This document shows, piece after piece, positions 1 to 64,000 of a stretch of DNA of 64,000 bases. This stretch comes from Mayamaea pseudoterrestris. Its lineage: Eukaryota. The position numbers were made by a program, and so were the translations under genes. The stretch spans positions 124,001 to 188,000 of the forward strand of contig BROI01000027.1 of the NCBI GenBank assembly GCA_027923505.1, written 5' to 3'. Numbering within the stretch: the first letter of the stretch is position 1; the number at the start of each line of letters is the position of its first letter. The notes beneath the pieces were generated by a model, which was given only the letters and a program-made list of their open reading frames with translations, searched no databases and had not been told where the DNA came from.

Positions 1-1689
1 AGTGTAAATCAGTATATAAATGGGTCAGATCCGCCAACGCAGACATCGTCACGTCTCATGACGATTGACTTGTGCTATGACAATTTTCTAAATGCCAACA
101 GGAAAAACGACAGTCTCCCGACTTTTGCCGACGTTTTGCAAAAGACCCTGTTTCGTGAAACTCGACTCCGAGCTTGGAGTTCCGGTTCGAAGGCGTATGA
201 AACAATTACTCAACGTAAAGTCATGACGACGCTTCCCAAAATACTGTCCCTCTCGTGCGCCTGCGCTGGCCGCGATTCCGAGCAAGGTCTCAGCCTCTGG
301 CGTACTGTTGCAGACCATGGTCACTTTCTGCCTGAATGGATTGAAATAGAACTGACCGAATCAGGCGCTGTCATTGTGCGCGAGCTGTTGAAGAATGAGC
401 AAACTGGCGTTGAAACATGGAGTGAAACCAAGAGCAACGAAAACCTGCCTATTTCGATATCGGAAATACTTGTTAACTTTAAGAGGGAAGCAACAATTCG
501 CAAACAGCGGTATAGACTAGACATTGTTTTGTCAGCGGTGAGAGATGATTTGGATAGCAGCAATGCCGAAATCATGGAGCTGATCGGTGATGGGCCCTTA
601 GCGCATCATGTTGTGCACGCAAGGATTCCCAAGGGCCGCGAAATTCAAATATTTGAGAAGCAGTGTACCGCCTTGGAGGAGCTTCTTGATTTAAATCACC
701 GAAGCAACCTCGCCATGTTATCCGCTCCCACATGTGAAGATCAGTTAAAACTCCGATTGAAAGCGGCTCAAGCCCGGCTTGCAGATCTTCAGGCGCAGGA
801 ACCAAAGGACGACTGGGTCGCTATCAATGGTTTTATCGTTTCCAAAACAAATGTAGATGATGCTCGAGCTTTCCATATCAAGTTCAAAGAACCATCGCTA
901 ATTATTTTCCGAGCCATGGACGAAACGGATTCACTACCCAGCTCTGAGCCCACTATGGATCATTCACTTGTTCCCATGGAAGTCATGCATACATTTTCAT
1001 TGTCGAATGGTTCTCCCTCCCTGTTGTTTACGAATCAATGGACATTGCCGCCTCCAGGAGATTTACTTGCGTTCGATGCCGAATTTGTTTCGGTTGGCGA
1101 TGAGGAATCAATCTTGACCGACAAGGGATCCAAGCTCGTGGTCCGCGAAATGCGGTACGCGGTCGCTCGCATTTCTGTCATCCACTGCCGGACCGGCGCC
1201 GTCGTCTTGGACGACTATGTGTTACCGCGCGAACCAATCGTTGACTATCTGACTCGCTTCAGCGGAATTGTAGCCAAGGATCTTGATCCAAAGTACAGTT
1301 CGCATCACTTGATCAGCACACGAGCTGCCTACTTGAAGTTGCGCTATCTCATGGAACGTGGATGCATATTCATTGGCCATGGACTGCAAATGGACTTTTG
1401 GACGCTCAACTTGACCATTCCCTCGCATCAAATTATTGATACAGTCGAAATATACCACAAGCCGGCGCAGCGCTACGTCTCACTGCGCTTTGCTACCAAC
1501 TTTGTGCTGAAGCGTGACATGCAAATGGACGTTCATGATTCCATTGAGGATGCGCTGGCGGCGTATCAACTGTACGAAACGGCGGTGGAGCTCAAGGCCA
1601 AGGGCGAGTTTGACAAGCTGCTTGACGATTTGTACGAGTTTGGATTCAAAAACGACTGGAAACTTGGTGTAGATGATACAGAGTTATAA
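1..1689 (+). CDS. PAN2: PAN2-PAN3 deadenylase catalytic subunit, 3' part (gene starts before the window)
   Basis: Frame is open from base 1. C-terminal DEDDh exonuclease motifs LAFDAEFV, DYLTRFSGI, FIGHGLQMDF and HDSIEDA follow a UCH-like region, which is the PAN2 architecture. Confidence 0.9.
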   Translation, partial: SVNQYINGSDPPTQTSSRLMTIDLCYDNFLNANRKNDSLPTFADVLQKTLFRETRLRAWSSGSKAYETITQRKVMTTLPKILSLSCACAGRDSEQGLSLWRTVADHGHFLPEWIEIELTESGAVIVRELLKNEQTGVETWSETKSNENLPISISEILVNFKREATIRKQRYRLDIVLSAVRDDLDSSNAEIMELIGDGPLAHHVVHARIPKGREIQIFEKQCTALEELLDLNHRSNLAMLSAPTCEDQLKLRLKAAQARLADLQAQEPKDDWVAINGFIVSKTNVDDARAFHIKFKEPSLIIFRAMDETDSLPSSEPTMDHSLVPMEVMHTFSLSNGSPSLLFTNQWTLPPPGDLLAFDAEFVSVGDEESILTDKGSKLVVREMRYAVARISVIHCRTGAVVLDDYVLPREPIVDYLTRFSGIVAKDLDPKYSSHHLISTRAAYLKLRYLMERGCIFIGHGLQMDFWTLNLTIPSHQIIDTVEIYHKPAQRYVSLRFATNFVLKRDMQMDVHDSIEDALAAYQLYETAVELKAKGEFDKLLDDLYEFGFKNDWKLGVDDTEL

Positions 1690-1907
1690 CAAAAGTGTAA
1701 GATGTGAACCTTTTCTTTGAATCCTGTTCAGCGCTTTTGCATTGCAAATGGAAACGGACATCGTTTTAGTATACTTAGTACCGGTACGATAGTTTGTGAC
1801 AAGGTCATCATCTTGCACGAGATTTTAAATCGACAGATCATGCTGCGGCTGTACAACTAGTGTTTGCATCATCGCACGTCCAAGCATTGCCTGGTGAACG
1901 CAAAACA

Positions 1908-2143
1908 ATGAGACTCTTCACTCGTAGACGGAGATGGTCATTTACAATTTTGCTATTTGCAACATGCTTGGCACTTCACACTACACGGGCCGACGAGGCC
2001 GACGCATCAATCTCGACACCAGGAGAGTTGGAGAATGAAAATGCAGGCGAAACTAATGCAAATGATAATACTATAAACAATAAAGTCTGCTTGCTGGACT
2101 GCGTCAATGGCGGAAAATGTCGAATGGGACGGACCGAAAATTC

Positions 2144-2176
<33 letters not shown>

Positions 2177-2936
2177 AACCTCTGTCCTTGACAAAAAGTC
2201 TGCCGACACGAGCACCACTACCAAGCAGGGACACTACTGCTTTTGTCCAACAGGTTTTGTTGGAATTTACTGCGAAATCAAGTTTGTCTTGTGCAGCGAC
2301 GAGTCTGAAACATGCTTCAATGGAAAGCCATGTCAACGAGACTTGGATGACTCTGGCGAGGAATTCTTTCACTGCGAATGCGATACAAATGAGGCAGTCA
2401 GCAAGCTTGATTCGCGCGACGCGGGTCGCTTCTGCGAGCACTCGTCAATGACAACATATTGTGAGACTGATAGTGACAATAGCAATGATAACCAGAATAC
2501 AGACAAGCCATTCTGCGCCAATAGTGGCAAGTGCAGCTCCGACGGAACAACATGCACCTGTCCGCCGCAATGGACGGGCGAGCACTGTCAAGATCCACTC
2601 AATCTGCAATCACTCTACGAAACGGAACATTACATGGATGACGACATTCAAGATGCACAGCAGCAGCAACCGACAGCTGCTGCACCGGAAAAGACGCGCG
2701 TCGCCTACGTGAGCCTCGTCATTATCATTGGCACGCTCATTGGAGCCGCCATTGTGCTGCGGCACTATGGAGCTGAGGTTCAATATGGGAGGATACAGCT
2801 GCGACAGGATGAGTTGCAGCAAGTGCCGGGGCAGCCGCAACGGCGGAAGCGGCGGCCTCATCCAATGGAGATGGAGATGAAACATGTTCGATCGCAGCAA
2901 AGCAACCAAAGGTCATCGTCGAATGAAATTGTATAA
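1908..2936 (+). CDS. Type I membrane protein with EGF-like repeats
   Basis: Signal peptide after ATG 1908, EGF cysteine patterns (CVNGGKC...CFCPTGFVGIYCE; CFNGKPC; CANSGKC...CTCPPQWTGEHC) and one C-terminal TM helix (VAYVSLVIIIGTLIGAAIVL). Confidence 0.85.
2145..2174 (+). repeat. (CAG)10 microsatellite encoding poly-Gln
   Basis: Ten perfect CAG units inside the first EGF-like domain. Confidence 0.95.
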
Positions 2937-2981
2937 GTAAATTGTTTAACAGCTACATATATATATGTATAATTCATTGCT

Positions 2982-5900
2982 CTAATTAGAAGTAGAAGAA
3001 GGATACTTAACGTCATCTTCCGTCAATGTGGACGCGTATTGCATCCATGGATGTTGGAGTGCCTCGCTCGCTGTCAATCTTGCATCTGGTGCAATCGTCA
3101 AAAGTTTGCGGACAAAGTCGCAAAAGAGTGCCTGCAGGCTTTGGGCAGCCGACAAAGTTTTTTCGCTGTCAAAGCACTCCATCAAGTCGGCATCAAAACC
3201 AAGACGCGAAGAAAGCGTTGTTATCTTTGGCTGAAATATATCATAATGCTCACGAACACTTCCGTCCGTATCGCTTCGAGCCGAGCTTTCGTCCGCGCCG
3301 GCAGCAGCCACTCGCTCGAACAGTAGACCGCACTTGGTAAAGAAGCGACCGCTCTGACGGCCTTGAGCAATCATGTGTCGTGGAAATGGACCGCAGATGG
3401 ACTCTATCCTACTCAGCATGGACACCACCGAATCATTTTGGAAAGTTACTTCGCCCGTGTACATTTCTGCAACAACACATCCAAGTGACCAGACGTCAAT
3501 GCGTCCATCGTATGGTAGCCCTAATACAACTTCGGGTGCGCGATAAGATCGAGACTGAATGTATGATGATTGCCGGTCCGTGAGATAGCAAGAGCTTCCA
3601 AAATCAATCAGCTTGATTGTTGCGTGGCTATAGCTTGCCAATAAGACTGCGAAACAAGGAAAGGTGTGAGCGCTCATATGCCACACGCGCCTTCGACCCC
3701 GATAATCCAACATCGAGGTGCCAAACCATCCCGACACAATTACTAAAACACAACATTAGTCCACTCACTGTTCTCTGGCTTAATATCACTGTGGCACAGT
3801 CCAAGGCCATGCACAAACTCTAAAGCAACCAGACATTGGCGAGTAATATAGGCCAGGCGTGGAAGTGTAAAGTATGGCTCTTCATTGTGCTCCACAATGA
3901 ACTTGCCAAACTCAAACAGATTTTGACGCAGGAGCTCCGTAACAATGATAAGGTGCTCGCGATAGTAGAAGAACGTCTTCATCTCGACAATCGCCTTTTC
4001 GTTGCACATTCCAGTTTGCCGCAGAAGCTCCAAAATCTTAATCTCATCCAGAGACTGGTCAAAGAAGTCCTTGGTATTTTTGATAACTTTTAAACACACT
4101 TCTTGGTGACCGTCGGGTCCATCACCGTCCGAGCTCAAGTCAATACATCGATATGCTGTACTAAATGCTGCGCTGCCAAGTTCGCCTTCCACCAGGTATT
4201 GTCCGGCTACAATATTACCGGCTTCAAGATACATGTCTTTCGTCGGCTCAAAGCCAGTCACATGGGACTTGAAAATGACTGGAAGGTGAAAGAACTCAAG
4301 GTCGCCCATTTCGCCCTTGCCGGCACTCTTGATGCCAGGAAAGCTTGACAAAGGTGCGCCATGCTCGCAACCTTTTCCAACAACAAGAGCTCTCGGTGTT
4401 ATAGCCTTCACAACAGCTACTGCTGAATCAAATGCAGAATTATCATCGACAAATCTTGACTCTTCTCGGTCAAGCAAGTCCTCTGCCGCTTTCAAGTCAC
4501 GCTCAAAGACGGCGTCAGACCCGCCACCTTCCCCAAGCTTGCACAAGTCACGCTCCGAATGACGTTTCAGCTTTTCGACCATGGCCTCAAATTCTTGTTC
4601 GATTCGGAGCAGCTGGGCGCTCCGCAAGCGCACAATTCGGTAACCAGGTTCATCGGGATTGGTGGCATCCCATTCTGGTAGGGGATCTAGCACTCTACAC
4701 GTCTGGTCAACGCCGACGGGCAGCAAGTGTGCACACAATGACCGCATCAGATCGTCTGCTTCGGAAAAGTCGCTTTCGTCAGAGTCGGTACTACTGTCAT
4801 CGGAATCACTCGATTCGTCATCGCCAGAGGTGTAGCGATCCTTGGTCGCTTCCGTCGACGCTGGAGAGACGGGTGCATCACCAGTAACGAGCGACATGAC
4901 GGCCGAAATGGTTTCGAATACACCGGTGATTGGTTCAGGAGGATCTAATTCTAAAACTACGCCCGTAGTGGTGCCAGTTTTTGCAAGAGGGCCGAGCACG
5001 CGATCGACGGAACTGTCATGTGGGTTATTGTCATCGTCAAAGGAAGTGTCGAGATCAGATTCCTCATCCGCATCCTCTGCATCATTGTCATGGGATATTG
5101 AAAGTGATTGGTCGACATCGGATACAAGCCCATCGTCTCGAGAAAAACTCTCGTGCTCCACTTGAGCGCAAGTCCTCATGAAACGATCAGGTATACCTCC
5201 ATTCTGCTCGCCACTACGACTCTCTCGGCTAATACTGTCGGAACTCAGTATTTGCCTTACTCGCTCCTCAATCGGATGCTTAATCACATGTCGTTGCGAC
5301 GCGGACGTGGATGTTGTCGACGAAAATTGCCGCACCAGCGCATCAAGTTCATCGTGCTGATCCTGGCTCTGAGTTGTTGGAACGTGCTGCAGATCGATGA
5401 TAGGTTGGGGACTTTCCAGTGTTGCCACAGCTTCCACAGCCTCCAATGAGGTATCCAAGTGCGTTATCGTTGTTCTTGTGAGTAGTGGAGGTGGCATTAC
5501 AGAATCGTCTTCGTCAACCAGCGTATCATCTTCCCCCTCATCCTCCTCGTCTGCCTGCAACTGACTCTCCGTCAACTTGTCCGAATCCATGGATCGCGAC
5601 GCCGTGACTGGATCATACCCATTCGAATGCGGGTACTGTGCCGGATGCGGTGGCGACAAGAAGCTACTTGCACCAAGCAAATCCGACATGGCTAGCAACA
5701 GTGCATTTTCATCCTCCACACTCTTCTTTTCCTCACCACGCGACCACGAATGCGACTGCGCCGTCCGTGGCAGCACGCTACGGTCTGGTGACAGCAAAAC
5801 ACTTTGTGCCTGTCGTCCTCGACTTCCGGCTCGCTCCAATATTGCCAGTAGCACTCGTTCCACACCCGCTTGCACGGATGCTTCGTCGCTCGTTGTCACG

Positions 5901-6757
5901 TGAACCTCCTCCTCGTCGTCATCATTGTTTTGACACTGCTCAGTATCGTCAACATGTTTACAATCCTGCTGCTTCAGCTCGGCAAGACGGTTTGCATACT
6001 TGGCCATGCGCTCCTGCCGCTGCTGGCGGCGACTCTCCATGCCGCTCGAATCAACTTGCTGCGGGCGTGAAATGTTTACTTGGCGCGAAACTTGCGAACA
6101 CGGCGAGTGATCAATTGAATTACCATTCACCGAGCCATTAATTGGGCTATCAGGTGGCGTTCGTCGAGATTGAAGTAGTTCATCCTGGTCTGTTGGAGTA
6201 ATTGCTTCTCGCGACGAAACATTTAGACGCATCGCTGGAGAGGATGGAGTCTTATGCTTGCGGAGCAGCTCGAGGGCCTCCCGAATCGCATCCTCGTATG
6301 GATTAGAATTGGATCGGCATCGTCCACGAAACCGATCGGAAGGACTTTGGCGCTGACTTTCAAGGCCGTCGTCCTGTAAAGTCTCGTCGTGCACGTGCAC
6401 AATATCATTTGCACCTTGAAAAGCGTCATGGCCCGGCTGCAAAGCGACTTGCTCGTTCCGAGCAGTCATGATTTTCACTGATCCATTATCAATCTTGGGT
6501 GTTTTTTGTGCCGTATAAAATGTAAATCGTTGCGGGGCTGCTTGTACTTGTCCTTGTTGCTGCTTGATTGCTGTAAACTCTTGTCGCTCATCCTCTTCTT
6601 GCTGCTGCAAATGATTGTCGTCCGCTGAATCGGATGAGGCCGGCTCAAGTCCAACAACTTCGACACTATAATCCGATGCATTGTAGAAGGAAAATCGCTT
6701 CTGACTGGAGTCCGAAATCTTATAGGATGTAACTTCCGCCGTTGATGGTTCCGTCAT
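2982..6757 (-). CDS. DYRK-related CMGC Ser/Thr protein kinase with long low-complexity N-terminus; intron 3647-3768
   Basis: Motifs LGSAAFS, VCLKVIKN, HSDIKPEN|ILL, KLIDFGSS, YIQSRSYRAPE and DVWSLG. A GT-AG intron joins the two ORFs in frame. Confidence 0.92.
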
Positions 6758-7042
6758 GGTGGAGACTGAGGGACGTGGATTGTTGTCGTAGCCGCGAAAG
6801 GTCTGGATAAGTCCGAATGAAGCCGCCTAAAAAATTTTTAACACTTCGTTCTAGCAGCAACAGCTATTTTTAGCTGCTTTCCTCTCTGGTCTTGATTAAA
6901 TTAAATCAGCAAGACCAACAATGAAAGAGCCTTTGCTCGTCCCCGATGGAACCAAGTTCAGCAGCTGCGCGTGCCGATGGCCGGGCTCGCTCGCAACGGA
7001 ACGGCCCCCCATCGAGGGTGCCCCTTCCCGACTCTTACCACC

Positions 7043-7054
7043 AGTGACGTCACT
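7043..7054. promoter_or_regulatory. Perfect 12-bp palindrome AGTGACGTCACT containing a full CRE-type bZIP site
   Basis: Read directly. It lies in the divergent gap between the kinase (6757) and the gene at 7235. Function is inferred. Confidence 0.45.
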
Positions 7055-7234
7055 TAAAGATCGCGGCGCGGACGCACTTCAATTTTGTCACGCGCTGCGC
7101 ATCCATCTCTCTCTCTTGGAACGAGAGTCGACCTTCGCCTCTTATCTCTTGCAAACGTTGCCCAATCCTATTGCCGGAACATAGATTCAAGTCTATACTT
7201 GTCTGTTACATTCCATTTTTGATAACCTTTAACC

Positions 7235-9344
7235 ATGAAATTTTCACAGCTCGCCGTCCTTGCCGCCGTGGCTTGCCCTGCATCGGCTTTTATGCCGCAG
7301 AAATTCGCTAGATCTCACACCACGAAAGCGTTCATGGCCATTGAGGATCTAGAGAGCAAGCTTTTCAACCCGGAACCGCAAAAGACTGCTACTGCCAACA
7401 AAAAGGAGCAAACCAAGAAGGAAGCTGCGCCCAAGAAGCTGGCGGCTGCTGCCTCCAAACCAAAGAAGGAGGAGTCACTCCTTTCATCGTTTGATGTTTC
7501 GTATCCGACGGCAACAAAGGCTCCACCAGCAAAGGCGGCCAAGCCTGAACCCAAAAAGCCGGAAGTGAAAAAGCCAGAGCCCAAGGCTTTTGCCAAGCCA
7601 GAGCCAAAAGTCAAGCCAGTGCCTGCACCCAAGCCTGCTCCGGCTGCTCGGGTCGCTCCGGCGCCAAAGCCGGCCCCCAAGGTTGTACAGAAGGCTGTCG
7701 AAAAGGCCAAGCCATTTGCTCCAAAGCCAAAGGTTGCCAGTCTTGCTCCACCACCAAAGGCTCCAGTCAAGGCTGATCCCAACGCCGTTCCAGCAGGCAT
7801 TGCCCTTGGCGCTGCTCCGTTGATTTTGGCGCCACTCTTGGCCCTCGCCGCGTCGCGCGAAACGCTCTCCAAGACGGCTGCTCGTCGTCAGCAGATCCAA
7901 AATGAGGTTGCCGCGAAAAAGGCAGCTGAAATCAAGAGACAAAAGCAAGCTGAAGTTGATGGTGGTGCATTGACAAAAGCACTTGTAAGTATTTTGTTGA
8001 TTGCAGACGAGATGTCGATTCTGGCGCAATCAAGCTTACACTTTTTCCTTTTTATTTTTTTTTGGATCATAGGGTTACCTTGGCGCTGCTGGCCTTTCGG
8101 TCGGTCTGATTTTGGCTCAGGGTCCAGTCGGAGAGGGTCTTCCATCATTTTCGGCCCCGTCCATTAGTCTTCCGTCGGGAGTCGGTGGTGCGAAGGTTTC
8201 CGAGTCGCGACCTGCCAGTGACGCTGACGTTCAGCGCGCCAAGCTCCAGCAAGCACAGAAGGAGATTTACGCCAAGAAGCGAGCTGCTTTGGAAGCCAAG
8301 AAACAGGAAGCTGCCAAGGCTACCGCAAAGGTCACCAAGAAGGCCGCTGCTGTCGTTTCAAACGAGCCAAACTCGTACGAGAATTTGTTGCAGCGGGCCA
8401 ACATTCCTTCCGTGGAAGCTCGCAAGGCCCGAGCGGAGGAGAAGAAGGCAGAAAAGGCTGCTGAGAAGGCAGCTGTTCAAGCTACACTAGCGGAAGAAGA
8501 TGCCAAGAAGGCTCTCGCAGAAGCAAAGATCAGTGCCGAGCAAGTGAAGAAGGTCAAGACCGAAGTTGCAGCGGCCGCCAAGGCAGAGGCGGCAGACAAG
8601 AGAGCCGCTATTTCTGCGGAGGCTCAATACAAGGCCGAGGCTGCAAAGGCGGCCAAGCAAGAGAAGGAGGCTGAGAAGAAGAACGATGGTGCCGCCGAGG
8701 TCAAGGCAGCCGAAGAAAAGGTCAGAGCGGAAGAAAAGGCGCGTGCTGCTGAGAAGAAAGCCAAGGAAGATGCTATCAAGGAAGCTAAGCTAGCTGAGAA
8801 GGAGATTGAAGCTGAAAAGGCCGCTGCTGCTGCTCAGAAGAAAGCACAGGAAGAGGCTGCCAAGGCACAGGCCGCTGAGAAGGCTGCCGCCGAAGCTGAA
8901 AAGGCCGCTGCTGCCGCTCAGAAGAAGGCACAGGAAGAGGCTGCCAAGGCCAAGGCGGCTGAGCAGGTGGCTGCTCCGGCACCCGCACCAAAGCAAGCCC
9001 CAGCTCCCAAGGTGGCCCCAGTTGAGTCCACCACAAACGCTGCGCCGGTTCCAGAGGCCGCACCAAAGGCTGCTCCGGTTGCAGAGGCTGCACCAAAGGC
9101 TGCTCCAGCTCCAGTGGCACCAAAGGCTGCTCCAGCTCCAGTGGCACCAAAGACTGCTCCAGCTCCAGTGGCCCAAAAGGTTGCCACCGTTGTACCTAAG
9201 GAAGATCCACGACCTGCAACTACTGCGCCTGCCAAGGGATCTGGTTTGGGTGTCGTCTCAGGCAGCGCATCTGGCGGCAAAGTGCAGCCGAAGGAGGAGG
9301 TCAGTGATGATGTCAAGGCCTTCCTCAAGACGCTTCAAAAGTAA
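7235..9344 (+). CDS. Plastid-targeted Ala/Lys/Pro/Glu-rich repetitive membrane protein (about 673 aa); intron 7985-8072
   Basis: Signal peptide ending ASA-FMP. A phase-0 GTAAGT...TAG intron fuses ORFs 7235 and 8112. Two hydrophobic segments are separated by a charged helix. Confidence 0.82.
8808..9175 (+). repeat. Coding tandem repeats: 84-bp duplication (EAEKAAAAAQKKAQEEAAKA) and 27-bp APKAAPAPV units
   Basis: Copies start at 8808 and 8892. About three GCACCAAAGGCTGCTCCAGCTCCAGTG units lie at about 9090-9170. Confidence 0.85.
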
Positions 9345-9509
9345 ATGTATTAGGTGGTTGAAGGCATGGTCTGCTATCTCTTGCGCTATTTTAAACAATC
9401 TTTGTTACGAATATACTACCGGTATCGGTCTTTTGTAGAAATGCGTCAGAGGGAATAGGACCTTAAACCATAAAACAAACGACAACTTAAAAGTGTACCA
9501 TCACAATGC

Positions 9510-11113
9510 CTACACGGCTCCATGAGTCATCATTACATTGGCAATGCGAAGAAAACCTCGAATGTTTGTACCCGCAAACAAGTCGCCTCGTGCATTAAAT
9601 TCCGTGGCAGTGCTCTTGACATCCTTGTATATTCTGGCAACATTCTCCTGCAAGTCTTGGTCTGTTGCCCCAACGCCAAGCGCCTGCGAAATGGCCGATC
9701 CAGTCAGTGTCATGTTGGATGGGCCGTACATTAGTCCGCGCTTTTTGAGAATTTTGCGTGCGCTCGCGTTGACAGCCGAGTGACCTCCCTCAATGATACC
9801 TTGGCAACCATTGTCGGCTAATTTCGTAATTGCCACAGCGTCAATGTCGTTCATGGCACCGCATGGAAAGCACAAGTCACATGGAATATCCAAGATTGAC
9901 TCTGGGTCGTTGAACTTGGCCGTTGTCGACGAAATAATGTACCGACCGAGTAGAGCACCGCGTTCATTCTTGATCTTATTAATGACCTTGAGCTGAGCCT
10001 CTGATATACCATCTGGTTCATATACATGTCCACTCGGATCGGAGAAGGTTACGGGAATGGCGCCATATTGCAATAGTTTCGTCGCCAAGTGACGGGCCAA
10101 CTTGCCCGATCCAATGATCAAGCAGCGCTTGCCTTGCAGCGAATCACCCTTGTCCTTTAACATTTCATTCGCAAAGTGAGCAACGCCATAGCCAGGCGCC
10201 TGAGTAAAATATGATAGAAAGATTTTGCATCAGTGCTAGTTCATGGTATTAACGAATGTACGGAGAACTCAGCATACACGAACAAACGCACCTCTGCTTG
10301 ATCCGGTGACAGGAAATACCTGCCTCCAGCACTAGCCCTGACGTTGATTCGCTTGTACTGTCCAAACATGTACCCAAGTTCCTCCGGACCAACGCCCATT
10401 CCCATGATTGGATAGTCCTGCTCGGGTCCCACGTACTTGGCAAGCTCCGTCATGAAGGATTGGCAAAATCGTTGCATTTCACCCTCACTCTTGTCGAGCG
10501 GATGAAAGTCTGCTCCTCCAACCGCCGCTCCCAAGTCATATCCAGTGACAGCATTTGAAAAGAGCGAGTTGAACGCTAGTGACTTCATCACCGAGTCATT
10601 CACGTGATAACCAAAGTGCAACTGTCCAAAGTAGGGTCCCAGTGAACTGGAATACTGAATGCGATATCCTCGATTCATGCGCACCACGCCCATGTCATCA
10701 ATCCAGGCGACCCGAAACTGCACGAACCGTTCCGGTTCAATCAACGTTTTCGCCGCAAAGGCATATTTTGGGTTGCGATCAAAGATTGGCGACAAGCACA
10801 TTACATTACTCGACACGGCATCAATGAATTCAACATTGTGCGAGTCTCGTCGCTGCGCTTCCTTCACTAGTAGTTGCGCCGCTTCCGTTCCCGTCTTGAA
10901 TCGCACGTCACCAAGACGTCGAAAGAGCGGCTTGTTGCGGTAGCTCTTGCTCACCTTCATGGTTTGGTGAATGCCGCCATCGACCGACACCAAGCTTTTG
11001 CGGCGGTCGTCAGTGTTAGTGGATGATGATGAAAACGACAATCGTTTACTACCAGTGGCAAGGGTTGCAAGTCGACTCTTGCTGCTTCGACGAGAAATTG
11101 CTGAAAGCATCAT
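9510..11113 (-). CDS. NADP-glutamate dehydrogenase-like protein, probably catalytically inactive, mitochondrial-type presequence; intron 10200-10291
   Basis: EPERFVQFRVAWIDD, NRGYRIQYSSSLGPY, EMQRFCQSFMTEL, ELGYMFGQYKRI, EAPGYG (across the splice), IIGSGKLA and NIRGFLRIANVMMTHG match GdhA-type proteins. Confidence 0.88.
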
Positions 11114-11461
11114 GGTGCCGACTAGAGTTAATATGGTCTTGTTTGGCTATAGCTGCTGTCGATAATTCCTTCCCTTGGTTGTCGGGGAAGTCGACGTTCC
11201 GTCAACGCGCGATCTTTGACCCTCATGTCACACCAACCCAGAACCTGTTTTGTGAATGACGTGTTACTCGTGAGTCATTTCATCATCCAGTCCTGACCAC
11301 TATTCGTATTCATTCGTGTCGCTGAGCTTTCCATAACGTCAAGCGTGCCGCCATGATTATCGGCGTGGATGAGGTGGATCTTTCGCCTCGTCGAACGCAA
11401 CATCAATATGCGCGCTCTCACAATTTAAAAAGTAGTTGCTGCCATTGACGAAGGAAAAAAC

Positions 11462-12809
11462 ATGAAGTTCTTCAATCTACTAAACTTGTTGCTGCTGCTG
11501 GTGGCTGGCGTTGCTCATTCTTCTGCAGCTGAATCGACTGCTGCATTTCGTCCACGACGAGCCTCATCCTTGCAGAAATATCAGCTGGAGCAGCAAACAA
11601 CAGTGCTGCAACCTTCTTCTGATGTTTCAATGACAGTACCTTCAGCATTATCAAATGATGTTTCGCAAGTTGCTCGGGGAGGAGCCATTTCAAATAGCCT
11701 TGCGCAGACGCTCAAGGTCGGCTTTTACTTTGGACTCTGGTACTTGCTCAACATCTTCTACAACAGTACGTAACTGTATTGGCACTTTCTTGTTTTGATC
11801 ATGTCTCTCAATTACTCACTCCGATATTTATCTCTTCTATATATCTACAGTCTTCAACAAGAAGCTCCTCAACGTCATGCCCGCGCCACTCACCATTGGC
11901 TCGATCCAACTCGCCATTGGTTCCGCCTACGTTGCCGCACTCTGGTTGCTCCGCCTGCGACCAGCACCCTTTCTCAACTCGTCCGACGCTATCAAGCAGT
12001 TTGCCCACGTTGGATTCTGGCATGCCTTTGGACAGGAGACTACCATGGTCAGTCTTTGCGCCGGTGCTGTTTCCTTTACGCACATTGTCAAGGCACTAGA
12101 ACCATTCTTTTCCTCCGTCGTGTCGGCGCTAGCATTCAAGCAGTGGATGCCACTTCCAGTCTACCTTTCGCTCGTGCCAGTCGTTGGTGGTGTTGGTTAC
12201 GCCTGCTTGAAGGAGAGCGCCTTTTCCTGGTTGGCGTTTTCCGCGGCCATGCTGAGTAACTTGGCGTTTGCGCTGCGCGCCGTCTTGAGCAAGGTGGCCA
12301 TGGGAACGGCGGTCACGAGTGGCAGGAACTTGACGTCGCCAAACGTGTTTGCATTGGTGACCATGTTTGGTTTACTGTTTAGTATTCCCATGGCGATTGC
12401 TGGAGAAGCTTCCAGTGTGGCTGGCATGTGGAGCAAGGCGTTGGAGTCCATGCCCAAGAAGCAACTGGTGCAAGCCATTTTGGTGTCTGGACTCTTTCAC
12501 TATTTGAACAATGAAGTCATGTATCTTGCTCTTGGCAATGTTCATCCGGTCACCTTGGCGGTTGGAAACACGATGAAGCGAGTCTTTATCATGGTGGCAT
12601 CCGTCATGGTGTTCCGCAACCCAATCTCGCTGCAGGCTGGTATTGGATCAGCGGTTGGTATTTCGGGCGTTCTCGTCTATTCGCTGGTTAAGCAGCACTA
12701 TGAAAAGGTAGATGTCAAGGTTGCGGACAAGGTAAAGTCGACGGCGCGGCAGACAAGGGTGGGCGTGACCAAGACGATTCCTTCCAGAGTGTCAGTTCGC
12801 AGAAAGTGA
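11462..12809 (+). CDS. Triose-phosphate/phosphate translocator family protein of the complex plastid; intron 11766-11850
   Basis: Signal peptide, then YFGLWYLLNIFYNIFNKK (after splicing), AVSFTHIVKALEPFF and AVGNTMKRV. Confidence 0.93.
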
Positions 12810-12925
12810 AGTAAAAATATGCTATAGATGCGCGTGCAGCTACTACCAGTAATTCAAAATTTATCTAGGCGAGTGTAACATTGAGTAAAAATGCATCAAT
12901 GCAATAAGTTTCTCTTTCATCATTC

Positions 12926-14134
12926 TCAAAAGTCTTCCTCGGCGTCTTCAAACTCGTCGTCATCATTGTCAGTAACCTTTTCTTGCGCCTTTGCTTGCTC
13001 TTCTGCTCGCTTTGCATCCTGCATACTCTGCGCTTGTGCGAAATGGAGAGCCTGCTGGGCCTTCCATCGAAAGGCAATGTATATGGATGATGCCAATGCA
13101 AGCCATGTGAACACGTAAAGATTAGAGCCCGGCGACACTCGAACGTTGCCCGTTAATGTATCCACAAGGTCCATGCACGGCATTGATACGCTCGAGTTGG
13201 ACACCTCGTCAAAGAATCTCACACTGCAATTCGTTATTCGTGTCGAATCAATGCCAATGTTGCATTCATTGCCGACAATGGTTGATCCGACGCCTCCCTC
13301 CTTGGTGATGACGGCAGTAGTCACAATCCATGCCAAGACTGCTGCCCCACAAAACAATAGTTCCGTCCAGCCGCCTTCGGAACAAAACTCGATAAAGTTG
13401 TAATGCACAAAAATCCATCCCAGTGACAAGATGGTACTCGCAATTCCAACGGCGATCCCAAGCGCTGCATCCCCTTGATCCGCATCCGGCGGATGAAGGG
13501 CAATCACATTGATGGAAGTTCCAAGCACCACCAGCGATGAAAGTAACAACACATACCATCCCTTTAACGTGGCGCTAACGCCCGTGAGTTCGGAAATGCT
13601 CAAAATGTCCTTGGCAGCCGACCATTCATTGAGTGTATAGACAATGGACGCGAGAATGGCCCAGACGGAAAGGTAAATGTTCATGGTCAAGTAAGCCAAA
13701 CCATCCACTTGCGTAATATATGCAACTAGACAGATCCAAAGCAATGTGAAAAAGCCCAATACGTAGCCTTCCAAATATCCATCCATCGATTTCATATAGT
13801 TGAACATTTCAATCAAAAGCTGCAGACGATCGAGCGCCAAGACAATCACAGCGAACACCAAGGTGATGGCGCTAAAGGCGGCTGCCACGCCAGGATTGCC
13901 GCGGATATCATTGTTGTGCGATATATTGCTGACACTGGAAAGGATAATGATCGCCGTCAAACCGATGAGACTGTATCCCTTGTAGCGAGGATTGTAGTCA
14001 ATCGGTTTGGGAGGAGGTGCTGGTTTGCTAGCATTCTTCTTTGATTCATCATTGTTGTCTGCAGCAGCAGCAGCAGCCGCAGCAGCAGCAGCAGCAGCAG
14101 CAGCAGCTGGTTCTTCAATGTTCGATTCGTTCAT
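12926..14134 (-). CDS. Multi-pass membrane protein (about 8 TM, tandem MARVEL-like), unknown function
   Basis: 402-aa ORF with two repeats of four hydrophobic helices, each ending in an N(I/L)Y..W motif, and an acidic tail. Confidence 0.75.
   Translation of the reverse strand: MNESNIEEPAAAAAAAAAAAAAAAADNNDESKKNASKPAPPPKPIDYNPRYKGYSLIGLTAIIILSSVSNISHNNDIRGNPGVAAAFSAITLVFAVIVLALDRLQLLIEMFNYMKSMDGYLEGYVLGFFTLLWICLVAYITQVDGLAYLTMNIYLSVWAILASIVYTLNEWSAAKDILSISELTGVSATLKGWYVLLLSSLVVLGTSINVIALHPPDADQGDAALGIAVGIASTILSLGWIFVHYNFIEFCSEGGWTELLFCGAAVLAWIVTTAVITKEGGVGSTIVGNECNIGIDSTRITNCSVRFFDEVSNSSVSMPCMDLVDTLTGNVRVSPGSNLYVFTWLALASSIYIAFRWKAQQALHFAQAQSMQDAKRAEEQAKAQEKVTDNDDDEFEDAEEDF
14060..14107 (-). 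repeat. (GCT)n trinucleotide tract encoding poly-Ala (16 residues)
   Basis: Near-perfect GCA run on the + strand with one interruption. Confidence 0.92.
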
Positions 14135-14349
14135 ATTAATGTTTACCAGAGACTACGCTTTACTTTGGGGTGGAAGGATCTCATGGTGATGAAGGATGAA
14201 GCTGCTGCTGCGTTTTCGTTTTCGATGGGAACCGCGCCGTCGCGCGTCGCACCAGGGCATTTCAGTCACGCTTCCATGTCGCATAGTGAGATTCACCTCA
14301 GCTGTGATAGGTTCATTTATGGTAATTTTATGGTAAGCGTTTATCAGTG

Positions 14350-16049
14350 TTAGTTGCACGACTTCTTAAGCTGGTTCAGCACTGATCTACGATATGCTGA
14401 TCCAGCTGGAGGATTGCATTTGCTCGCAATGACTACCTTTCGGCACTCCAAGGTGCCGCGGCAACTGCAGCGGCGCTTGACCTTTCTGGCGCATTTAAGA
14501 ACTGGCATGGCCGCTAGTGGAGATGATTTTCTCTCTCGCGGTTCACTTGTCGATGAATCGGGGGCAAGTGCCGAGCAGGTTTTCGAGTTGCACCGTTTGC
14601 AGCTGGGATAAATGCTCCCCGTCGACAAGCAGCCACGCCATTCATCGCCAAGATCAGAAATGGCGTCCATTATATCGTCCCGACAAGTATATCGTACGCC
14701 ATTGGCAATATAGGCTGTGACGTTGAGTACCTGTTCCGTACATGACTTTGGACAGCCGCAGTTGAGCTGTCGCGATGGCGACCGAAAGGTTTCGTACTGG
14801 GCCACCATGCGGGCAATCTGACCTGGAGTAAACTCACCATAGTTTGCAGAACACTTTGGGGCGATGTAGTTCATAAAGTTGCGAACAGGATCCACACCGG
14901 GCAGGCTTGGGCAAGTGTTGAGAGTTGAGGCTCCGTTTTCGTCAAGACAGCAAGTTGTATAGGCACAGTCCGCGTTGAGCGTGTACGTATAATGGGCTGG
15001 AGTGTCGGCAACACCATCGCCAATCATTTTATACATGCCGTTTTCTTGGCGAAACTCGGTCGTATCGCATCCATTTGTGTCGTCTCCAGACTAGAAGGGC
15101 AAGGATGAGAACGAATTGTGAGATCGGACTTGGCGACGAAGTGACGCGAGCCCCTCATTGCTATAGCGTAGATGCAATATGTGTCACCAAATAAAGACCT
15201 ACCGCCGATTGGAAGGTGTGCTTTAGCCCCAGCCAATGACCGGCCTCATGGATTAAACTTTCCGCCGTGCCCGCGAGACCAAAGACATCTGGATGCGGCA
15301 CGCCAACCCCGTCAAGTCCGAGTTCGCCAATGATCACGACAGTCGGCGAGGTGGCAAACCCTGAGTTCAACGTCCTGCCACCCTGACTAGTGTCGCATAT
15401 TATTATGTTCATCGTAGTGGGCGAGCCTTGTCGAATATACTTTCGAAACTTCTTCAATTTTGATTGCGAGCAAGCGTTAACAGCTCCATTGACGCCGTCT
15501 GCTGTTTTCGTGCTTCCTGCATGGATGAATGCAAAACCAGTGCTGGCGAAACCCTCATTGAGACGATTTATGATAAAATCTTGATCAGATTTCGACAAGT
15601 CGCCCGTGTTGCCAGTTATTCTGATGGTCGTTTGGTGAGAATATTGTTCGTAAGTGAGCCATCACAAGACCTCTTTCTCTGAAACTTCCGCATCTCTGCA
15701 TTCTGACTTACATATGAAACCATACGTCTATACGGATGCTCGCAAGCTCTCGGCCTACTCGCAATCGACGTAAACGTATAGGATTCCTTTGCTCCCAAAC
15801 CTCTTGAGCTTCGCTCATCATGCGATCCTCCTGCTCGGTAACATGCGCGCCACAAAACTCACTCGAGTCACCATCAATGCCATTCCAATGAACGTGCTCA
15901 TTCGCAGTGACATTCACTGCAAACGGCTCCCCATTTCTAGTTTTGTCATCGGAATGATGATGATGATGACGATGATTGCTGTGAGCCTTCGCACTTCCAA
16001 AAAGCAAGGCAAACAAGACGCTTCGTCTCAGGCCGGAAAGGAAGACCAT
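14350..16049 (-). CDS. Secreted zinc metalloprotease, peptidase M43 (pappalysin/ulilysin-like); introns 15621-15711 and 15091-15202
   Basis: Signal peptide, cysteine-switch-like FCG, HEAGHWLGLKHTF, DGVADTP and Met-turn NFMNY. Both GT-AG introns restore one frame. Confidence 0.9.
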
Positions 16050-16348
16050 GGTAACGATGGAAATGCCGAGCGACCCTCTCAGAGTCGGCGATGTTATAAA
16101 AATGAAGGAAGAAAGACAAGCAATGGAAGAAAAAAGAACGCAATTGCGGGCAAAAAATGTTCTGGCGATATCAGAAAAGTACAGCCCACATTGACAGTAC
16201 TTCGAAAGTCACAGTAAACCTCAAGACGATTTTTTGTCAATCGTGCGAAAAAGCATGACTCACACAACCGTGATTTGGGTGATGTCGTGCTCCATCCTTG
16301 GCGACCGCACACGTCGACAACAAACCACCATTGTACTTATTGACTGCA

Positions 16349-16909
16349 ATGAAATCAAGGCAACTGAATTGCAGAGCTCTCGTATTGATCTCTTTCGCTT
16401 TGGGCGTCCCCATCGCTTCTGGATTCTGCATCGGCCGATCCCTTCACACATGTCGAGTGAGTGTCGAGTACGTCAGAACACAAGCAAACTTTAATATTCC
16501 ACTGTCACCTCATTGTCGTTCATCAAGTCGACTTTGTCTCGTTACGGAGGATGATGTTTTGACCGCTGTCAGTCGCGCCGAGCAGCTATGGGCCGACGCT
16601 TTGGACGCGCGAGAAACCGCCAATGCACTTTCGGACCGCGCCGAGGAGGAAGCCGAAGCCGCCATGGAGCTGACTGAGAATGTGGCAGCGCTTTATAAAA
16701 GCATGAAGTCTATCAGTTTGGAGAAGATTGCCAAGGCAGATGCTGCGACAACCTCTAGTATTGATGCCAACGGCATGGTTGGGCGAGCGCTGGAAGCATG
16801 CCAGAAGGCTGACTTGCTGGAGCTACAAGCGGAGGAAGCATTGTTACTGTCGGAGGAGAAGTTGACGCAGCACTTGCTTGATTTTCCAGATTCCTCGTTG
16901 GCGGAGTAA
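16349..16909 (+). CDS. Probable plastid-targeted acidic coiled-coil protein, unknown function
   Basis: Signal peptide ending ASG-F, Ser/Arg-rich transit-like segment and an Ala/Glu-rich helical body. Confidence 0.7.
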   Translation: MKSRQLNCRALVLISFALGVPIASGFCIGRSLHTCRVSVEYVRTQANFNIPLSPHCRSSSRLCLVTEDDVLTAVSRAEQLWADALDARETANALSDRAEEEAEAAMELTENVAALYKSMKSISLEKIAKADAATTSSIDANGMVGRALEACQKADLLELQAEEALLLSEEKLTQHLLDFPDSSLAE

Positions 16910-17191
16910 TGGATTTGACAGGTGATATGTATTTCTCCCACTGCACTTGCAGCGCGGCTTAAGCACATCTCTCACTTTTTTCCACCCAACAATTAGAAAG
17001 GTAGCTGGCCGAGCTTACAGAATATGTGCGAGCCAATGAAATGCAGCTAGAAACCTTGACGCAAGTTATCGGCGCAATCCAGAAAGAGCTAAACCATGAG
17101 CATGAATTTAAATTTAAGTAGAAACGATGTGTAAAGAAAATTTTCAGTTATGTTTATCATGAATCATGCTGCCATGAGCGCATATCTATCG

Positions 17192-18460
17192 CTATATTTT
17201 GGTGAATGTAAGGATATGTAGCGTCGGCGTTGGCGGAAATGCTACCGAGTCGAGTCGAAAGCCCGCTCTTGCTGCCAAGCCAGCCCATTGTGACCGACTT
17301 CGCTCCATCTTTCCGCCCACCAAAAGTAGTTGAACGTCCAAATTTACCATGGTTTGTTTCAAGCCATTGGCTTCTTCTCCGTCTACCAATACTGCATCTC
17401 CGATAATGAGTTTTCCATCCGCTGATAACACGCTATGAAACGATTGCAGAGCTTCAAGTACATCTGCATCATACCAATCGCATAGCACGTGCTTGGCGAA
17501 TATAACATCGCACGATGGTATAGTCTCGGGCAGAAACATGTCACCTGGTATCATTTCTACATCCTTTGGTACATGTGGCGCTTCGGCAATGACATCCGGC
17601 AAGTCCAAACAAATGCACGTAATACCGGAATGTTCCTTTTGCACTGCCTCCATGACTTCGCCATGTCCGCCACCAATGTCAACAATCGTTTTGCCTTTAA
17701 AGGCGCCCCAGTCGACGCACTTTAGCACTGATGGTATTTCGCCTGGCGAAACGCGCGTCACCACTTGTCCCGCGTATTCGGCAGCTTGCGGATTGTTTCG
17801 ATAGTAGTCGACAATGTTGGTCCCCTGGTTGGCCCGCGTATATGGACTGCTCGCCTTGGTGTCATACGAGCCTGCTAGTATTTCGGGCAGCTCGGTCCAG
17901 CTGCGAAAGAGCGCCGGATCAAGCCAGTAATGAGCAAAGGCCGTCATGGAATTGGAGTGAGTCGTTTGTAGAAGCTTGCCCAGGTCGGATAAACCAAACT
18001 CGATCAAGTATTCGTCCTCAATGAGTCGTTGCTCGATGATTCCAATCGTTGTAAGTAGACGTAGAATCCGCAGCAGGGCATTTCGATTGAGTGTTGGAAT
18101 GTCTAATTTGTCCACCATGTTTGTCACAGTCAGGAACTGATCACCCAAAATGTCTGGTATACCAAGCTTGACAACGGCGTAAAGAGCTTGTGATGGAAAG
18201 TGGGCCTGCAGCAGATGCATCAGGGACATTTCCTTGTCATTCATGGGCTTGAATGATAATGGCGACAGTTCTGTTGATTGAAAGTCACCACTGAACCCCT
18301 TGCCGGTAGCCTCTGGCGTTGTCGTTTGCACCGTCGCAGCAGACATTTGTAGGCAAGTCGTTGTCATCGAAGCACTGCTGCATGCGGATGATGACGATGG
18401 CCGATGACCAATGTCCCTTCGGTGCGCAACCGTGAGGAATGCAAAGCTTGTCCAGCGCAT
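17192..18460 (-). CDS. SAM-dependent O-methyltransferase (COMT-like, Methyltransf_2)
   Basis: Dimerisation domain (VKLGIPDIL, LLRILRLL), IVDIGGGHG, LDLPDVI, PGDMF and KHVLCDWYD. Start codon is uncertain. Confidence 0.9.
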   Translation of the reverse strand: MRWTSFAFLTVAHRRDIGHRPSSSSACSSASMTTTCLQMSAATVQTTTPEATGKGFSGDFQSTELSPLSFKPMNDKEMSLMHLLQAHFPSQALYAVVKLGIPDILGDQFLTVTNMVDKLDIPTLNRNALLRILRLLTTIGIIEQRLIEDEYLIEFGLSDLGKLLQTTHSNSMTAFAHYWLDPALFRSWTELPEILAGSYDTKASSPYTRANQGTNIVDYYRNNPQAAEYAGQVVTRVSPGEIPSVLKCVDWGAFKGKTIVDIGGGHGEVMEAVQKEHSGITCICLDLPDVIAEAPHVPKDVEMIPGDMFLPETIPSCDVIFAKHVLCDWYDADVLEALQSFHSVLSADGKLIIGDAVLVDGEEANGLKQTMVNLDVQLLLVGGKMERSRSQWAGLAARAGFRLDSVAFPPTPTLHILTFTKI

Positions 18461-19214
18461 ATTCAAGTATATTGATATATAAGCTTTTGATACGGATCTG
18501 TGTTCGTCTGTATCTTCTTGCCGAACGTGACGAGTCGAAGTGGAACAAATTCTGTGCTAGGAATTTGAGGAGCGCCGGTTCGTGCTCACTGATTATGTGC
18601 GTAGGTTTGTTTCGAAGATGCAACAATCTTTGTCGCTAGTGCTTGTTCCTTTTGGCTGAGTCTTTCGTTCCGGATAAAGGTCTGTGTCTTTACTAGAATT
18701 GAAGTGTGAAGCGACAGTGATGGGTCGGATGGAGGCATCGACACAAACAAACGTTCCAAGAGTTGCCGATTGGCGTGGCGCGCCCATGCCAATGGCCCCT
18801 TCCTCCGTGCGTCGCTCGCAAACGAATGACGTATGTCTCTTTTCAGTTGCGCTGCATCGAATAGGCCATTGCGCAAGGCCATTGGAATCCAACGATGAGG
18901 AAAACGTGATGCAGTTCGCCACCGAGTCAGACCGAATTGCGCACCTCGGCTGAGCACGCCCGTCACCGCTGCGACATACTGTTGGTTGGCGGTTGGCTTT
19001 GCGCGCATCCGCCACCATGCACAAATAAGTCAAAAGACTTTCGCTACAGTCGCTGTTATTTTGTCTTCGAAGCTACTTGTTTTGACTTGGGTCGCATCTT
19101 GTCAAGACTCTGATTCGCAATATACATAGCGCAGCGCAGCAGTGGTTTTTAACATTAACTGACGCAGCTTCCCTACCAAATCATAGCACCCATTCATCGT
19201 GTTTTGCCACCATC

Positions 19215-21193
19215 ATGCCTCCCATGAAGCGCAAATTTATCCTTCCTAATCACCAGGAAAGCCGCCGTCACATCGTGGCTCATCGTACTCCAGCCGCAGA
19301 GCCTCATCCGCTGCGAGTCGCTATGGTTGATCACTACGATCGCGACCAGGCGGACTTAAACCAAGACAAGCAGCGCGCACTGCAAGCGCTTGCGAATGTT
19401 TCTCACTCATCTGCGCCCAATCAAATGCCGGAATGTCCTCGTCACTTGATTCATTGCGAACATTACTACCGTCAGCAGGAGCTTAACTATCGAACTGGCA
19501 TTGAGACTGGAAACGTTTACGTTTGGGGAACGAATGATAGCCAGCAGCTCGGGCAGCCAGCTCATGTTCATTTGGCGGAAATAGGACAAAAGAAAAATAC
19601 ATATGGACCTTTGTCTGTTTTCATTGAAAAGGCTCTTGACGAAGGCATTCGTCAGATTGCGGCTGGATCATCCCATTGCATCGTTTTGAGCGACAAGGGT
19701 ATTCCGTACACTTGGTACGTTCTGTATATTGTGTCGGTTTGTTGCTGCTGCACTCTGGATTTAAAAATCTATATTTCATTTCTTTTATTTGCAGGGGCAT
19801 GTCGGACCTTGGATTGTTGGGCCGTCCAGTTGTGGATGCCGAGTCGGAAGCTACTCCATCACCAATCGTCCATGAATTTATGACGGACGACGGTCGTCTT
19901 GAAAAGGAACGAATTGCGGAAGTTGCCGCTGGGTCTTCTTTTAATTTGTTTCGCTCTTTCAATGGAAATATCTACTTTTGCGGTTTCTTCACGGACGAAG
20001 ATGGTCAATCGTTCAAGCCGTTGTCTCGAGGCGATCGCTCTTCGGTCGGCGAACACCCTACGCCTGTTCATGTCTCTCTTGGAGGAAATAAACGGGCCAT
20101 TCGGCTCCACGTGGGCCCTGATGCTAACTATTGTGCGGTGGAAGTAGACGACGGGCAAATTTACACGTTTGGAATGGGCACTTCCGGCCAGGTACGTGAC
20201 AAATATTTCGTTTGTTTGCTTGTAGCGTCCCACCTGATTCGCATTTACTTTTTCTGCAGCTTGCGCATGACAATGCGCCCACGGATTTGGGCCGGTCGTC
20301 GTATATTAGCGTCGTTAATGAAGAAAAGGTCGTGAACGAAGATTTTATTGCGAAGCATCTAATGATGCCCGCACCGGCCGTCTTTGCTTTGGGACTTAAA
20401 GTCGATGTGTTGAGTGTGGCATGTGGACAATTTCATCTTGTAAGTAATATTGCTGGTAACGTATGCCCAGTAATCTGTTCTGCTCACGACCTTAACCTAT
20501 GTAAATTTAGGTGGTAGCCGGACGACCAATGAATGGTAACGGAGAATCTTTTGTTTATGTATCTGGCCATAATGGGTTCGGTCAATTGGGATGCGATTTG
20601 GCTGTGACGGAGAAGCACGAATTGACGGAGGTACGTTGGATCTCACAGACTATCAGTGCGCACGCGGCAACCTGTTGCTCACACTTAATTACCCTTATTG
20701 TTAGCTGCCATACTTCAACGGAAAAAATATAGTCCGAGTGGCTGCCGGGCAGAGTCACTCGCTTGCTATGGACATTTCAGGGTCGTTCATTTATGCGTGG
20801 GGTTCTGGTGCTAAAGCTGAGCTTGGTCAAGGCCGTGACTTCGTGCCCTCAGTTTGTTTTAACCCACAGCTTGTCAAGTTTCCTCGAATTTCATTGTCGG
20901 ACCTCAATGTCACACGACTGTTCCGCAGCATACATGCAGGAGGAAATGGTTCAATGGCGATAACCGTAGATGGCGAAATCTTCACATGGGGGTTTGGTGA
21001 TAATGGTGCCACTGGTCATGAGACGCAAGCGGACGAAGAAATTTACTGGGCCCGGCAATTGAAGGTGGACGAAATGTTGGCAGGAAAGCGCAAAGGAAAC
21101 AAGTTCGACATCTTAAGCGCCTCAATGGGACATACCCTTACGATGATTCTCGTTGACGAGACGTCGCGCAAGCGGAAGCACCCTGCTGCGTGA
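19215..21193 (+). CDS. RCC1-repeat beta-propeller protein; introns 19715-19794, 20192-20259, 20440-20510, 20631-20704
   Basis: Repeated VYVWGxNxxxQLG, IAAGSSH, VACGQFH, GHNGFGQLG and IFTWGFG. Four GT-AG introns link five ORF pieces in frame. Confidence 0.9.
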
Positions 21194-21259
21194 GTTTTCA
21201 AGGCAGCGGTTTTATGAATATAGTTTACAATGCTATATTAATTCATGTTAGCGTGATCT

Positions 21260-24200
21260 CTAGTCTAGGTCCAGTGATGCGTTAAATGCAACGCCTCCGA
21301 AGTTGGTAGACGATTGGGTGCTTTTAGACGCATCATCCATGTCCCAATTGTTCAGTCCAAATGTTTTCGCCTCATAGACAGTAGGGTAACTTGTTCTTTC
21401 TCTTAGAATGCGCGCCTCGCGAAGACGCCTCAACCGAATCATTAGTTTTGAATGTTCGTCACTGAAGCGACTGAGACTATTTGGTCGAGTAATTGCTCGG
21501 TCACAAGAATGGTAATTCAGTGACACATCGATCAGCGTAGAATTCAGTTTGGACGTACGAACCGCTTGCTCTCGAAGTGTTCGCGACAAGGGAAATCCAG
21601 AAGAAGAAGATTGCTTCTTGTACATGCCGTTGGTGGGATGAGAAGTTAAGGTCATTGCGGGCTCCTGAACCATGCCCCGCCCAGATGCTTGTCTGTCATC
21701 ACGTGCTTCAACGTTAGCGTTGTGTAGATGAGACGACAACGTCTTTTTCGAGTATCGTCGCGTCGTCGGAACTAGTCGCACCGATCTATTGCTCCTTGTG
21801 GGAGTAATAGCCCTTGACCTTTCGGTGGTTTTTGACTGCCCATCTGACTGCGCACCTGCAAATGTCGAGGCATCACTATCGATGTCAAATATATCTTTTT
21901 TTTTTGGCAAGCCATCAGACGACTTTGGAAACAATGACTCCATTCGGAATATGTCCCAATCTAAATTTTGAGTTGTAGGCGCCGCGTCCCATCCGCTGGT
22001 TTTATTAGCCGACCGAACAAAGAAACCATGTGCGCTCCCGCTGTATTCATCAAGCAAAACATGATCTCGGTTGTCCCGTGCCAGGAGAGGAATTGCGGCT
22101 TCAGATAATTGGCTGGACGACTCATCGCCGCCCCGATCTGAAACATATGCCGAGCTCGACGTTTTTGAACTATCATCGACATATCCTTGATTTTCTTCAG
22201 CCTTGCTAATAAGCGCTGTTGGCGTCGTTAAAATTGACACGTCGGCAATGGACAAGTCAAGCGTGACACCATCTGAGCTGCCATCAAATGATCGGCTCCC
22301 ATCAATCCCATCGTCTTTCTTCTCTTCATTGGCAAAATCCGGAGAGCACTTCGGTCGCTTTTGCTCACAGTTATAAGAATGATGGTCATCAGCCTGCTTA
22401 CTAACCAAGAAGGTTGCCGCCATTGCACGCGGCACGGCACGCGTTATTATTGGCTTTGCAGAATTTTGCGCATCGTCGACTCTGGTATCAGCGCACCTCG
22501 TAGTCCCTTTAGCACTTCGCCAAAGTCTTGCTGGAGGCGATGTATCATGCTTTGCCGCCATTCTTGCCTTGTTCGAGAATTTGAGTAGGCTCGCAATCAT
22601 TGTCAAGCTTGAATTCGAATACCGAGACAGCGACGTGTCAGATATCGCCGCCGATACAGGACGGAAAGAAGGAACTATGACTGCGCTGTGTATTTCGGTT
22701 GTGCTCATTGCGGAAACAGGAACTTGCTTCATCGGGGTTGGCCGCACGATACAAGGAGCATCAGAGTTTTTCGCAATCATCATGCTAATTCCTTCGTGTA
22801 CTTCAGGTTGAGTGTCAACTAAAATCCCTTTATTTCGCTGCAGGCGACTGCAATCCCCTGCACAGTTGTTTGTTTCATACCCTGTACATTCATCACCAAT
22901 AGCTTTCGGATTTGCTTCCCTTTGTTCCGATTCCAGACTTTTACTTGCTGCAGTATCATGCATCGATCCGCCATCACATATTAGTCTTGCGGCCGACTTC
23001 GTGTTGGCGCTTTGCGTCTCAACTCTAGACAACTTTTGAAGGTTGATAAAGGACGTTGCAGCGATGCTCTCGTCATGAAGCGCCTTCGCATGCAGCAATT
23101 GCTTGTGCACATTTTGAGCATCTGCAGTTAAATCTAATGCCCTTAGTGATTGCGACCCAACAGGACGACGAGCTTGACGATAACCAACGACAGTTATCGG
23201 CGCATTCTTTTGAAGGTTGTGCGTAGCCAAGATGTCTTTCTCTTTATTGTCCCACCCTGTCTTTGCAAAACTTTTCGCGACACTGTCGCGGTAAACTTCA
23301 ATACCACTTCTTTGAGGCAAAGATGGACGAGTCGCTTTTCCAGCATTTTTATCCGCGAGCCCTACAGCACCAAGCCATGTCTGCGCACTTGATTTTGTGG
23401 TTTCGTTCGAAAAACCGCTTGGATCATCAGTCCATGAACGTGCCATAACAGCTGATATTTGATCACCAAGCTTCCCCCGTGATTTTGTGTTCCTTGGCGT
23501 GCCAACTGACGGATCCCTCGCGCTGATCTCAAATGTTTGAATACGATCTTTGATTGAGAAGGGAATATCACTTATTTGCTCCATTTCGGTCGCTGAACCT
23601 GCCTCGCCTGCAGATTGTTTCTCATCTGAAGCAATTACCTTCATCTCAACAGAAATCTCTTTGGCAACCTTCGTGGCCGGTCGTTTCACGGCCACTGATC
23701 CAAATTTTAAGACCGTCTGTTGAAACTGTCGACAAGGTTCCGCCGCCTTCGGTTTCTGATCAAACTTCGCCCGCATCAGTCTGACTACTGATGGCTTTGG
23801 GCAAGGCTGGGCATCATAAATCTCCCTTAAACTTTTAACGCTCACATCATCGTCGCCTTCATTCTTCTCTTCAACTAGACCAGCTGCCGCTTGCTTGTTT
23901 TCAAGCGCGGTTTTGATGCTCTGAACGTCAATGTGTTTTTCACTGTCGACGCAGTCCGCCTGCGCAATTTTAGGCTGTAAATGCTGAGCCGCCAGCAGGT
24001 TGGATTTTTCTAGCACCTTCGCCTTTGTCGATTGCTTCTCCGCCAAAGCTGCGAGATATATCTGAGCAGGAGTCGGACGTGACTTTGCATCGGTTGACTG
24101 ATTTTGGTTACTACGACTTGCAAGCGACCCTGACACTGGAAGTGACGATGCGTTGTTGAACAGTTGTGAGGGTAAGCTAAAGCGGTTTTTCGACGTTTCA

Positions 24201-25765
24201 TCATTCGCAACTTCAGCCATAGCTGATCCATGCATGAATGTTGCGCAATCACTCGCATCGACCGATGACTGAAAGGACGAATTAAAGGTGCTTGCGAAAA
24301 TGGAGTCGGGACTTAGCATGCCCTTTGGCAAATCATCCTTCATCGTGGCATACCTTGGCGGAGGCGTCAAAACATCCAACGTTGCGGGAGATGGGCAAAA
24401 TACTGGGTCGGGAGTAACGTTGGAGGATGCCATGCTAGTTGTCGTGACACCTGGCGGTCGAAAAACGTAGCGTTGAATCTGAGGCGGTGACAACATGTCG
24501 GAAGCGATTCCAGGCTTTGCAAAGTTTACATTGCGAGTGGGCATTTGTGACGACAGTGCCGGCAGCGAAAGTGAATTGCGGAATGGATTACCATCGTATC
24601 CTGCTTGTGCTTGATGGAATCGCTGCTTGACTGCCTCGGACGACAATGGCTGGTCCAAGGCAATCTCCACTCCAACTGATGATATACTGCGCGATGGTTC
24701 ATTTGAATTATCGTCGCTCGAAAGAAACTTTGCTTGCATTCTTTGGACATGCTGACCCAATCTGCCTACCGATTTCGTAGCTGAAATGGATACGGCATGA
24801 CCTTCGGGCAAAACGTGTAACCTGGTCGCTGATTGCTCCTGTTGATTGAAGTATTGTTTCTGCCCCTGGGACGACACAACGTCATCATTTGAGTCTACAC
24901 TTGTTGCATCTAAATACTCCTTTCCATGTTTTAAGTGATACGGCTCGTCAACATGGTGTTGCTGCCTGCGACGAAGCTTCCGTCGCGCCACAGCCGTCAC
25001 TGCCTCATTTTCCACCAAGGCATCCAATCGATCATGCTCGCGTTGGAGCTGCACCTGCATTTGCTCAATGCGTCGGAGCGCCAAGTCAATGGCTCGGTTC
25101 GTGGCAACGTGAGTGGATGCCTGCGTTGATGGACAATGGGTATAGGCTGCTTCGGATCGATTTGTCGTTGTAAACCTAGCAGCATTGTCGAGTCTCACAG
25201 AGCTGGGAAAACGTAGCTCATCGAGCGATTGATCGTTATAGCTAGTGTCGTTGCCTTGTTGAAACAATTGTCGAATGGGAGCATGTCCAAGGATCGTATC
25301 CTTCAGTTGATTGCTGACATTGTCGCGTTCTCTAATGTGATGCGCGTCAATGACGACGGAATCCTCCACTATCCGTGAAAGATTTGAAGTGGACGCCTTT
25401 TGAAACTCTACTTTGCTAGTCGAACGACTTGGACTGATGGTTTGCTCACTGCCGGGGTTTAATTGATGGTTGCTTCGCAGATTTTGTTGTTGTTGCTGAC
25501 TGTAAATTCCTTGCTGCTGTCGAAAATGCCCTTGCCGCAGGCTTTCCGGCGTCAGAACATCGGGACTCTTGGATGGAGACAATGACATGTCACTTAGTAT
25601 ACTCTGGTCATATGTTGGATCCGTTTTGTTAGACTTTGTCGCACTGTGAGGTGAGGAAGATTGATGCTCGCGTTGAGTCGTCGCCTGCTTCCTTCGCATT
25701 TCCAATGCCGCCGCACGCTTTCGCTTCCAAAGCCGGTTCTCCAGCAGCCTCGATAAACTGTTCAT
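21260..25765 (-). CDS. Large Ser-rich, probably disordered hypothetical protein (1501 aa)
   Basis: Uninterrupted 4.5-kb ORF with short coiled-coil stretches. No domain recognised. Confidence 0.75.
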   Translation of the reverse strand: MNSLSRLLENRLWKRKRAAALEMRRKQATTQREHQSSSPHSATKSNKTDPTYDQSILSDMSLSPSKSPDVLTPESLRQGHFRQQQGIYSQQQQQNLRSNHQLNPGSEQTISPSRSTSKVEFQKASTSNLSRIVEDSVVIDAHHIRERDNVSNQLKDTILGHAPIRQLFQQGNDTSYNDQSLDELRFPSSVRLDNAARFTTTNRSEAAYTHCPSTQASTHVATNRAIDLALRRIEQMQVQLQREHDRLDALVENEAVTAVARRKLRRRQQHHVDEPYHLKHGKEYLDATSVDSNDDVVSSQGQKQYFNQQEQSATRLHVLPEGHAVSISATKSVGRLGQHVQRMQAKFLSSDDNSNEPSRSISSVGVEIALDQPLSSEAVKQRFHQAQAGYDGNPFRNSLSLPALSSQMPTRNVNFAKPGIASDMLSPPQIQRYVFRPPGVTTTSMASSNVTPDPVFCPSPATLDVLTPPPRYATMKDDLPKGMLSPDSIFASTFNSSFQSSVDASDCATFMHGSAMAEVANDETSKNRFSLPSQLFNNASSLPVSGSLASRSNQNQSTDAKSRPTPAQIYLAALAEKQSTKAKVLEKSNLLAAQHLQPKIAQADCVDSEKHIDVQSIKTALENKQAAAGLVEEKNEGDDDVSVKSLREIYDAQPCPKPSVVRLMRAKFDQKPKAAEPCRQFQQTVLKFGSVAVKRPATKVAKEISVEMKVIASDEKQSAGEAGSATEMEQISDIPFSIKDRIQTFEISARDPSVGTPRNTKSRGKLGDQISAVMARSWTDDPSGFSNETTKSSAQTWLGAVGLADKNAGKATRPSLPQRSGIEVYRDSVAKSFAKTGWDNKEKDILATHNLQKNAPITVVGYRQARRPVGSQSLRALDLTADAQNVHKQLLHAKALHDESIAATSFINLQKLSRVETQSANTKSAARLICDGGSMHDTAASKSLESEQREANPKAIGDECTGYETNNCAGDCSRLQRNKGILVDTQPEVHEGISMMIAKNSDAPCIVRPTPMKQVPVSAMSTTEIHSAVIVPSFRPVSAAISDTSLSRYSNSSLTMIASLLKFSNKARMAAKHDTSPPARLWRSAKGTTRCADTRVDDAQNSAKPIITRAVPRAMAATFLVSKQADDHHSYNCEQKRPKCSPDFANEEKKDDGIDGSRSFDGSSDGVTLDLSIADVSILTTPTALISKAEENQGYVDDSSKTSSSAYVSDRGGDESSSQLSEAAIPLLARDNRDHVLLDEYSGSAHGFFVRSANKTSGWDAAPTTQNLDWDIFRMESLFPKSSDGLPKKKDIFDIDSDASTFAGAQSDGQSKTTERSRAITPTRSNRSVRLVPTTRRYSKKTLSSHLHNANVEARDDRQASGRGMVQEPAMTLTSHPTNGMYKKQSSSSGFPLSRTLREQAVRTSKLNSTLIDVSLNYHSCDRAITRPNSLSRFSDEHSKLMIRLRRLREARILRERTSYPTVYEAKTFGLNNWDMDDASKSTQSSTNFGGVAFNASLDLD

Positions 25766-26092
25766 GTCAGTATACTCTCTATCGCTGTATATATCTACAA
25801 CCTACTACTGCAGATTCTCGCATCGTACCAAGCCTGATCCTGAGATGATCCCACAGAAACGGAAGAGAGGCGCGGCGCACCAAAATGCATCCAACGCTCG
25901 CTCGCGCGCCGGTCGGTCGGTCACAGCTAAACGAGTACCGTTGCGTCACCGTCTTACGAGCCGCCACGTGACGAACGCCGCGACACTCTTTCGAACGAGC
26001 GTAAACGAGTTGAAGCAATACATTTGACTACACAAGTACCTTGCGATATTCGTAAATCTTCTTACAAACATACACACACGACGACATTAAGC

Positions 26093-26854
26093 ATGAAATT
26101 CAGTCGCAGCTGCGCCATTCTCCTGAGCCTACTGAGCGCCACTGCCATTTGCGCCCGTCACCATGGCAACCTTCCATTCGTCACTCCGCCATCACTTCAT
26201 CGCTCACTCCAGATTCGGGGCGGCATGCAACTATTCGTCAAGACATTGACAGGAAAGACGGTTTCGATTGAGGTTGAGGAAGGAGAATCAATTGAAGACG
26301 TCAAAGCCAAGATTGCCGAGAAGGAAGGCATTCCGCCCGAGCAGCAGCGGATTATCTTTGGAGGGCAGCAGCTACAGGATGGAAAGACGCTGGATGACTA
26401 CAATGTTGGCGATGATGCGACACTACATTTGGTATTGCGCCTGCGTGGTGGCGGCAATGCGCTTTTTGACAAGGTGATGGGACGCGGAGCGTTTGTTGTC
26501 GACGAAGACTTTGTCAAGAAGCATTTAATTGTTGTAAACAAGGATCGTGAATTGATGAACAAGTTTGTCGAAGTTGTTCGACAGCCAGCAGGCGAAAAGG
26601 TGGAGGAGTCTTCAAGCGTCTTTGTTCGCCGAGCACTCTTTCGCATTGGGGACGCGCCAAAGAGAATTGACAGTCCCATGGCGAATATCATTGAGAGCTC
26701 AACGGCACCAACCACCGCGGAGTTTGATTACCCCGGAACCCTGTTACCGACGGACGGAAAGGGAAAGAGTACCAAATTGACAAAAGTCTTTAAACGAAGG
26801 GACAATCAGAACAAGCTCTTTTCGGCGCTCCAGAGAATGAAGCTTGATCATTGA
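26093..26854 (+). CDS. Signal-peptide ubiquitin-like protein with C-terminal extension (probable periplastidal SELMA ubiquitin)
   Basis: Signal peptide plus transit-like peptide, 76-aa ubiquitin unit at 26225-26452 ([12 protein letters not shown]...LRLRGG) and a tail of about 130 aa. Confidence 0.88.
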
Positions 26855-27132
26855 GGCCTGTCCGGCGAGTAGTGATTAACCCTTCGTTTTACAATAACAT
26901 ATCGCTGTGTTATTTATATATGCTGTTGTCATTGTGCGCACGAATCCAACCTGAATGGCAAGAAAGCTATCATTTTACTTGTACGATCATAATTGACATG
27001 GACAGCGGTCGATCCATCCATGGAACTGGAATGAGTTTGCGTCGCAGCGTCACATCCGTCATCGACCATGGCGCAATCGCCTCTATAGTCGTCATTCCAT
27101 CAATCCGTACGTGTTCAGATCCCGGTAATGCT

Positions 27133-28683
27133 ATGAGACACATCAATGTATTGAAAGCTGCATATAAAAGACGAGCACGTCTTTTGTCCCGGCCATTCTC
27201 TACTGTTGAAACCATCGCGGCTCCCGCCGACGACTCCGACATTGTCATCGTTGGAGGAGGCGTCATCGGCTGCGCCTTGGCGCGTTTGCTATCACTGCAT
27301 GCTCCATCGCTTTCTGTTACTGTTGTGGAATCTTCTTCTGGACCAAGAAAGGCACTGAGTAATGCTGCTTCGGCAACGACAGTAGAAAATGAGCTCCCTC
27401 ATGCACGATCCTACGCACTCTCGCCAGCCTCTTTGGAAATCCTTGGATTGCCATTAAGCAAATCTAAAACACTAGCAGCGCATTCAAGAACAGGCTACTA
27501 TCAATCCATGCAAGTATGGGAAGCCAAGCAGCCGGCGAGCCTTCTCTTTCGAGCGCAGGATATTCAAGCAAAACATCTTGGAGCAGTTGCGGAGGATGCG
27601 CATTTGCAAAGCATACTTTGGTCGCAACTTGATGCAAGTAGTTCCTGTAAGCTACTAACAGAGACGTCTGTCAGCAGCGTAACAACTCCGTCGGCCTTGC
27701 AGCATGGTTTGGTCAAAGTTGAACTGCAGCACAAGAATACAATTGGTGATAACAAAGACACGACTACATTACGGACTCGACTATTGGTCGCCGCCGACGG
27801 AGGCAATTCAGCAGTCCGAAGAATGACTGGCATTGGGACCAGCTCGTATGACTATGGACAAGCGGCGCTCACCTTTACCGTGGAACTTTCCCAGCCGCAT
27901 CAAGGTCGCGCCTACCAACGCTTCTTGACGAATGGTCCGCTGGCGTTGCTGCCGACATTTAGTGATCACCATGCCATTATTGTTTGGAGTACAACTCCTG
28001 AAATAGCCAAGCGATGGATTAACAAAGAGGAAGATGCTGCTGAGCTTGTGTCGCATCTGAACGAGCTGCTTCAGCAAGGACCGGAACTTTTGGATTCGCT
28101 CTGGCCTTCGGAGGAACAAACATCGCTTCCAATGCCATTTCGCAACATTCTATACGGCATGGAAAAGGTTTTGGAAACAATCCAATACGGACCAGCCATG
28201 GGTATCCAGGAGCTTCAAGCGCCGCACCGATTCGCGGCACCTCCACTAATTTCCAGCGTGGTTTCGCCGCGATTATCCTTTCCACTCAAGCTGCAGACGG
28301 CATCCTCCTACACGCTGCCTCGGTTGGCGTTGGCGGGTGATGCGGCACATTCAGTCCATCCCATGGCCGGCCAAGGGTTGAACTTGGGACTGCAGGATGT
28401 TGCGCAGCTTGTGCAAGTCGTCAAAAAGGCGACTGATGCTGGCATGGATCCAAGCACGTTTTTACATGAATACGAGAGCGGCCGAAAGGAGCAAGTAACA
28501 ATGACCGTTGGGGGAATACATGCGCTGCATCAAATGTTTCATCAGCAAAGCACGCTTGCCAAGCATGTCAAGAGTCTGGGCATGAACCTTGTACAAAGCG
28601 TGGGGCCTGTGAGGCAGCGACTAGTGCACGCGGCGTGCTGGGGAGCTGCGAGCGAGTCAAATGGCATGAATAGCGTCAGATAA
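27133..28683 (+). CDS. COQ6: Ubiquinone biosynthesis FAD monooxygenase
   Basis: DIVIVGGGVIG, MQVWE, LLVAADGGNSAVR, AYQRFLTNGPLALLP and GDAAHSVHPMAGQGLNLG, with an Arg-rich mitochondrial-type presequence from ATG 27133. Confidence 0.88.
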   Translation: MRHINVLKAAYKRRARLLSRPFSTVETIAAPADDSDIVIVGGGVIGCALARLLSLHAPSLSVTVVESSSGPRKALSNAASATTVENELPHARSYALSPASLEILGLPLSKSKTLAAHSRTGYYQSMQVWEAKQPASLLFRAQDIQAKHLGAVAEDAHLQSILWSQLDASSSCKLLTETSVSSVTTPSALQHGLVKVELQHKNTIGDNKDTTTLRTRLLVAADGGNSAVRRMTGIGTSSYDYGQAALTFTVELSQPHQGRAYQRFLTNGPLALLPTFSDHHAIIVWSTTPEIAKRWINKEEDAAELVSHLNELLQQGPELLDSLWPSEEQTSLPMPFRNILYGMEKVLETIQYGPAMGIQELQAPHRFAAPPLISSVVSPRLSFPLKLQTASSYTLPRLALAGDAAHSVHPMAGQGLNLGLQDVAQLVQVVKKATDAGMDPSTFLHEYESGRKEQVTMTVGGIHALHQMFHQQSTLAKHVKSLGMNLVQSVGPVRQRLVHAACWGAASESNGMNSVR

Positions 28684-28757
28684 TAATTACAAAGCGGCTA
28701 GTTACTAAGATAGTTAAGTATCAGTTATATCAATTGTAGCTTGCTAACTTCATTCAT

Positions 28758-29648
28758 TCAAACGTCGCTGTCATGCGCCGCATCTTTTACTGGCACTTGC
28801 TCATCACCATCATCAGACAATCGAAGCACTCCAAATACATCAAGAATACACTTGATGGGAACTGCATTCTGCGGCTGGATGATTGACTGACTCAAGGATG
28901 ACGCTGCAGCGGAATAGGGATCCGCAAGGGCAGCGCGAATGACATGGTAGTGGCACACAACGGCAATGCAATGGACGTTCGGCGGACAAAGGGATTCATC
29001 CAGCGCCAGCGAGTGATGCAGTAACTTTCGTACCTGGTCCCGCCGAACGACGCGGGGCGAAACGTCGTGGCGGCGAAACCACTTGGCGGGTGTCGATGGC
29101 GCCAGTGCTACGTCGCTGTGCAAATGACGCAGCGACTCGAACGAGTCGGAACGCGGAACGTTTTCGGGTACTTTGGAGCTGCCAATCTCGCGTAAGTCAT
29201 GATGTACTCGGATCGATTTATCTGGAAATGCGAGAATGGCCGTCTCCATGGCGCGAGCCAATGGACTGCAAATGATTAATTGAATTGAGTCGTAGACTTG
29301 CTTGCCGAGGATATCTGGAATTGCATGTGCTTGTTCAACTCCAAGTGGCGATAGTCGACAGTCTTGTAAAGCGGCATTGGTGAGTCGATCTTCCGGAGAG
29401 GCTGCTTGTCCAAGAGATTGGCCATGGCGAATGAGATAGATAGTCTTTGGCTCATCAAGTATGTGTTTCGTTGGTTCTTTGCGACGGCTCCGGCGGACGG
29501 ACGACAATGGAGTTCTTGCAGCGCCTTGAGTCGGCCTCGGCGGCGTCTGAAAAGACGTTGATCTGCTGTTTTGCGATTGTATAGGTTTTAATGGAGTCAC
29601 GTTGGTGCCCCTCTTTATTCCATGCTGCTGCAAGTGATCCTCATTCAT
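28758..29648 (-). CDS. Histidine phosphatase / phosphoglycerate mutase-like protein
   Basis: IYLIRHGQS, LSPLGVEQA, CSPLARAMET, LREI and IAVVCH. Confidence 0.88.
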   Translation of the reverse strand: MNEDHLQQHGIKRGTNVTPLKPIQSQNSRSTSFQTPPRPTQGAARTPLSSVRRSRRKEPTKHILDEPKTIYLIRHGQSLGQAASPEDRLTNAALQDCRLSPLGVEQAHAIPDILGKQVYDSIQLIICSPLARAMETAILAFPDKSIRVHHDLREIGSSKVPENVPRSDSFESLRHLHSDVALAPSTPAKWFRRHDVSPRVVRRDQVRKLLHHSLALDESLCPPNVHCIAVVCHYHVIRAALADPYSAAASSLSQSIIQPQNAVPIKCILDVFGVLRLSDDGDEQVPVKDAAHDSDV

Positions 29649-29899
29649 TGTTTGCTGTCTGGCAGGCAGTAGCTGCGCTACCCGTAAAAAGGATCTAGTT
29701 GCTTACGTTAAACCAAAAGCTTTCAGTCTCCTACTTGATACGCTTTTATAGACATAAGCTTTGACGACGAATGAAGCTCTTTTGATATGGTGAACCTTGA
29801 TTGCAACCGCAAGCAATGATGGATGATGAGTGGGCGTCGCCAAAGTTTGTCGCTGCGATCCCAATGCGACACAAACTTTGCATCGATGACTGTTTATTT

Positions 29900-29973
29900 T
29901 AGTGTAGTGCCAAAAACTTTGAAAATCAAAGTTTTTGGCACTGTGGATCGTAGTGTAGTGCCAAAAACTTTGA
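29900..29973. repeat. 17-bp perfect inverted repeat (29906-29922 / 29926-29942) plus 23-bp direct repeat (29900-29922 / 29951-29973)
   Basis: AGTGCCAAAAACTTTGA-aaa-TCAAAGTTTTTGGCACT, and TAGTGTAGTGCCAAAAACTTTGA occurs twice. Confidence 0.93.
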
Positions 29974-30081
29974 TACCGCTGCGAGTCTTAATCGCCGACT
30001 GACGTCTCGGCAGGCCATCAAAGATTCGTCTCGTCGTCCCTGCTACTTCCACTTCCACTTGCAACCAGATCTGAGTCTGCT

Positions 30082-32274
30082 ATGAATCAATTAAAGCAAG
30101 AAATACTTGTGCTATGGCCAGTTCTGCTTGCTTTACAAATAATCACCGCTGATGCCTGGACAACCTGTCGTCATTCACTGTCGATTCGATCATACTCGCC
30201 ATCTTTTCGTCGAGCTGTAGTTTCTTGTGCGGCACGACGCAAGAAACGAGATGATGACGATCTTTTTGACTGGTACGACTCGGTCGATGCTGATGCTACG
30301 CCGGAGGACGTGTTTTGGTCGGAAATGCAAAAGATGACTCTTTCGCGCGGTGCGACCAATGGCGACGCACCAACGCCGACATGGACATCGGCTGCTCAAG
30401 GACCAGCGCCAGCTCCAGAAGCAAATGCTGAATCCTTGCCATTAACTATACCTGCTACTATCGGAGTTACTGCGGCGCCAGCATTAGCACCAGGAACTCC
30501 CATGACTACCTCAGCATCGTCGTCAGCAGCCAGTCGATCTTCCTCCTCATCAATGCCTCCTCCGCCCATGGCATTGCCCATTCAGCAGCAACCTCGTCGA
30601 CAGAAAAGGGAACAACAAGGCCAAAACAATCTAAGAAGCGTCGACTCCATACTCTCCGAATATGCAGCCTTTGCCGTGGCCGACAATTGGCTCGACGATG
30701 ACTTGCGCGTCATAATGGACCAGCAAGCCAACAACGAATCCGACGGGGAGGCACTGGCGCTCGCGCAGCGCATGGAGGAGCAGGGAACAAACAGCGACAA
30801 TTTGGCCTACATGCTGCAGTCCGATGACCCTTGGGCGCAGTATGGCATGTCGGCTGAACAGGCCAAGGAGGATCGTATTGTGATTGATCCGAGTAAAAAT
30901 AAGGAAATTTGGTATGATCCAGAAACAGATGATGGAGTTGACGCTGCCAGGGAGGAAGCAGAAACGTTGGCGCGACTGTCAAACATAAAGGCTTCAAGTC
31001 CGAGCTTGGATCGAGCAAGAGACAATCCAAAAGCTAAGGCGTTCTTTCAGCGAGAGCCAAACTCTTTGGCAGGATGCGATCGAATGTGGGTCAGCGCCGT
31101 CGACAATGCTTGCTTTAGCAGTTTGCGCGGGTCATTTCGAAACTATGGTGTTGATTTCTGCTGCAATTTTGGCGACTTTGAGGATGGGTGTATAGAGGAC
31201 AAGCTTGTAACGATTGAAGACATGGCATCGTTCAAGGCACGCAAGGTTTATGAAGCCACGGGGCTGCCATGTCTTGCGACTCGTACATCCTTTGAGATTG
31301 AGCCAATTCCACAGTTTGACGCTGGTAAACGACCTCCCAACGCGCGAGTGGCATCCGGCTACCGATTCAATGACGTTGGAGCGCATGTTGACTATATTTG
31401 CGATGCCATGAAACTCTTCTCGGAACATTCGCGGGTGACGCAGTTCAAAACCTGCATGTGCTACTACGACGGCGAAATGGAGGTGTACGACTATGGCATT
31501 CTCGATTGCGATTTGATATTTGCGCATTCGCTGCGAACCTTTGTTCCCGTCGCTCAAGCGCAGCATGAAATGATCAAGACGCTTGAACTGACGTTCGGAC
31601 TTGAGTACATGCCCTGGCTAAACGCCAAACCGACTGATAGTCCTGCTAGCAACAAACCTACTGTTGGCGCCGCTAGTTTGAAACTCCGTGATCGAGTACT
31701 GAAGGAAGGCAAGGTACTGCCAAACAATATCGTCGATGTATCGGCGTTTATGGACTCGATGGTCGACGTGGACTTGATGGAAGATTGCGCCAAGGAGCTA
31801 TCGGAACGATGCATGACCTTGCAGCCTACCAAGATTTTGACAGTGGCTACAACCGGTCTAGTTATTGCGCTTCCTATGGGAAAGCATTTGAGTGTTGGTG
31901 TCGTGTACGCTCGAAAGGAGCGCAACATGGTCATGGCCGATACGTACCACGCAAGCTACTCCAGCAGGACGGTCGGAAAGAACCGCGAGCTGCTGGTCAG
32001 TACAAAGCACTTGGACGAGACGGATCGAGTATTAATCGTTGACGACTTTTTATCTAGTGGATCGTCACAGGAGGCCTTGTTGCGGATCGTGGCCGAATCT
32101 GGCGCCACTGCCGTCGGTGTTGCCGTTCTTTTAGAAAAGGTTTATGAAAGCGGCCGACAATCGCTAAGCGGCTACGATGTGCCGGTGTTTAGCGTTTGCA
32201 GAATAGCATCGGTGCAAGATGGAGTTATACAAATGTTGGAGGAGGAAGGATACATTCAAACAGCAGTCAGCTGA
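30082..32274 (+). CDS. Probable plastid protein: disordered N-terminus, degenerate Ham1/ITPase-like domain, xanthine phosphoribosyltransferase-like domain
   Basis: Signal peptide ending ADA-W. C-terminal LRDRVLKEGKVL..VSAFMDSMVD, VYARK and PRPP motif VLIVDDFLSSGSS resemble bacterial Xpt. Confidence 0.82.
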   Translation: MNQLKQEILVLWPVLLALQIITADAWTTCRHSLSIRSYSPSFRRAVVSCAARRKKRDDDDLFDWYDSVDADATPEDVFWSEMQKMTLSRGATNGDAPTPTWTSAAQGPAPAPEANAESLPLTIPATIGVTAAPALAPGTPMTTSASSSAASRSSSSSMPPPPMALPIQQQPRRQKREQQGQNNLRSVDSILSEYAAFAVADNWLDDDLRVIMDQQANNESDGEALALAQRMEEQGTNSDNLAYMLQSDDPWAQYGMSAEQAKEDRIVIDPSKNKEIWYDPETDDGVDAAREEAETLARLSNIKASSPSLDRARDNPKAKAFFQREPNSLAGCDRMWVSAVDNACFSSLRGSFRNYGVDFCCNFGDFEDGCIEDKLVTIEDMASFKARKVYEATGLPCLATRTSFEIEPIPQFDAGKRPPNARVASGYRFNDVGAHVDYICDAMKLFSEHSRVTQFKTCMCYYDGEMEVYDYGILDCDLIFAHSLRTFVPVAQAQHEMIKTLELTFGLEYMPWLNAKPTDSPASNKPTVGAASLKLRDRVLKEGKVLPNNIVDVSAFMDSMVDVDLMEDCAKELSERCMTLQPTKILTVATTGLVIALPMGKHLSVGVVYARKERNMVMADTYHASYSSRTVGKNRELLVSTKHLDETDRVLIVDDFLSSGSSQEALLRIVAESGATAVGVAVLLEKVYESGRQSLSGYDVPVFSVCRIASVQDGVIQMLEEEGYIQTAVS

Positions 32275-32387
32275 TGGAAATTAGAACGAGATTTATAACT
32301 CTATGTCAAACATTACTTTCGGCTTTCCAACTTCTGCGCATCCGCCAACCATTGTTTCTGCCGACATGAAGAAACTGCTCATTGCTT

Positions 32388-33490
32388 TCATGAGTCGAAT
32401 TCGTACAGTTCATCCGCCAGGCCCGTGACTCGCTTTAACAAGAAGAACAAGTAGCCCAGCAATACAATAATAACAACATTGAGAATTGGATCGCTGAGCC
32501 AAAACGGTTCTGTCGCAGCATTCTGGACATGCGCAGCAGCTGGTGCTGTTGCTGGTACTCGACCCGTCCGTCGAATCGGCGGTGTACGCTCGCCTGGTTG
32601 CTGATTGGTACGAGTTCCAGCAATTGCTCGACGACGTAATGTCTGCGCATTGGGTCTCTCTTCTTGTTCGTTGTCATTTGCTTGCTCTCTAGTATTCTCA
32701 GCTCCAGAAGTAGCCACAGCATTAGGTTTCGCATCATCTGCTGCTGCGACTGTAACGTCGTCCGACGTGACAGGTTCCTTTTGCTGCTGCAGCTGTTCCT
32801 GAATGTCTCTCTCTACTTCCTTGTCAACCTTGTGCTCCTGCTGCTGAAGCATTCGCAATGCTTCGATTTCTTTTTCAAATCGGCTCGACGACTTTGCCTT
32901 GACACTCGCCTTTGCCGCATTCGCTTGAATCTTGCTAACAATATCCGAAATTTTGCCACAGCATGGACAAGTATAATCTACACTCTTGGCCGCCAATCGC
33001 TTCCGCTCCTTGACACTCCAATCCAAGGCGCCAATGGCGCCATCCGCCGGCGTTGGCAAAAAGGAAATGAGCGCCTCCAAAATGAGACGCACTCCCCAGG
33101 CTGGCTGCCACAGTTCATTGTGAAAGGCGGTGAACGATAGACAAATTTTGGTATTTGTCGCAAAGCGCCCCGATGGAGTATTGAACAAAATGTGCGGCGG
33201 CTTCATGGGATAGTCGGGTGGTAGCAAAATGCGGCCGTGGTACCAGCCGCCGGCAAAATCGGTATCGTCGGCGCCGCGAATGGTAAAATGCCATTCCAGC
33301 ATGTCGGATTCAATGGCTGTGTGTAACGCGAATAAGAACAGTTAATAGAGTGAGAGATTACCATTCAACTATATCACTCCCTATATATCATCCATGGTTA
33401 CTTACGCGCGGCATAGTATTGATCGCTCGGATCAATGGAAAGTTCTCGAATGTCGGCTTGGATGCGGCGAAGGCAGGCGCTCTTGCTCAT
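32388..33490 (-). CDS. UBE2J1: ER-anchored ubiquitin-conjugating enzyme E2 J1/Ubc6 type; intron 33317-33405
   Basis: Exon 1 MSKSACLRRIQADIREL, then MLEWHFTIRG, YPMKPP, TPSGRF, KICLSF (active Cys), WQPAWG and a C-terminal TM anchor. Confidence 0.92.
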
Positions 33491-33733
33491 GATTCTTGCA
33501 AGTAATAATGCTGCTATATCTAAATGTCAAATGAAGAGTCTGTATGCTTATGTCAATTAAAATGCGAAAGCCCCAGCCTCGTCGTGTTCTAATGGAATCG
33601 GCGAGTGTGACTGGAATGTCATGGTGAAGCGGCGCGGCGGAAAAGTGACACGTGAAAGTCCTGTAGAAACGGTGCGACATTTCTGAAAAAACGCGCGACG
33701 GCGCCATTTTTCTTCACTCCACAAACATCCACC

Positions 33734-34807
33734 ATGGCGTTCATCCAAACCGTCACCAGCATTCCTGCCATTGGCAAAAAGTCAATCCTTTTATTCTGGG
33801 CGCCATGGCAGGAGGATTCGGCACCCGGCGGCGTCTGCGACTCGGTGTTGCAGGCCTTTGCCTCGTCGGACGTTTCGCTCCAAGTGGGCCGCGTGCAGGC
33901 GGAGGAATGCGCGCAAGTTTCCAAGCACTACCACATTACCTGCGTTCCAACCTTTGTCGTGATAGATGCGGGGGGAAATGTATTTGAAAAGATTGAGGGG
34001 AGTCAGGACTTGTCGCGGGTCACTCGAGCTGTGCAGAAGCTTTCGGAATTGGCGAATGAGCGCGAGGGTGCAGCGTTAGCTACTAGCACTCCTGTATCAA
34101 AGGAGGAGGAGGAAACGAAGAAAAAGGAGGATCTTCAGGAACGCCTTAAAAAACTAATCAATGCTCACAATGTCATGCTGTTTATCAAGGGAACGCCCGA
34201 CGAGCCGAAATGTGGCTTCTCCAAGCAGGCCGTGCAAATGCTTCAGGAGAATGAGATTGCTTTTGCATCCTTTGACATTCTTCAAGATGACGCCGTTCGT
34301 CAGGGACTCAAGGAACTGAGCGACTGGCCCACATATCCTCAGATCTATGTCAAGGGCGAACTCATGGGTGGTTTGGATATTTTGAAGGAAATGGCATCCG
34401 ACACGACGAGCTCGTTGCGCGAGCAATTAGGATTAGCAAACGATGATGCAGGTGCGACACCTGCCACTACCGAAAGTAGCAGCAGCAATGCACCTGCGTC
34501 TTCCAGCAATGACCATTTACACAAACTGGTTCGTCAGGAGCGAATCATGCTCTTCATGAAGGGTCTACCGTCGGCTCCCCAGTGCGGATTTTCGCGTCAA
34601 GTGGTGCAGCTGCTGGCGGATCATGACGTTCACGACTATGGAGCCTTTGACATTTTGTCCGACGAAAAAGTGCGTCAAGAACTCAAGGAGTATAGCGACT
34701 GGCCCACGTATCCGCAGCTGTATGTGAACGGCGAGTTGATCGGTGGTTTGGATATTATTCAGGAGCTGGCTGACGATGGAACGCTCAAGGAAACACTGTT
34801 GGGCTAA
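33734..34807 (+). CDS. Multidomain monothiol glutaredoxin (Trx plus two CGFS Grx domains; GRX3/PICOT type)
   Basis: N-terminal FWAPW Trx-like domain, PKCGFS and PQCGFS, and two copies of SDWPTYPQ...GGLDI. Confidence 0.95.
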   Translation: MAFIQTVTSIPAIGKKSILLFWAPWQEDSAPGGVCDSVLQAFASSDVSLQVGRVQAEECAQVSKHYHITCVPTFVVIDAGGNVFEKIEGSQDLSRVTRAVQKLSELANEREGAALATSTPVSKEEEETKKKEDLQERLKKLINAHNVMLFIKGTPDEPKCGFSKQAVQMLQENEIAFASFDILQDDAVRQGLKELSDWPTYPQIYVKGELMGGLDILKEMASDTTSSLREQLGLANDDAGATPATTESSSSNAPASSSNDHLHKLVRQERIMLFMKGLPSAPQCGFSRQVVQLLADHDVHDYGAFDILSDEKVRQELKEYSDWPTYPQLYVNGELIGGLDIIQELADDGTLKETLLG

Positions 34808-34954
34808 TTAGTTATGTATAAAAGTATACTGCAAAGTAACAAACTGACGTATATATTAACAAGTTAACTTACAAGATGGATAGCTGTTCGCAAATGCTGC
34901 TGGTGCTAGTGGCCAACGGCTGTAATACAGCCAACATCACTTGCTAGCCGCATG

Positions 34955-36054
34955 CTATGCAGCCGGAGGCATGAGACTTTGCATAATGGCATCGTATATT
35001 GCAAAAGTGACTGCATGATTGACAGCCGCTCGAAGTAGCTTTGGTGTGAGGCCGTCAAAGAAAGCGCCAATTCCGCCCTCATTGTAGAGCTTTCGACAGA
35101 CGGACCAAGAGCTGACATGCCCCTCCTCGCCGGCTGTGTTTTGAACCAACGTTTTCACACTATCAATGGGGTAAACTGGAATCCAACATGCCATGCCTGA
35201 TAGTGCACCAAAAACCATGGGCGAAAGCGGTCCAATATTAAATGTTTGTGAAAGCAGACCGTATGTATAAAAGTACAGCCCGTAGCTCGGTATTTCTCTC
35301 GCTAATGTTGGACCCAAACCGCGCCCGAGCAATCCCATAAAGCCTTCAGTTCGCAATATTGCTTCAATACACTCCCATTCATTCTTGTAAGTGTTGCTCG
35401 CCTGCATCATGACCTTGACTCTTTCTATCGGCGCGACTGCAAAGCTTGTCAACGCACCAGCAGTGCATGCAGCAATGAGAAGAATCAGTGTTTGGGATAA
35501 TTGAGGATAGTATAGAGACAAGAGGGAAATACCAAGCGTATTGAAGGAGAATGCCAATGCCTTGATGAGTGCCTGGCCAAGCATCATGCCTTTGACGCCG
35601 CCTGTAAAGAGAAAGATGACGGTGTGAGTTAGTGCGTTAGTGCATTCGAGCTTTCACGTCTTGCACGACGCATGCATGTCGACTCACCAAAGAAGCCACC
35701 TAGACCTTCCGTGTTCCATATCAATCGTATAGTTTGTATCATTCCGCTAGCTTCTGGTCCAAGTAGTTGCGCCTTGGTTTTTAACGTGTCCAAGGGAAAT
35801 GCAACGCCGACACCAATGGCACCAGCCACACTGCCGGCAAGCACCGATGCTGCAGCTGGTCCCACCAGAGACACTTGCGTAGAAGTAGCGCCACCTCGAG
35901 GTATGTAGAGAAACGAAGCATGGTCTGCTGCTCGAAGGTCTCGTCGACAAGGTGAGTCGATACTGATGCACCTCTTGGCGCTGCGTGTGGAATGGACTGT
36001 AAAGCCATGCGACGGCCTCAGTGAGCACAAGACAGCAATGAACAAACGCATCAT
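34955..36054 (-). CDS. Mitochondrial carrier family (SLC25) transporter with bipartite plastid-type presequence; intron 35602-35687
   Basis: Three Px[DE]xxK signatures (PLDTLKTKAQ, PIERVKVMMQ, PIDSVKTLVQ) and N-terminal MMRLFIAVLCSLRPSHG-F. Confidence 0.9.
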
Positions 36055-36688
36055 CCCTTCACCCAAGAACCGACAATGACAAGGTCCTCGAGGAATGATC
36101 GACGGTAGAGACTGTCACACGACGGAACATTCACCATGGTGGAAGGCTGACGACACTCGGACATCCAAACGTCATCGCGTCCGTTCGGTTCTGAAATGGA
36201 AGCCAAAGACTTCCCGATTCGAAGCAAGAAAGATGGTATGTACCGTATGACCCTTGCTTGAACTTGAGGTTCAAGCATGTCGTGAATACTCAATTATTGC
36301 ATAACCGTCGAGGAACATATTCTCCGCGCCGTGTGGAACATGCCAATGGAACGAGCAAGGCCAAAAACGACAGAGATAAACTTGGGGGCAATGCAAAACG
36401 TTGAATGAACGGGAAGCCTTCAAGCTGGCGATTGACCGTCACGAGAATGCAGCGAAGTCTATTGGAGGCAAATCAGGCTATTCGTGATGGATTGATACAT
36501 CTGCAAGCTGTCTTGCAACGAATTGGGCGACGACAGAGAACAGTCTTTATCACATTGAAGTACGGCTGGTATGGCCCCCTCCATTCACTGGATCGAAATA
36601 GATTCGGTTTGCGAAACTGCGCCTTCCGTATCGCCGTCCCTCACAATGTTAGCGTGATAGCAGTTGGAAGACGTTCCAAGGCCTCATC

Positions 36689-37909
36689 ATGTTCACACGA
36701 CCAGGAGCACCATCTAGCTCCGAGCTGCTCTCCCTGTTGCAGGAGCAGTCGAACAAGCAGGCATCATCAACTAGTAATGCTTCTGCAACACCGTCCTCGA
36801 GTCTGGACACGAGCATTCTCGCGCTGCTCCTTCGAAGTCAGCCACGGCTCGCCGAGACGCAATCGCAGCCGCAGCTACCATCACTACTGCCTTCCGTGAG
36901 GAACAATCCTCAGCAAAACACATTGCCTGGTTTGCTAACGCTTGCCGTCGGATACCATCAGCAGCAGCAGCTGGATCTCTTTCGGGAAGCGCAGCATGCC
37001 CGGTTTGCCTCCAACCCATTGTCGCAGCATTCTCAGCAAATGCTTCAGTCGGATCTTTACTATCGCCTCCTCGCTCAAGACGTTAGCAATGGCTTGGCGC
37101 GACAGCAGCAGCTGCAGCTAAACGACACGCAGTGCCAATTACCGTCAAAGACTACAGATTCACTACCAGCCATGATGGTTGTCGAGCAACCGCGCCAGCG
37201 CGATGACAATTTGCTTCACAAGCTCGGCACGACGCTTCCTCGCCGGTCCGATCCCTTCACCGACGTTTCCAAGATTCAAGGACCTCCGCCAACGGATGAA
37301 ACGTTTCGACGAAACAAGGGCGGCGTCAACGAAACGTTTCCGGAAAAGCTTCATCGCGTTTTAACCGAACTTGACGGAAAACACGCGCACATTGTTTCGT
37401 TTCTGGGACATGGTCGGGCCTTTGTTATTCACGATACAGCAAGGTTTGCCACGGAGCTCATGCCGCAGTACTTTTGTGGACAGGGCAAGTGGAGCTCCTT
37501 TGCAAGACAATTGCGGCTGTATGGCTTTCTCAGAATTCATGCTGGTCCAGATACCGGTGCCTACTATCATGCACTATGTAAGTGAATGTTTGTGGCAACA
37601 GTCGAGACATTACAATATCGCGTAATGATTGCTGACGTCTGTCTTCTCTTGTCACTCCTTTTTCATTCAGTTTTGAGAGGACGACCGGAACTATGCTCCT
37701 GCATGCGCCGCGTCGGCGCTCCGCAGGGACACGAGCAGAGCCGCAAGACGGCAATCAGCAAGAACAGCAACGCTTGTCACGCCAGCAAAACGTCAGACTC
37801 TGCATCCTTGGAATCGGCGACACATGTGCGCCTTTCGCGCAGCAACAGGGCATTGGCTGTCCGGGAGGGCGCCGCGCCAAATTTTTACGCCATGGATCCC
37901 TTGCCGTGA
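36689..37909 (+). CDS. Heat-shock-factor (HSF) DNA-binding domain transcription factor; intron 37578-37670
   Basis: FPEKLHRVL, IVSFLGHGRAFVIHD, SSFARQLRLYGF and YYHALFLRGRP (spliced), with a Gln/Ser-rich N-terminus. Start is uncertain. Confidence 0.92.
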
Positions 37910-38131
37910 AAGTGTAATTTGCTAGTTTATTAATTCATATGGTTTTTGATGGTTGATATCTACAGATACATAATATAAAAGATGCACCTGCTATCGTTTC
38001 ATTTATAGTAGCGAATGCTTACGTCGAACGTAATCCTATTGACTTCAGGTATTGCTTTCCAATATGTGTTGCAGCAAGATGCTGTAGGTACTTAGAGGAT
38101 ACACGTATGAACAGAGAGAAGACGCATCCTC

Positions 38132-39388
38132 CTATGCATGTGATTCAAAAAAGCGATTGACAAGCTCAATTGTATCGGAACCAACTGTCAAAGGCCAGCG
38201 GCTCGACCATATGGGGCGAGGCATTTGCTCATTCAAAATCTTTAGGAGGACGGCCGTTTTCAAGGATGTGTCTCCGCTGGCACGCAACTCCAACGGTAAA
38301 TGAGATTGACAATGTAAAATATTGTTCAACATGCGAATCATGATCTGGTAGGCTGCCAGTGGACGAAGAAACCTATCATCCCAAAGCACGCCATATGATT
38401 CCACGATGCGACGACAGTCGACCAAAGTCAAAACTTGGCCGCCATTTAATAAGTCGATATAATTGTTTCCAGGTATTCCAAGGACCACATGACCGGGAAG
38501 ACCAATCACATCAGCATGGACACCGACGCGGCGCAAGATGCATTTGTAGATGACAGCTAGAGTAATCGGAATGCCTTGTCGCGATTTTAAAACGTGCTCA
38601 ATTGATGAATTGCGTACGTGGTAGTAATCCGTTTCGTTGCCTGAAAATCTCCCAAAAAGGCCCGCAATTGCAACACTGGCGCGCTGCTCCGTTGATGTTG
38701 TTAAAACTTCATTCATATGTGACTGTAGTTCTGACCCGAGGTGATTAAGATTTCCCCGAATAGTGTCAATCTTATGCGCCGGTGTTTCCGTCAAATCGGA
38801 CGATGTCCACAAACTTTCACTAAGCAATATTGCTCCTTCCTCCAGCACCTCGGCATCTGTCCAATTCATCGGGTTCTCTACCATGACCTCATGAAAGCGG
38901 TCCGTGATTGTTTGAAAATGAATCGACCGAAACAATTCAACTACAATACAAGCCTCCTCCTTCGTTGACAGCCGAAACGGATTCAAAGAGGAAGATTCTT
39001 TTGCATAAACATTGTCTTTGACTCCTAAACTTCGCATTGCTTCCTCTAACAAAAAGTCGTACGACTTGTCGGCAGTCAGCGTCAGGTGCGATATATTATT
39101 AGTGTTTGCGGAAGACGACTTGATTTCAGAGTAGAGTTTGCTATCAGCTACATGCTGCTCCTCATATTTCTCTTTTGGATTCTCAACAATATAGAGCTCT
39201 GTAATCATTGAAGATACAGTCTTGTTCCATGTAAGCGGCCATCGTAATTCTCCCAGTCGATTCCACACTTCCGGGCGAGACGCGGCGCCATTCAAGGAGC
39301 GGCTCGTGCCCAAGAGACTCACAAGTGTCTGATACGAATCCACGTAGGAAACAATCTCGTCCAATATTTCCTCCGAAAAAGAGTCCAT
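38132..39388 (-). CDS. F-box protein with transglutaminase-like SirB1 domain (FBXO21-like)
   Basis: F-box-like start FSEEILDEIVSYV, then FSGNETDYY..NSSIEHVL..RQGIPITLAVIY, GLPGHVV and RMLNN. The longer ORF start runs through the 42-bp array and is not trusted. Confidence 0.82.
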   Translation of the reverse strand: MDSFSEEILDEIVSYVDSYQTLVSLLGTSRSLNGAASRPEVWNRLGELRWPLTWNKTVSSMITELYIVENPKEKYEEQHVADSKLYSEIKSSSANTNNISHLTLTADKSYDFLLEEAMRSLGVKDNVYAKESSSLNPFRLSTKEEACIVVELFRSIHFQTITDRFHEVMVENPMNWTDAEVLEEGAILLSESLWTSSDLTETPAHKIDTIRGNLNHLGSELQSHMNEVLTTSTEQRASVAIAGLFGRFSGNETDYYHVRNSSIEHVLKSRQGIPITLAVIYKCILRRVGVHADVIGLPGHVVLGIPGNNYIDLLNGGQVLTLVDCRRIVESYGVLWDDRFLRPLAAYQIMIRMLNNILHCQSHLPLELRASGDTSLKTAVLLKILNEQMPRPIWSSRWPLTVGSDTIELVNRFFESHA

Positions 39389-39500
39389 GGTGCGAATATA
39401 ATGCAATGTAACAGTAGCTAAGTGCGCCGTTGCTTTCCAATTCTTCATGGTCGAACGAGCTGCGAGCGATCGTGGCGTAATACTCAATGTCGCTGCATCT

Positions 39501-39676
39501 GCGTCACAGGGCAATAGTATGAAACGAGTGCCAGTGAAAACTACGTCATAAGGCAATATTGTGAAACGAGTGCCAGTGATAACAACGTCACAAGGCAATA
39601 CTACGAAACGAGTGCCAGTGAAAACTACGTCAGGAGGCAATATTAAGAAACAAGTGCCAGTGAAAACTACGTCACA
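39501..39676 (+). repeat. 42-bp tandem array A (4 units plus partial)
   Basis: Units start at 39501, 39543, 39585, 39627 and 39669. Consensus ACGTCA-NNR-GGCAATA-NTNN-GAAACRAGTGCCAGTG-AAAACT. Confidence 0.97.
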
Positions 39677-39791
39677 ATGCAACTTGAGGTGCGGTACCGC
39701 TACGATTAACCACGCCGGGTCGGTCTTGTGCGCGCGCGCTGGCGAGGCGCGTGGTCACGCAGTCGTTGGCGTTCATCGTCGCCTTCCCTCC

Positions 39792-41447
39792 ATGGTTCTT
39801 CGACGAAGTCATCCCTCGCCCGTCTTGCTTATTCTCATGGCGGCGTGGATCTCATTGCCAGTGTTCGTATCGTTGCTACTGTTGATTGTCATGGTATCGA
39901 TTGCGGCAGAAAAGATCGAGTACACTTTGGATGATTACAAGAATCGAAGCACGACGACAAGGACGACTGCAGCCGTTACTATTTGTTCCAAGCAGCTTCA
40001 TCATCATCCCCAAATGACAACGTCTTCCTCCATCAGCAGCAGCACGGATAGTAGTCGAAGCGATGGCGATGACGAAGATAGTATCAGTCCTGACAGCAAT
40101 AGCAAGAAGGAGCAACGCAAAACCAGCAAAGTACTGGCTGCCCTCTCGTTCGAACGCTTGCTTGGAAGTGGACGCAAGGAAAAGCCCAACGCCAAGAAGA
40201 GCCATTCACATTATAGTCGCCATTCACCAGAACGAAGCAGTCAGGAGCTATTTCCTCCAGCTAGTCTTCCAAATTCGCGGCAATATTCCTATCGAACAGC
40301 AGCAGCTCCTACAGTTTTGTTCGGGACGCTTGATCCGGACGACAACGAGGACGACGTATTCTTTGACGCGCAACAAAACGGCGACGCTTCCAAAGATTCC
40401 TTCAAAAGCGATTATGCGCGAGACTCTGTGCTACTACTGGCTAGCGTTGTTCCATCGTCGGCGGATAACGAGTCGATCGAAGTGTCCGTCGATGGAGTGA
40501 ATGATTGTGCGACAGCAAGCCGAAAAGATTCGCCAACTTGGATCAACTTGCGGGCTGGAGATTCGGTTTGCCATGGTAGTCATGTTGTGAATGGGGCTCC
40601 GCCGCCGCCTCCTCCGCCTACGCAGAAGCATCTACTACTCGCCGCCATTATTCCTTCACCTCCGGCGCCACCGGCGCAACTGCCGCTGCGCTTTCTACGA
40701 GCCGGCAAGGGCGATGCATCCGTCGGATATCAGCGCTACCAGGAAACCTTGGCGTGGCGTCGAGACAATGCCATTGACACGATTCTCCATCAACCTATGC
40801 CGGATTTTGCACTCATCAAGCAGCACTATCCTCATTTTTGTCATGGCACCGGCAAGCGTGGCGAGCCGTGCTTTTACGAGCAACCTCCCAAAACTAATTT
40901 AAAGGCGCTGCGAGAGGGCGGCGTGACGCTGGACAAGCTCCTTCGACACTACGCCATGGTTTCCGAGTATCAGTGGCAGTTTGTTTGTCGGGATGACTTG
41001 CAGCGAAGTATTTACATTATTGATTTGCAGGGAATTCGTATGGGTGACTTTGTCGGTGAAGTGGTTGATTTTGTCAAAAAGGCATCGGCACTATCGGCAA
41101 TGCATTATCCGGAGCGAGCAGGTAGCGTCTTTGTCATTAACGTTCCAAGCTGGTTTCGTTTCATTTGGTCGGTGGTCAAACCCTGGGTCGACGAATCGAC
41201 CCTGCAAAAGATTTTCATACTGCGCGGTGAAGCAGAGGTTCGCAACGCGCTCATGGAGCGCATTGAATTGGAGCACATTCCGACAGAGTATGGAGGCACT
41301 GGTGGAAGACTGGGCGAGTCACCGGAGGAAAAGACATTGTGGGAGTGGTCGCAGCATAATAACGCAATTGCGAATGGACAGCAGACTTGTGCTGGTGTGC
41401 AGGGAGGTTGCAGGTTTTGTACATGGTTGCCGCCAAGATCATACTAG
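39792..41447 (+). CDS. CRAL-TRIO/Sec14 lipid-transfer protein with N-terminal hydrophobic segment
   Basis: LPLRFLRA, TLAWRR, IYIIDLQGI, HYPERAGSVFVINVPSWF, VKPWVDESTLQKI and IPTEYGG. Start is uncertain (39792, 39837 or 40014). Confidence 0.9.
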   Translation: MVLRRSHPSPVLLILMAAWISLPVFVSLLLLIVMVSIAAEKIEYTLDDYKNRSTTTRTTAAVTICSKQLHHHPQMTTSSSISSSTDSSRSDGDDEDSISPDSNSKKEQRKTSKVLAALSFERLLGSGRKEKPNAKKSHSHYSRHSPERSSQELFPPASLPNSRQYSYRTAAAPTVLFGTLDPDDNEDDVFFDAQQNGDASKDSFKSDYARDSVLLLASVVPSSADNESIEVSVDGVNDCATASRKDSPTWINLRAGDSVCHGSHVVNGAPPPPPPPTQKHLLLAAIIPSPPAPPAQLPLRFLRAGKGDASVGYQRYQETLAWRRDNAIDTILHQPMPDFALIKQHYPHFCHGTGKRGEPCFYEQPPKTNLKALREGGVTLDKLLRHYAMVSEYQWQFVCRDDLQRSIYIIDLQGIRMGDFVGEVVDFVKKASALSAMHYPERAGSVFVINVPSWFRFIWSVVKPWVDESTLQKIFILRGEAEVRNALMERIELEHIPTEYGGTGGRLGESPEEKTLWEWSQHNNAIANGQQTCAGVQGGCRFCTWLPPRSY

Positions 41448-41652
41448 TAATGGTGAAACTGTCTATACAAAGGGAAGTGGCACTTGGCTTTTGCATTTAT
41501 AGATAGCAGCATGTTATTCTTCCTCCACAGTGTTGCGTATAGCAATTTTTGACTACAGCGACATCCTCTTTCAAGCTCATGATTAGCCAACCATAGTGCG
41601 CTTACAAAAGGCAGATAGTCGTTAGCTTAATCAATTCCCCCTCGATTGAGTT

Positions 41653-42501
41653 TCATTCTCGCTTAGCCTTTGGTAACTTGATGCTTTGAACATCGCTGTT
41701 GCTCAGCTTCTTCATGCGACCCTTGATGTTAATCGTCGTAATTTCAGCTTCGCGTCCGACCAGCCGGCCCTGTATGGTCTTGGGTTTTTGCGCCTTGTCA
41801 TCCATATACACAACAGAAACATCAAAGCCCTTGTATGAGTTGAATTGTCGAGCCGATAGACCGACGAGTTCATCGGATGCACCGGGTGTCGTGACTTCAA
41901 TCTCATGCGTTTCGGCAATGGAGGCGCCAAGTCCGTCGTCATTTAATGCGTCACTGACGGCTCGCGCTAGCATGGACAAGTCGACGATCTTGTTGCTGCT
42001 GCTAGATGAGTCATCGTAATCCATGTCAACGGCATCCAAATTATCGGCTTCATAGTCGTAATCCTCGCCATCCTCCGCCTCATCATACACGTCGGCGTCG
42101 TCGACTTTATCAAGATTCTCCATGTCATCGTCCGAATTGCCGTCGTCGTCGTCGTCTTCATCATATTCATCATAATATTCCTCGTTTGTAATTCCAACTT
42201 GCGTTTCGCCACTGACGGTAATGACAATTCGCCCCGGCTTCCACTTGATGTCAAGTTGGTCGACGCGAGCACCCACCATGAGCGCAGCGCGGGCAATGCA
42301 GTCGTTTCCATAGTCTTGATAGTTGGTGGGTAATGCAGCAAACAGTCTAGTCAAAGATTGAAAATGATGGTCTTTTGTGATGATATAGCTCGTCCTTGGC
42401 GATGGCCGATCGAAACGAGAAGGATAAGGTGCAAAGGAATCGACTGCGACAATCACCAGATGCAGAATTAATAGCGCCACGTCTATCCTTGACAGTCCCA
42501 T
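41653..42501 (-). CDS. rimP: Plastid ribosome maturation factor RimP-like
   Basis: Signal peptide ending VDS-FAP, then ARAVSDALND, HEIEVTTPG (RimP LEVSSPG), FNSYKGFDV and GRL, with an acidic insertion. Confidence 0.78.
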   Translation of the reverse strand: MGLSRIDVALLILHLVIVAVDSFAPYPSRFDRPSPRTSYIITKDHHFQSLTRLFAALPTNYQDYGNDCIARAALMVGARVDQLDIKWKPGRIVITVSGETQVGITNEEYYDEYDEDDDDDGNSDDDMENLDKVDDADVYDEAEDGEDYDYEADNLDAVDMDYDDSSSSSNKIVDLSMLARAVSDALNDDGLGASIAETHEIEVTTPGASDELVGLSARQFNSYKGFDVSVVYMDDKAQKPKTIQGRLVGREAEITTINIKGRMKKLSNSDVQSIKLPKAKRE

Positions 42502-42858
42502 TTCAAGCACTCGTTTTTTCGTCACTTGTCGCGAGTGTCGACGAATGATGATGGGTCTTGTGTCTTGTGGCTTGTGGATGTTGCTGACAGTGATGATGGT
42601 GGATGCCGTAAAATTCAAAAAGGTCGCAACGGTTTAGCTACCTGTCGTGAATGGCGGGAACCACATCAGACGCTGCGCTCGACCTGAAAGGTGATAGTAC
42701 CAATGCGCAAAGATACTCATTATAAGCACAGAGTTATGCTGGCTGAACTTCATGAGTCGCGTCTGCTTGATGGTATCTGCGCGGAGTGACGAGCTGGAAG
42801 ACCCATACCGATATTCCATTGCTCGAAGGTCATTACGTCTCTGGAGTTTCTAAAGCTT

Positions 42859-44274
42859 TCACGCAGTAGCTCCGCCGTCAGCAGTCCAGGTCAAAATTGA
42901 GTTGTAGCCCGCATGTCCAAAGTCGCCTTGCGCTAATATCATGGTGTGGTTGTTACCAAACTGTTCGACGACTTGTCCGCCGCAGCCGGGAATTCGAATG
43001 TTTTGTCGCACGACTTCAAAGGCCTTTTGGTCTCGTATCATTCCAGGTTTTGCACCGGCACGTTTTCCAACAAAGAGGAGATCATAGGCCGTGTCAATGG
43101 GAGGTACCCACGTCGCAGGGGGAGTGTCCCAATTATTTCCCCAAGGTGCCGGTTGATTTCCCAATCCGCAATATGTTCCCCTTGTCTGACTGTTCTGTAC
43201 GACGTAAATGTCGTGCAGACCATTCTGATCGACGTCAAGCAGCTCAAGACCTGGTGCCATATATCGGAGCTTTACCTCGTAGTACACATTCATGAAATCA
43301 AAGTACGGTGGTTGCCTTCTTCCACGAAAAATTCGCAGGTAATTGTTTGCTCGAATGTCCTGCGCAACGACAATCAAGTCAACGAAACCATCACTCGTGA
43401 CGTCGGCAATGCGAACGTCCTTCCATCCATACAAGTAGTATCGACTCCGACCGACAAACGTGGGCTCCGTCCAAGCACCATTGACGTCGTTTTGAAAATA
43501 AATTCCAGCCAATCCTTTTTCGTTGCACACAATTAAGTCATCAACACCATTTTTTGACACGTCAAAGGGCACGGCACAAACGGCGCTATAGTATTTGCGA
43601 AAGGGTCCAGCCACTTCGTTAAAGTAAGGCAAAACGTTAGCGTCTACATAGTCGTTTTGAAACATGCGGTGTGAGTTTGGCAGACCGTCCATGCGACGCA
43701 TTCCAAGCGTCCCAACGAAAATGAGCTCTTTTCCATCTGGTCCACGGAGCACTGTTGCAATCCGCGTGCGCATGGAAGGATACTTTTGCAGACCATGTCC
43801 TTCCAACATTTTTAGTATAGTGCCATCATTTTGCGTAAAGTAAAGTTCATTGTATCCAGTGCCCTTGCCCGAGTCTGCACCAACGACGCATATAATGTCG
43901 AGCAAGCCGTCATGGTTGACGTCCATGCCAACGCAGGCGTGACGGTCAATCCGCGGCGCATCGGAGTCCATCAGTGCCAATGCGTCAGTCTTGTCGAGCG
44001 CCACCGTTTCGCTCATCTTCCATGAACCATTTTCGTAGCAGTAGGGACTCTCGGTTGTGTTTTCCCATTGATGACCAGTCATCCAAAATGTGGGTGCATT
44101 GTTGCACCATGGGGAGCCATTCGCATAGGAAAGGCTTGCGACAACCTTTTCGGGCAAGTCTGAATCGACATATTGAACCTTTGGTTGGTACTTGGCGTAG
44201 TCGAGTGAAAGTGTAAATGATGGTAGAGCAGCAGCAGCGAGCAGTGCCACTGCTATATGCTGCTGTTTCTTCAT
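42859..44274 (-). CDS. Secreted FG-GAP/VCBS-repeat protein
   Basis: Signal peptide and Ca-binding repeats DVNHDGLLDI, DVSKNGVDDL, DVTSDGFVDL and DVDQNGLHDI. Confidence 0.82.
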   Translation of the reverse strand: MKKQQHIAVALLAAAALPSFTLSLDYAKYQPKVQYVDSDLPEKVVASLSYANGSPWCNNAPTFWMTGHQWENTTESPYCYENGSWKMSETVALDKTDALALMDSDAPRIDRHACVGMDVNHDGLLDIICVVGADSGKGTGYNELYFTQNDGTILKMLEGHGLQKYPSMRTRIATVLRGPDGKELIFVGTLGMRRMDGLPNSHRMFQNDYVDANVLPYFNEVAGPFRKYYSAVCAVPFDVSKNGVDDLIVCNEKGLAGIYFQNDVNGAWTEPTFVGRSRYYLYGWKDVRIADVTSDGFVDLIVVAQDIRANNYLRIFRGRRQPPYFDFMNVYYEVKLRYMAPGLELLDVDQNGLHDIYVVQNSQTRGTYCGLGNQPAPWGNNWDTPPATWVPPIDTAYDLLFVGKRAGAKPGMIRDQKAFEVVRQNIRIPGCGGQVVEQFGNNHTMILAQGDFGHAGYNSILTWTADGGATA

Positions 44275-44602
44275 GGATGCATGAGAAGACGACTCAATGA
44301 TGCACTGGCTGTGAAAGTTGAGTCGAGAGCCGAGTAGAAAACGTTTGCGCTGTACTTTTTTGATCAGTGAATATAAAGATTGAGACTTTTGGAGTGTCAT
44401 TTTTGTTGGAAAAGTCGGAGATGACCGAAAATGAGGATCATCGCCAAAGAAAGAATTGAGAACCGGAACGACCTAGATTAGTACCGGAGAGACGAGCGTG
44501 GTTTCGACAAAAGTCGCGATCCAATAAGAAGATCCTACACCATGATGTGATTGATGCGGCCAGCAATTCTGCTCAAGTTCATCTCAATCATCGGCATTCA
44601 TA

Positions 44603-47600
44603 ATGAGTGAAAGACGAATATTGAACGCTCGCAGCATCAAGACTCCAGACTGGGAGATTGACGACTCCGTCACGGGCTTGCATCCCGACGCGCACAGAAT
44701 TGACTTTAGCTCGCGCCACTCGCACAAGCCGACCAAGCCGATGTATGACTTGATCGTGAATGATATATTGACAGTCTTGCTTCCGACGCATCGAACGTCT
44801 CTCAATGTCAAGTTTATAGTCTTGACCATTGTCTTGGTGTATGTGATCTACGTAGGAGCCGAGTGGTTGGATAACGTCTGGAAGAACAGTTCACAATACA
44901 GCTTAGCTCGAACATTTGCTTCCATAATTCTACACGGCAGTGCTCTTGCATGGACAATTTATTATTTCCAAGTCACTGAACTAATTTGGAATTCAGTGCG
45001 TCACAATCAGCCCACCTGGTGGATGGATCCCACCGTGGCTGCCGTGAATCGCCTGCCCATGCATACAACGTCCTTGCGACTCTTTGCGAATGAAGAGAAT
45101 GCTCGACGCGCTGCCTGTCTCGTCGAACTAGCGACGCGAGAAACTAAGATTCAAGAAGCGCAAACGCCAAACGTTTGGAAGCTGGATGATTTACAATGGA
45201 CGTTGGAACTCCACGTGACGGTGCAGTTTGCGCTGGATGCCGTCAAGGACAAGAACAAGCATCTCAATCCAAGGCCCGTTAAAATCCCCGGCAACTGGAT
45301 GCTTCAAGGCTTTTACGACAAGCCCATTTACACAAACATCAAGTACCCATTTCCGTGTCGGCCGCCACTAGTGCCATTGCTTAATCCGACGGGTCGCTAC
45401 TGCGTGACACTGGGAACGCTGCCATTGGATTGGGAGCAGGCCATTTTTCAGCAACACGCAAGCGTCACGCTGATGCTGCATGGAATCGAGTCGGCAGCCT
45501 ACGTTTACTTGAATGACGGTTTCATTGGATTTACAAAGGACTCGCGACTACCAGCCGAGTTTGATTTGACGCCAATTATTCAACCTAGTAACAACGTATT
45601 GGAAATTGTCGTCGTCAGGTGGTCGGACGGTTCCTACGTGGAAGACCAGGACCACTGGTGGATGGCGGGGATTCACCGGAGCGTGGAACTGATTCTGCGG
45701 CCAAGGCTAGCGAGTATTATGGATTATCAGGTCCAAGCCGATGCAAATGGGCGTTTGACTTGCCGAGTCGAGTGTCGCGAGAATGTCGATGTTGAGAGCA
45801 CTGACAATTTATCCTCGTCGCCTGATATCAAGAGGAAGTTGCTAGTGTCGCTTTATGACGACGCTCAAACGACGGCCATGGGAGCCGAATGGGTCAAGGG
45901 AAAATGTGTCTTCCAGTCGGAAGAGTTGGTCGTCAGTGGGAATGTCGTTACCTTCTCCTCGGTGGTAAACAATATACAACTTTGGACGGCCGAGACGCCC
46001 CATTTATACACCATGACGATTCAGCTACTTGTTGACGGAAAAGTGACTCAGGTGGAATCTTGCCGAATTGGATTTCGATCAGGATCGATTGAAAACGGAC
46101 AATACTTGGTGAATGGGGTTGCAATCACTGTCTGCGGTATTAATAGACACGAACATGACCCTGATACGGGCAAGGTTGTCAGCCTGGAAAGCATGAAGCG
46201 CGACATTATGTTGCTCAAACAAAACAACTTTAATGCGGTGCGAACTAGTCACTACCCCAACCATCCTTGCTTCTATCGACTCTGCGATTTTTACGGCCTG
46301 TATGTCTGCGACGAAGCGAATATAGAAACGCATGGTTTGAAGCCAATGGGTAGGCTAGCCCATGATCCTGGTTGGGAAAGCATGTTTGTGAGTCGAGTGG
46401 TCCGTATGGTGCAACGAGATCGTAACCATGCTTGCATCATGTTTTGGTCCCTCGGAAATGAAGCAGGTCGTGGACGAAACCTTCAAAAGGCTCGAGATAT
46501 CGTGAAACGACTTGACCAGTCACGTCCGGTATGTTACGAGAGCGGCGGCGAATTTTACTGGGGTGCGGGAAACACAGAGCTTACTGATTTAGTCTGCAAC
46601 ATGTATCCCGATGTGCCGCTGACGATTGAGCTGGCAACTCGAAACGATGAAGATCGACCAGTGGTGCTCTGCGAATACAGCCATGCCATGGGAAATTCTT
46701 CGGGTAACCTGCATTTGTATTGGGAGGCCTTTTGGGATCCAGCGATCCCCCGTCTCCAGGGCGGTTACATTTGGGATATGGTGGACCAAGGGCTGCGAAA
46801 GACCAGTAGAGCTGGCGTTGAGTACTTTGGATATGGCGGAGATTTCGGGGACACTTGCAACGATCTTCAATTTTGCTGCAACGGCTTGTTCTCACCTGAC
46901 CGAAATCCGCATCCTGCTGTCGCTGAAGCCAAGTTTTTGATGCAGCCTGTTGACTTTGCTCCAGACTGTGCATATGAAATGGGCGCTGTAAAAGTTATGG
47001 TGAACGGTCGTCAAGAAGCGCAACTGCGATTCCGAGTTACTAACCGCTACAGTTTTCTCGACCTTTCGCACTTGGTATGGTCATGGTATCTCAAGTTTGA
47101 TGGCTCTTTGACAACGTTACATGCAGGAACCTTCAACATTCTGAACGGGAACTCTGCAAATATCAGACTCGACGCGGCACTTCGGCGAATTCGTCTCATA
47201 CAAGGGCAACTGTACTTTTTGCACATTCGTGGAGCGCTCAAGTCGTCTTGTTCTTGGGCCGATGCAGGTCATGTAGTCGTCTCTCATCAATTTAAGGTTG
47301 ATTTCGCCGCTCTAACTCCTGCCATTAAAGCCGATGTTTCATTAAACTCACTAACAGAACATCTGGCAATATCTAATAATGGCGAATGCTGGGTTATAAA
47401 ACGAGTGGCACCTGGTCGAACCAACACCCCTTTAGCACGAGTTGAACAAAAATCGGGTCGACTCTGCTTTCTCTCACATCACGGATTAAATATACTTGCC
47501 GACGACCTGACGATAAACACAACTAGGGCAAGTACAGATAATGACAAGGGAGGGTTCACTATAACGCCTGGGCTCAATGCGAGCAACTTTTTCGGATGGT

Positions 47601-48536
47601 TGCGCGGATACGATAATTTTTCGTATGCGACCCGTTGGAAATGTTGTGGGCTAGACCAAGCAGCGCCTCCGGTTACGAAATGCCGGACTTCCTTTGTGAG
47701 TGACTCCGGCGACAAGCAAACGATAGAAACGAGCACCAAGTTTGATATACTATCAGCAGATTCGAAAAAGCTGCTGTTCAACGCCGAGACAACTTATTCG
47801 TTCCAAAGCGATGGTGCCGTGCAAGTGTCGTGTGAAGTTTCCCCCCGAGCAGCAGTTAAATGGTTATCCTCTTTGCCACGCATTGGCATCAATCTTCAGC
47901 TCAATGCATCGCTCTACCATATACAATACTTTGGAAGGGGACCAGACGAAAACTACCCAGATCGCAAGTCGGGCTCTGAGCTTGGTGTCTACGAGACGTC
48001 TCCTGCAAATATGGGATATTTGCAGTACGTATATCCAGTCGAAAACGGCTCCAGATCGGACTGCGAATGGATTGCGTTTCGACGCGATGACGGGACAGGG
48101 CTTTGTATTTGCACGGACGGGCCGACATTTTCGTGCAGTGCTCTGCTTCATAGTGCTACTGAGCTTGAGAATGCAACTCACACTTGCGATCTAGCGGAAC
48201 GAAAGGATGGGTATCATACAATCCATGTGAATTTAGATCATAAGCTCATGGGTGTGGGCGGCGACACGAGGTGCGTGCCATGCTTGGAGTGCCATACTTC
48301 GTGTTATGTTGAAAGCTTATTCCTCTCGCTCACACTAACCCATTTTCCGTTCTTGCAGTTGGTATCCAGTCGTCTATGAGCAATTCAGAGTGAAGCCATC
48401 GCAAGATTACAAATTTCGCTTTTGGCTGCTACCGCTAGAGCCAAACGACAATCCCGCCATGCTCACTCGCAGGTTTCGCAAAATTGGTAACCCGCCGCGA
48501 GCAGATTCTAGCACGCGTGGCTTTTACTTTAACTAG
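44603..48536 (+). CDS. Beta-galactosidase, glycoside hydrolase family 2 (LacZ-like); intron 48271-48358
   Basis: YTNIKYPF, EDQDHWWMAGIHRSV, GINRHE, NAVRTSHYP, WSLGNE (acid/base), CEYSHAMGN (nucleophile), GRGPDENYPDR and GVGGDTSW (spliced). Confidence 0.95.
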
Positions 48537-48562
48537 AACTAGCTATACTTAGCCAATTTACA

Positions 48563-49402
48563 CTATCTTTTTTCTGCCGCAACTACATAGTCAAACCCCA
48601 GCTGCAATCGACCCGATTGCTGCGTGGCTTCCAAAGCTTGCGCATCAAGCTCGTTCAGCGCTTGCGCCATGCCGTCGGCCAGATGGCTGTTACCAAACAG
48701 CTTGAGCTTGCTTCGTCCAACATTGACTTGCTTCAAAATAGTTTCGTATCGATAAAGGATTGGAAACTGAAAGGAATTCACAAGTTGCAGCGATTTGCAA
48801 TCGTTTACTTGCTGCTTGATCCATTCGAGGGGATACTCGCGGTAGCATCGATGATTGGCAAGTAGAATGCACGCATCGCGAGCCTGACGAACTTTGCAAA
48901 TGACGTTCGCTGGACCAGAAACCGAGTCTGGAATGGGTTCCAGTCCAACAATATACAAACGGCCTCCTGGTTTCAAGTATTGGCAGAGTAGCGGAATCAT
49001 TTCATTCTGTCGATAGGGACTGAAACCATCCATGGCACCAATAAGATAATCAGCCAAGATGACATCAAACTGCTGCTCGAGAGTCACTTGCTCCTTTGGA
49101 TCATTTGGAAACCAATTTCCAATCATGACTTGTCCCATTTCCGATACTCCCAACACTTCCGCCTCCATTTGCACCTGGCGTTGCATGGTGGCGTCGGCTG
49201 TCATGGCGCAAAAGTCCGTCAAGCCGCGACTCGACAAGGTGGCGAGCCAGCGGAGCGAGTGCATGCCAGTGCCGGCATCCAAGACGGACCCAAATGGAAT
49301 GTCTCCCTGTAGATTTTCAATGCATCCAAAGAGTGAATCGTCCTTGCCGTAAACGAGGCGAGCGGAGGCTTGTGCTTGTGGGGATGACGACTTGGCTGTC
49401 AT
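48563..49402 (-). CDS. Class I SAM-dependent methyltransferase-like protein
   Basis: VLDAGTG, FDVILADY and LKPGGRLYIVG. Confidence 0.82.
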   Translation of the reverse strand: MTAKSSSPQAQASARLVYGKDDSLFGCIENLQGDIPFGSVLDAGTGMHSLRWLATLSSRGLTDFCAMTADATMQRQVQMEAEVLGVSEMGQVMIGNWFPNDPKEQVTLEQQFDVILADYLIGAMDGFSPYRQNEMIPLLCQYLKPGGRLYIVGLEPIPDSVSGPANVICKVRQARDACILLANHRCYREYPLEWIKQQVNDCKSLQLVNSFQFPILYRYETILKQVNVGRSKLKLFGNSHLADGMAQALNELDAQALEATQQSGRLQLGFDYVVAAEKR

Positions 49403-49589
49403 GGCAAATATTAATGGCGCAGCACTAAACTGGATTGTATAAATTATAGTGGTCACTTGTCTTTTTAATCCTTTCATCAAGTAAGAATACGCGCCATTGA
49501 TAAGCCAAGACTTTAGGTGTACAAGGCAAACGAAGGTGATACATCTCGACCATCGTTTCGTCGCAAGACGATAGCGAAACGATTGTCAA

Positions 49590-49967
49590 TCATGACAAGG
49601 CAATAGTACGAAACGAGTGCCAGTGAAAACTACGTCATTAGGCAATACTGTAAAACGAGTGCCAGTGAAAACTACGTCAAAAGGCAATATTGCGAAACAA
49701 GTGCCAGTGAAAACTACGTCATTAGGCAATAGTATGAAACGAGTGCCAGTGATAACTACGTCACAAGCAGACGAAACGAGTGCCAGTGTCAAAACGTCAC
49801 AAGGCAATAATACGAAACGAGTGCCAGTGTCAATTACCTCATAAGGCAATAATACGAAACGAGTGCCAGTGTCAATTACGTCACAAGGCAATAGTACGAA
49901 ACGAGTGCCAGTGTCAATTACGTCGCAAGGCTTTAGTACGAAACGAGTGCCAGTGTCAATTACGTCA
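49590..49967 (+). repeat. 42-bp tandem array B (9 units plus partial; fifth unit is 36 bp)
   Basis: Units start at 49590, 49632, 49674, 49716, 49758, 49794, 49836, 49878, 49920 and 49962, with the same consensus as array A. Confidence 0.97.
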
Positions 49968-50042
49968 TGCTGCCCAGCTATCGCACCGTTGATTGCCATC
50001 ACCGCGTCGTCCATCGGCTCATCACTTTCTTTCGACCATGAG

Positions 50043-52088
50043 ATGATGAGGACGCATCATCGACGACGACTCTCCTTCCTATCATCAATCATTAGACATA
50101 TATACATGATTGGAATAATATCCAGTCAGTCGCGTGCTTTGGGATTTTCATTTAGAACGTCTCAAAGAACATTTTGGCGACAACAATGCCGACGAGCAAT
50201 CTTCTACTCGCATAATTCTCCTTCCGTGAACACTGATACGCCTATAACCCAAGCGACTCTTACAAGCAAAGACGAAACGTTTGAGTTTACGTCAACCGAG
50301 TTTGTCGAGCATATTGTCGTGCAGAAACAAAACGTTTCAGCCTGTGACATTATCGAAACGGTGCTGCAGCGTCGGCGCGATAATCAACTCACAGTCACTA
50401 ACCTGTCAGCCACGGAGCTCCTTCACATTGGAGCCGTTTGGTTTCTGCCGGCTCACATGCCCCGAGATCCGTCGTTGGGGCATAAGCCAATGCGTCTTGA
50501 GAAATCTCTCACGCTAAATGTTTCCGACTATCTACGCATTCATCATCATCCTCGGCGATTTCCAACCGTCTATGACTACGATTGGTCGCTCCACTGCAAT
50601 GAAACGACGAACCAAGATGCAAAGCAACTACCAGGAGTCATTGTCGCGCAAGACGAGACGAAAGGATATATCATTATTGACAAGCCAGCGGGCGTTCCGG
50701 TGCACATGACGGTGGACAATCGGCTGGAAAATGTTGCCGCGTGCTTGGCAAGTGCAAGGAGACGCTTGCTGGTTGACAACGACGACGGCCAAAGCAACGA
50801 TGTCTATGTGAGTACGCCGCAGCGACTCGATCAAAATACGTCCGGTTTGTTGGTGGTGGCATCGTCCAAGCCGTTTGCACACTATTTTGCCAATTTGCTG
50901 GCCCGCAAGACGGAGAATCAATTGGCTTCCAACAACAATTCCACTGTCACTGCTGACGAAACTCCAACTGAATCTATTCACAAGCTATACAAGTGCTTGG
51001 TTTGCCTTTCGCAACCATCTGCTGCTGCTACTACGGAAGGTGGTGGAACTGACAAGCAACAATCATGGTCGGTTCAGAAAGCTTATTCACAACTGCAGTC
51101 ATATCAACTTAAAAAAGTGCGACACTACTTGGAACCGTCCATTCGCTCGCCAAAGCGCTTTGTCGTACAACCACCAAGCAATGAAGCATGGCCGGAATGC
51201 TTGCTACGAATTCGCAACGTCGGTCCGTTGGGTGCATTGACTGGTAACGCTGCTGCGGCATCACTCCGAGCATCCTTGTGGGAGTCGCACGACTTGCCCC
51301 CAACTCATTGTCACGCTGTCGTGGAACTCGAGGTGGAGCTACTCACCGGTCGAACACATCAAATTCGCGGTCAACTTGCTGCCATGGGCTATAGCTTGGT
51401 CGGCGACGCGCAGTATGGAGGTGCAACGCCAGTGGATATGGAGTATGGAGTTCATGTATCGGCACCGAGATTGGCACTGCAGTGTTGTGAGCTGGAGTTT
51501 ATTGATCCAGATGTTCGACTAAAAGAAGACGGCACTGTGTATTTAACTCGGTCTCATAGGTGGAACAAGTTTCGAATTGAGGCGGCATGGTGGACTAGGG
51601 CCATGGAGGAATATCACTTGTCAATGCAGTCCTTGTCCAGCGATGAGGCGACCACTTTTGCTGATGATGCAGCGTTCGTTGCGTTAACCAATGGAACTCA
51701 GCAATCAACTAACCGAAAGATAGCTCGTCGAGACTTGCTTCCATCTCGTATCCAGCTATCTCCGGGCAAGAACAAGTACGTCCTTGTGAAGGCCACCCAT
51801 CCGGATGAGCGCGAGGAAGTCTGGTTTGTCAAGAGTGCTGCTCCAAATGAATGCGGCGGGCCATACCATGCGAATGTTGCCCAGGATTTGGGGGAATGGA
51901 TTACTGCTGCTGGTTATGACGCGGACGTTACTGGCGGAGGACGCATCGACTACCAACCAGACAGTAACAAAGCGGTTGTTTACGGGTTTAGTTACGGATA
52001 TGGCAAAGGCGACCACATGAAGGCGGCTAAACTCGTTAGTGAATGTGGAATTGATGCAAGCTACGACTACTCGGATGAATTGTATTAA
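50043..52088 (+). CDS. RluA-family pseudouridine synthase fused to a C-terminal Janus/Ocnus (PHPT1-like) domain
   Basis: IDKPAGVPVH, QRLDQNTSGL, LLTGRTHQIR and LVGDAQYG, then GKNKYVLV, YHANV, GGGRI and VYGFSYGYGKGDH. Confidence 0.88.
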   Translation: MMRTHHRRRLSFLSSIIRHIYMIGIISSQSRALGFSFRTSQRTFWRQQCRRAIFYSHNSPSVNTDTPITQATLTSKDETFEFTSTEFVEHIVVQKQNVSACDIIETVLQRRRDNQLTVTNLSATELLHIGAVWFLPAHMPRDPSLGHKPMRLEKSLTLNVSDYLRIHHHPRRFPTVYDYDWSLHCNETTNQDAKQLPGVIVAQDETKGYIIIDKPAGVPVHMTVDNRLENVAACLASARRRLLVDNDDGQSNDVYVSTPQRLDQNTSGLLVVASSKPFAHYFANLLARKTENQLASNNNSTVTADETPTESIHKLYKCLVCLSQPSAAATTEGGGTDKQQSWSVQKAYSQLQSYQLKKVRHYLEPSIRSPKRFVVQPPSNEAWPECLLRIRNVGPLGALTGNAAAASLRASLWESHDLPPTHCHAVVELEVELLTGRTHQIRGQLAAMGYSLVGDAQYGGATPVDMEYGVHVSAPRLALQCCELEFIDPDVRLKEDGTVYLTRSHRWNKFRIEAAWWTRAMEEYHLSMQSLSSDEATTFADDAAFVALTNGTQQSTNRKIARRDLLPSRIQLSPGKNKYVLVKATHPDEREEVWFVKSAAPNECGGPYHANVAQDLGEWITAAGYDADVTGGGRIDYQPDSNKAVVYGFSYGYGKGDHMKAAKLVSECGIDASYDYSDELY

Positions 52089-52119
52089 AATTTTTTTAAA
52101 AAACGCGATACTGATCTGC

Positions 52120-55100
52120 CTATGTGATGGATGCGTCGCTGGCGTCGTCCTTCGGACGTCTGTCGGAACCCTTCAACTCTGTCTGTTGTTGAGCGGCCAC
52201 ATGCTGATGGTATTTCTCGAGCCACAGATACTGGCGCTCTGTTCGCCGGTCGTAATCTTCATTGGGGTTGTTGTCACCCAAAAGGCTAACCTCAGGATCA
52301 AACGTGTTCATGTTTAGAATTCTCCGAAGTTCGGAAGAAAGCCCCATGCTCAATCCAGTGGCTGCAGTAACCCGACTTGCGGAACCCCTCAGCGAGGACT
52401 GGCTATGCGGTATTGCTGTTACACTTGATCTAAACTCTGGATGTTGCACGGACAATGAGTGTGGTAAGCTTGCGAACGGCAAATGCAAGTCGCTATTGCT
52501 TGCCGCATCGGGGTCAGTTTGCCCATGAACGTCTTTTATCGACTTCGGTAATAGCTGGGGCAACATCGCCGGTATGGAAGAATGGTCTTCCATTTTCGAT
52601 TCATGGAAAGAACCTGCGCCGCGAAATAGAACTCTTAAGCGTGGTATATGACCGTCACCAACCTCATATGACGACATCAGCTGCCTCTGTTCCAAATGCA
52701 CTAGCGTCTCGAGCTGCCGTGCTGCCGCTTCCACATGTAACTCTTGCTCTCTTGTCAAAGCAATTGTCTCATCTCGCTTGTATCTTTCTATACGATCAAT
52801 AAGTTGTTGACCTGATGCGGGACATTTCCACGTTGGATGCGTTGCCTAAAACGTGAGAAAGGGTACGAGTCAGTACGCAGGCACCAGCATTGCGAAATCC
52901 TGCAAGGACTCAGACTTACTTGAAAATTAAAAAAGCTCTTCTCCATTTTACCGAGGCGTGTCTTTGGTACCGGCAACAATCTACGAGCTTCGTCAACATT
53001 GCGAGTTCGAAGTACACTTTCCGACAACGAAAGTGACTGCGTCTCTGAACTGGTGGGCATCGCCATGGTCCTACCCTCCCAAGCCTCATCTTCGTATTTG
53101 TCGAAATCAAATGTGGCATAACCGCAAACTTCGCCAGCCCCAGCAAATTCACTCTTTGTCAGAAAAATGAACTCACAAATAGATTCTGCGCTTTGCGCAA
53201 GTGAAACGCAGAGAATGTACGGCGCTAAGAGCAATGATGCGATTTCCAAGACGAAGAGTTGAGCCTTGAATTGAATCATGGACTTGATTATCTTGTATGT
53301 CGTCTCATCATGAGCTCGACCTTTCCAATGAGGCATGTAATAGTGCGTATGAGTTGCAATGCCGGAAAGTGCTGCGTCAGTCTCCGCGTAAAGATTGCGG
53401 ATCCTTCGCGGTCTAATTTCTTCCGACGGCATCATTCCCTTGCCAACTGAATAAACAACACCGACCATGCCAGCAAACCACAAAAGATTCCAGTCGGCGA
53501 TTCTGACGTGCAGAAGAATCGCATCATTGATGGCGGCAAATACGAACAAAACTGCGCCCAGTGAGCCTCCGATGAAGACAAGAATGCGCCCACAAGCCGC
53601 AACGACTTCGCTCTGTCCAAACAACGCCAGATACTTCTCAGCTGCCTCATATGATGGATATAGTCGACTTTCAAAATGATGTTGCAGCTCGTTAAATTCT
53701 CTGAATAGCCATTTTGACGACAGCGACCATTCTCGCGGCCCAAGGTACTTTTTAGTTGATTTCCAGTCATAAGCATTTTGCAAACCAAAATGAAGCGTTG
53801 TAAAGAAAAGTAAAAAGGGAAGGAATGCCAAATGGACAACGCCACAAGCGATGAATCGCCGCCGAAGCGCGCCATGGTCGAGGTAAAAAGCTGGGCGGAT
53901 TTGGTACTTGTGATTGAACATGAAATTGAGTATGCAAAAGTACAGACTCCACTAAATTTTTAATAATTTGAGTTGATGCTGATGAGTAAAACGTCACAGC
54001 ATGGCTACGCACATTCCTCGTGTCGCTTACCTCCAAGCTGGAGCAGAAAAATACATGGTTGCCGAGCCTTGGGATTCGCAGATCGATAAGACCCTTGTTA
54101 AAAAGTGCGACCATAAAATTTTCTTTTCTCAAAATTCGTGTGGCAATCACCAATGCATCCAAGTCTTGTCCGTTAATGGCAATTCGATACTCGCCAGACT
54201 GCTGCAGCTCTAAAAGCTTATCAACAACATGAAGGTTCCAGTCGACGGCTCCTCCCTGCAGCTTGCGCGCACTTATCCCTAGCCGTTCCTCAAAGACAAA
54301 CTTGGCTAGCAGCGCTTGCCGAACGGTCTGTAGACATGACCAGGTTGCAAACGCCGCATAGAATAGAAATAAGGTGATGTAAAGGAGAATGACCAACAAG
54401 CTCCAAACACTGGAATAGTTGTAGAAAGGATCCTTGTGCAAGTAATCAACAAAATGGTCATGACAACTCGCTTCGTCGACGCAATTCGCCAAGGCTGGCC
54501 AGTCAACATAGACACACAAGAATACTGAAAGAAACAAGGTGAATAGCAGCGACACAAGCTGAACCACTCCCTTGCCAAGGATTGGAACGAGTCCCCGATG
54601 ATAGTAGTAGTAATACAGGCTCCCAAAGAACAGATCCAAATTAGCCACGGCGCCATAGTGTGACTCGGAGGAGAGTCGTGGCAAAAATATGAATTCATTC
54701 TCGCCGGCTTGCTGCTGTTGCTGCTGATTTCGTTCATTACTCGTCAGCGGGACGTACTCATTTCCATCTGCGGCAATTCCAAAGTCTCGTAAGTATGTAT
54801 GATCGGAATGATGAATCGCTCGTCGGCTACTGCTACTGTTCGAAGAAGAAGGATACAGTTCGTCTCGTAGCTGGCGCTCCTCATGTTCTCGCCAGGCATC
54901 CAGCGCGGCGTCATAGACAATATTACTAAAGCGCAAGGCTTCTTCTCGCGTTTGTTGATAGATTCGTCTCAGGAGTCCGAAACGCCGATGCGTCCAATGA
55001 TTATGCGGCATGGAGCTGTTGATAGATGCTGATTGCAAGGTTCGCGCATGATGCTGCTGGATTTCTCGCGACTGTTGATGACTCAACTCGTCCCAAAGAC

Positions 55101-55146
55101 CATCTTCTACGGTAGGAATGTGATTGTTGTTTATTGCGTCGTCCAT
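52120..55146 (-). CDS. ATG9: Autophagy protein 9; introns 53952-54030 and 52846-52919
   Basis: NLDLFFGSLYYYY, RILRKENFMVALFN, SSLEWSLYFCI (spliced), REWS, FREFNELQHHF, GEVCGYATFD and GKMEKSFFNF. Confidence 0.93.
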
Positions 55147-55524
55147 TAAGTTTGTTCAATCTATTTCTTTCGCTTTGCTAGTAGAGCGTTGTCGTCCCTG
55201 ATTCCCATGGTGACTTTTGTTCCCCGAAGCGAGGTTTTCGTGATGATGTCGCATCGCGGATCGGCAACCGCTGCGACTCTGTCACGCATGGTCACACAAC
55301 GAGAGATGCACCACCTCCAAATCTGATCACATTCCAACATCATGGTTCGAATTGCTAGGCACAAACAACGACCTGAGAATTGGAAGGGTCTCATCTCCCG
55401 TATCGTTACATTTTCTTCTGGCGAAAAGTATCGAATTAGCAACATATTTCAAAGCATTCGCCATTCGCCCCCTGCTACAGTGGTACAGTAGAACGAGCAG
55501 CTGGCATACAACTAAAAAATGGCG

Positions 55525-56270
55525 AAGATAATGGCTGGCGCACAATACCGTGTTTGCTGGTTACGGTGGCTTTAGAGAAGAAAGAGCATGCCAAGTTGAA
55601 TTCCTTGGGCAGTGCTCCATACTTTGCCCAGGTTCGTCAGGATGAGCTCATTGCCGCCATGTCAAAGATCAAATCCAACCTCTTCTTCATCGACCTGGCG
55701 GCCAATCACGCGCGCAAACTGAGTAACACGGCAGCTCTTGAGCTTTATCACAACTAGAATGGCCTTTGCTTCGAACCAAACCCAATTTACTTTACGACTT
55801 GAGCCGCGTCCGGACTTGTCGAGTAGTTGCCGCGGTCGTTGGAAACACGCGCAACGAAAAGGTACTTCAATTTCGGCGTGGAGTCTATGAAGGATTCGCC
55901 GACGCTGGATTCGACAACAAGAAAGACATGCGGAACCAAAGCTCGCCCGTTTATACGGTGCCGCTGCTGGAAGTTTGGAGCGTCATTTTGTTCCTCGAGT
56001 GATTGACTATTTGAGTCTAGATGTGGAAAGGGAAAGCTTTATCATGACGAATTTTCCATTGGACCGCTACAAGATTAAAATAATTACAGCGGAGCGCTTC
56101 AAGGGTGACATTAGCTCTACTTGAATCAGCGAGGATACGAAATGGTGCAACAGTTGGCTGACTGGGACGAAACGCTGTGCGTGCACTCTGAGTATGAGAT
56201 TGAGCTTGACATACGTGCTATTGCAAGGCTTTCGTTCCCGATCAGATGGCAAGATGCCAGGAAAGGATGA
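55525..56270 (+). pseudogene. FkbM-family (Methyltransf_21) methyltransferase pseudogene
   Basis: Pieces in different frames: QVRQDE, FFIDLAANHA..SNT, *NGLCFEPNP (TAG at 55755), VVAAVVG, IDYLSLDVE and GYEMV..DWDETL. At least one nonsense codon and three frameshifts. Confidence 0.82.
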
Positions 56271-56621
56271 AATAGTACGTACAAAGCTGGAAATGTAAGA
56301 GTAGGAGAGCTGAATGGCTCGGGTAAAAACGTCACCTGACTACGCTTGGATTGCTACAATCCATGCAGCACTTTTAAAGACGCTTGCGTAACAAACTATA
56401 AGGTTTGACATACATTAGTTGCTCACAACAGTCCCCTGATCATACACAAAATTGATGTCGCTTCAGACCTATCTAGACCGCTGCGACACCGACGTAAATC
56501 GCATTCGCCACAATGAGATGACGACGAATGCGTTTGTTTTGATCAAATCTAACATCAGAAGAACCAAGCTAGGCTATAAAACACATAAAGGCTATAGAGT
56601 GCTTACTCCTTAACTTCCAAA

Positions 56622-59498
56622 ATGCCTCAAAAGATTCTTTTACTTCACGGAAATCGCCAGACTGGACAGGTTCTTTTGGGTCGAATGGAACGACTCCGCA
56701 AAAAGCTGCTGGCAGTTGGTTTGGAACTGGTGGCACCAGACGCCTTATTTCCGCATCCAGAGGATGTAGCCGTGAGGCAGTGGTGGAATCGAGTCGATAA
56801 TGCCTATTTGGATCTTGATGTGACGCTGCAGCAGATTGCATCAATATGGATGAGTGCAAAAGCAGCATCGTCATCATCAACCCCCAATCATCAAGATGAA
56901 CATGCTTTTGTTGGTGTCATGGGGTTCTCCATGGGAGCTCGGCTTGCACATTTGCTTGCAGTCGCTCATTCTCGTGATCCAAATGGTTTCCTTCAAGGAT
57001 TGCAGTTTGTCATAATGGTGGCGGGCTACGATGCGCCCTTGCCGGATGGCTTTGATCAAATGTTTGCTCCAACAATCACAGACAACTTCGTTTCAAGCGC
57101 GCAGTCTCAATCATTACTTATTCAAATTCCAAGCCTCCATGTTTATGGGGAGACGGATCGACTAATAGAGCCGGCATTATCGCAAGCAGTCATGAACCAC
57201 TACGAGCACGCCGAGTCGCACGTTCATGCGGGCGGCCACCACGTTCCCATGCAAGCGGAAAGCACCAAGGTATATCTGGATTTCATTGATCGCTGCCGCA
57301 ATGCTAGCGTGGAAGCAAAACGTTTAGCTACGATGCAGCAGCTTGGCAAGTCTCCATCTACAGGTAGTTTAGCTGGAGGAAGATTGGCGTCGCAGCAACA
57401 AGCAGCGCGGTCTTCACAGTCTACACCAGCCGCATCCGCAATTCTTGAACCAGAGCCCGACGACGAAACCAAGCAGATTCAAACGGATGAAGTTGAGGCA
57501 CTGACTGCCATTTTCCCAGAGGAAGTGACGCTGCTGTCGAAACACTCGGCGACAGAAGGGACTTTCGAGTCACCCATTCAGTACACCGTTGATTTGACAC
57601 GCTCAGATATTGGCACATGGCCACCTCGTCCATTGAAAATACAATTCACATATCCTTACAACTATCCAGAAACTGCTATTCCAAAAATAAAACTTATTCA
57701 TGACATGAACGTTATGGAGTTTTCCTATGGCGCCGCCAATGCTTGTATCGCGAAAATGGAGGAGGCAGCGCAAGCCGAGCAAGTCATGCCGTCGGTAATG
57801 TCGTGCATTTATGCTGCTCGAGACTTTTTCGAATCTGATGGCATGCTGCAGTATGCAAAAAATCAAGTGGATGATGCTGTAGAGCAAGCGGAAAATGGCG
57901 AGGGCGAAGTATTGAATCTTTCGAATGCTGCCATTATTCCTGCTTCACCCGAACGGATAGAAGAATGCACATTACGAGGCTTGTCCATTGCCGAATCACT
58001 CCTCCGACTCAACACAGCACCAGACATTAAAGAAACAGATTGCGCCACTGGAAAAGGAGGCTCCTGGGTGTACACGATTGGACTGGTCGGAAAGCCATCC
58101 GCTGGCAAGTCCACCTTTTTCAACGCTGCGACGGCTTTTGCAAGGCAACGCGACGACCACGAGAACGCACTAGGCGGAGCAGCTATGGCACCGCATCCCT
58201 TTACAACAATTGATCCAAACACTGGCTGCGCGCTCGTGCCAGCGCCATTCGGATCATGCCCCGAAGATGATTTTGATTCATTACAAAACGGGCTTACCAT
58301 TGGCAACACGCACGGACGGGATATGAATGGTCGTCGATTGATACCGGTGCTATTAAAGGATGTCGCTGGACTAGTTCCTGGTGCATATCAAGGTCGTGGT
58401 CGCGGAAACAAATTTTTGAACGACTTGTGCGATGCGGATGTCCTCATTCACGTCATGGATGCAAGCGGTACGGCGGACACGGAAGGAAACCACGTTGGCG
58501 TGGAGGAGGATGGAATGACTCCTTGCTCCGGAGCCTCTAATCCGCTTAAGGATCTTGCTTGGATTCGCAAGGAGTTGATTGAGTGGGTCTACACCAATTT
58601 GCTTGTAAAATGGGACACAATCAAGCGTAAAGGAAGGTCCAAACTAGAAGCAATGTTTAATGGCTACGGACAAAAGTCTGCAGTGACTTGGAGCATACTT
58701 AACGCCGTTGAAAAGGAGATGGAACGCATTGGCCAACGCGAGAAGCCTTTAAACTGCCTTGACGAGTGGGATGAAGGAGACGTCCACTTGCTCGTTTCAG
58801 CCTTTCTGGGCGTTCGATTTCCTATGGTGCTGGCCTTGAACAAGTGCGACTTGCCATCAAGTCGAGCATACATTGACGAAATTCTAACTGCCTTGCCTGC
58901 CCATGGAGCACATATTGGAGTTCCAGTGTGTGCTAGAGAAGAAATGAGTTTCATAAAGGAGACGATTCAAGCGGCTATAGAAGGTTCTAGATATTCACTA
59001 AAGTACGAGAAACGCGGCGAACCACCCGTGGGTGTATGGCAGTGCCTCCAATCGGCACTTACCTTAAAAGAGCCGGTTCTCGTCTTTCCTGTGGCAGATT
59101 TTGTCAACTTTGCTCCGCTTCCGGGACTATCGGATCATGTGACAAGCGATGCGTCCTTGCCGCGCCCAGGCATGATTGCTTGCCTTGAAAAGGCAGGTGG
59201 GAGCGTTCCATCATCCTGGGATACAGCGACTGACGCGTACTCCTCTGATCTTATCAAGAAACGCCCCGTCGCACTTCGCGATGTCCTCATCATGAAGCCG
59301 GGGTCAACAATCGAAGACGTCTTTTTAACCCTGAAACGCCCTGGCGCCGTCGGCGGCGAATTCATCCGAGCAGAAGCGAGCGGAAGCATCTCCGAGCCCC
59401 CAAAACCAATTCCAAAACACGAAGTTGTATCCAAGGCGACGCGAATTGTGAAAATCATGACATCAAAACGTTCATCTTGGCAAGCAAGCTACAAGTGA
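56622..59498 (+). CDS. FSH1 serine hydrolase + RWD domain + Obg-family GTPase (YGR210C/YchF-related) fusion
   Basis: LLLHGNRQ, GFSMGA, HVYGETD and GGHHVP; EVEALTAIFP and YPYNYP; GKPSAGKST, PFTTIDPN, DVAGLVPGA and NKCD. Confidence 0.9.
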   Translation: MPQKILLLHGNRQTGQVLLGRMERLRKKLLAVGLELVAPDALFPHPEDVAVRQWWNRVDNAYLDLDVTLQQIASIWMSAKAASSSSTPNHQDEHAFVGVMGFSMGARLAHLLAVAHSRDPNGFLQGLQFVIMVAGYDAPLPDGFDQMFAPTITDNFVSSAQSQSLLIQIPSLHVYGETDRLIEPALSQAVMNHYEHAESHVHAGGHHVPMQAESTKVYLDFIDRCRNASVEAKRLATMQQLGKSPSTGSLAGGRLASQQQAARSSQSTPAASAILEPEPDDETKQIQTDEVEALTAIFPEEVTLLSKHSATEGTFESPIQYTVDLTRSDIGTWPPRPLKIQFTYPYNYPETAIPKIKLIHDMNVMEFSYGAANACIAKMEEAAQAEQVMPSVMSCIYAARDFFESDGMLQYAKNQVDDAVEQAENGEGEVLNLSNAAIIPASPERIEECTLRGLSIAESLLRLNTAPDIKETDCATGKGGSWVYTIGLVGKPSAGKSTFFNAATAFARQRDDHENALGGAAMAPHPFTTIDPNTGCALVPAPFGSCPEDDFDSLQNGLTIGNTHGRDMNGRRLIPVLLKDVAGLVPGAYQGRGRGNKFLNDLCDADVLIHVMDASGTADTEGNHVGVEEDGMTPCSGASNPLKDLAWIRKELIEWVYTNLLVKWDTIKRKGRSKLEAMFNGYGQKSAVTWSILNAVEKEMERIGQREKPLNCLDEWDEGDVHLLVSAFLGVRFPMVLALNKCDLPSSRAYIDEILTALPAHGAHIGVPVCAREEMSFIKETIQAAIEGSRYSLKYEKRGEPPVGVWQCLQSALTLKEPVLVFPVADFVNFAPLPGLSDHVTSDASLPRPGMIACLEKAGGSVPSSWDTATDAYSSDLIKKRPVALRDVLIMKPGSTIEDVFLTLKRPGAVGGEFIRAEASGSISEPPKPIPKHEVVSKATRIVKIMTSKRSSWQASYK

Positions 59499-60644
59499 CG
59501 AACCCAGCGAACTGTTGACTTGTTCGCGTCGGTTTCTTGAGATTCCTTTTCAGCGACTTTTGCTGGGCGACGCTTTGGAAAAAGGAAGCCACGGTTCTTT
59601 TGCGTTTTGACAGGCTTGACGTTGACTTCTACGGCCATGCCCGGTGGTATCGTCTGCAGCTGGTAGTCGCCGTAGGCGATGCGAATCAGCCGCGTCACAT
59701 CCACTGAGAATGGAACGGTCAAAAAGCAATTGAGTTAGTATTGACAGTGGTTCAGATTAGCAACTACTGCCTGTCAAATAACAAAAGCATCTCCACTACT
59801 AATACGTACAACCCATTTGCGAAAAGACTTTACGTATCTGTCGATTCTTTCCTTCTGCACACGTGACTTGAAGCCACTTGTTACTCGCCGCTTGGCTTCG
59901 GCGTCCACCACTAGCACTGTCCATTCGCACCTTCATGGGCGCGTATCGAACGCCATCAATCGTCAATCCCTTGGCAATCTGCGCTAGTTTATAGTCGGTG
60001 ACGTTGCCATGCGCGCGGACCCGATAGACGCGATGCACCAAGCTTGATGGGAGCTCCAATTGCCGAGCATAGTTGCCATCATTGGTCAGTAGTATCAAGC
60101 CTTCGGTTGGTAAATCGAGACGTCCGACTGGCTTCAAGTGAAGCTTGGTGTGTTTGCCAATCTTGCCGACGCCGCCTCGCGCCATGCGCTGCATGAGCGA
60201 GGGCCGTCCCAGCGGGTCGGAATCGCTGACAATTTCCCCCGCTAGCTTATGGGCGAGCCAAACGCGAGTCGTCGGCTTGTCCTGCTCCTGCTGCTTCATA
60301 GATAAATTTGTCTTAGTAGTATTTCCGTCATTGACATTCACAACCTTGCCCAACACTTGCAGTGCACTATTTTGCACACTTCCATTTGCCACCAAAATTT
60401 GCGGCGACGTTACGATTTTGCCAGCCAGCGTCACTTCGCCGTTCTTAATAAGACGTTCCGCCTCTCGCCGACTCATGTGCGCGTGCTCGGCAATGAGTTT
60501 GGACAGTCGATGCGTGTTGGCAGCGACGACACCCTGTTGATCAATGCTGCCGCCGCCGAGGGAAGCGGGCGAGGACGACAGTGACGACGTCAATCTGACG
60601 CCAAATCTTTTGTGAAATGATCGGAAGGTAAGACTAGTATTCAT
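59489..60644 (-). CDS. RsuA/RluB-family pseudouridine synthase with S4 domain; intron 59704-59809
   Basis: RLSKLIA..SRREAERLI, VGRLDLPTEGLILLTNDG, EGKNRQIRK and VTRLIRIAYG. Confidence 0.92.
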
Positions 60645-60967
60645 GTGACTAAAAGTTTGGAGCTAAAGCGCGTGGAGAAGGTAGATAGAAGCTGCGAATT
60701 TGTTGCCATGGCGTCGCTCGGCAGGGCGGTGGTCCACAGATGAAGTCGTTCCGGTTCTCTTAAACGTCGCTCCGGTTGTCACTACTGGAATGTTGCTATC
60801 TCATCTTGTCCAGAAGCGAAAAGTGCACTGTTGCTGCATCACTCAGGCCAGCTCGAGCAATGCAGAAACATATGTAACTTTGGGTTCCTTTAAAGCTAAA
60901 CTACCGGTACGTGGCATCACATACTCGGATGCCATGCTGTATAAAAACTGGCGTAACAGTCCTCGGT

Positions 60968-62109
60968 CTACAATATCTCGAAGGGACGAGCCTTTGGTGA
61001 TTCCGAAACACGTTTCGCTTCAATTTTCGTATTCCCTGTAGCATTTCGCTTTCCTAGAGTAGCTTGGCTTGTTTTCGTTACCTTTGCAAACGTCGCCGAG
61101 CCCATTTGATCAAAGCCATTCCTGACACATTCAGGTGGTACTAAACCTTGAATCTGGCCAGCCCTTTCCGACAGTGCTTGCTGTTTACGAGTTCGTGCTT
61201 GTGTCACTTTCGGCAAGGCTTGCAAAACAATGAAGCGAATGCTCGCAAAGTCTTCCAACTGGCGGCAGTACTTTCGAACCTCATCGTTGGTAATGTACGA
61301 GTTTGAACCATCCTCGGCAAGAGTCTGGGGTCCAAACGAGCAGTAGACCTCCTCCTGAGAAAATGAAATATTTGATAAGAAACATGCATTAGTTATGCAT
61401 GTCTATCTCCGCATTTTTTCCTTAAACTGACCTGATTCAGTTGCTTGCCAAGTACGCCTTGCATGATTCTGCGATCTATATTCTGAGTTCCTTTCCACAA
61501 AGCAATATCGTTTAACTGAATCTTGCGCAGAAATGAGATGTTATAATGCTTCAGAAGCACATCTTGGCAAATAAGAACCTCTTTGAAACAGTGCAAGCAG
61601 AATGGGAGATATATCTGTGCATCTGGCCCAACAACATCCAGTGTCGCAAATGAAACCAAGGAACTCTCAAAGAATGACCGCGACCAGTGCTGACGATCCC
61701 ATCCAGTGGGAATCCAAAAGTAATCAAGTAGCACCTGGTCGAACGTCACGCCCGAAAAGTGGTCCTTGAGCGACGCGACAAACTTTCGATGATTAAAGTC
61801 TCCTTCATAGTGACGATCGGATCGATAGATCGCTCCCTTTTCTCGCGACACAGTATACACATCAGCTTTGCAGACTCGCTCCGTCTCAACAATACGAGCG
61901 AGATCTCGCCCATCCATTTCCGTCAAAAGTCCTCGCTGCACACTGGCGACGGCGTTGCATAGTTCAGCGGATGCGTAGGACGGCAGTACTGATTCATTCT
62001 CATTCTCAACCAGATCCGAAAGATCTTTTCCCATACTAGCAAGTTGGTCTTGCACATTGGCGTAGGAAACGCCCAAGCAAAGGACCTTTTTGCGTGGACG
62101 AGGCGCCAT
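60968..62109 (-). CDS. Hypothetical protein; intron 61355-61431
   Basis: Globular-looking ORF from MAPRPRKK (ATG 62109). A phase-0 GT-AG intron joins it to the 60968-61258 frame. No family recognised. Confidence 0.72.
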
Positions 62110-62173
62110 GGTGGCATTTACTAGTATGCATCCGACGATTATTTTTACGGCTCGACGACTCATGCAGTAAATT

Positions 62174-62434
62174 ACGTCACGAGGCAATAGTACGAAACGA
62201 GTGCCAGTGAAAACTACGTCATAAGGCAATACTATGAAACGAAAGCCAGTGAAAACTACGTCATAAGGCAATAGTACGAAACAAGTGCCAGTGTCAATTA
62301 CGTCATTAGGCATTAGTACGAAACAAGTGCCAGTGTCAATTACGTCACAAGGCAATAGTGTGAAACAAGTGCCAGTGTCAATTACGTCACAAGGCAATAG
62401 TGTGAAACGAGTGCCAGTGTCAATTACGTCACAA
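62174..62434 (+). repeat. 42-bp tandem array C (6 units plus partial)
   Basis: Units start at 62174, 62216, 62258, 62300, 62342, 62384 and 62426, with the same consensus as arrays A and B. Confidence 0.97.
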
Positions 62435-62566
62435 TCTGCATCTTGGAATTCGCTCGAACTGCGCCGGTTCCATCTCATTCGAACGCGATACATTTTCCAT
62501 TCCTCTGATCAAACTTCGAGCACAATGTCCGAAACTATTACTACAAACCCTATATCATAATAAAAC

Positions 62567-63744
62567 ATGGCGACAATCAAGGATGGAACTGGCACAATCA
62601 TGTTGGCGGCGTTTGACACGTCGTGCGACTTGAAGAAGCTCGAGGCGGGACGCCCCAAGGTTGGATCTAACGACATTTCGATTGACATTCAGTTTTGCGG
62701 CATGTGCCACAGCGATCTTCACGCTTGCAACGGTGACTGGGGTTCGAAAAAGTTTCCGATTGCTCCGGGACATGAGATCGCCGGAATTGTGAAGGATGTT
62801 GGTGACAAGGTGAAAGAATTCAAGGTCGGAGACAGGGTCGGCGTTGGCTGCTTGGTGGATAGCTGTCGGAGCTGTGATTTGTGTCAGAAGGGACTCGAAA
62901 ATCATTGTCCAGGCGCAGTGCAGACCTACTGCTCGGACTTTCCGGATGGAAAGGGCGCAAACATGGAGAAAGCCGTTGGATATTATACAAACGGAGGCTA
63001 CAGCACTGATATCACCGTCAGCGAGCACTTTGTGTTCCATATTCCAAAAGGTTCGTACGTTGCAGCATCATACGTTCACATGACACAAATCTTATTCTGG
63101 TCATGTATCGTTTGCAGATATGGACATGGAATATGCTGGGATCTTGCTATGTGCGGGGATTACCATGTTTTCGCCACTCAATCGTCACATTTTGGAAAGG
63201 GGAGGCGGTGAAGGGAAGCACATAGGAATCGTGGGTTTTGGCGGACTTGGTCAGATGGGTGTCAAACTTGCCAAAGCCATGGGCTGCGAGGTGACTATCT
63301 TGTCACGGAACCGTAAGAAGGAATCAGCTGCCAAAGCTTTGGGCGCAAACCTTCTCGTTCATGCTGATGAGAAAGCAATCAAGTCTGCTGAAAGGTCATT
63401 TGATCTCATTCTTGACACAGTTTCCGCCAAGCATCCAATCGGGCCACTAGCTTCCATTCTCAAGGTCGGTGGGACAATGATCTTGATTGGTGGCGTCTCA
63501 CAGCCATTCGAGATTTCGGCGCTTCAGCTGGCTTTTGGTCGCCAGGCCATCAGGATCTGCAATCGGAGGCGTTCCCGAAACGCAGCAGATGCTAGACTTT
63601 TGTGCCAAACACAAAATTGTACCGGAATACAAGGTCATTCACGCAAAAGACGCTTCAGCTCACTTTCAGGAGATGTTAGCTGGCGAAGCTGATGCCATGC
63701 GCGCCGTAATCGATATTGCAACTCTCGCAGAGTTAAAGGACTGA
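62567..63744 (+). CDS. Zinc-dependent NADP alcohol dehydrogenase (cinnamyl-ADH family); intron 63051-63117; frameshift near 63552
   Basis: CGMCHSD, PGHEIAG, CRSCDLC..ENHC, LLCAGIT and VGFGGLG. The C-terminal GSAIGGVPETQQMLDFC is in another frame. Confidence 0.88.
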
Positions 63745-63820
63745 AAAGACTGACGCGCTGGAAATTGCATGTAAGCCAATTAGAGAAACAATCATATACG
63801 TAGTCAATAGACAACCATAG

Positions 63821-64000
63821 CTAATACATTGGAGAAAGGAAAAGAGGGCGTTGTAGGTGAAAAGCTTGCTCAAAGTGACTCGTCCAGTTGATCCATTGGC
63901 AACCTTCCTTTTTCGCCGAAGCCTTGTTTACGCCAATCGTCCAGTGTCTTGCCTTACACGTAGAATTCCGACCCGATATTAGCTTGGCCAATAAACCAAA
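63821..64000 (-). CDS. Possible 3' end of a gene entering from beyond the window
   Basis: Stop-free 60-codon frame from the window edge to TAG, convergent with the ADH gene. No motif recognised. Confidence 0.3.
   Translation of the reverse strand, partial: FGLLAKLISGRNSTCKARHWTIGVNKASAKKEGCQWINWTSHFEQAFHLQRPLFLSPMY

Follow-up and report, generated by a model that had tools for sequence, protein, structure and literature searches.

The gene described here encodes a member of a clade of glutamate dehydrogenase (GDH) homologues that is real, old and misannotated, and whose members, in ochrophytes and oomycetes, lack the catalytic residues of the enzyme. We call these proteins pseudo-GDHs. The gene lies in a stretch of 64,000 nucleotides from Mayamaea pseudoterrestris, referred to below as the window. 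A sequence-only reading of the window had proposed a pseudoenzyme and, with the catalytic set gone and the fold retained, this status is borne out at the level of sequence. We consider it very probable that GDH activity has been lost.

Gene structure and active site

The gene model comprises two exons separated by a short intron (Table 1). This intron is one among six in-frame GT/AG pairs and was chosen through alignment to relatives; the joint seen in run contigs matches it. Four public sequencing runs carry the pseudo-GDH stretch, all from one study, with the library type unrecorded and none of the four labelled as RNA. Contigs from three of them skip exactly the 92 nt of the intron, and a contig of the fourth spans it. 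The simplest reading is that the intron-skipping contigs are spliced cDNA, an intron-less allele being possible. Between the run contigs, which could be alleles or come from close strains, and the window there are 37 coding differences among the 40 of 60 differences listed, 35 of them synonymous and 2 non-synonymous, which corresponds to a rough but one-sided pN/pS of about 0.02. As judged from these contigs, the gene is shown to be under strong purifying selection. The open frame and the contig joint agree with the earlier description of ORF and intron as intact.

Aligned with solved GdhA-class enzymes, pseudo-GDH has F162, S186, V198 and G238 at the positions of the two carboxylate-binding Lys, the catalytic Lys and the catalytic Asp. 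These sites are labelled K89, K113, K125 and D165 in what we take to be Clostridium numbering. The four motif changes noted earlier (GPYKGG to GPYFGQ, FKNSLT to FSNAVT, GGGKGG to GAAVGG and DVPAGD to DYPIMG(M)) were read correctly, as was the absence of all three substrate or catalytic Lys and of the Asp. The claim that the TGK..GGS..R segment is missing needs correction: the segment is not absent outright, its place before the A-T-G-Y-G motif being taken by a linker that has diverged and is shorter by about 5 residues, and its WGG part is still present in non-diatom orthologues. The losses go beyond those that the sequence-only reading noted. In the pocket, Ala236 and Gly237 are replaced by I and M; the nicotinamide Thr (P276) and the Asn of the Rossmann fold (K307) are gone too, and neither the GANMP nor the NAGGV..S motif is left unchanged. 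A splicing error concealing a missing segment can be ruled out, since all three Lys sites and the Asp site lie within exon 1 and the contig joint agrees with the model.

In the available text of PMC1716157, which also gives the roles of the Lys-rich motif, the alpha-carboxylate and catalytic Lys are present in all GDH subsets, and in that of PMC7326016 the GDH mechanism is carried out by the catalytic pair of Lys and Asp. The alignment shows that canonical glutamate deamination or amination chemistry would not be possible for pseudo-GDH.

Table 1. The pseudo-GDH gene and its features, in window positions
Feature	Position	Strand	Basis or remark
Pseudo-GDH gene	ATG at 11113, stop codon ends 9510	minus	two exons, 503 aa
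Exon 1 (aa 1-274): presequence, N-terminal arm, GDH domain I	10292..11113	minus	gene model, Pfam, alignment
Presequence-like N-terminus, about aa 1-27	11033..11113	minus	composition; boundary approximate and putative
Clade-specific N-terminal arm, aa 47-78, VH..W-x-x-K-P-L-x-R-R-x-G-D-x-x-F-x-T-G-x-E-A	10880..10975	minus	per-site conservation
F162, gamma-carboxylate Lys site	10628..10630	minus	alignment, per-site table
S186, alpha-carboxylate Lys site	10556..10558	minus	alignment, per-site table
V198, catalytic Lys site	10520..10522	minus	alignment, per-site table
K208, domain I Lys	10490..10492	minus	per-site table
I236-M237-G238 replacing A-G-D	10400..10408	minus	catalytic Asp gone, small pocket-lining residues replaced by larger ones
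GT..AG intron, 92 nt	10200..10291	minus	gene model; run contigs skipping exactly 92 nt
Exon 2 (aa 275-503): Rossmann domain II, C-terminal helix, stop codon	9510..10199	minus	gene model, Pfam, alignment
Rossmann GxGxxA fingerprint, Asn to Lys	10095..10112	minus	alignment, per-site table
K351, NADP 2'-phosphate Lys position	9969..9971	minus	fixed offset from PMC1716157 numbering

Fold and nucleotide site

The protein retains both Pfam domains of the family, ELFV_dehydrog_N on exon 1 (119.7 bits) and ELFV_dehydrog on exon 2 (133.1 bits). A model of the orthologue P0016, used as a 74% identical stand-in (pLDDT 88.7), has the two-domain GDH fold and its best structure matches are of the GdhA class, with TM values of 0.8-0.9 to GdhA-class targets. 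The beta-sheet and helices of domain I are conserved to the same degree as in active enzymes. A complex prediction for two copies of P0016 (aa 45-506), run without alignment, gave a median of 0.26 for a mark of 0.32, which speaks neither for nor against a homo-hexamer.

Pseudo-GDH shares its Pfam domains, fold, GxGxxA and 2'-phosphate Lys with the GdhA-class NADP-GDHs (EC 1.4.1.4, NF006929; e.g. 5ijz, 3r3j and 9yis), and identity to intact members of this class is 36-41%. It differs from them in the absent Lys and Asp, the larger pocket residues, the lost nicotinamide contacts and an extra N-terminal arm. Moreover, three of its orthologues fall below the NCBIfam equivalog cut-off of 536 bits (P0016 354, P0210 445, P0414 449), whereas intact GDH controls score 641-700 (P0413 691, P0427 700).

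Conservation was compared in 130 pseudo-GDHs, a diatom-heavy sample (96/130), and in 98 intact controls. Twelve of 13 substrate or nicotinamide sites are variable in the pseudo-GDHs (top-residue share 0.33-0.82), and these sites are 98-100% fixed in the controls. The Asp site, which is G in 99% of pseudo-GDHs, is the sole invariant one among the vacated sites, and across the clade we found no polar residue that has become newly fixed in the cleft. Because the vacated sites vary and no such residue has been fixed, a true pseudoenzyme is favoured over a new catalyst.

The positions that contact the adenosine and the 2'-phosphate, with the GxGxxA fingerprint and the SD..G loop among them, are kept in the same sample (K208, G304, D328 and G331 in 130/130, A309 and K351 in 128/130, S327 in 122/130 and G306 in 121/130). 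K208 presumably sits near the NADP 2'-phosphate. Part of the site is eroded in ochrophyte members, where the Ser that follows SD persists in 29%, the Arg at site 357 (2'-phosphate) in 21%, the nicotinamide Thr in 7% and the Rossmann Asn in 3%. A Lys at the position equivalent to K351 is tied to NADPH affinity in the available text of PMC1716157. From the retained positions we infer that domain II would still bind NADP(H) or a related adenine nucleotide.

The N-terminal region

The first 45 residues, with 6 R, 3 K, 13 S, 3 D and no E, are presequence-like by composition. The start of the protein is unconserved, has a pLDDT below 50 in the P0016 model and has presequence-like counterparts in orthologues of the clade. 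The sequence-only reading is thus supported in describing a presequence-like N-terminus, and a mitochondrial location of pseudo-GDH appears probable.

The presequence-like segment is followed by an arm that is not present in canonical GdhA. Residues 58-78 form the best-conserved stretch of the protein (mean top-residue frequency 0.89 in the 130 pseudo-GDHs), and in P0016 the arm is modelled confidently from about residue 60. Among the fetched proteins of at least 400 aa, 137 have the arm without the catalytic GGxKGG, 145 show the reverse, 59 have neither and a single one, P0413, has both; the arm pattern included a variant added after inspection of P0413. Outside the arm, R88, R113, K122 and R145 are further clade-specific invariant basic residues. 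An Atlas search returned no look-alike of the arm scoring at least 0.9, the top score of 0.83 belonging to short unnamed clusters.

Distribution and origin

Among the best 120 of 7,773 matches to the single sequence (68-94% identical), Lys occurs at site 162 in nine, no Lys is found at sites 186 or 198 and no Asp at site 238. A profile search gave 1,716 matches; none of the best 120, of which 23 were common to the first set, has Lys at any of the three sites or Asp at the Asp site. Named members lacking the set include pennate and centric diatoms, Triparma, Ectocarpus, Undaria, Discosporangium, Tribonema, Chrysoparadoxa, Heterosigma, Octactis and Ochromonas. Saprolegnia, Achlya, Phytophthora, Globisporangium and Pythium, together with deeper forms, were added from 50%-identity representatives and from another, third search that started from 16 deep members; of its 108 new rows, 98 were intact GDHs, which we used as controls. 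Besides diatoms, the clade thus covers bolidophytes, brown algae, raphidophytes, chrysophytes, dictyochophytes and oomycetes, with orthologue identities of 48-74% from diatoms to oomycetes. The orthologues outside diatoms rule out a diatom-only innovation, and the original description of a diatom protein was too narrow, as the same residues are absent in ochrophytes and oomycetes. Source annotations nevertheless name many members NADP-specific GDH (in Ectocarpus, Fistulifera, Achlya and Globisporangium, for instance). In the open literature we found no account of this clade, of missing catalytic residues in stramenopile GDH homologues or of an assay; subscription journals lay outside this search and may hold a prior report.

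The evolutionary history of the clade was examined in a tree of 56 chosen rows, built by a careful method on the 343 columns left after removal of the arm and active-site columns, with two rows flagged as long branches. It supersedes an earlier quick-method tree that had included the arm columns. All 25 chosen stramenopile-type pseudo rows form one clade (support 99/96), whose ochrophyte part (100/99) roughly tracks the organisms, with Triparma as sister to diatoms. The sister group consists of three intact GDHs (P0413, P0416 and P0457), and its union with the pseudo clade is supported at 100/96. At least two of these three have presequence-like starts. P0413, which is intact, combines such a start with a partial N-terminal arm, and a sister of this type is likely to give a picture of the ancestral state. 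The best explanation of the tree is that the loss would have arisen once, before the split between oomycetes and ochrophytes.

Further degenerate GdhA homologues, all without the arm, were seen among the canonical rows of the quick tree (P0259, P0261, P0274, P0283, P0284, P0285, P0288, P0298, P0334, P0335 and P0320); these scattered forms were excluded from the 343-column tree. In P0320, the degenerate GdhA appears by eye to be fused behind EF-hand and calponin-homology-like segments.

A comparable loss is found in land-plant GDH4, a putative NADP-GDH that is also a derivative of the GdhA class (P0247, P0280, P0464 and P0466). Euphorbia and fern members lack the catalytic Lys and Asp, whereas the Sphagnum orthologues retain the Asp as well as the three Lys and group with the vascular-plant forms at 100/100. 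In place of a presequence and arm, GDH4 carries an N-terminal zf-C17orf113 domain, on vascular-plant and Sphagnum members alike. A shared origin was rejected, since a constrained union of GDH4 with the pseudo clade gave a p-AU of 8e-5. On this phylogeny, the residues were lost a second time, independently, in vascular-plant GDH4. Its activity and function are called unclear in the available text of PMC7733991, to which the accessible part of PMC7285260 adds nothing on activity; parallel loss may offer a sequence-level explanation.

Other GDHs and the question of a partner

The sequence-only reading had proposed pseudo-GDH as a partner of active GDH. In the sense of a hetero-hexamer, our searches of the Mayamaea genome do not favour this proposal: four heuristic searches of an assembly of unstated completeness found no second small-type GDH, and the only other GDH found was of the large type. 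PF02812 had one match among two candidates, the pseudo-GDH gene itself, and PF00208 had two among three, pseudo-GDH and the large-type gene (L005:3746-6673, on contig C17 of G000). An intact GdhA query matched the pseudo-GDH gene only, and a degenerate pattern for the first Lys motif had no match in this genome. As a control, the same tool gave 25-bit matches for another family, so the search is not blunt, although it is heuristic. In the large-type GDH, the only intact GDH found, the motifs are complete and the N-terminus is presequence-like. The genome also holds two genes for the large subunit of GOGAT (L008 on G000:C14 and L009 on G000:C6).

For Phaeodactylum tricornutum, the available text of PMC6779911 lists a small mitochondrial GDH A, a small cytosolic GDH B, an NAD-type mitochondrial GDH C and a two-subunit mitochondrial GOGAT. 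In their accessible parts, PMC4588885 and PMC7408324 discuss only the other two GDHs of this diatom, not GDH A. As described there and in the models, GDH A (Phatr3_J50971, GLUDH_m) resembles pseudo-GDH in being a small NADP-type protein with a predicted mitochondrial location and an N-terminal extension, and differs in being modelled as an active enzyme. By elimination, it is probably the pseudo-GDH orthologue. Its expression, given in one row of PMC6779911, lies at 93-113 when N is lacking and at 34-100 when ammonium, nitrite or nitrate is supplied. If GDH A is indeed the orthologue, the GLUDH_m reaction of the genome-scale model and the published role of GDH A in mitochondrial ammonium re-assimilation or release (PMC6779911) need revision. 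We found no complexome of P. tricornutum in the open literature.

Comparison with known inactive dehydrogenases

Catalytically dead GDHs are known from Thermus. According to the available text of PMC9570180, GdhA of Thermus thermophilus is the inactive regulatory subunit of a GdhA/GdhB hetero-hexamer, and it resembles pseudo-GDH as a dead homologue under selection, a description that for pseudo-GDH comes from sequence comparison. Nevertheless, it belongs to another small-GDH class (E 1e-7 to exon 1, as against 1e-50 for the GdhA class), is prokaryotic, has the same-class active subunit GdhB as partner and is not known to carry an N-terminal arm. Allosteric activation by leucine is a mark of the Thermus hetero-oligomer. 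The stramenopile clade is a separate, old, eukaryotic case with an arm of its own and no same-class active partner found in the Mayamaea genome. The Thermus alanine-dehydrogenase homologue ADLP offers a closer parallel to the mode proposed below: in the accessible part of 10.1101/2025.10.31.685773 it is inactive, with its catalytic Lys lost, keeps NAD(H) binding and regulates an unrelated CoA transferase. It is of another family, and its binding and partner have been shown whereas those of pseudo-GDH are deduced. In Bacillus subtilis, the small GDH GudB binds the two-subunit GOGAT in a GudB-GltAB complex (10.1101/2021.04.12.439528, available text); GudB differs from pseudo-GDH in being active and of another small-GDH class.

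Possible function

Tentatively, at somewhat under an even chance, we favour the view that pseudo-GDH is a mitochondrial NADP(H)-binding pseudoenzyme, a nucleotide-sensing regulator that would regulate or scaffold a partner other than a GdhA subunit. Its ancestor would have been a mitochondrial small NADP-type GDH in which a rudimentary N-terminal arm was already present. Domain II would bind NADP(H) or a similar adenine nucleotide. GDH-type domain closure, together with the conserved arm and surface, would then relay the nucleotide state to a partner other than a small GDH subunit. The mode would be that of the NAD-sensing alanine-dehydrogenase-like pseudoenzyme of Thermus, unlike that of Thermus GdhA. 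Partnership with the large NAD-GDH or the two-subunit GOGAT is possible, and these would be the leading candidates because of analogy and a shared compartment. A more specific version, in which a dead GDH became a stramenopile-wide mitochondrial NADPH/NADP+ sensor switching the glutamate node (two-subunit GOGAT or large NAD-GDH), seems unlikely. If true, it would parallel, in eukaryotes, the counter-enzyme complex of bacteria, with the GDH turned into a pure regulator, and the 'mitochondrial NADP-GDH' reaction of diatom metabolic models would be nonexistent. Against sensing, the kept Gly, Asp and Ser positions may be purely structural.

The same data could be read as pointing to a role without sensing, with pseudo-GDH acting through its basic arm and surface as part of a mitochondrial complex or as a factor in the assembly of one, or as an RNA binder. 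Active mitochondrial GDHs bind RNA in mammals and Leishmania. The best-conserved segment is the new Arg/Lys-rich arm, R88, R113, K122 and R145 are invariant and the nucleotide site is partly eroded; on the other hand, the near-complete retention of K351 and K208 goes beyond the obvious needs of a scaffold, and the arm had no Atlas match at the threshold used. We regard such a role as plausible, if somewhat improbable. A neofunctionalized NAD(P)-dependent oxidoreductase, with another substrate and another catalytic set, would account for the retained Rossmann fingerprint and 2'-phosphate Lys, for the invariant Gly at the Asp site and for the frequent His166 (97%) and Glu162 (61%) of diatoms. 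It is quite unlikely, as H stands at site 166 in only 54% of the other ochrophytes, oomycete-like rows have R there and M, I or L at site 162, the nicotinamide contacts are lost and the cleft has no clade-wide new polar residue. The case for a regulatory subunit of the Thermus type, forming a hetero-hexamer together with an active small GDH, draws on the GdhA/GdhB precedent (PMC9570180; 10.1101/2025.10.31.685773, both in their available text), on a domain I sheet and helices as conserved as in active enzymes, and on the intact sister clade with presequence-like starts, an early hetero-oligomer being conceivable. We consider it very unlikely: the heuristic searches found no active small GDH in the Mayamaea genome, and those elsewhere are either listed as cytosolic (P. 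tricornutum, in the available text of PMC6779911) or, like the intact Heterosigma protein P0427, have an N-terminus that is not presequence-like.

A weak but real GDH, as the source names of members imply, is highly improbable. Recombinant brown-algal GDHs, of this or another paralogue, have reportedly been assayed. The scores of pseudo-GDH members (354-449 bits, against 641-700 for intact controls) speak against such an activity, as do the presence of the Lys in all GDH subsets (PMC1716157) and the mechanism carried by Lys and Asp (PMC7326016), both as far as the available texts go. Lastly, the probability of a decaying duplicate or pseudogene is negligible; active-site loss alone would suggest it, and it is ruled out by the selection figure and the clade tree, with the open frame, the spliced contigs and the orthologues conserved from diatoms to oomycetes also against it.

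Neighbouring genes

The genes beside pseudo-GDH encode a transporter of the TPT family, an Ala/Lys-rich protein and a kinase, and we saw no functional link among these neighbours. The triose-phosphate-transporter-family gene (11429-12809, plus strand), with a signal-peptide-like N-terminus, is divergent from pseudo-GDH. A gene convergent with pseudo-GDH (7226-9344, plus strand) encodes a repetitive protein rich in Ala, Lys and Pro, which starts like a signal peptide and matches no Pfam family. Elsewhere in the window, long frames without Pfam matches lie on the minus strand at 12926-14152, 21260-25801, 41653-42633, 48563-49585 and 61393-62508. On the plus strand, three frames show unusual domain combinations: a frame of 760 aa (29992-32274) ends in a C-terminal phosphoribosyltransferase domain, a single frame (49845-52088) joins pseudouridine synthase and Janus/Ocnus, and another (56598-59498) joins an FSH1 hydrolase, an RWD domain and a GTPase.

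Follow-up and report, generated by a model that had tools for sequence, protein, structure and literature searches.

Short arrays of a 42-bp unit between genes of Mayamaea pseudoterrestris may well belong to a dispersed satellite family without a transposon carrier

The 64,000-nucleotide window analysed here (positions 124,001 to 188,000 of contig BROI01000027.1 from Mayamaea pseudoterrestris) contains three tandem arrays of a 42-bp unit. We favour, with a probability of about 0.55, the view that these arrays represent a lineage-restricted minisatellite or satellite family that has no transposon carrier and is scattered across gene-rich DNA in short arrays, and that any effect on neighbouring genes is incidental unless shown. 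As in satellites, the monomers are non-coding, of fixed length and arranged head-to-tail; the family is abundant and has many loci (their number being approximate) with short arrays near genes (three of three here); and the arrays have variants in common, together with a decayed monomer at one edge. With roughly 10^3 units per genome, the family is an abundant repeat of an ordinary kind and, apparently, a satellite family undescribed in print.

Array 1 (39501..39677, + strand) comprises four units, all of the AAAACT type including one ATAAC variant, and runs from a GCGTCA to a closing ACGTCA followed by CAA. Array 2 (49590..49967, +) comprises four AAAACT-type and then five TCAATT-type units, and its closing ACGTCA lies at 49962-49967. 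It is extended leftwards by a decayed lead unit (about 49558..49589, +) that starts at a degenerate ACGTCA box and is identical to a unit in 27 of 35 aligned columns. Array 3 (62170..62434, +) comprises two AAAACT-type and then four TCAATT-type units, again closing with ACGTCA and CAA, such that an extra ACGTCA box closes every one of the three arrays. Arrays 2 and 3 have the same order of unit types, for which a structured master element is one possible source. TRF gave a period of 42 and copy numbers of 4.3, 9.0 and 6.3, and the repeats of all three arrays are far beyond chance. The period and the counts of 4, 9 and 6 in the first-pass annotation are thus upheld, except that array 2 has nine units rather than nine full ones, since one is 37 bp and another 41 bp long (the fifth and sixth core spacings, respectively). 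The arrays lie 10-12 kb apart. A 16-base core, allowing at most two mismatches, occurs 19 times in the window, always on the + strand and within the arrays, leaving the first 39 kb without an array; likewise, a profile search of the masked window found no further member of the family (best E 0.87).

All three arrays lie between head-to-head genes, and for the pairs named in the first-pass annotation (F-box/Sec14, methyltransferase/RluA and hypothetical/ADH), Pfam confirms F-box-like/transglutaminase-like, CRAL-TRIO, pseudouridine synthase plus Ocnus, and ADH. Array 1 is flanked on the left by an F-box-like/transglutaminase-like gene (38132..39388, -), whose ORF is open to an earlier ATG at 39448 and whose likely ATG is 113 bp from the array, and on the right by a CRAL-TRIO (Sec14) gene (39792..41447, +). 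To the left of array 2 is a conserved SAM-methyltransferase-like gene (48563..49402, -; homologues at most 75% identical) with no Pfam match of its own and with 'SAM-dependent methyltransferase' as the source name in 3 of the 120 homologues listed; to its right, a pseudouridine synthase of the RluA type is fused to a Janus/Ocnus domain (50043..52088, +). Array 3 separates the first exon of a hypothetical gene (61393..62109, -; likely ATG at 62109), whose ORF remains open upstream, through the array, to 62493, from a zinc alcohol dehydrogenase gene (62567..63900, end approximate, +; intron at about 63051-63117). One sequencing run, X4, looks RNA-like, in that it skips the ADH intron and has uneven depth. 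Its contigs do not extend as far as arrays 2 and 3, and values in its array bins are low; it is a single contig set, silent on absence or level.

In the reference unit (49878..49919, +), positions 1-6 are the ACGTCA box, which reads TGACGT on the minus strand; GGCAATA occupies 10-16, GAAAC 21-25 and AGTGCCAGTG 27-36. Across 18 units, 22 of the 42 positions are invariant, while positions 7, 8, 17, 19, 20, 26, 37, 38 and 41 vary recurrently, and the variable sites carry two to four shared alleles. The number of differing positions per pair of these units is 6.39 within arrays (49 pairs) and 6.37 between them (104 pairs), a difference reached by 2,507 of 5,000 permutations, and each of the ten variable-site pairs has all four combinations. 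Because units from different arrays resemble one another as much as units of the same array do, and their variants are shuffled, the arrays draw on a common pool. The nearest neighbour lies solely in another array for seven of the ten AAAACT-type units and in the same array for all eight TCAATT-type units, the latter indicating that local expansion operates too. The CpG of the ACGTCA box is deaminated in none of 17 cases, compared with 12 of 35 for the other two CpGs of the unit, a contrast that may be ancestry since the units are not independent. Protein binding or selection, on the one hand, and neutrality, on the other, account equally well for an intact box CpG and 22 invariant positions.

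Abundance was judged from contig records of two DNA-like runs, X1 and X2, which share alleles and hence are not independent, placed on a 15.5-kb stretch. There were 2,657 and 2,049 such records, respectively, with 1,778 and 1,348 fitting two places. Summed depth in the array bins reached 57,618 (X1) and 10,975 (X2), compared with about 122 and 37 in single-copy DNA; overlap corrections of 2-10 give an estimate of ~600-4,400 units per genome, which is rough because summed depth is not a copy number. Multi-contig loose ends with long flanks agree poorly (0.49-0.69 in X1), so their flanks differ between loci. Array 2 is present on both alleles, with a second-allele contig in X1 and X2 covering the first part of the lead unit and passing into intact units at a joint at 49576, and none of the best 15 of 36 joint rows skips an array. 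The arrays had also been described as all having the same orientation. All three are on the + strand here (p 0.25), but a fixed orientation is doubtful, since the genome has a unit junction on the opposite strand at another place (X1 summed depth 545).

Metagenome, viral and prokaryotic collections yielded no relative. A 24-base unit pattern had no matches in metagenomes, and the 16-base core had 38 single matches and no tandem in viral contigs. A two-core 42-bp pattern occurred in at least 120 prokaryotic stretches and in 104 viral ones; of the 33 bases between their cores, 15 at most agree with a unit, making these stretches unrelated to it. A further run, X6, amounts to a small share at depth 2-3 with near-identical pieces and is not an independent relative. 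Among 80 of 103 confirmed loci with homologues of the methyltransferase gene (382 kb kept), none had the unit, none had an RluA gene upstream and one had a downstream beta-galactosidase; lacking the upstream RluA gene, these loci are uninformative for an empty-site comparison.

The arrays had been described as mobile or self-amplifying, dispersed, and free of transposase, terminal repeats, shared flanks or clear target duplications, and the analysis supports this. Thirteen of 15 flank pairs score inside the intergenic null, and the remaining two (p 0.005 and 0.047, uncorrected) reflect a 14-bp match and a gappy match, both off the array ends. No TIR or common TSD was found at the three arrays, where a search for the ends of a MITE or DNA transposon returned solely 4-7-bp matches that differ at each locus. 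Short inverted repeats of 5-7 bp across the array ends were dropped as candidates, the one at array 2 lying inside the decayed lead unit. The array ends themselves have a common feature: in all three arrays, an ACGTCA-type box lies no more than about 4 bases from the start, and the end comes 0-3 bases past such a box. Among the best 24 of 308 junction rows, 11 of the 12 loose-end rows listed for X1 and X2 fall at unit phases 42-8, putting the best-supported junctions elsewhere at the box as well; a clipping simulation places about 25% of random ends at these phases, although the clipping of alignments itself favours a few peaks, phases 6 and 42 among them. In head-to-head gaps free of arrays, the excess of ACGTCA is only weak (6 of its 41 occurrences; p 0.059; rank 94 among 2,077 hexamers).

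We propose that a run of units would be copied from another array, either by reintegration of an extrachromosomal circle or by template-switch repair, into a place where a few bases of microhomology are available, in most cases an ACGTCA/TGACGT hexamer that is already there. Copying at such a hexamer would leave n units plus one extra box. Slippage might then lengthen some runs locally, as in the TCAATT runs, and interlocus gene conversion would keep the variants shuffled. We saw no empty site and can therefore only infer that insertion takes place at a pre-existing ACGTCA.

The same model would have arrays tolerated in promoter gaps and surviving mostly in head-to-head gaps, as these are the largest non-coding spaces of a compact genome. 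Head-to-head gaps make up 13 of the 33 gaps in the window and 55% of its intergenic DNA, and the earlier claim that arrays sit only between divergent genes is therefore unproven: three of three are so placed, with p of 0.05-0.5 depending on the null (0.16 by length, 0.05 by gap count, and 0.32-0.49 among promoter-holding gaps). That arrays occupy bidirectional promoters holds for these three, which are 65-190 bp away from the likely start codon on either side, but not as an enrichment. Once their arrays are subtracted, the three gaps are short, at about 196-260 bp, whereas 10 other head-to-head gaps have a median of 332 (p 0.04, a post hoc value based on approximate gene models).

The alternative that survives best, although we consider it unlikely, is that the arrays are co-opted regulatory cassettes. 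Each unit would bring a predicted TGACGT site to bZIP factors, such as aureochromes or CO2/cAMP regulators of the bZIP11 type, and arrays of 5-10 sites would act on both flanking promoters and be kept by selection. TGACGT is the aureochrome box (PMC4937327, excerpt) and TGACGT/C the target of PtbZIP11 (PMC11142338, excerpt). The intact box CpG beside decay at the unit's other two, the proximity to both start codons, the shortness of the three gaps and the presence of array 2 on both alleles are all consistent with such a role. The manner in which it would work is illustrated by the MITE-derived m1m2 promoters of CERP2/CELE2 in Caenorhabditis, bound by HIM-17, where a repeat-borne motif was seeded into many promoters (PMC9757741, excerpt); those, however, are inverted-repeat MITEs with shown binding and promoter activity, whereas here there is no TIR and the site is a candidate. 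Further arguing against cassettes, the six neighbouring genes have no evident common pathway, head-to-head enrichment is not significant, and the unit is absent from the 80 methyltransferase-homologue loci, although these are distant and lack synteny around the gap in question. Moreover, the PtCA1-type response is tied to motifs on both strands in PMC11142338, and the arrays have them on one.

We rank lower, as doubtful, the possibility that the arrays are internal repeats of a non-autonomous transposon of the Helitron/HLE2, MITE or Crypton type, whose ends would be very short or decayed here. Helitron/HLE elements have shared non-repeat termini, with a CTRR end and a hairpin. Shared termini of this kind were absent from the 100-bp flanks of the three arrays; a CTRR-then-T end was found within 100 bp of neither array 1 nor array 2, and the three matches near array 3 are unshared. 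The unshared flanks, the lack of a TIR or common TSD and the differing flanks of the multi-contig loose ends point the same way. A tyrosine-recombinase site of the Crypton or lox-like type has inverted binding arms around a 6-8-bp spacer. An array of such sites was rejected, as the dyad symmetry that a recombinase site would need is within that of shuffled units (reached by 281 and 394 of 2,000). Conversely, defined array ends and the A-then-T order would suit a master element, and the opposite-strand junction also fits a transposon. Dispersed short arrays with fewer than 10 monomers often belong to Helitron-type elements, as in the internal tandem repeats of Helitrons/Helentrons in Crassostrea gigas (PMC10048060, excerpt), but the three 42-bp arrays have no shared element ends around them.

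Two further alternatives are very improbable. The arrays could be structured or processed small-RNA arrays, or could add a translated 14-residue repeat to neighbouring proteins: an imperfect hairpin can be drawn from the unit, at all three arrays its two stop-free frames match the phase of the left and right neighbours (6 of 6 cases in the window sequence), and array 3 yields an ATG-started in-frame fusion ORF. However, Rfam gave no matches, folding z-scores range from -2.0 to +1.0 for eight dimers (-1.6 and -1.3 for array 3), and hairpin symmetry does not exceed that of shuffles, leaving the small-RNA array of the first-pass annotation unsupported. Nor does the coding version fare better. Five of the six phase relations lack an ATG-started fusion, and variants are mostly non-synonymous in both open frames, with no synonymous bias (synonymous to non-synonymous 5 to 21, and 4 to 21 plus one new stop). 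No homologous proteins were found among 1.84 billion representatives, the 54 matches being at most 46% identical and the top ones inspected being unrelated repeat proteins with a period of about 13 residues. A resemblance between the translated unit and an aspartic-protease motif had no Pfam support. Equally remote is a structural cis-element (an iteron-like replication origin, a boundary, or a dispersed centromere or chromatin anchor), for which one may cite the 10-12 kb spacing, a unit of four helical turns and variable blocks about every 10 bp (7-8, 17-20, 26, 37-41), as if one helix face were constrained, and against which stand the array-free first 39 kb and a composition profile with no skew switch tied to arrays. 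A sigma-70 promoter scan found nothing, its model not being applicable to a eukaryote.

The carrier-less satellite that we prefer has counterparts among known systems. Satellites of the 1.688 and Rsp-like kinds have monomers much longer than 42 bp. These also form short arrays near genes with variants common to distant loci, and have recurring microhomology junctions for which eccDNA and interlocus conversion, without a transposon carrier, have been proposed (PMC7403614, excerpt). The family described here differs in its 42-bp monomer, its compact diatom genome and a junction box that is itself a known transcription-factor site, and it is known from contigs. The Cast1-Cast9 satellites of Tribolium castaneum likewise form arrays in gene-rich regions and undergo interlocus exchange, with eccDNA insertion as one route, but include long arrays and one family tied to transposon-like elements (PMC11610590, excerpt), in contrast to arrays of 4-10 units with no associated element at the three loci. 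In plant SIRC cassettes, which are dispersed CRISPR-like repeat-spacer arrays, conserved blocks also alternate with variable positions (10.64898/2026.03.27.714674, excerpt), whereas the variable positions of our 18 units are few shared single-base alleles rather than diverse spacers. The first-pass annotation had not recognised the element as a described one. This stands for the family, as we found no paper describing it and no published satellite family in the host's group, but not for the kind, since short satellite arrays near genes are known in animals. The genome paper of the host species lists 0 satellites and 7.36% unclassified repeats.

The family offers a countable test case for the spread of tandem repeats without a transposon, because short arrays whose junctions can be read are expected to number in the hundreds. 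Should their ends prove to be phased at a transcription-factor box and the arrays alter expression, a host cis-element would here be both targeted and amplified by a satellite. A long shot, going further, is that a self-spreading, carrier-less minisatellite homes to TGACGT (bZIP/aureochrome) boxes already present in promoters and multiplies them there, so that hundreds of head-to-head gene pairs would come under a common input responding to light or CO2. If true, it would constitute regulatory rewiring by a satellite instead of a transposon.

The first-pass annotation reported three arrays of a 42-bp repeat, and all three were recovered at 39501..39677, 49590..49967 and 62170..62434 on the plus strand (arrays 1, 2 and 3), where core-based splitting yields 4, 9 and 6 units, respectively. 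Array 2 has two aberrant core spacings (37 and 41 bp); every other spacing is 42 bp. A decayed unit, identical in 27 of 35 columns, lies ahead of array 2 at about 49558-49589. At ≤2 mismatches the core is confined to the arrays within the window, and searching the masked window with a profile identified no further family member (best E 0.87). Across 18 units, with the 37-bp unit of array 2 excluded, 22 of the 42 positions never change and nine show recurrent variation. Each array consists of n units plus one additional ACGTCA box, the hexamer at unit positions 1-6, and arrays 2 and 3 share the order of end variants, AAAACT-type followed by TCAATT-type.

Mean unit difference was 6.39 positions within arrays versus 6.37 between arrays, and all four combinations were seen for each of the 10 pairs of main variable sites. 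For 7 of 10 AAAACT-type units the nearest neighbour lies solely in another array, and all eight TCAATT-type units have a nearest neighbour in their own. Together, these comparisons show that the arrays did not each expand from a single founder unit but are samples from a common, recombining pool of units, with some local expansion.

Contigs from four sequencing runs (X1, X2, X4 and X6) were aligned to 48400-63900, part of which is contained in six of seven runs. Because X1 and X2 have long contigs with even coverage across this stretch and alleles in common, we counted them as one genome. They contributed 2,657 and 2,049 aligned contig records, with summed depths in array bins of 57,618 and 10,975 versus about 122 and 37 elsewhere. 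The depth ratio, with contig-overlap factors of 2-10, gives an estimate of about 600-4,400 units per genome; as depth is not a copy number, we claim only an abundance of the order of 10^3. A second-allele contig reaches array units after 49184-49576 (43 differences and 36 gap letters there) and another contig enters array 2 from the right side; array 2 is therefore present on both alleles and older than their divergence. No empty allele was found among the 15 of 36 joints listed. Allelic divergence is high around array 2 (48400-50533; 9 differences in 325 bp, in addition to 49184-49576) and far lower over the 2,596 bp of 59607-62202, which hold a single difference. In X1 as well as X2, the contig matching the allele of the window carries 5 extra bases at 49536, a possible sign of an assembly error or allele mosaic in the window. 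A contig in X1 and X4 omits 286 bases of the ADH gene (63296-63583), with unknown sequence between, and is probably a paralogue.

The arrays are flanked by head-to-head genes from unrelated families, as had been claimed, and the gene set of the window and its homologues are of diatom character. Two genes have composite architectures, each in a single ORF: an RluA-type pseudouridine synthase with a C-terminal Janus/Ocnus domain (50043-52088), and an FSH1 serine hydrolase joined to an RWD domain and MMR_HSR1 GTPase (56622-59498). Approximate models for 34 genes give 33 gaps. The 13 head-to-head ones account for 55% of the intergenic DNA, and very little space separates convergent genes. While 3/3 arrays occupy head-to-head gaps, the proposed exclusiveness of this placement is unproven: p is 0.16 for a length-based null, 0.05 for one based on gap count, and 0.32-0.49 when the null is limited to promoter-holding gaps. 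Their common orientation likewise holds for 3/3 arrays here (p 0.25), but an opposite-strand unit junction occurs elsewhere in the genome. After subtraction of the arrays the three gaps are short (p 0.04, post hoc), a weak hint of function. Another head-to-head gap, flanked by a gene of the histidine-phosphatase family and one with a phosphoribosyltransferase domain, contains at 29841-29974 a 17-18-bp motif in three perfect copies of alternating orientation (29906-29922, 29925-29942 and 29957-29974), preceded by two partial copies. This motif has AGTGCCA in common with the 42-bp unit, yet the profile of the unit does not pick it up.

On the minus strand the ACGTCA box reads TGACGT, the sequence of the aureochrome box (PMC4937327) and of the PtbZIP11 CO2/cAMP target (PMC11142338). 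With an edge unit and one transversion left out, deaminations were seen at 0/17 box CpGs versus 12/35 at the other two CpGs of the unit (nominal p 0.005, the units not being independent). The hexamer is about twofold over-represented in array-free head-to-head gaps, non-significantly (6/41, p 0.059). Both observations are compatible with an insertion target and with a bound site, and prove neither. If functional, the arrays would act like the CERP2/CELE2-derived promoters (PMC9757741), without being a MITE. We consider it improbable, at roughly one chance in eight, that the family homes to promoters and rewires them.

The absence of carrier signs was borne out: a MITE and a Helitron-carried repeat both failed, with no TIR or common TSD at the three arrays and no shared Helitron-type end in their 100-bp flanks. 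These flanks contain no convincing common sequence (13 of 15 pairs inside the null, the other two exceeding it through short internal matches). A SIRC/CRISPR-like repeat failed its test. The idea of a small-RNA array, or of a structured-RNA repeat, gained no support, with 0 Rfam matches and folding z-scores of -2.0 to +1.0, not clearly beyond shuffles; unit dyad symmetry was equalled in 14-20% of shuffles. A coding repeat also failed, as variation in both stop-free frames is mostly non-synonymous and no protein with the repeat was found among 1.84 billion representatives (54 weak matches, ≤46% identity; the 10 inspected were unrelated repeats). Among these matches, P0121, P0123, P0126, P0128 and P0132 are large proteins, almost without Pfam assignment, whose long C-terminal runs of a ~13-residue beta-type repeat look like an uncatalogued family unrelated to the 42-bp unit. 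At the three arrays (39388-62567) these stop-free frames of the unit match the reading phase of the two flanking genes in 6/6 cases in the window sequence (nominal p 0.0014), or 5/6 (p 0.018) should the 5-base insertion at 49536 be right; no mechanism was found. As this count is post hoc and an ATG-started fusion ORF exists at array 3 only, we provisionally treated the phase as chance.

The unit had no match in metagenomes, and viral and prokaryotic contigs gave chance or unrelated matches only. It is absent from 80 loci of homologues of the methyltransferase beside array 2, with no close relative among the data compared, and the family is likely restricted to this lineage. At one of these metagenome loci (L040:7280-8701), a beta-galactosidase gene is convergent to the methyltransferase-like gene, the same arrangement as in the window. 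In the M. pseudoterrestris genome paper, 'tandem' and 'satellite' are absent from the main text and supplement table S3 gives 0 satellites. The view that this is not a described element stands insofar as no diatom description was found, most subscription papers and repeat databases lying outside the coverage. The family is real, abundant and, as far as searched, undescribed.

In testable features the arrays resemble the short arrays of euchromatic satellites in Drosophila and Tribolium (PMC7403614, PMC11610590 and PMC10048060). For Rsp-like satellites, PMC7403614 proposes microhomology, eccDNA reintegration and interlocus conversion, and the ends of the 42-bp arrays match the junction signatures it describes. 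Of the 12 loose ends among rows listed for X1 and X2, which are not independent, 11 fall at unit phases 42-8, around the ACGTCA box; at the twelfth (phase 36) unit sequence carries on up to the box. Simulated random ends with alignment clipping fall there in about 25% of cases, the peaks of clipped ends including phases 6 and 42, and X4 and X6 have such ends in 2/6 rows listed (24 of 308 rows in all, picked by support). Collectively, these data provide moderate evidence that array ends are phased around the ACGTCA box, and it is this phasing at a known transcription-factor box that would set the 42-bp family above a plain satellite.
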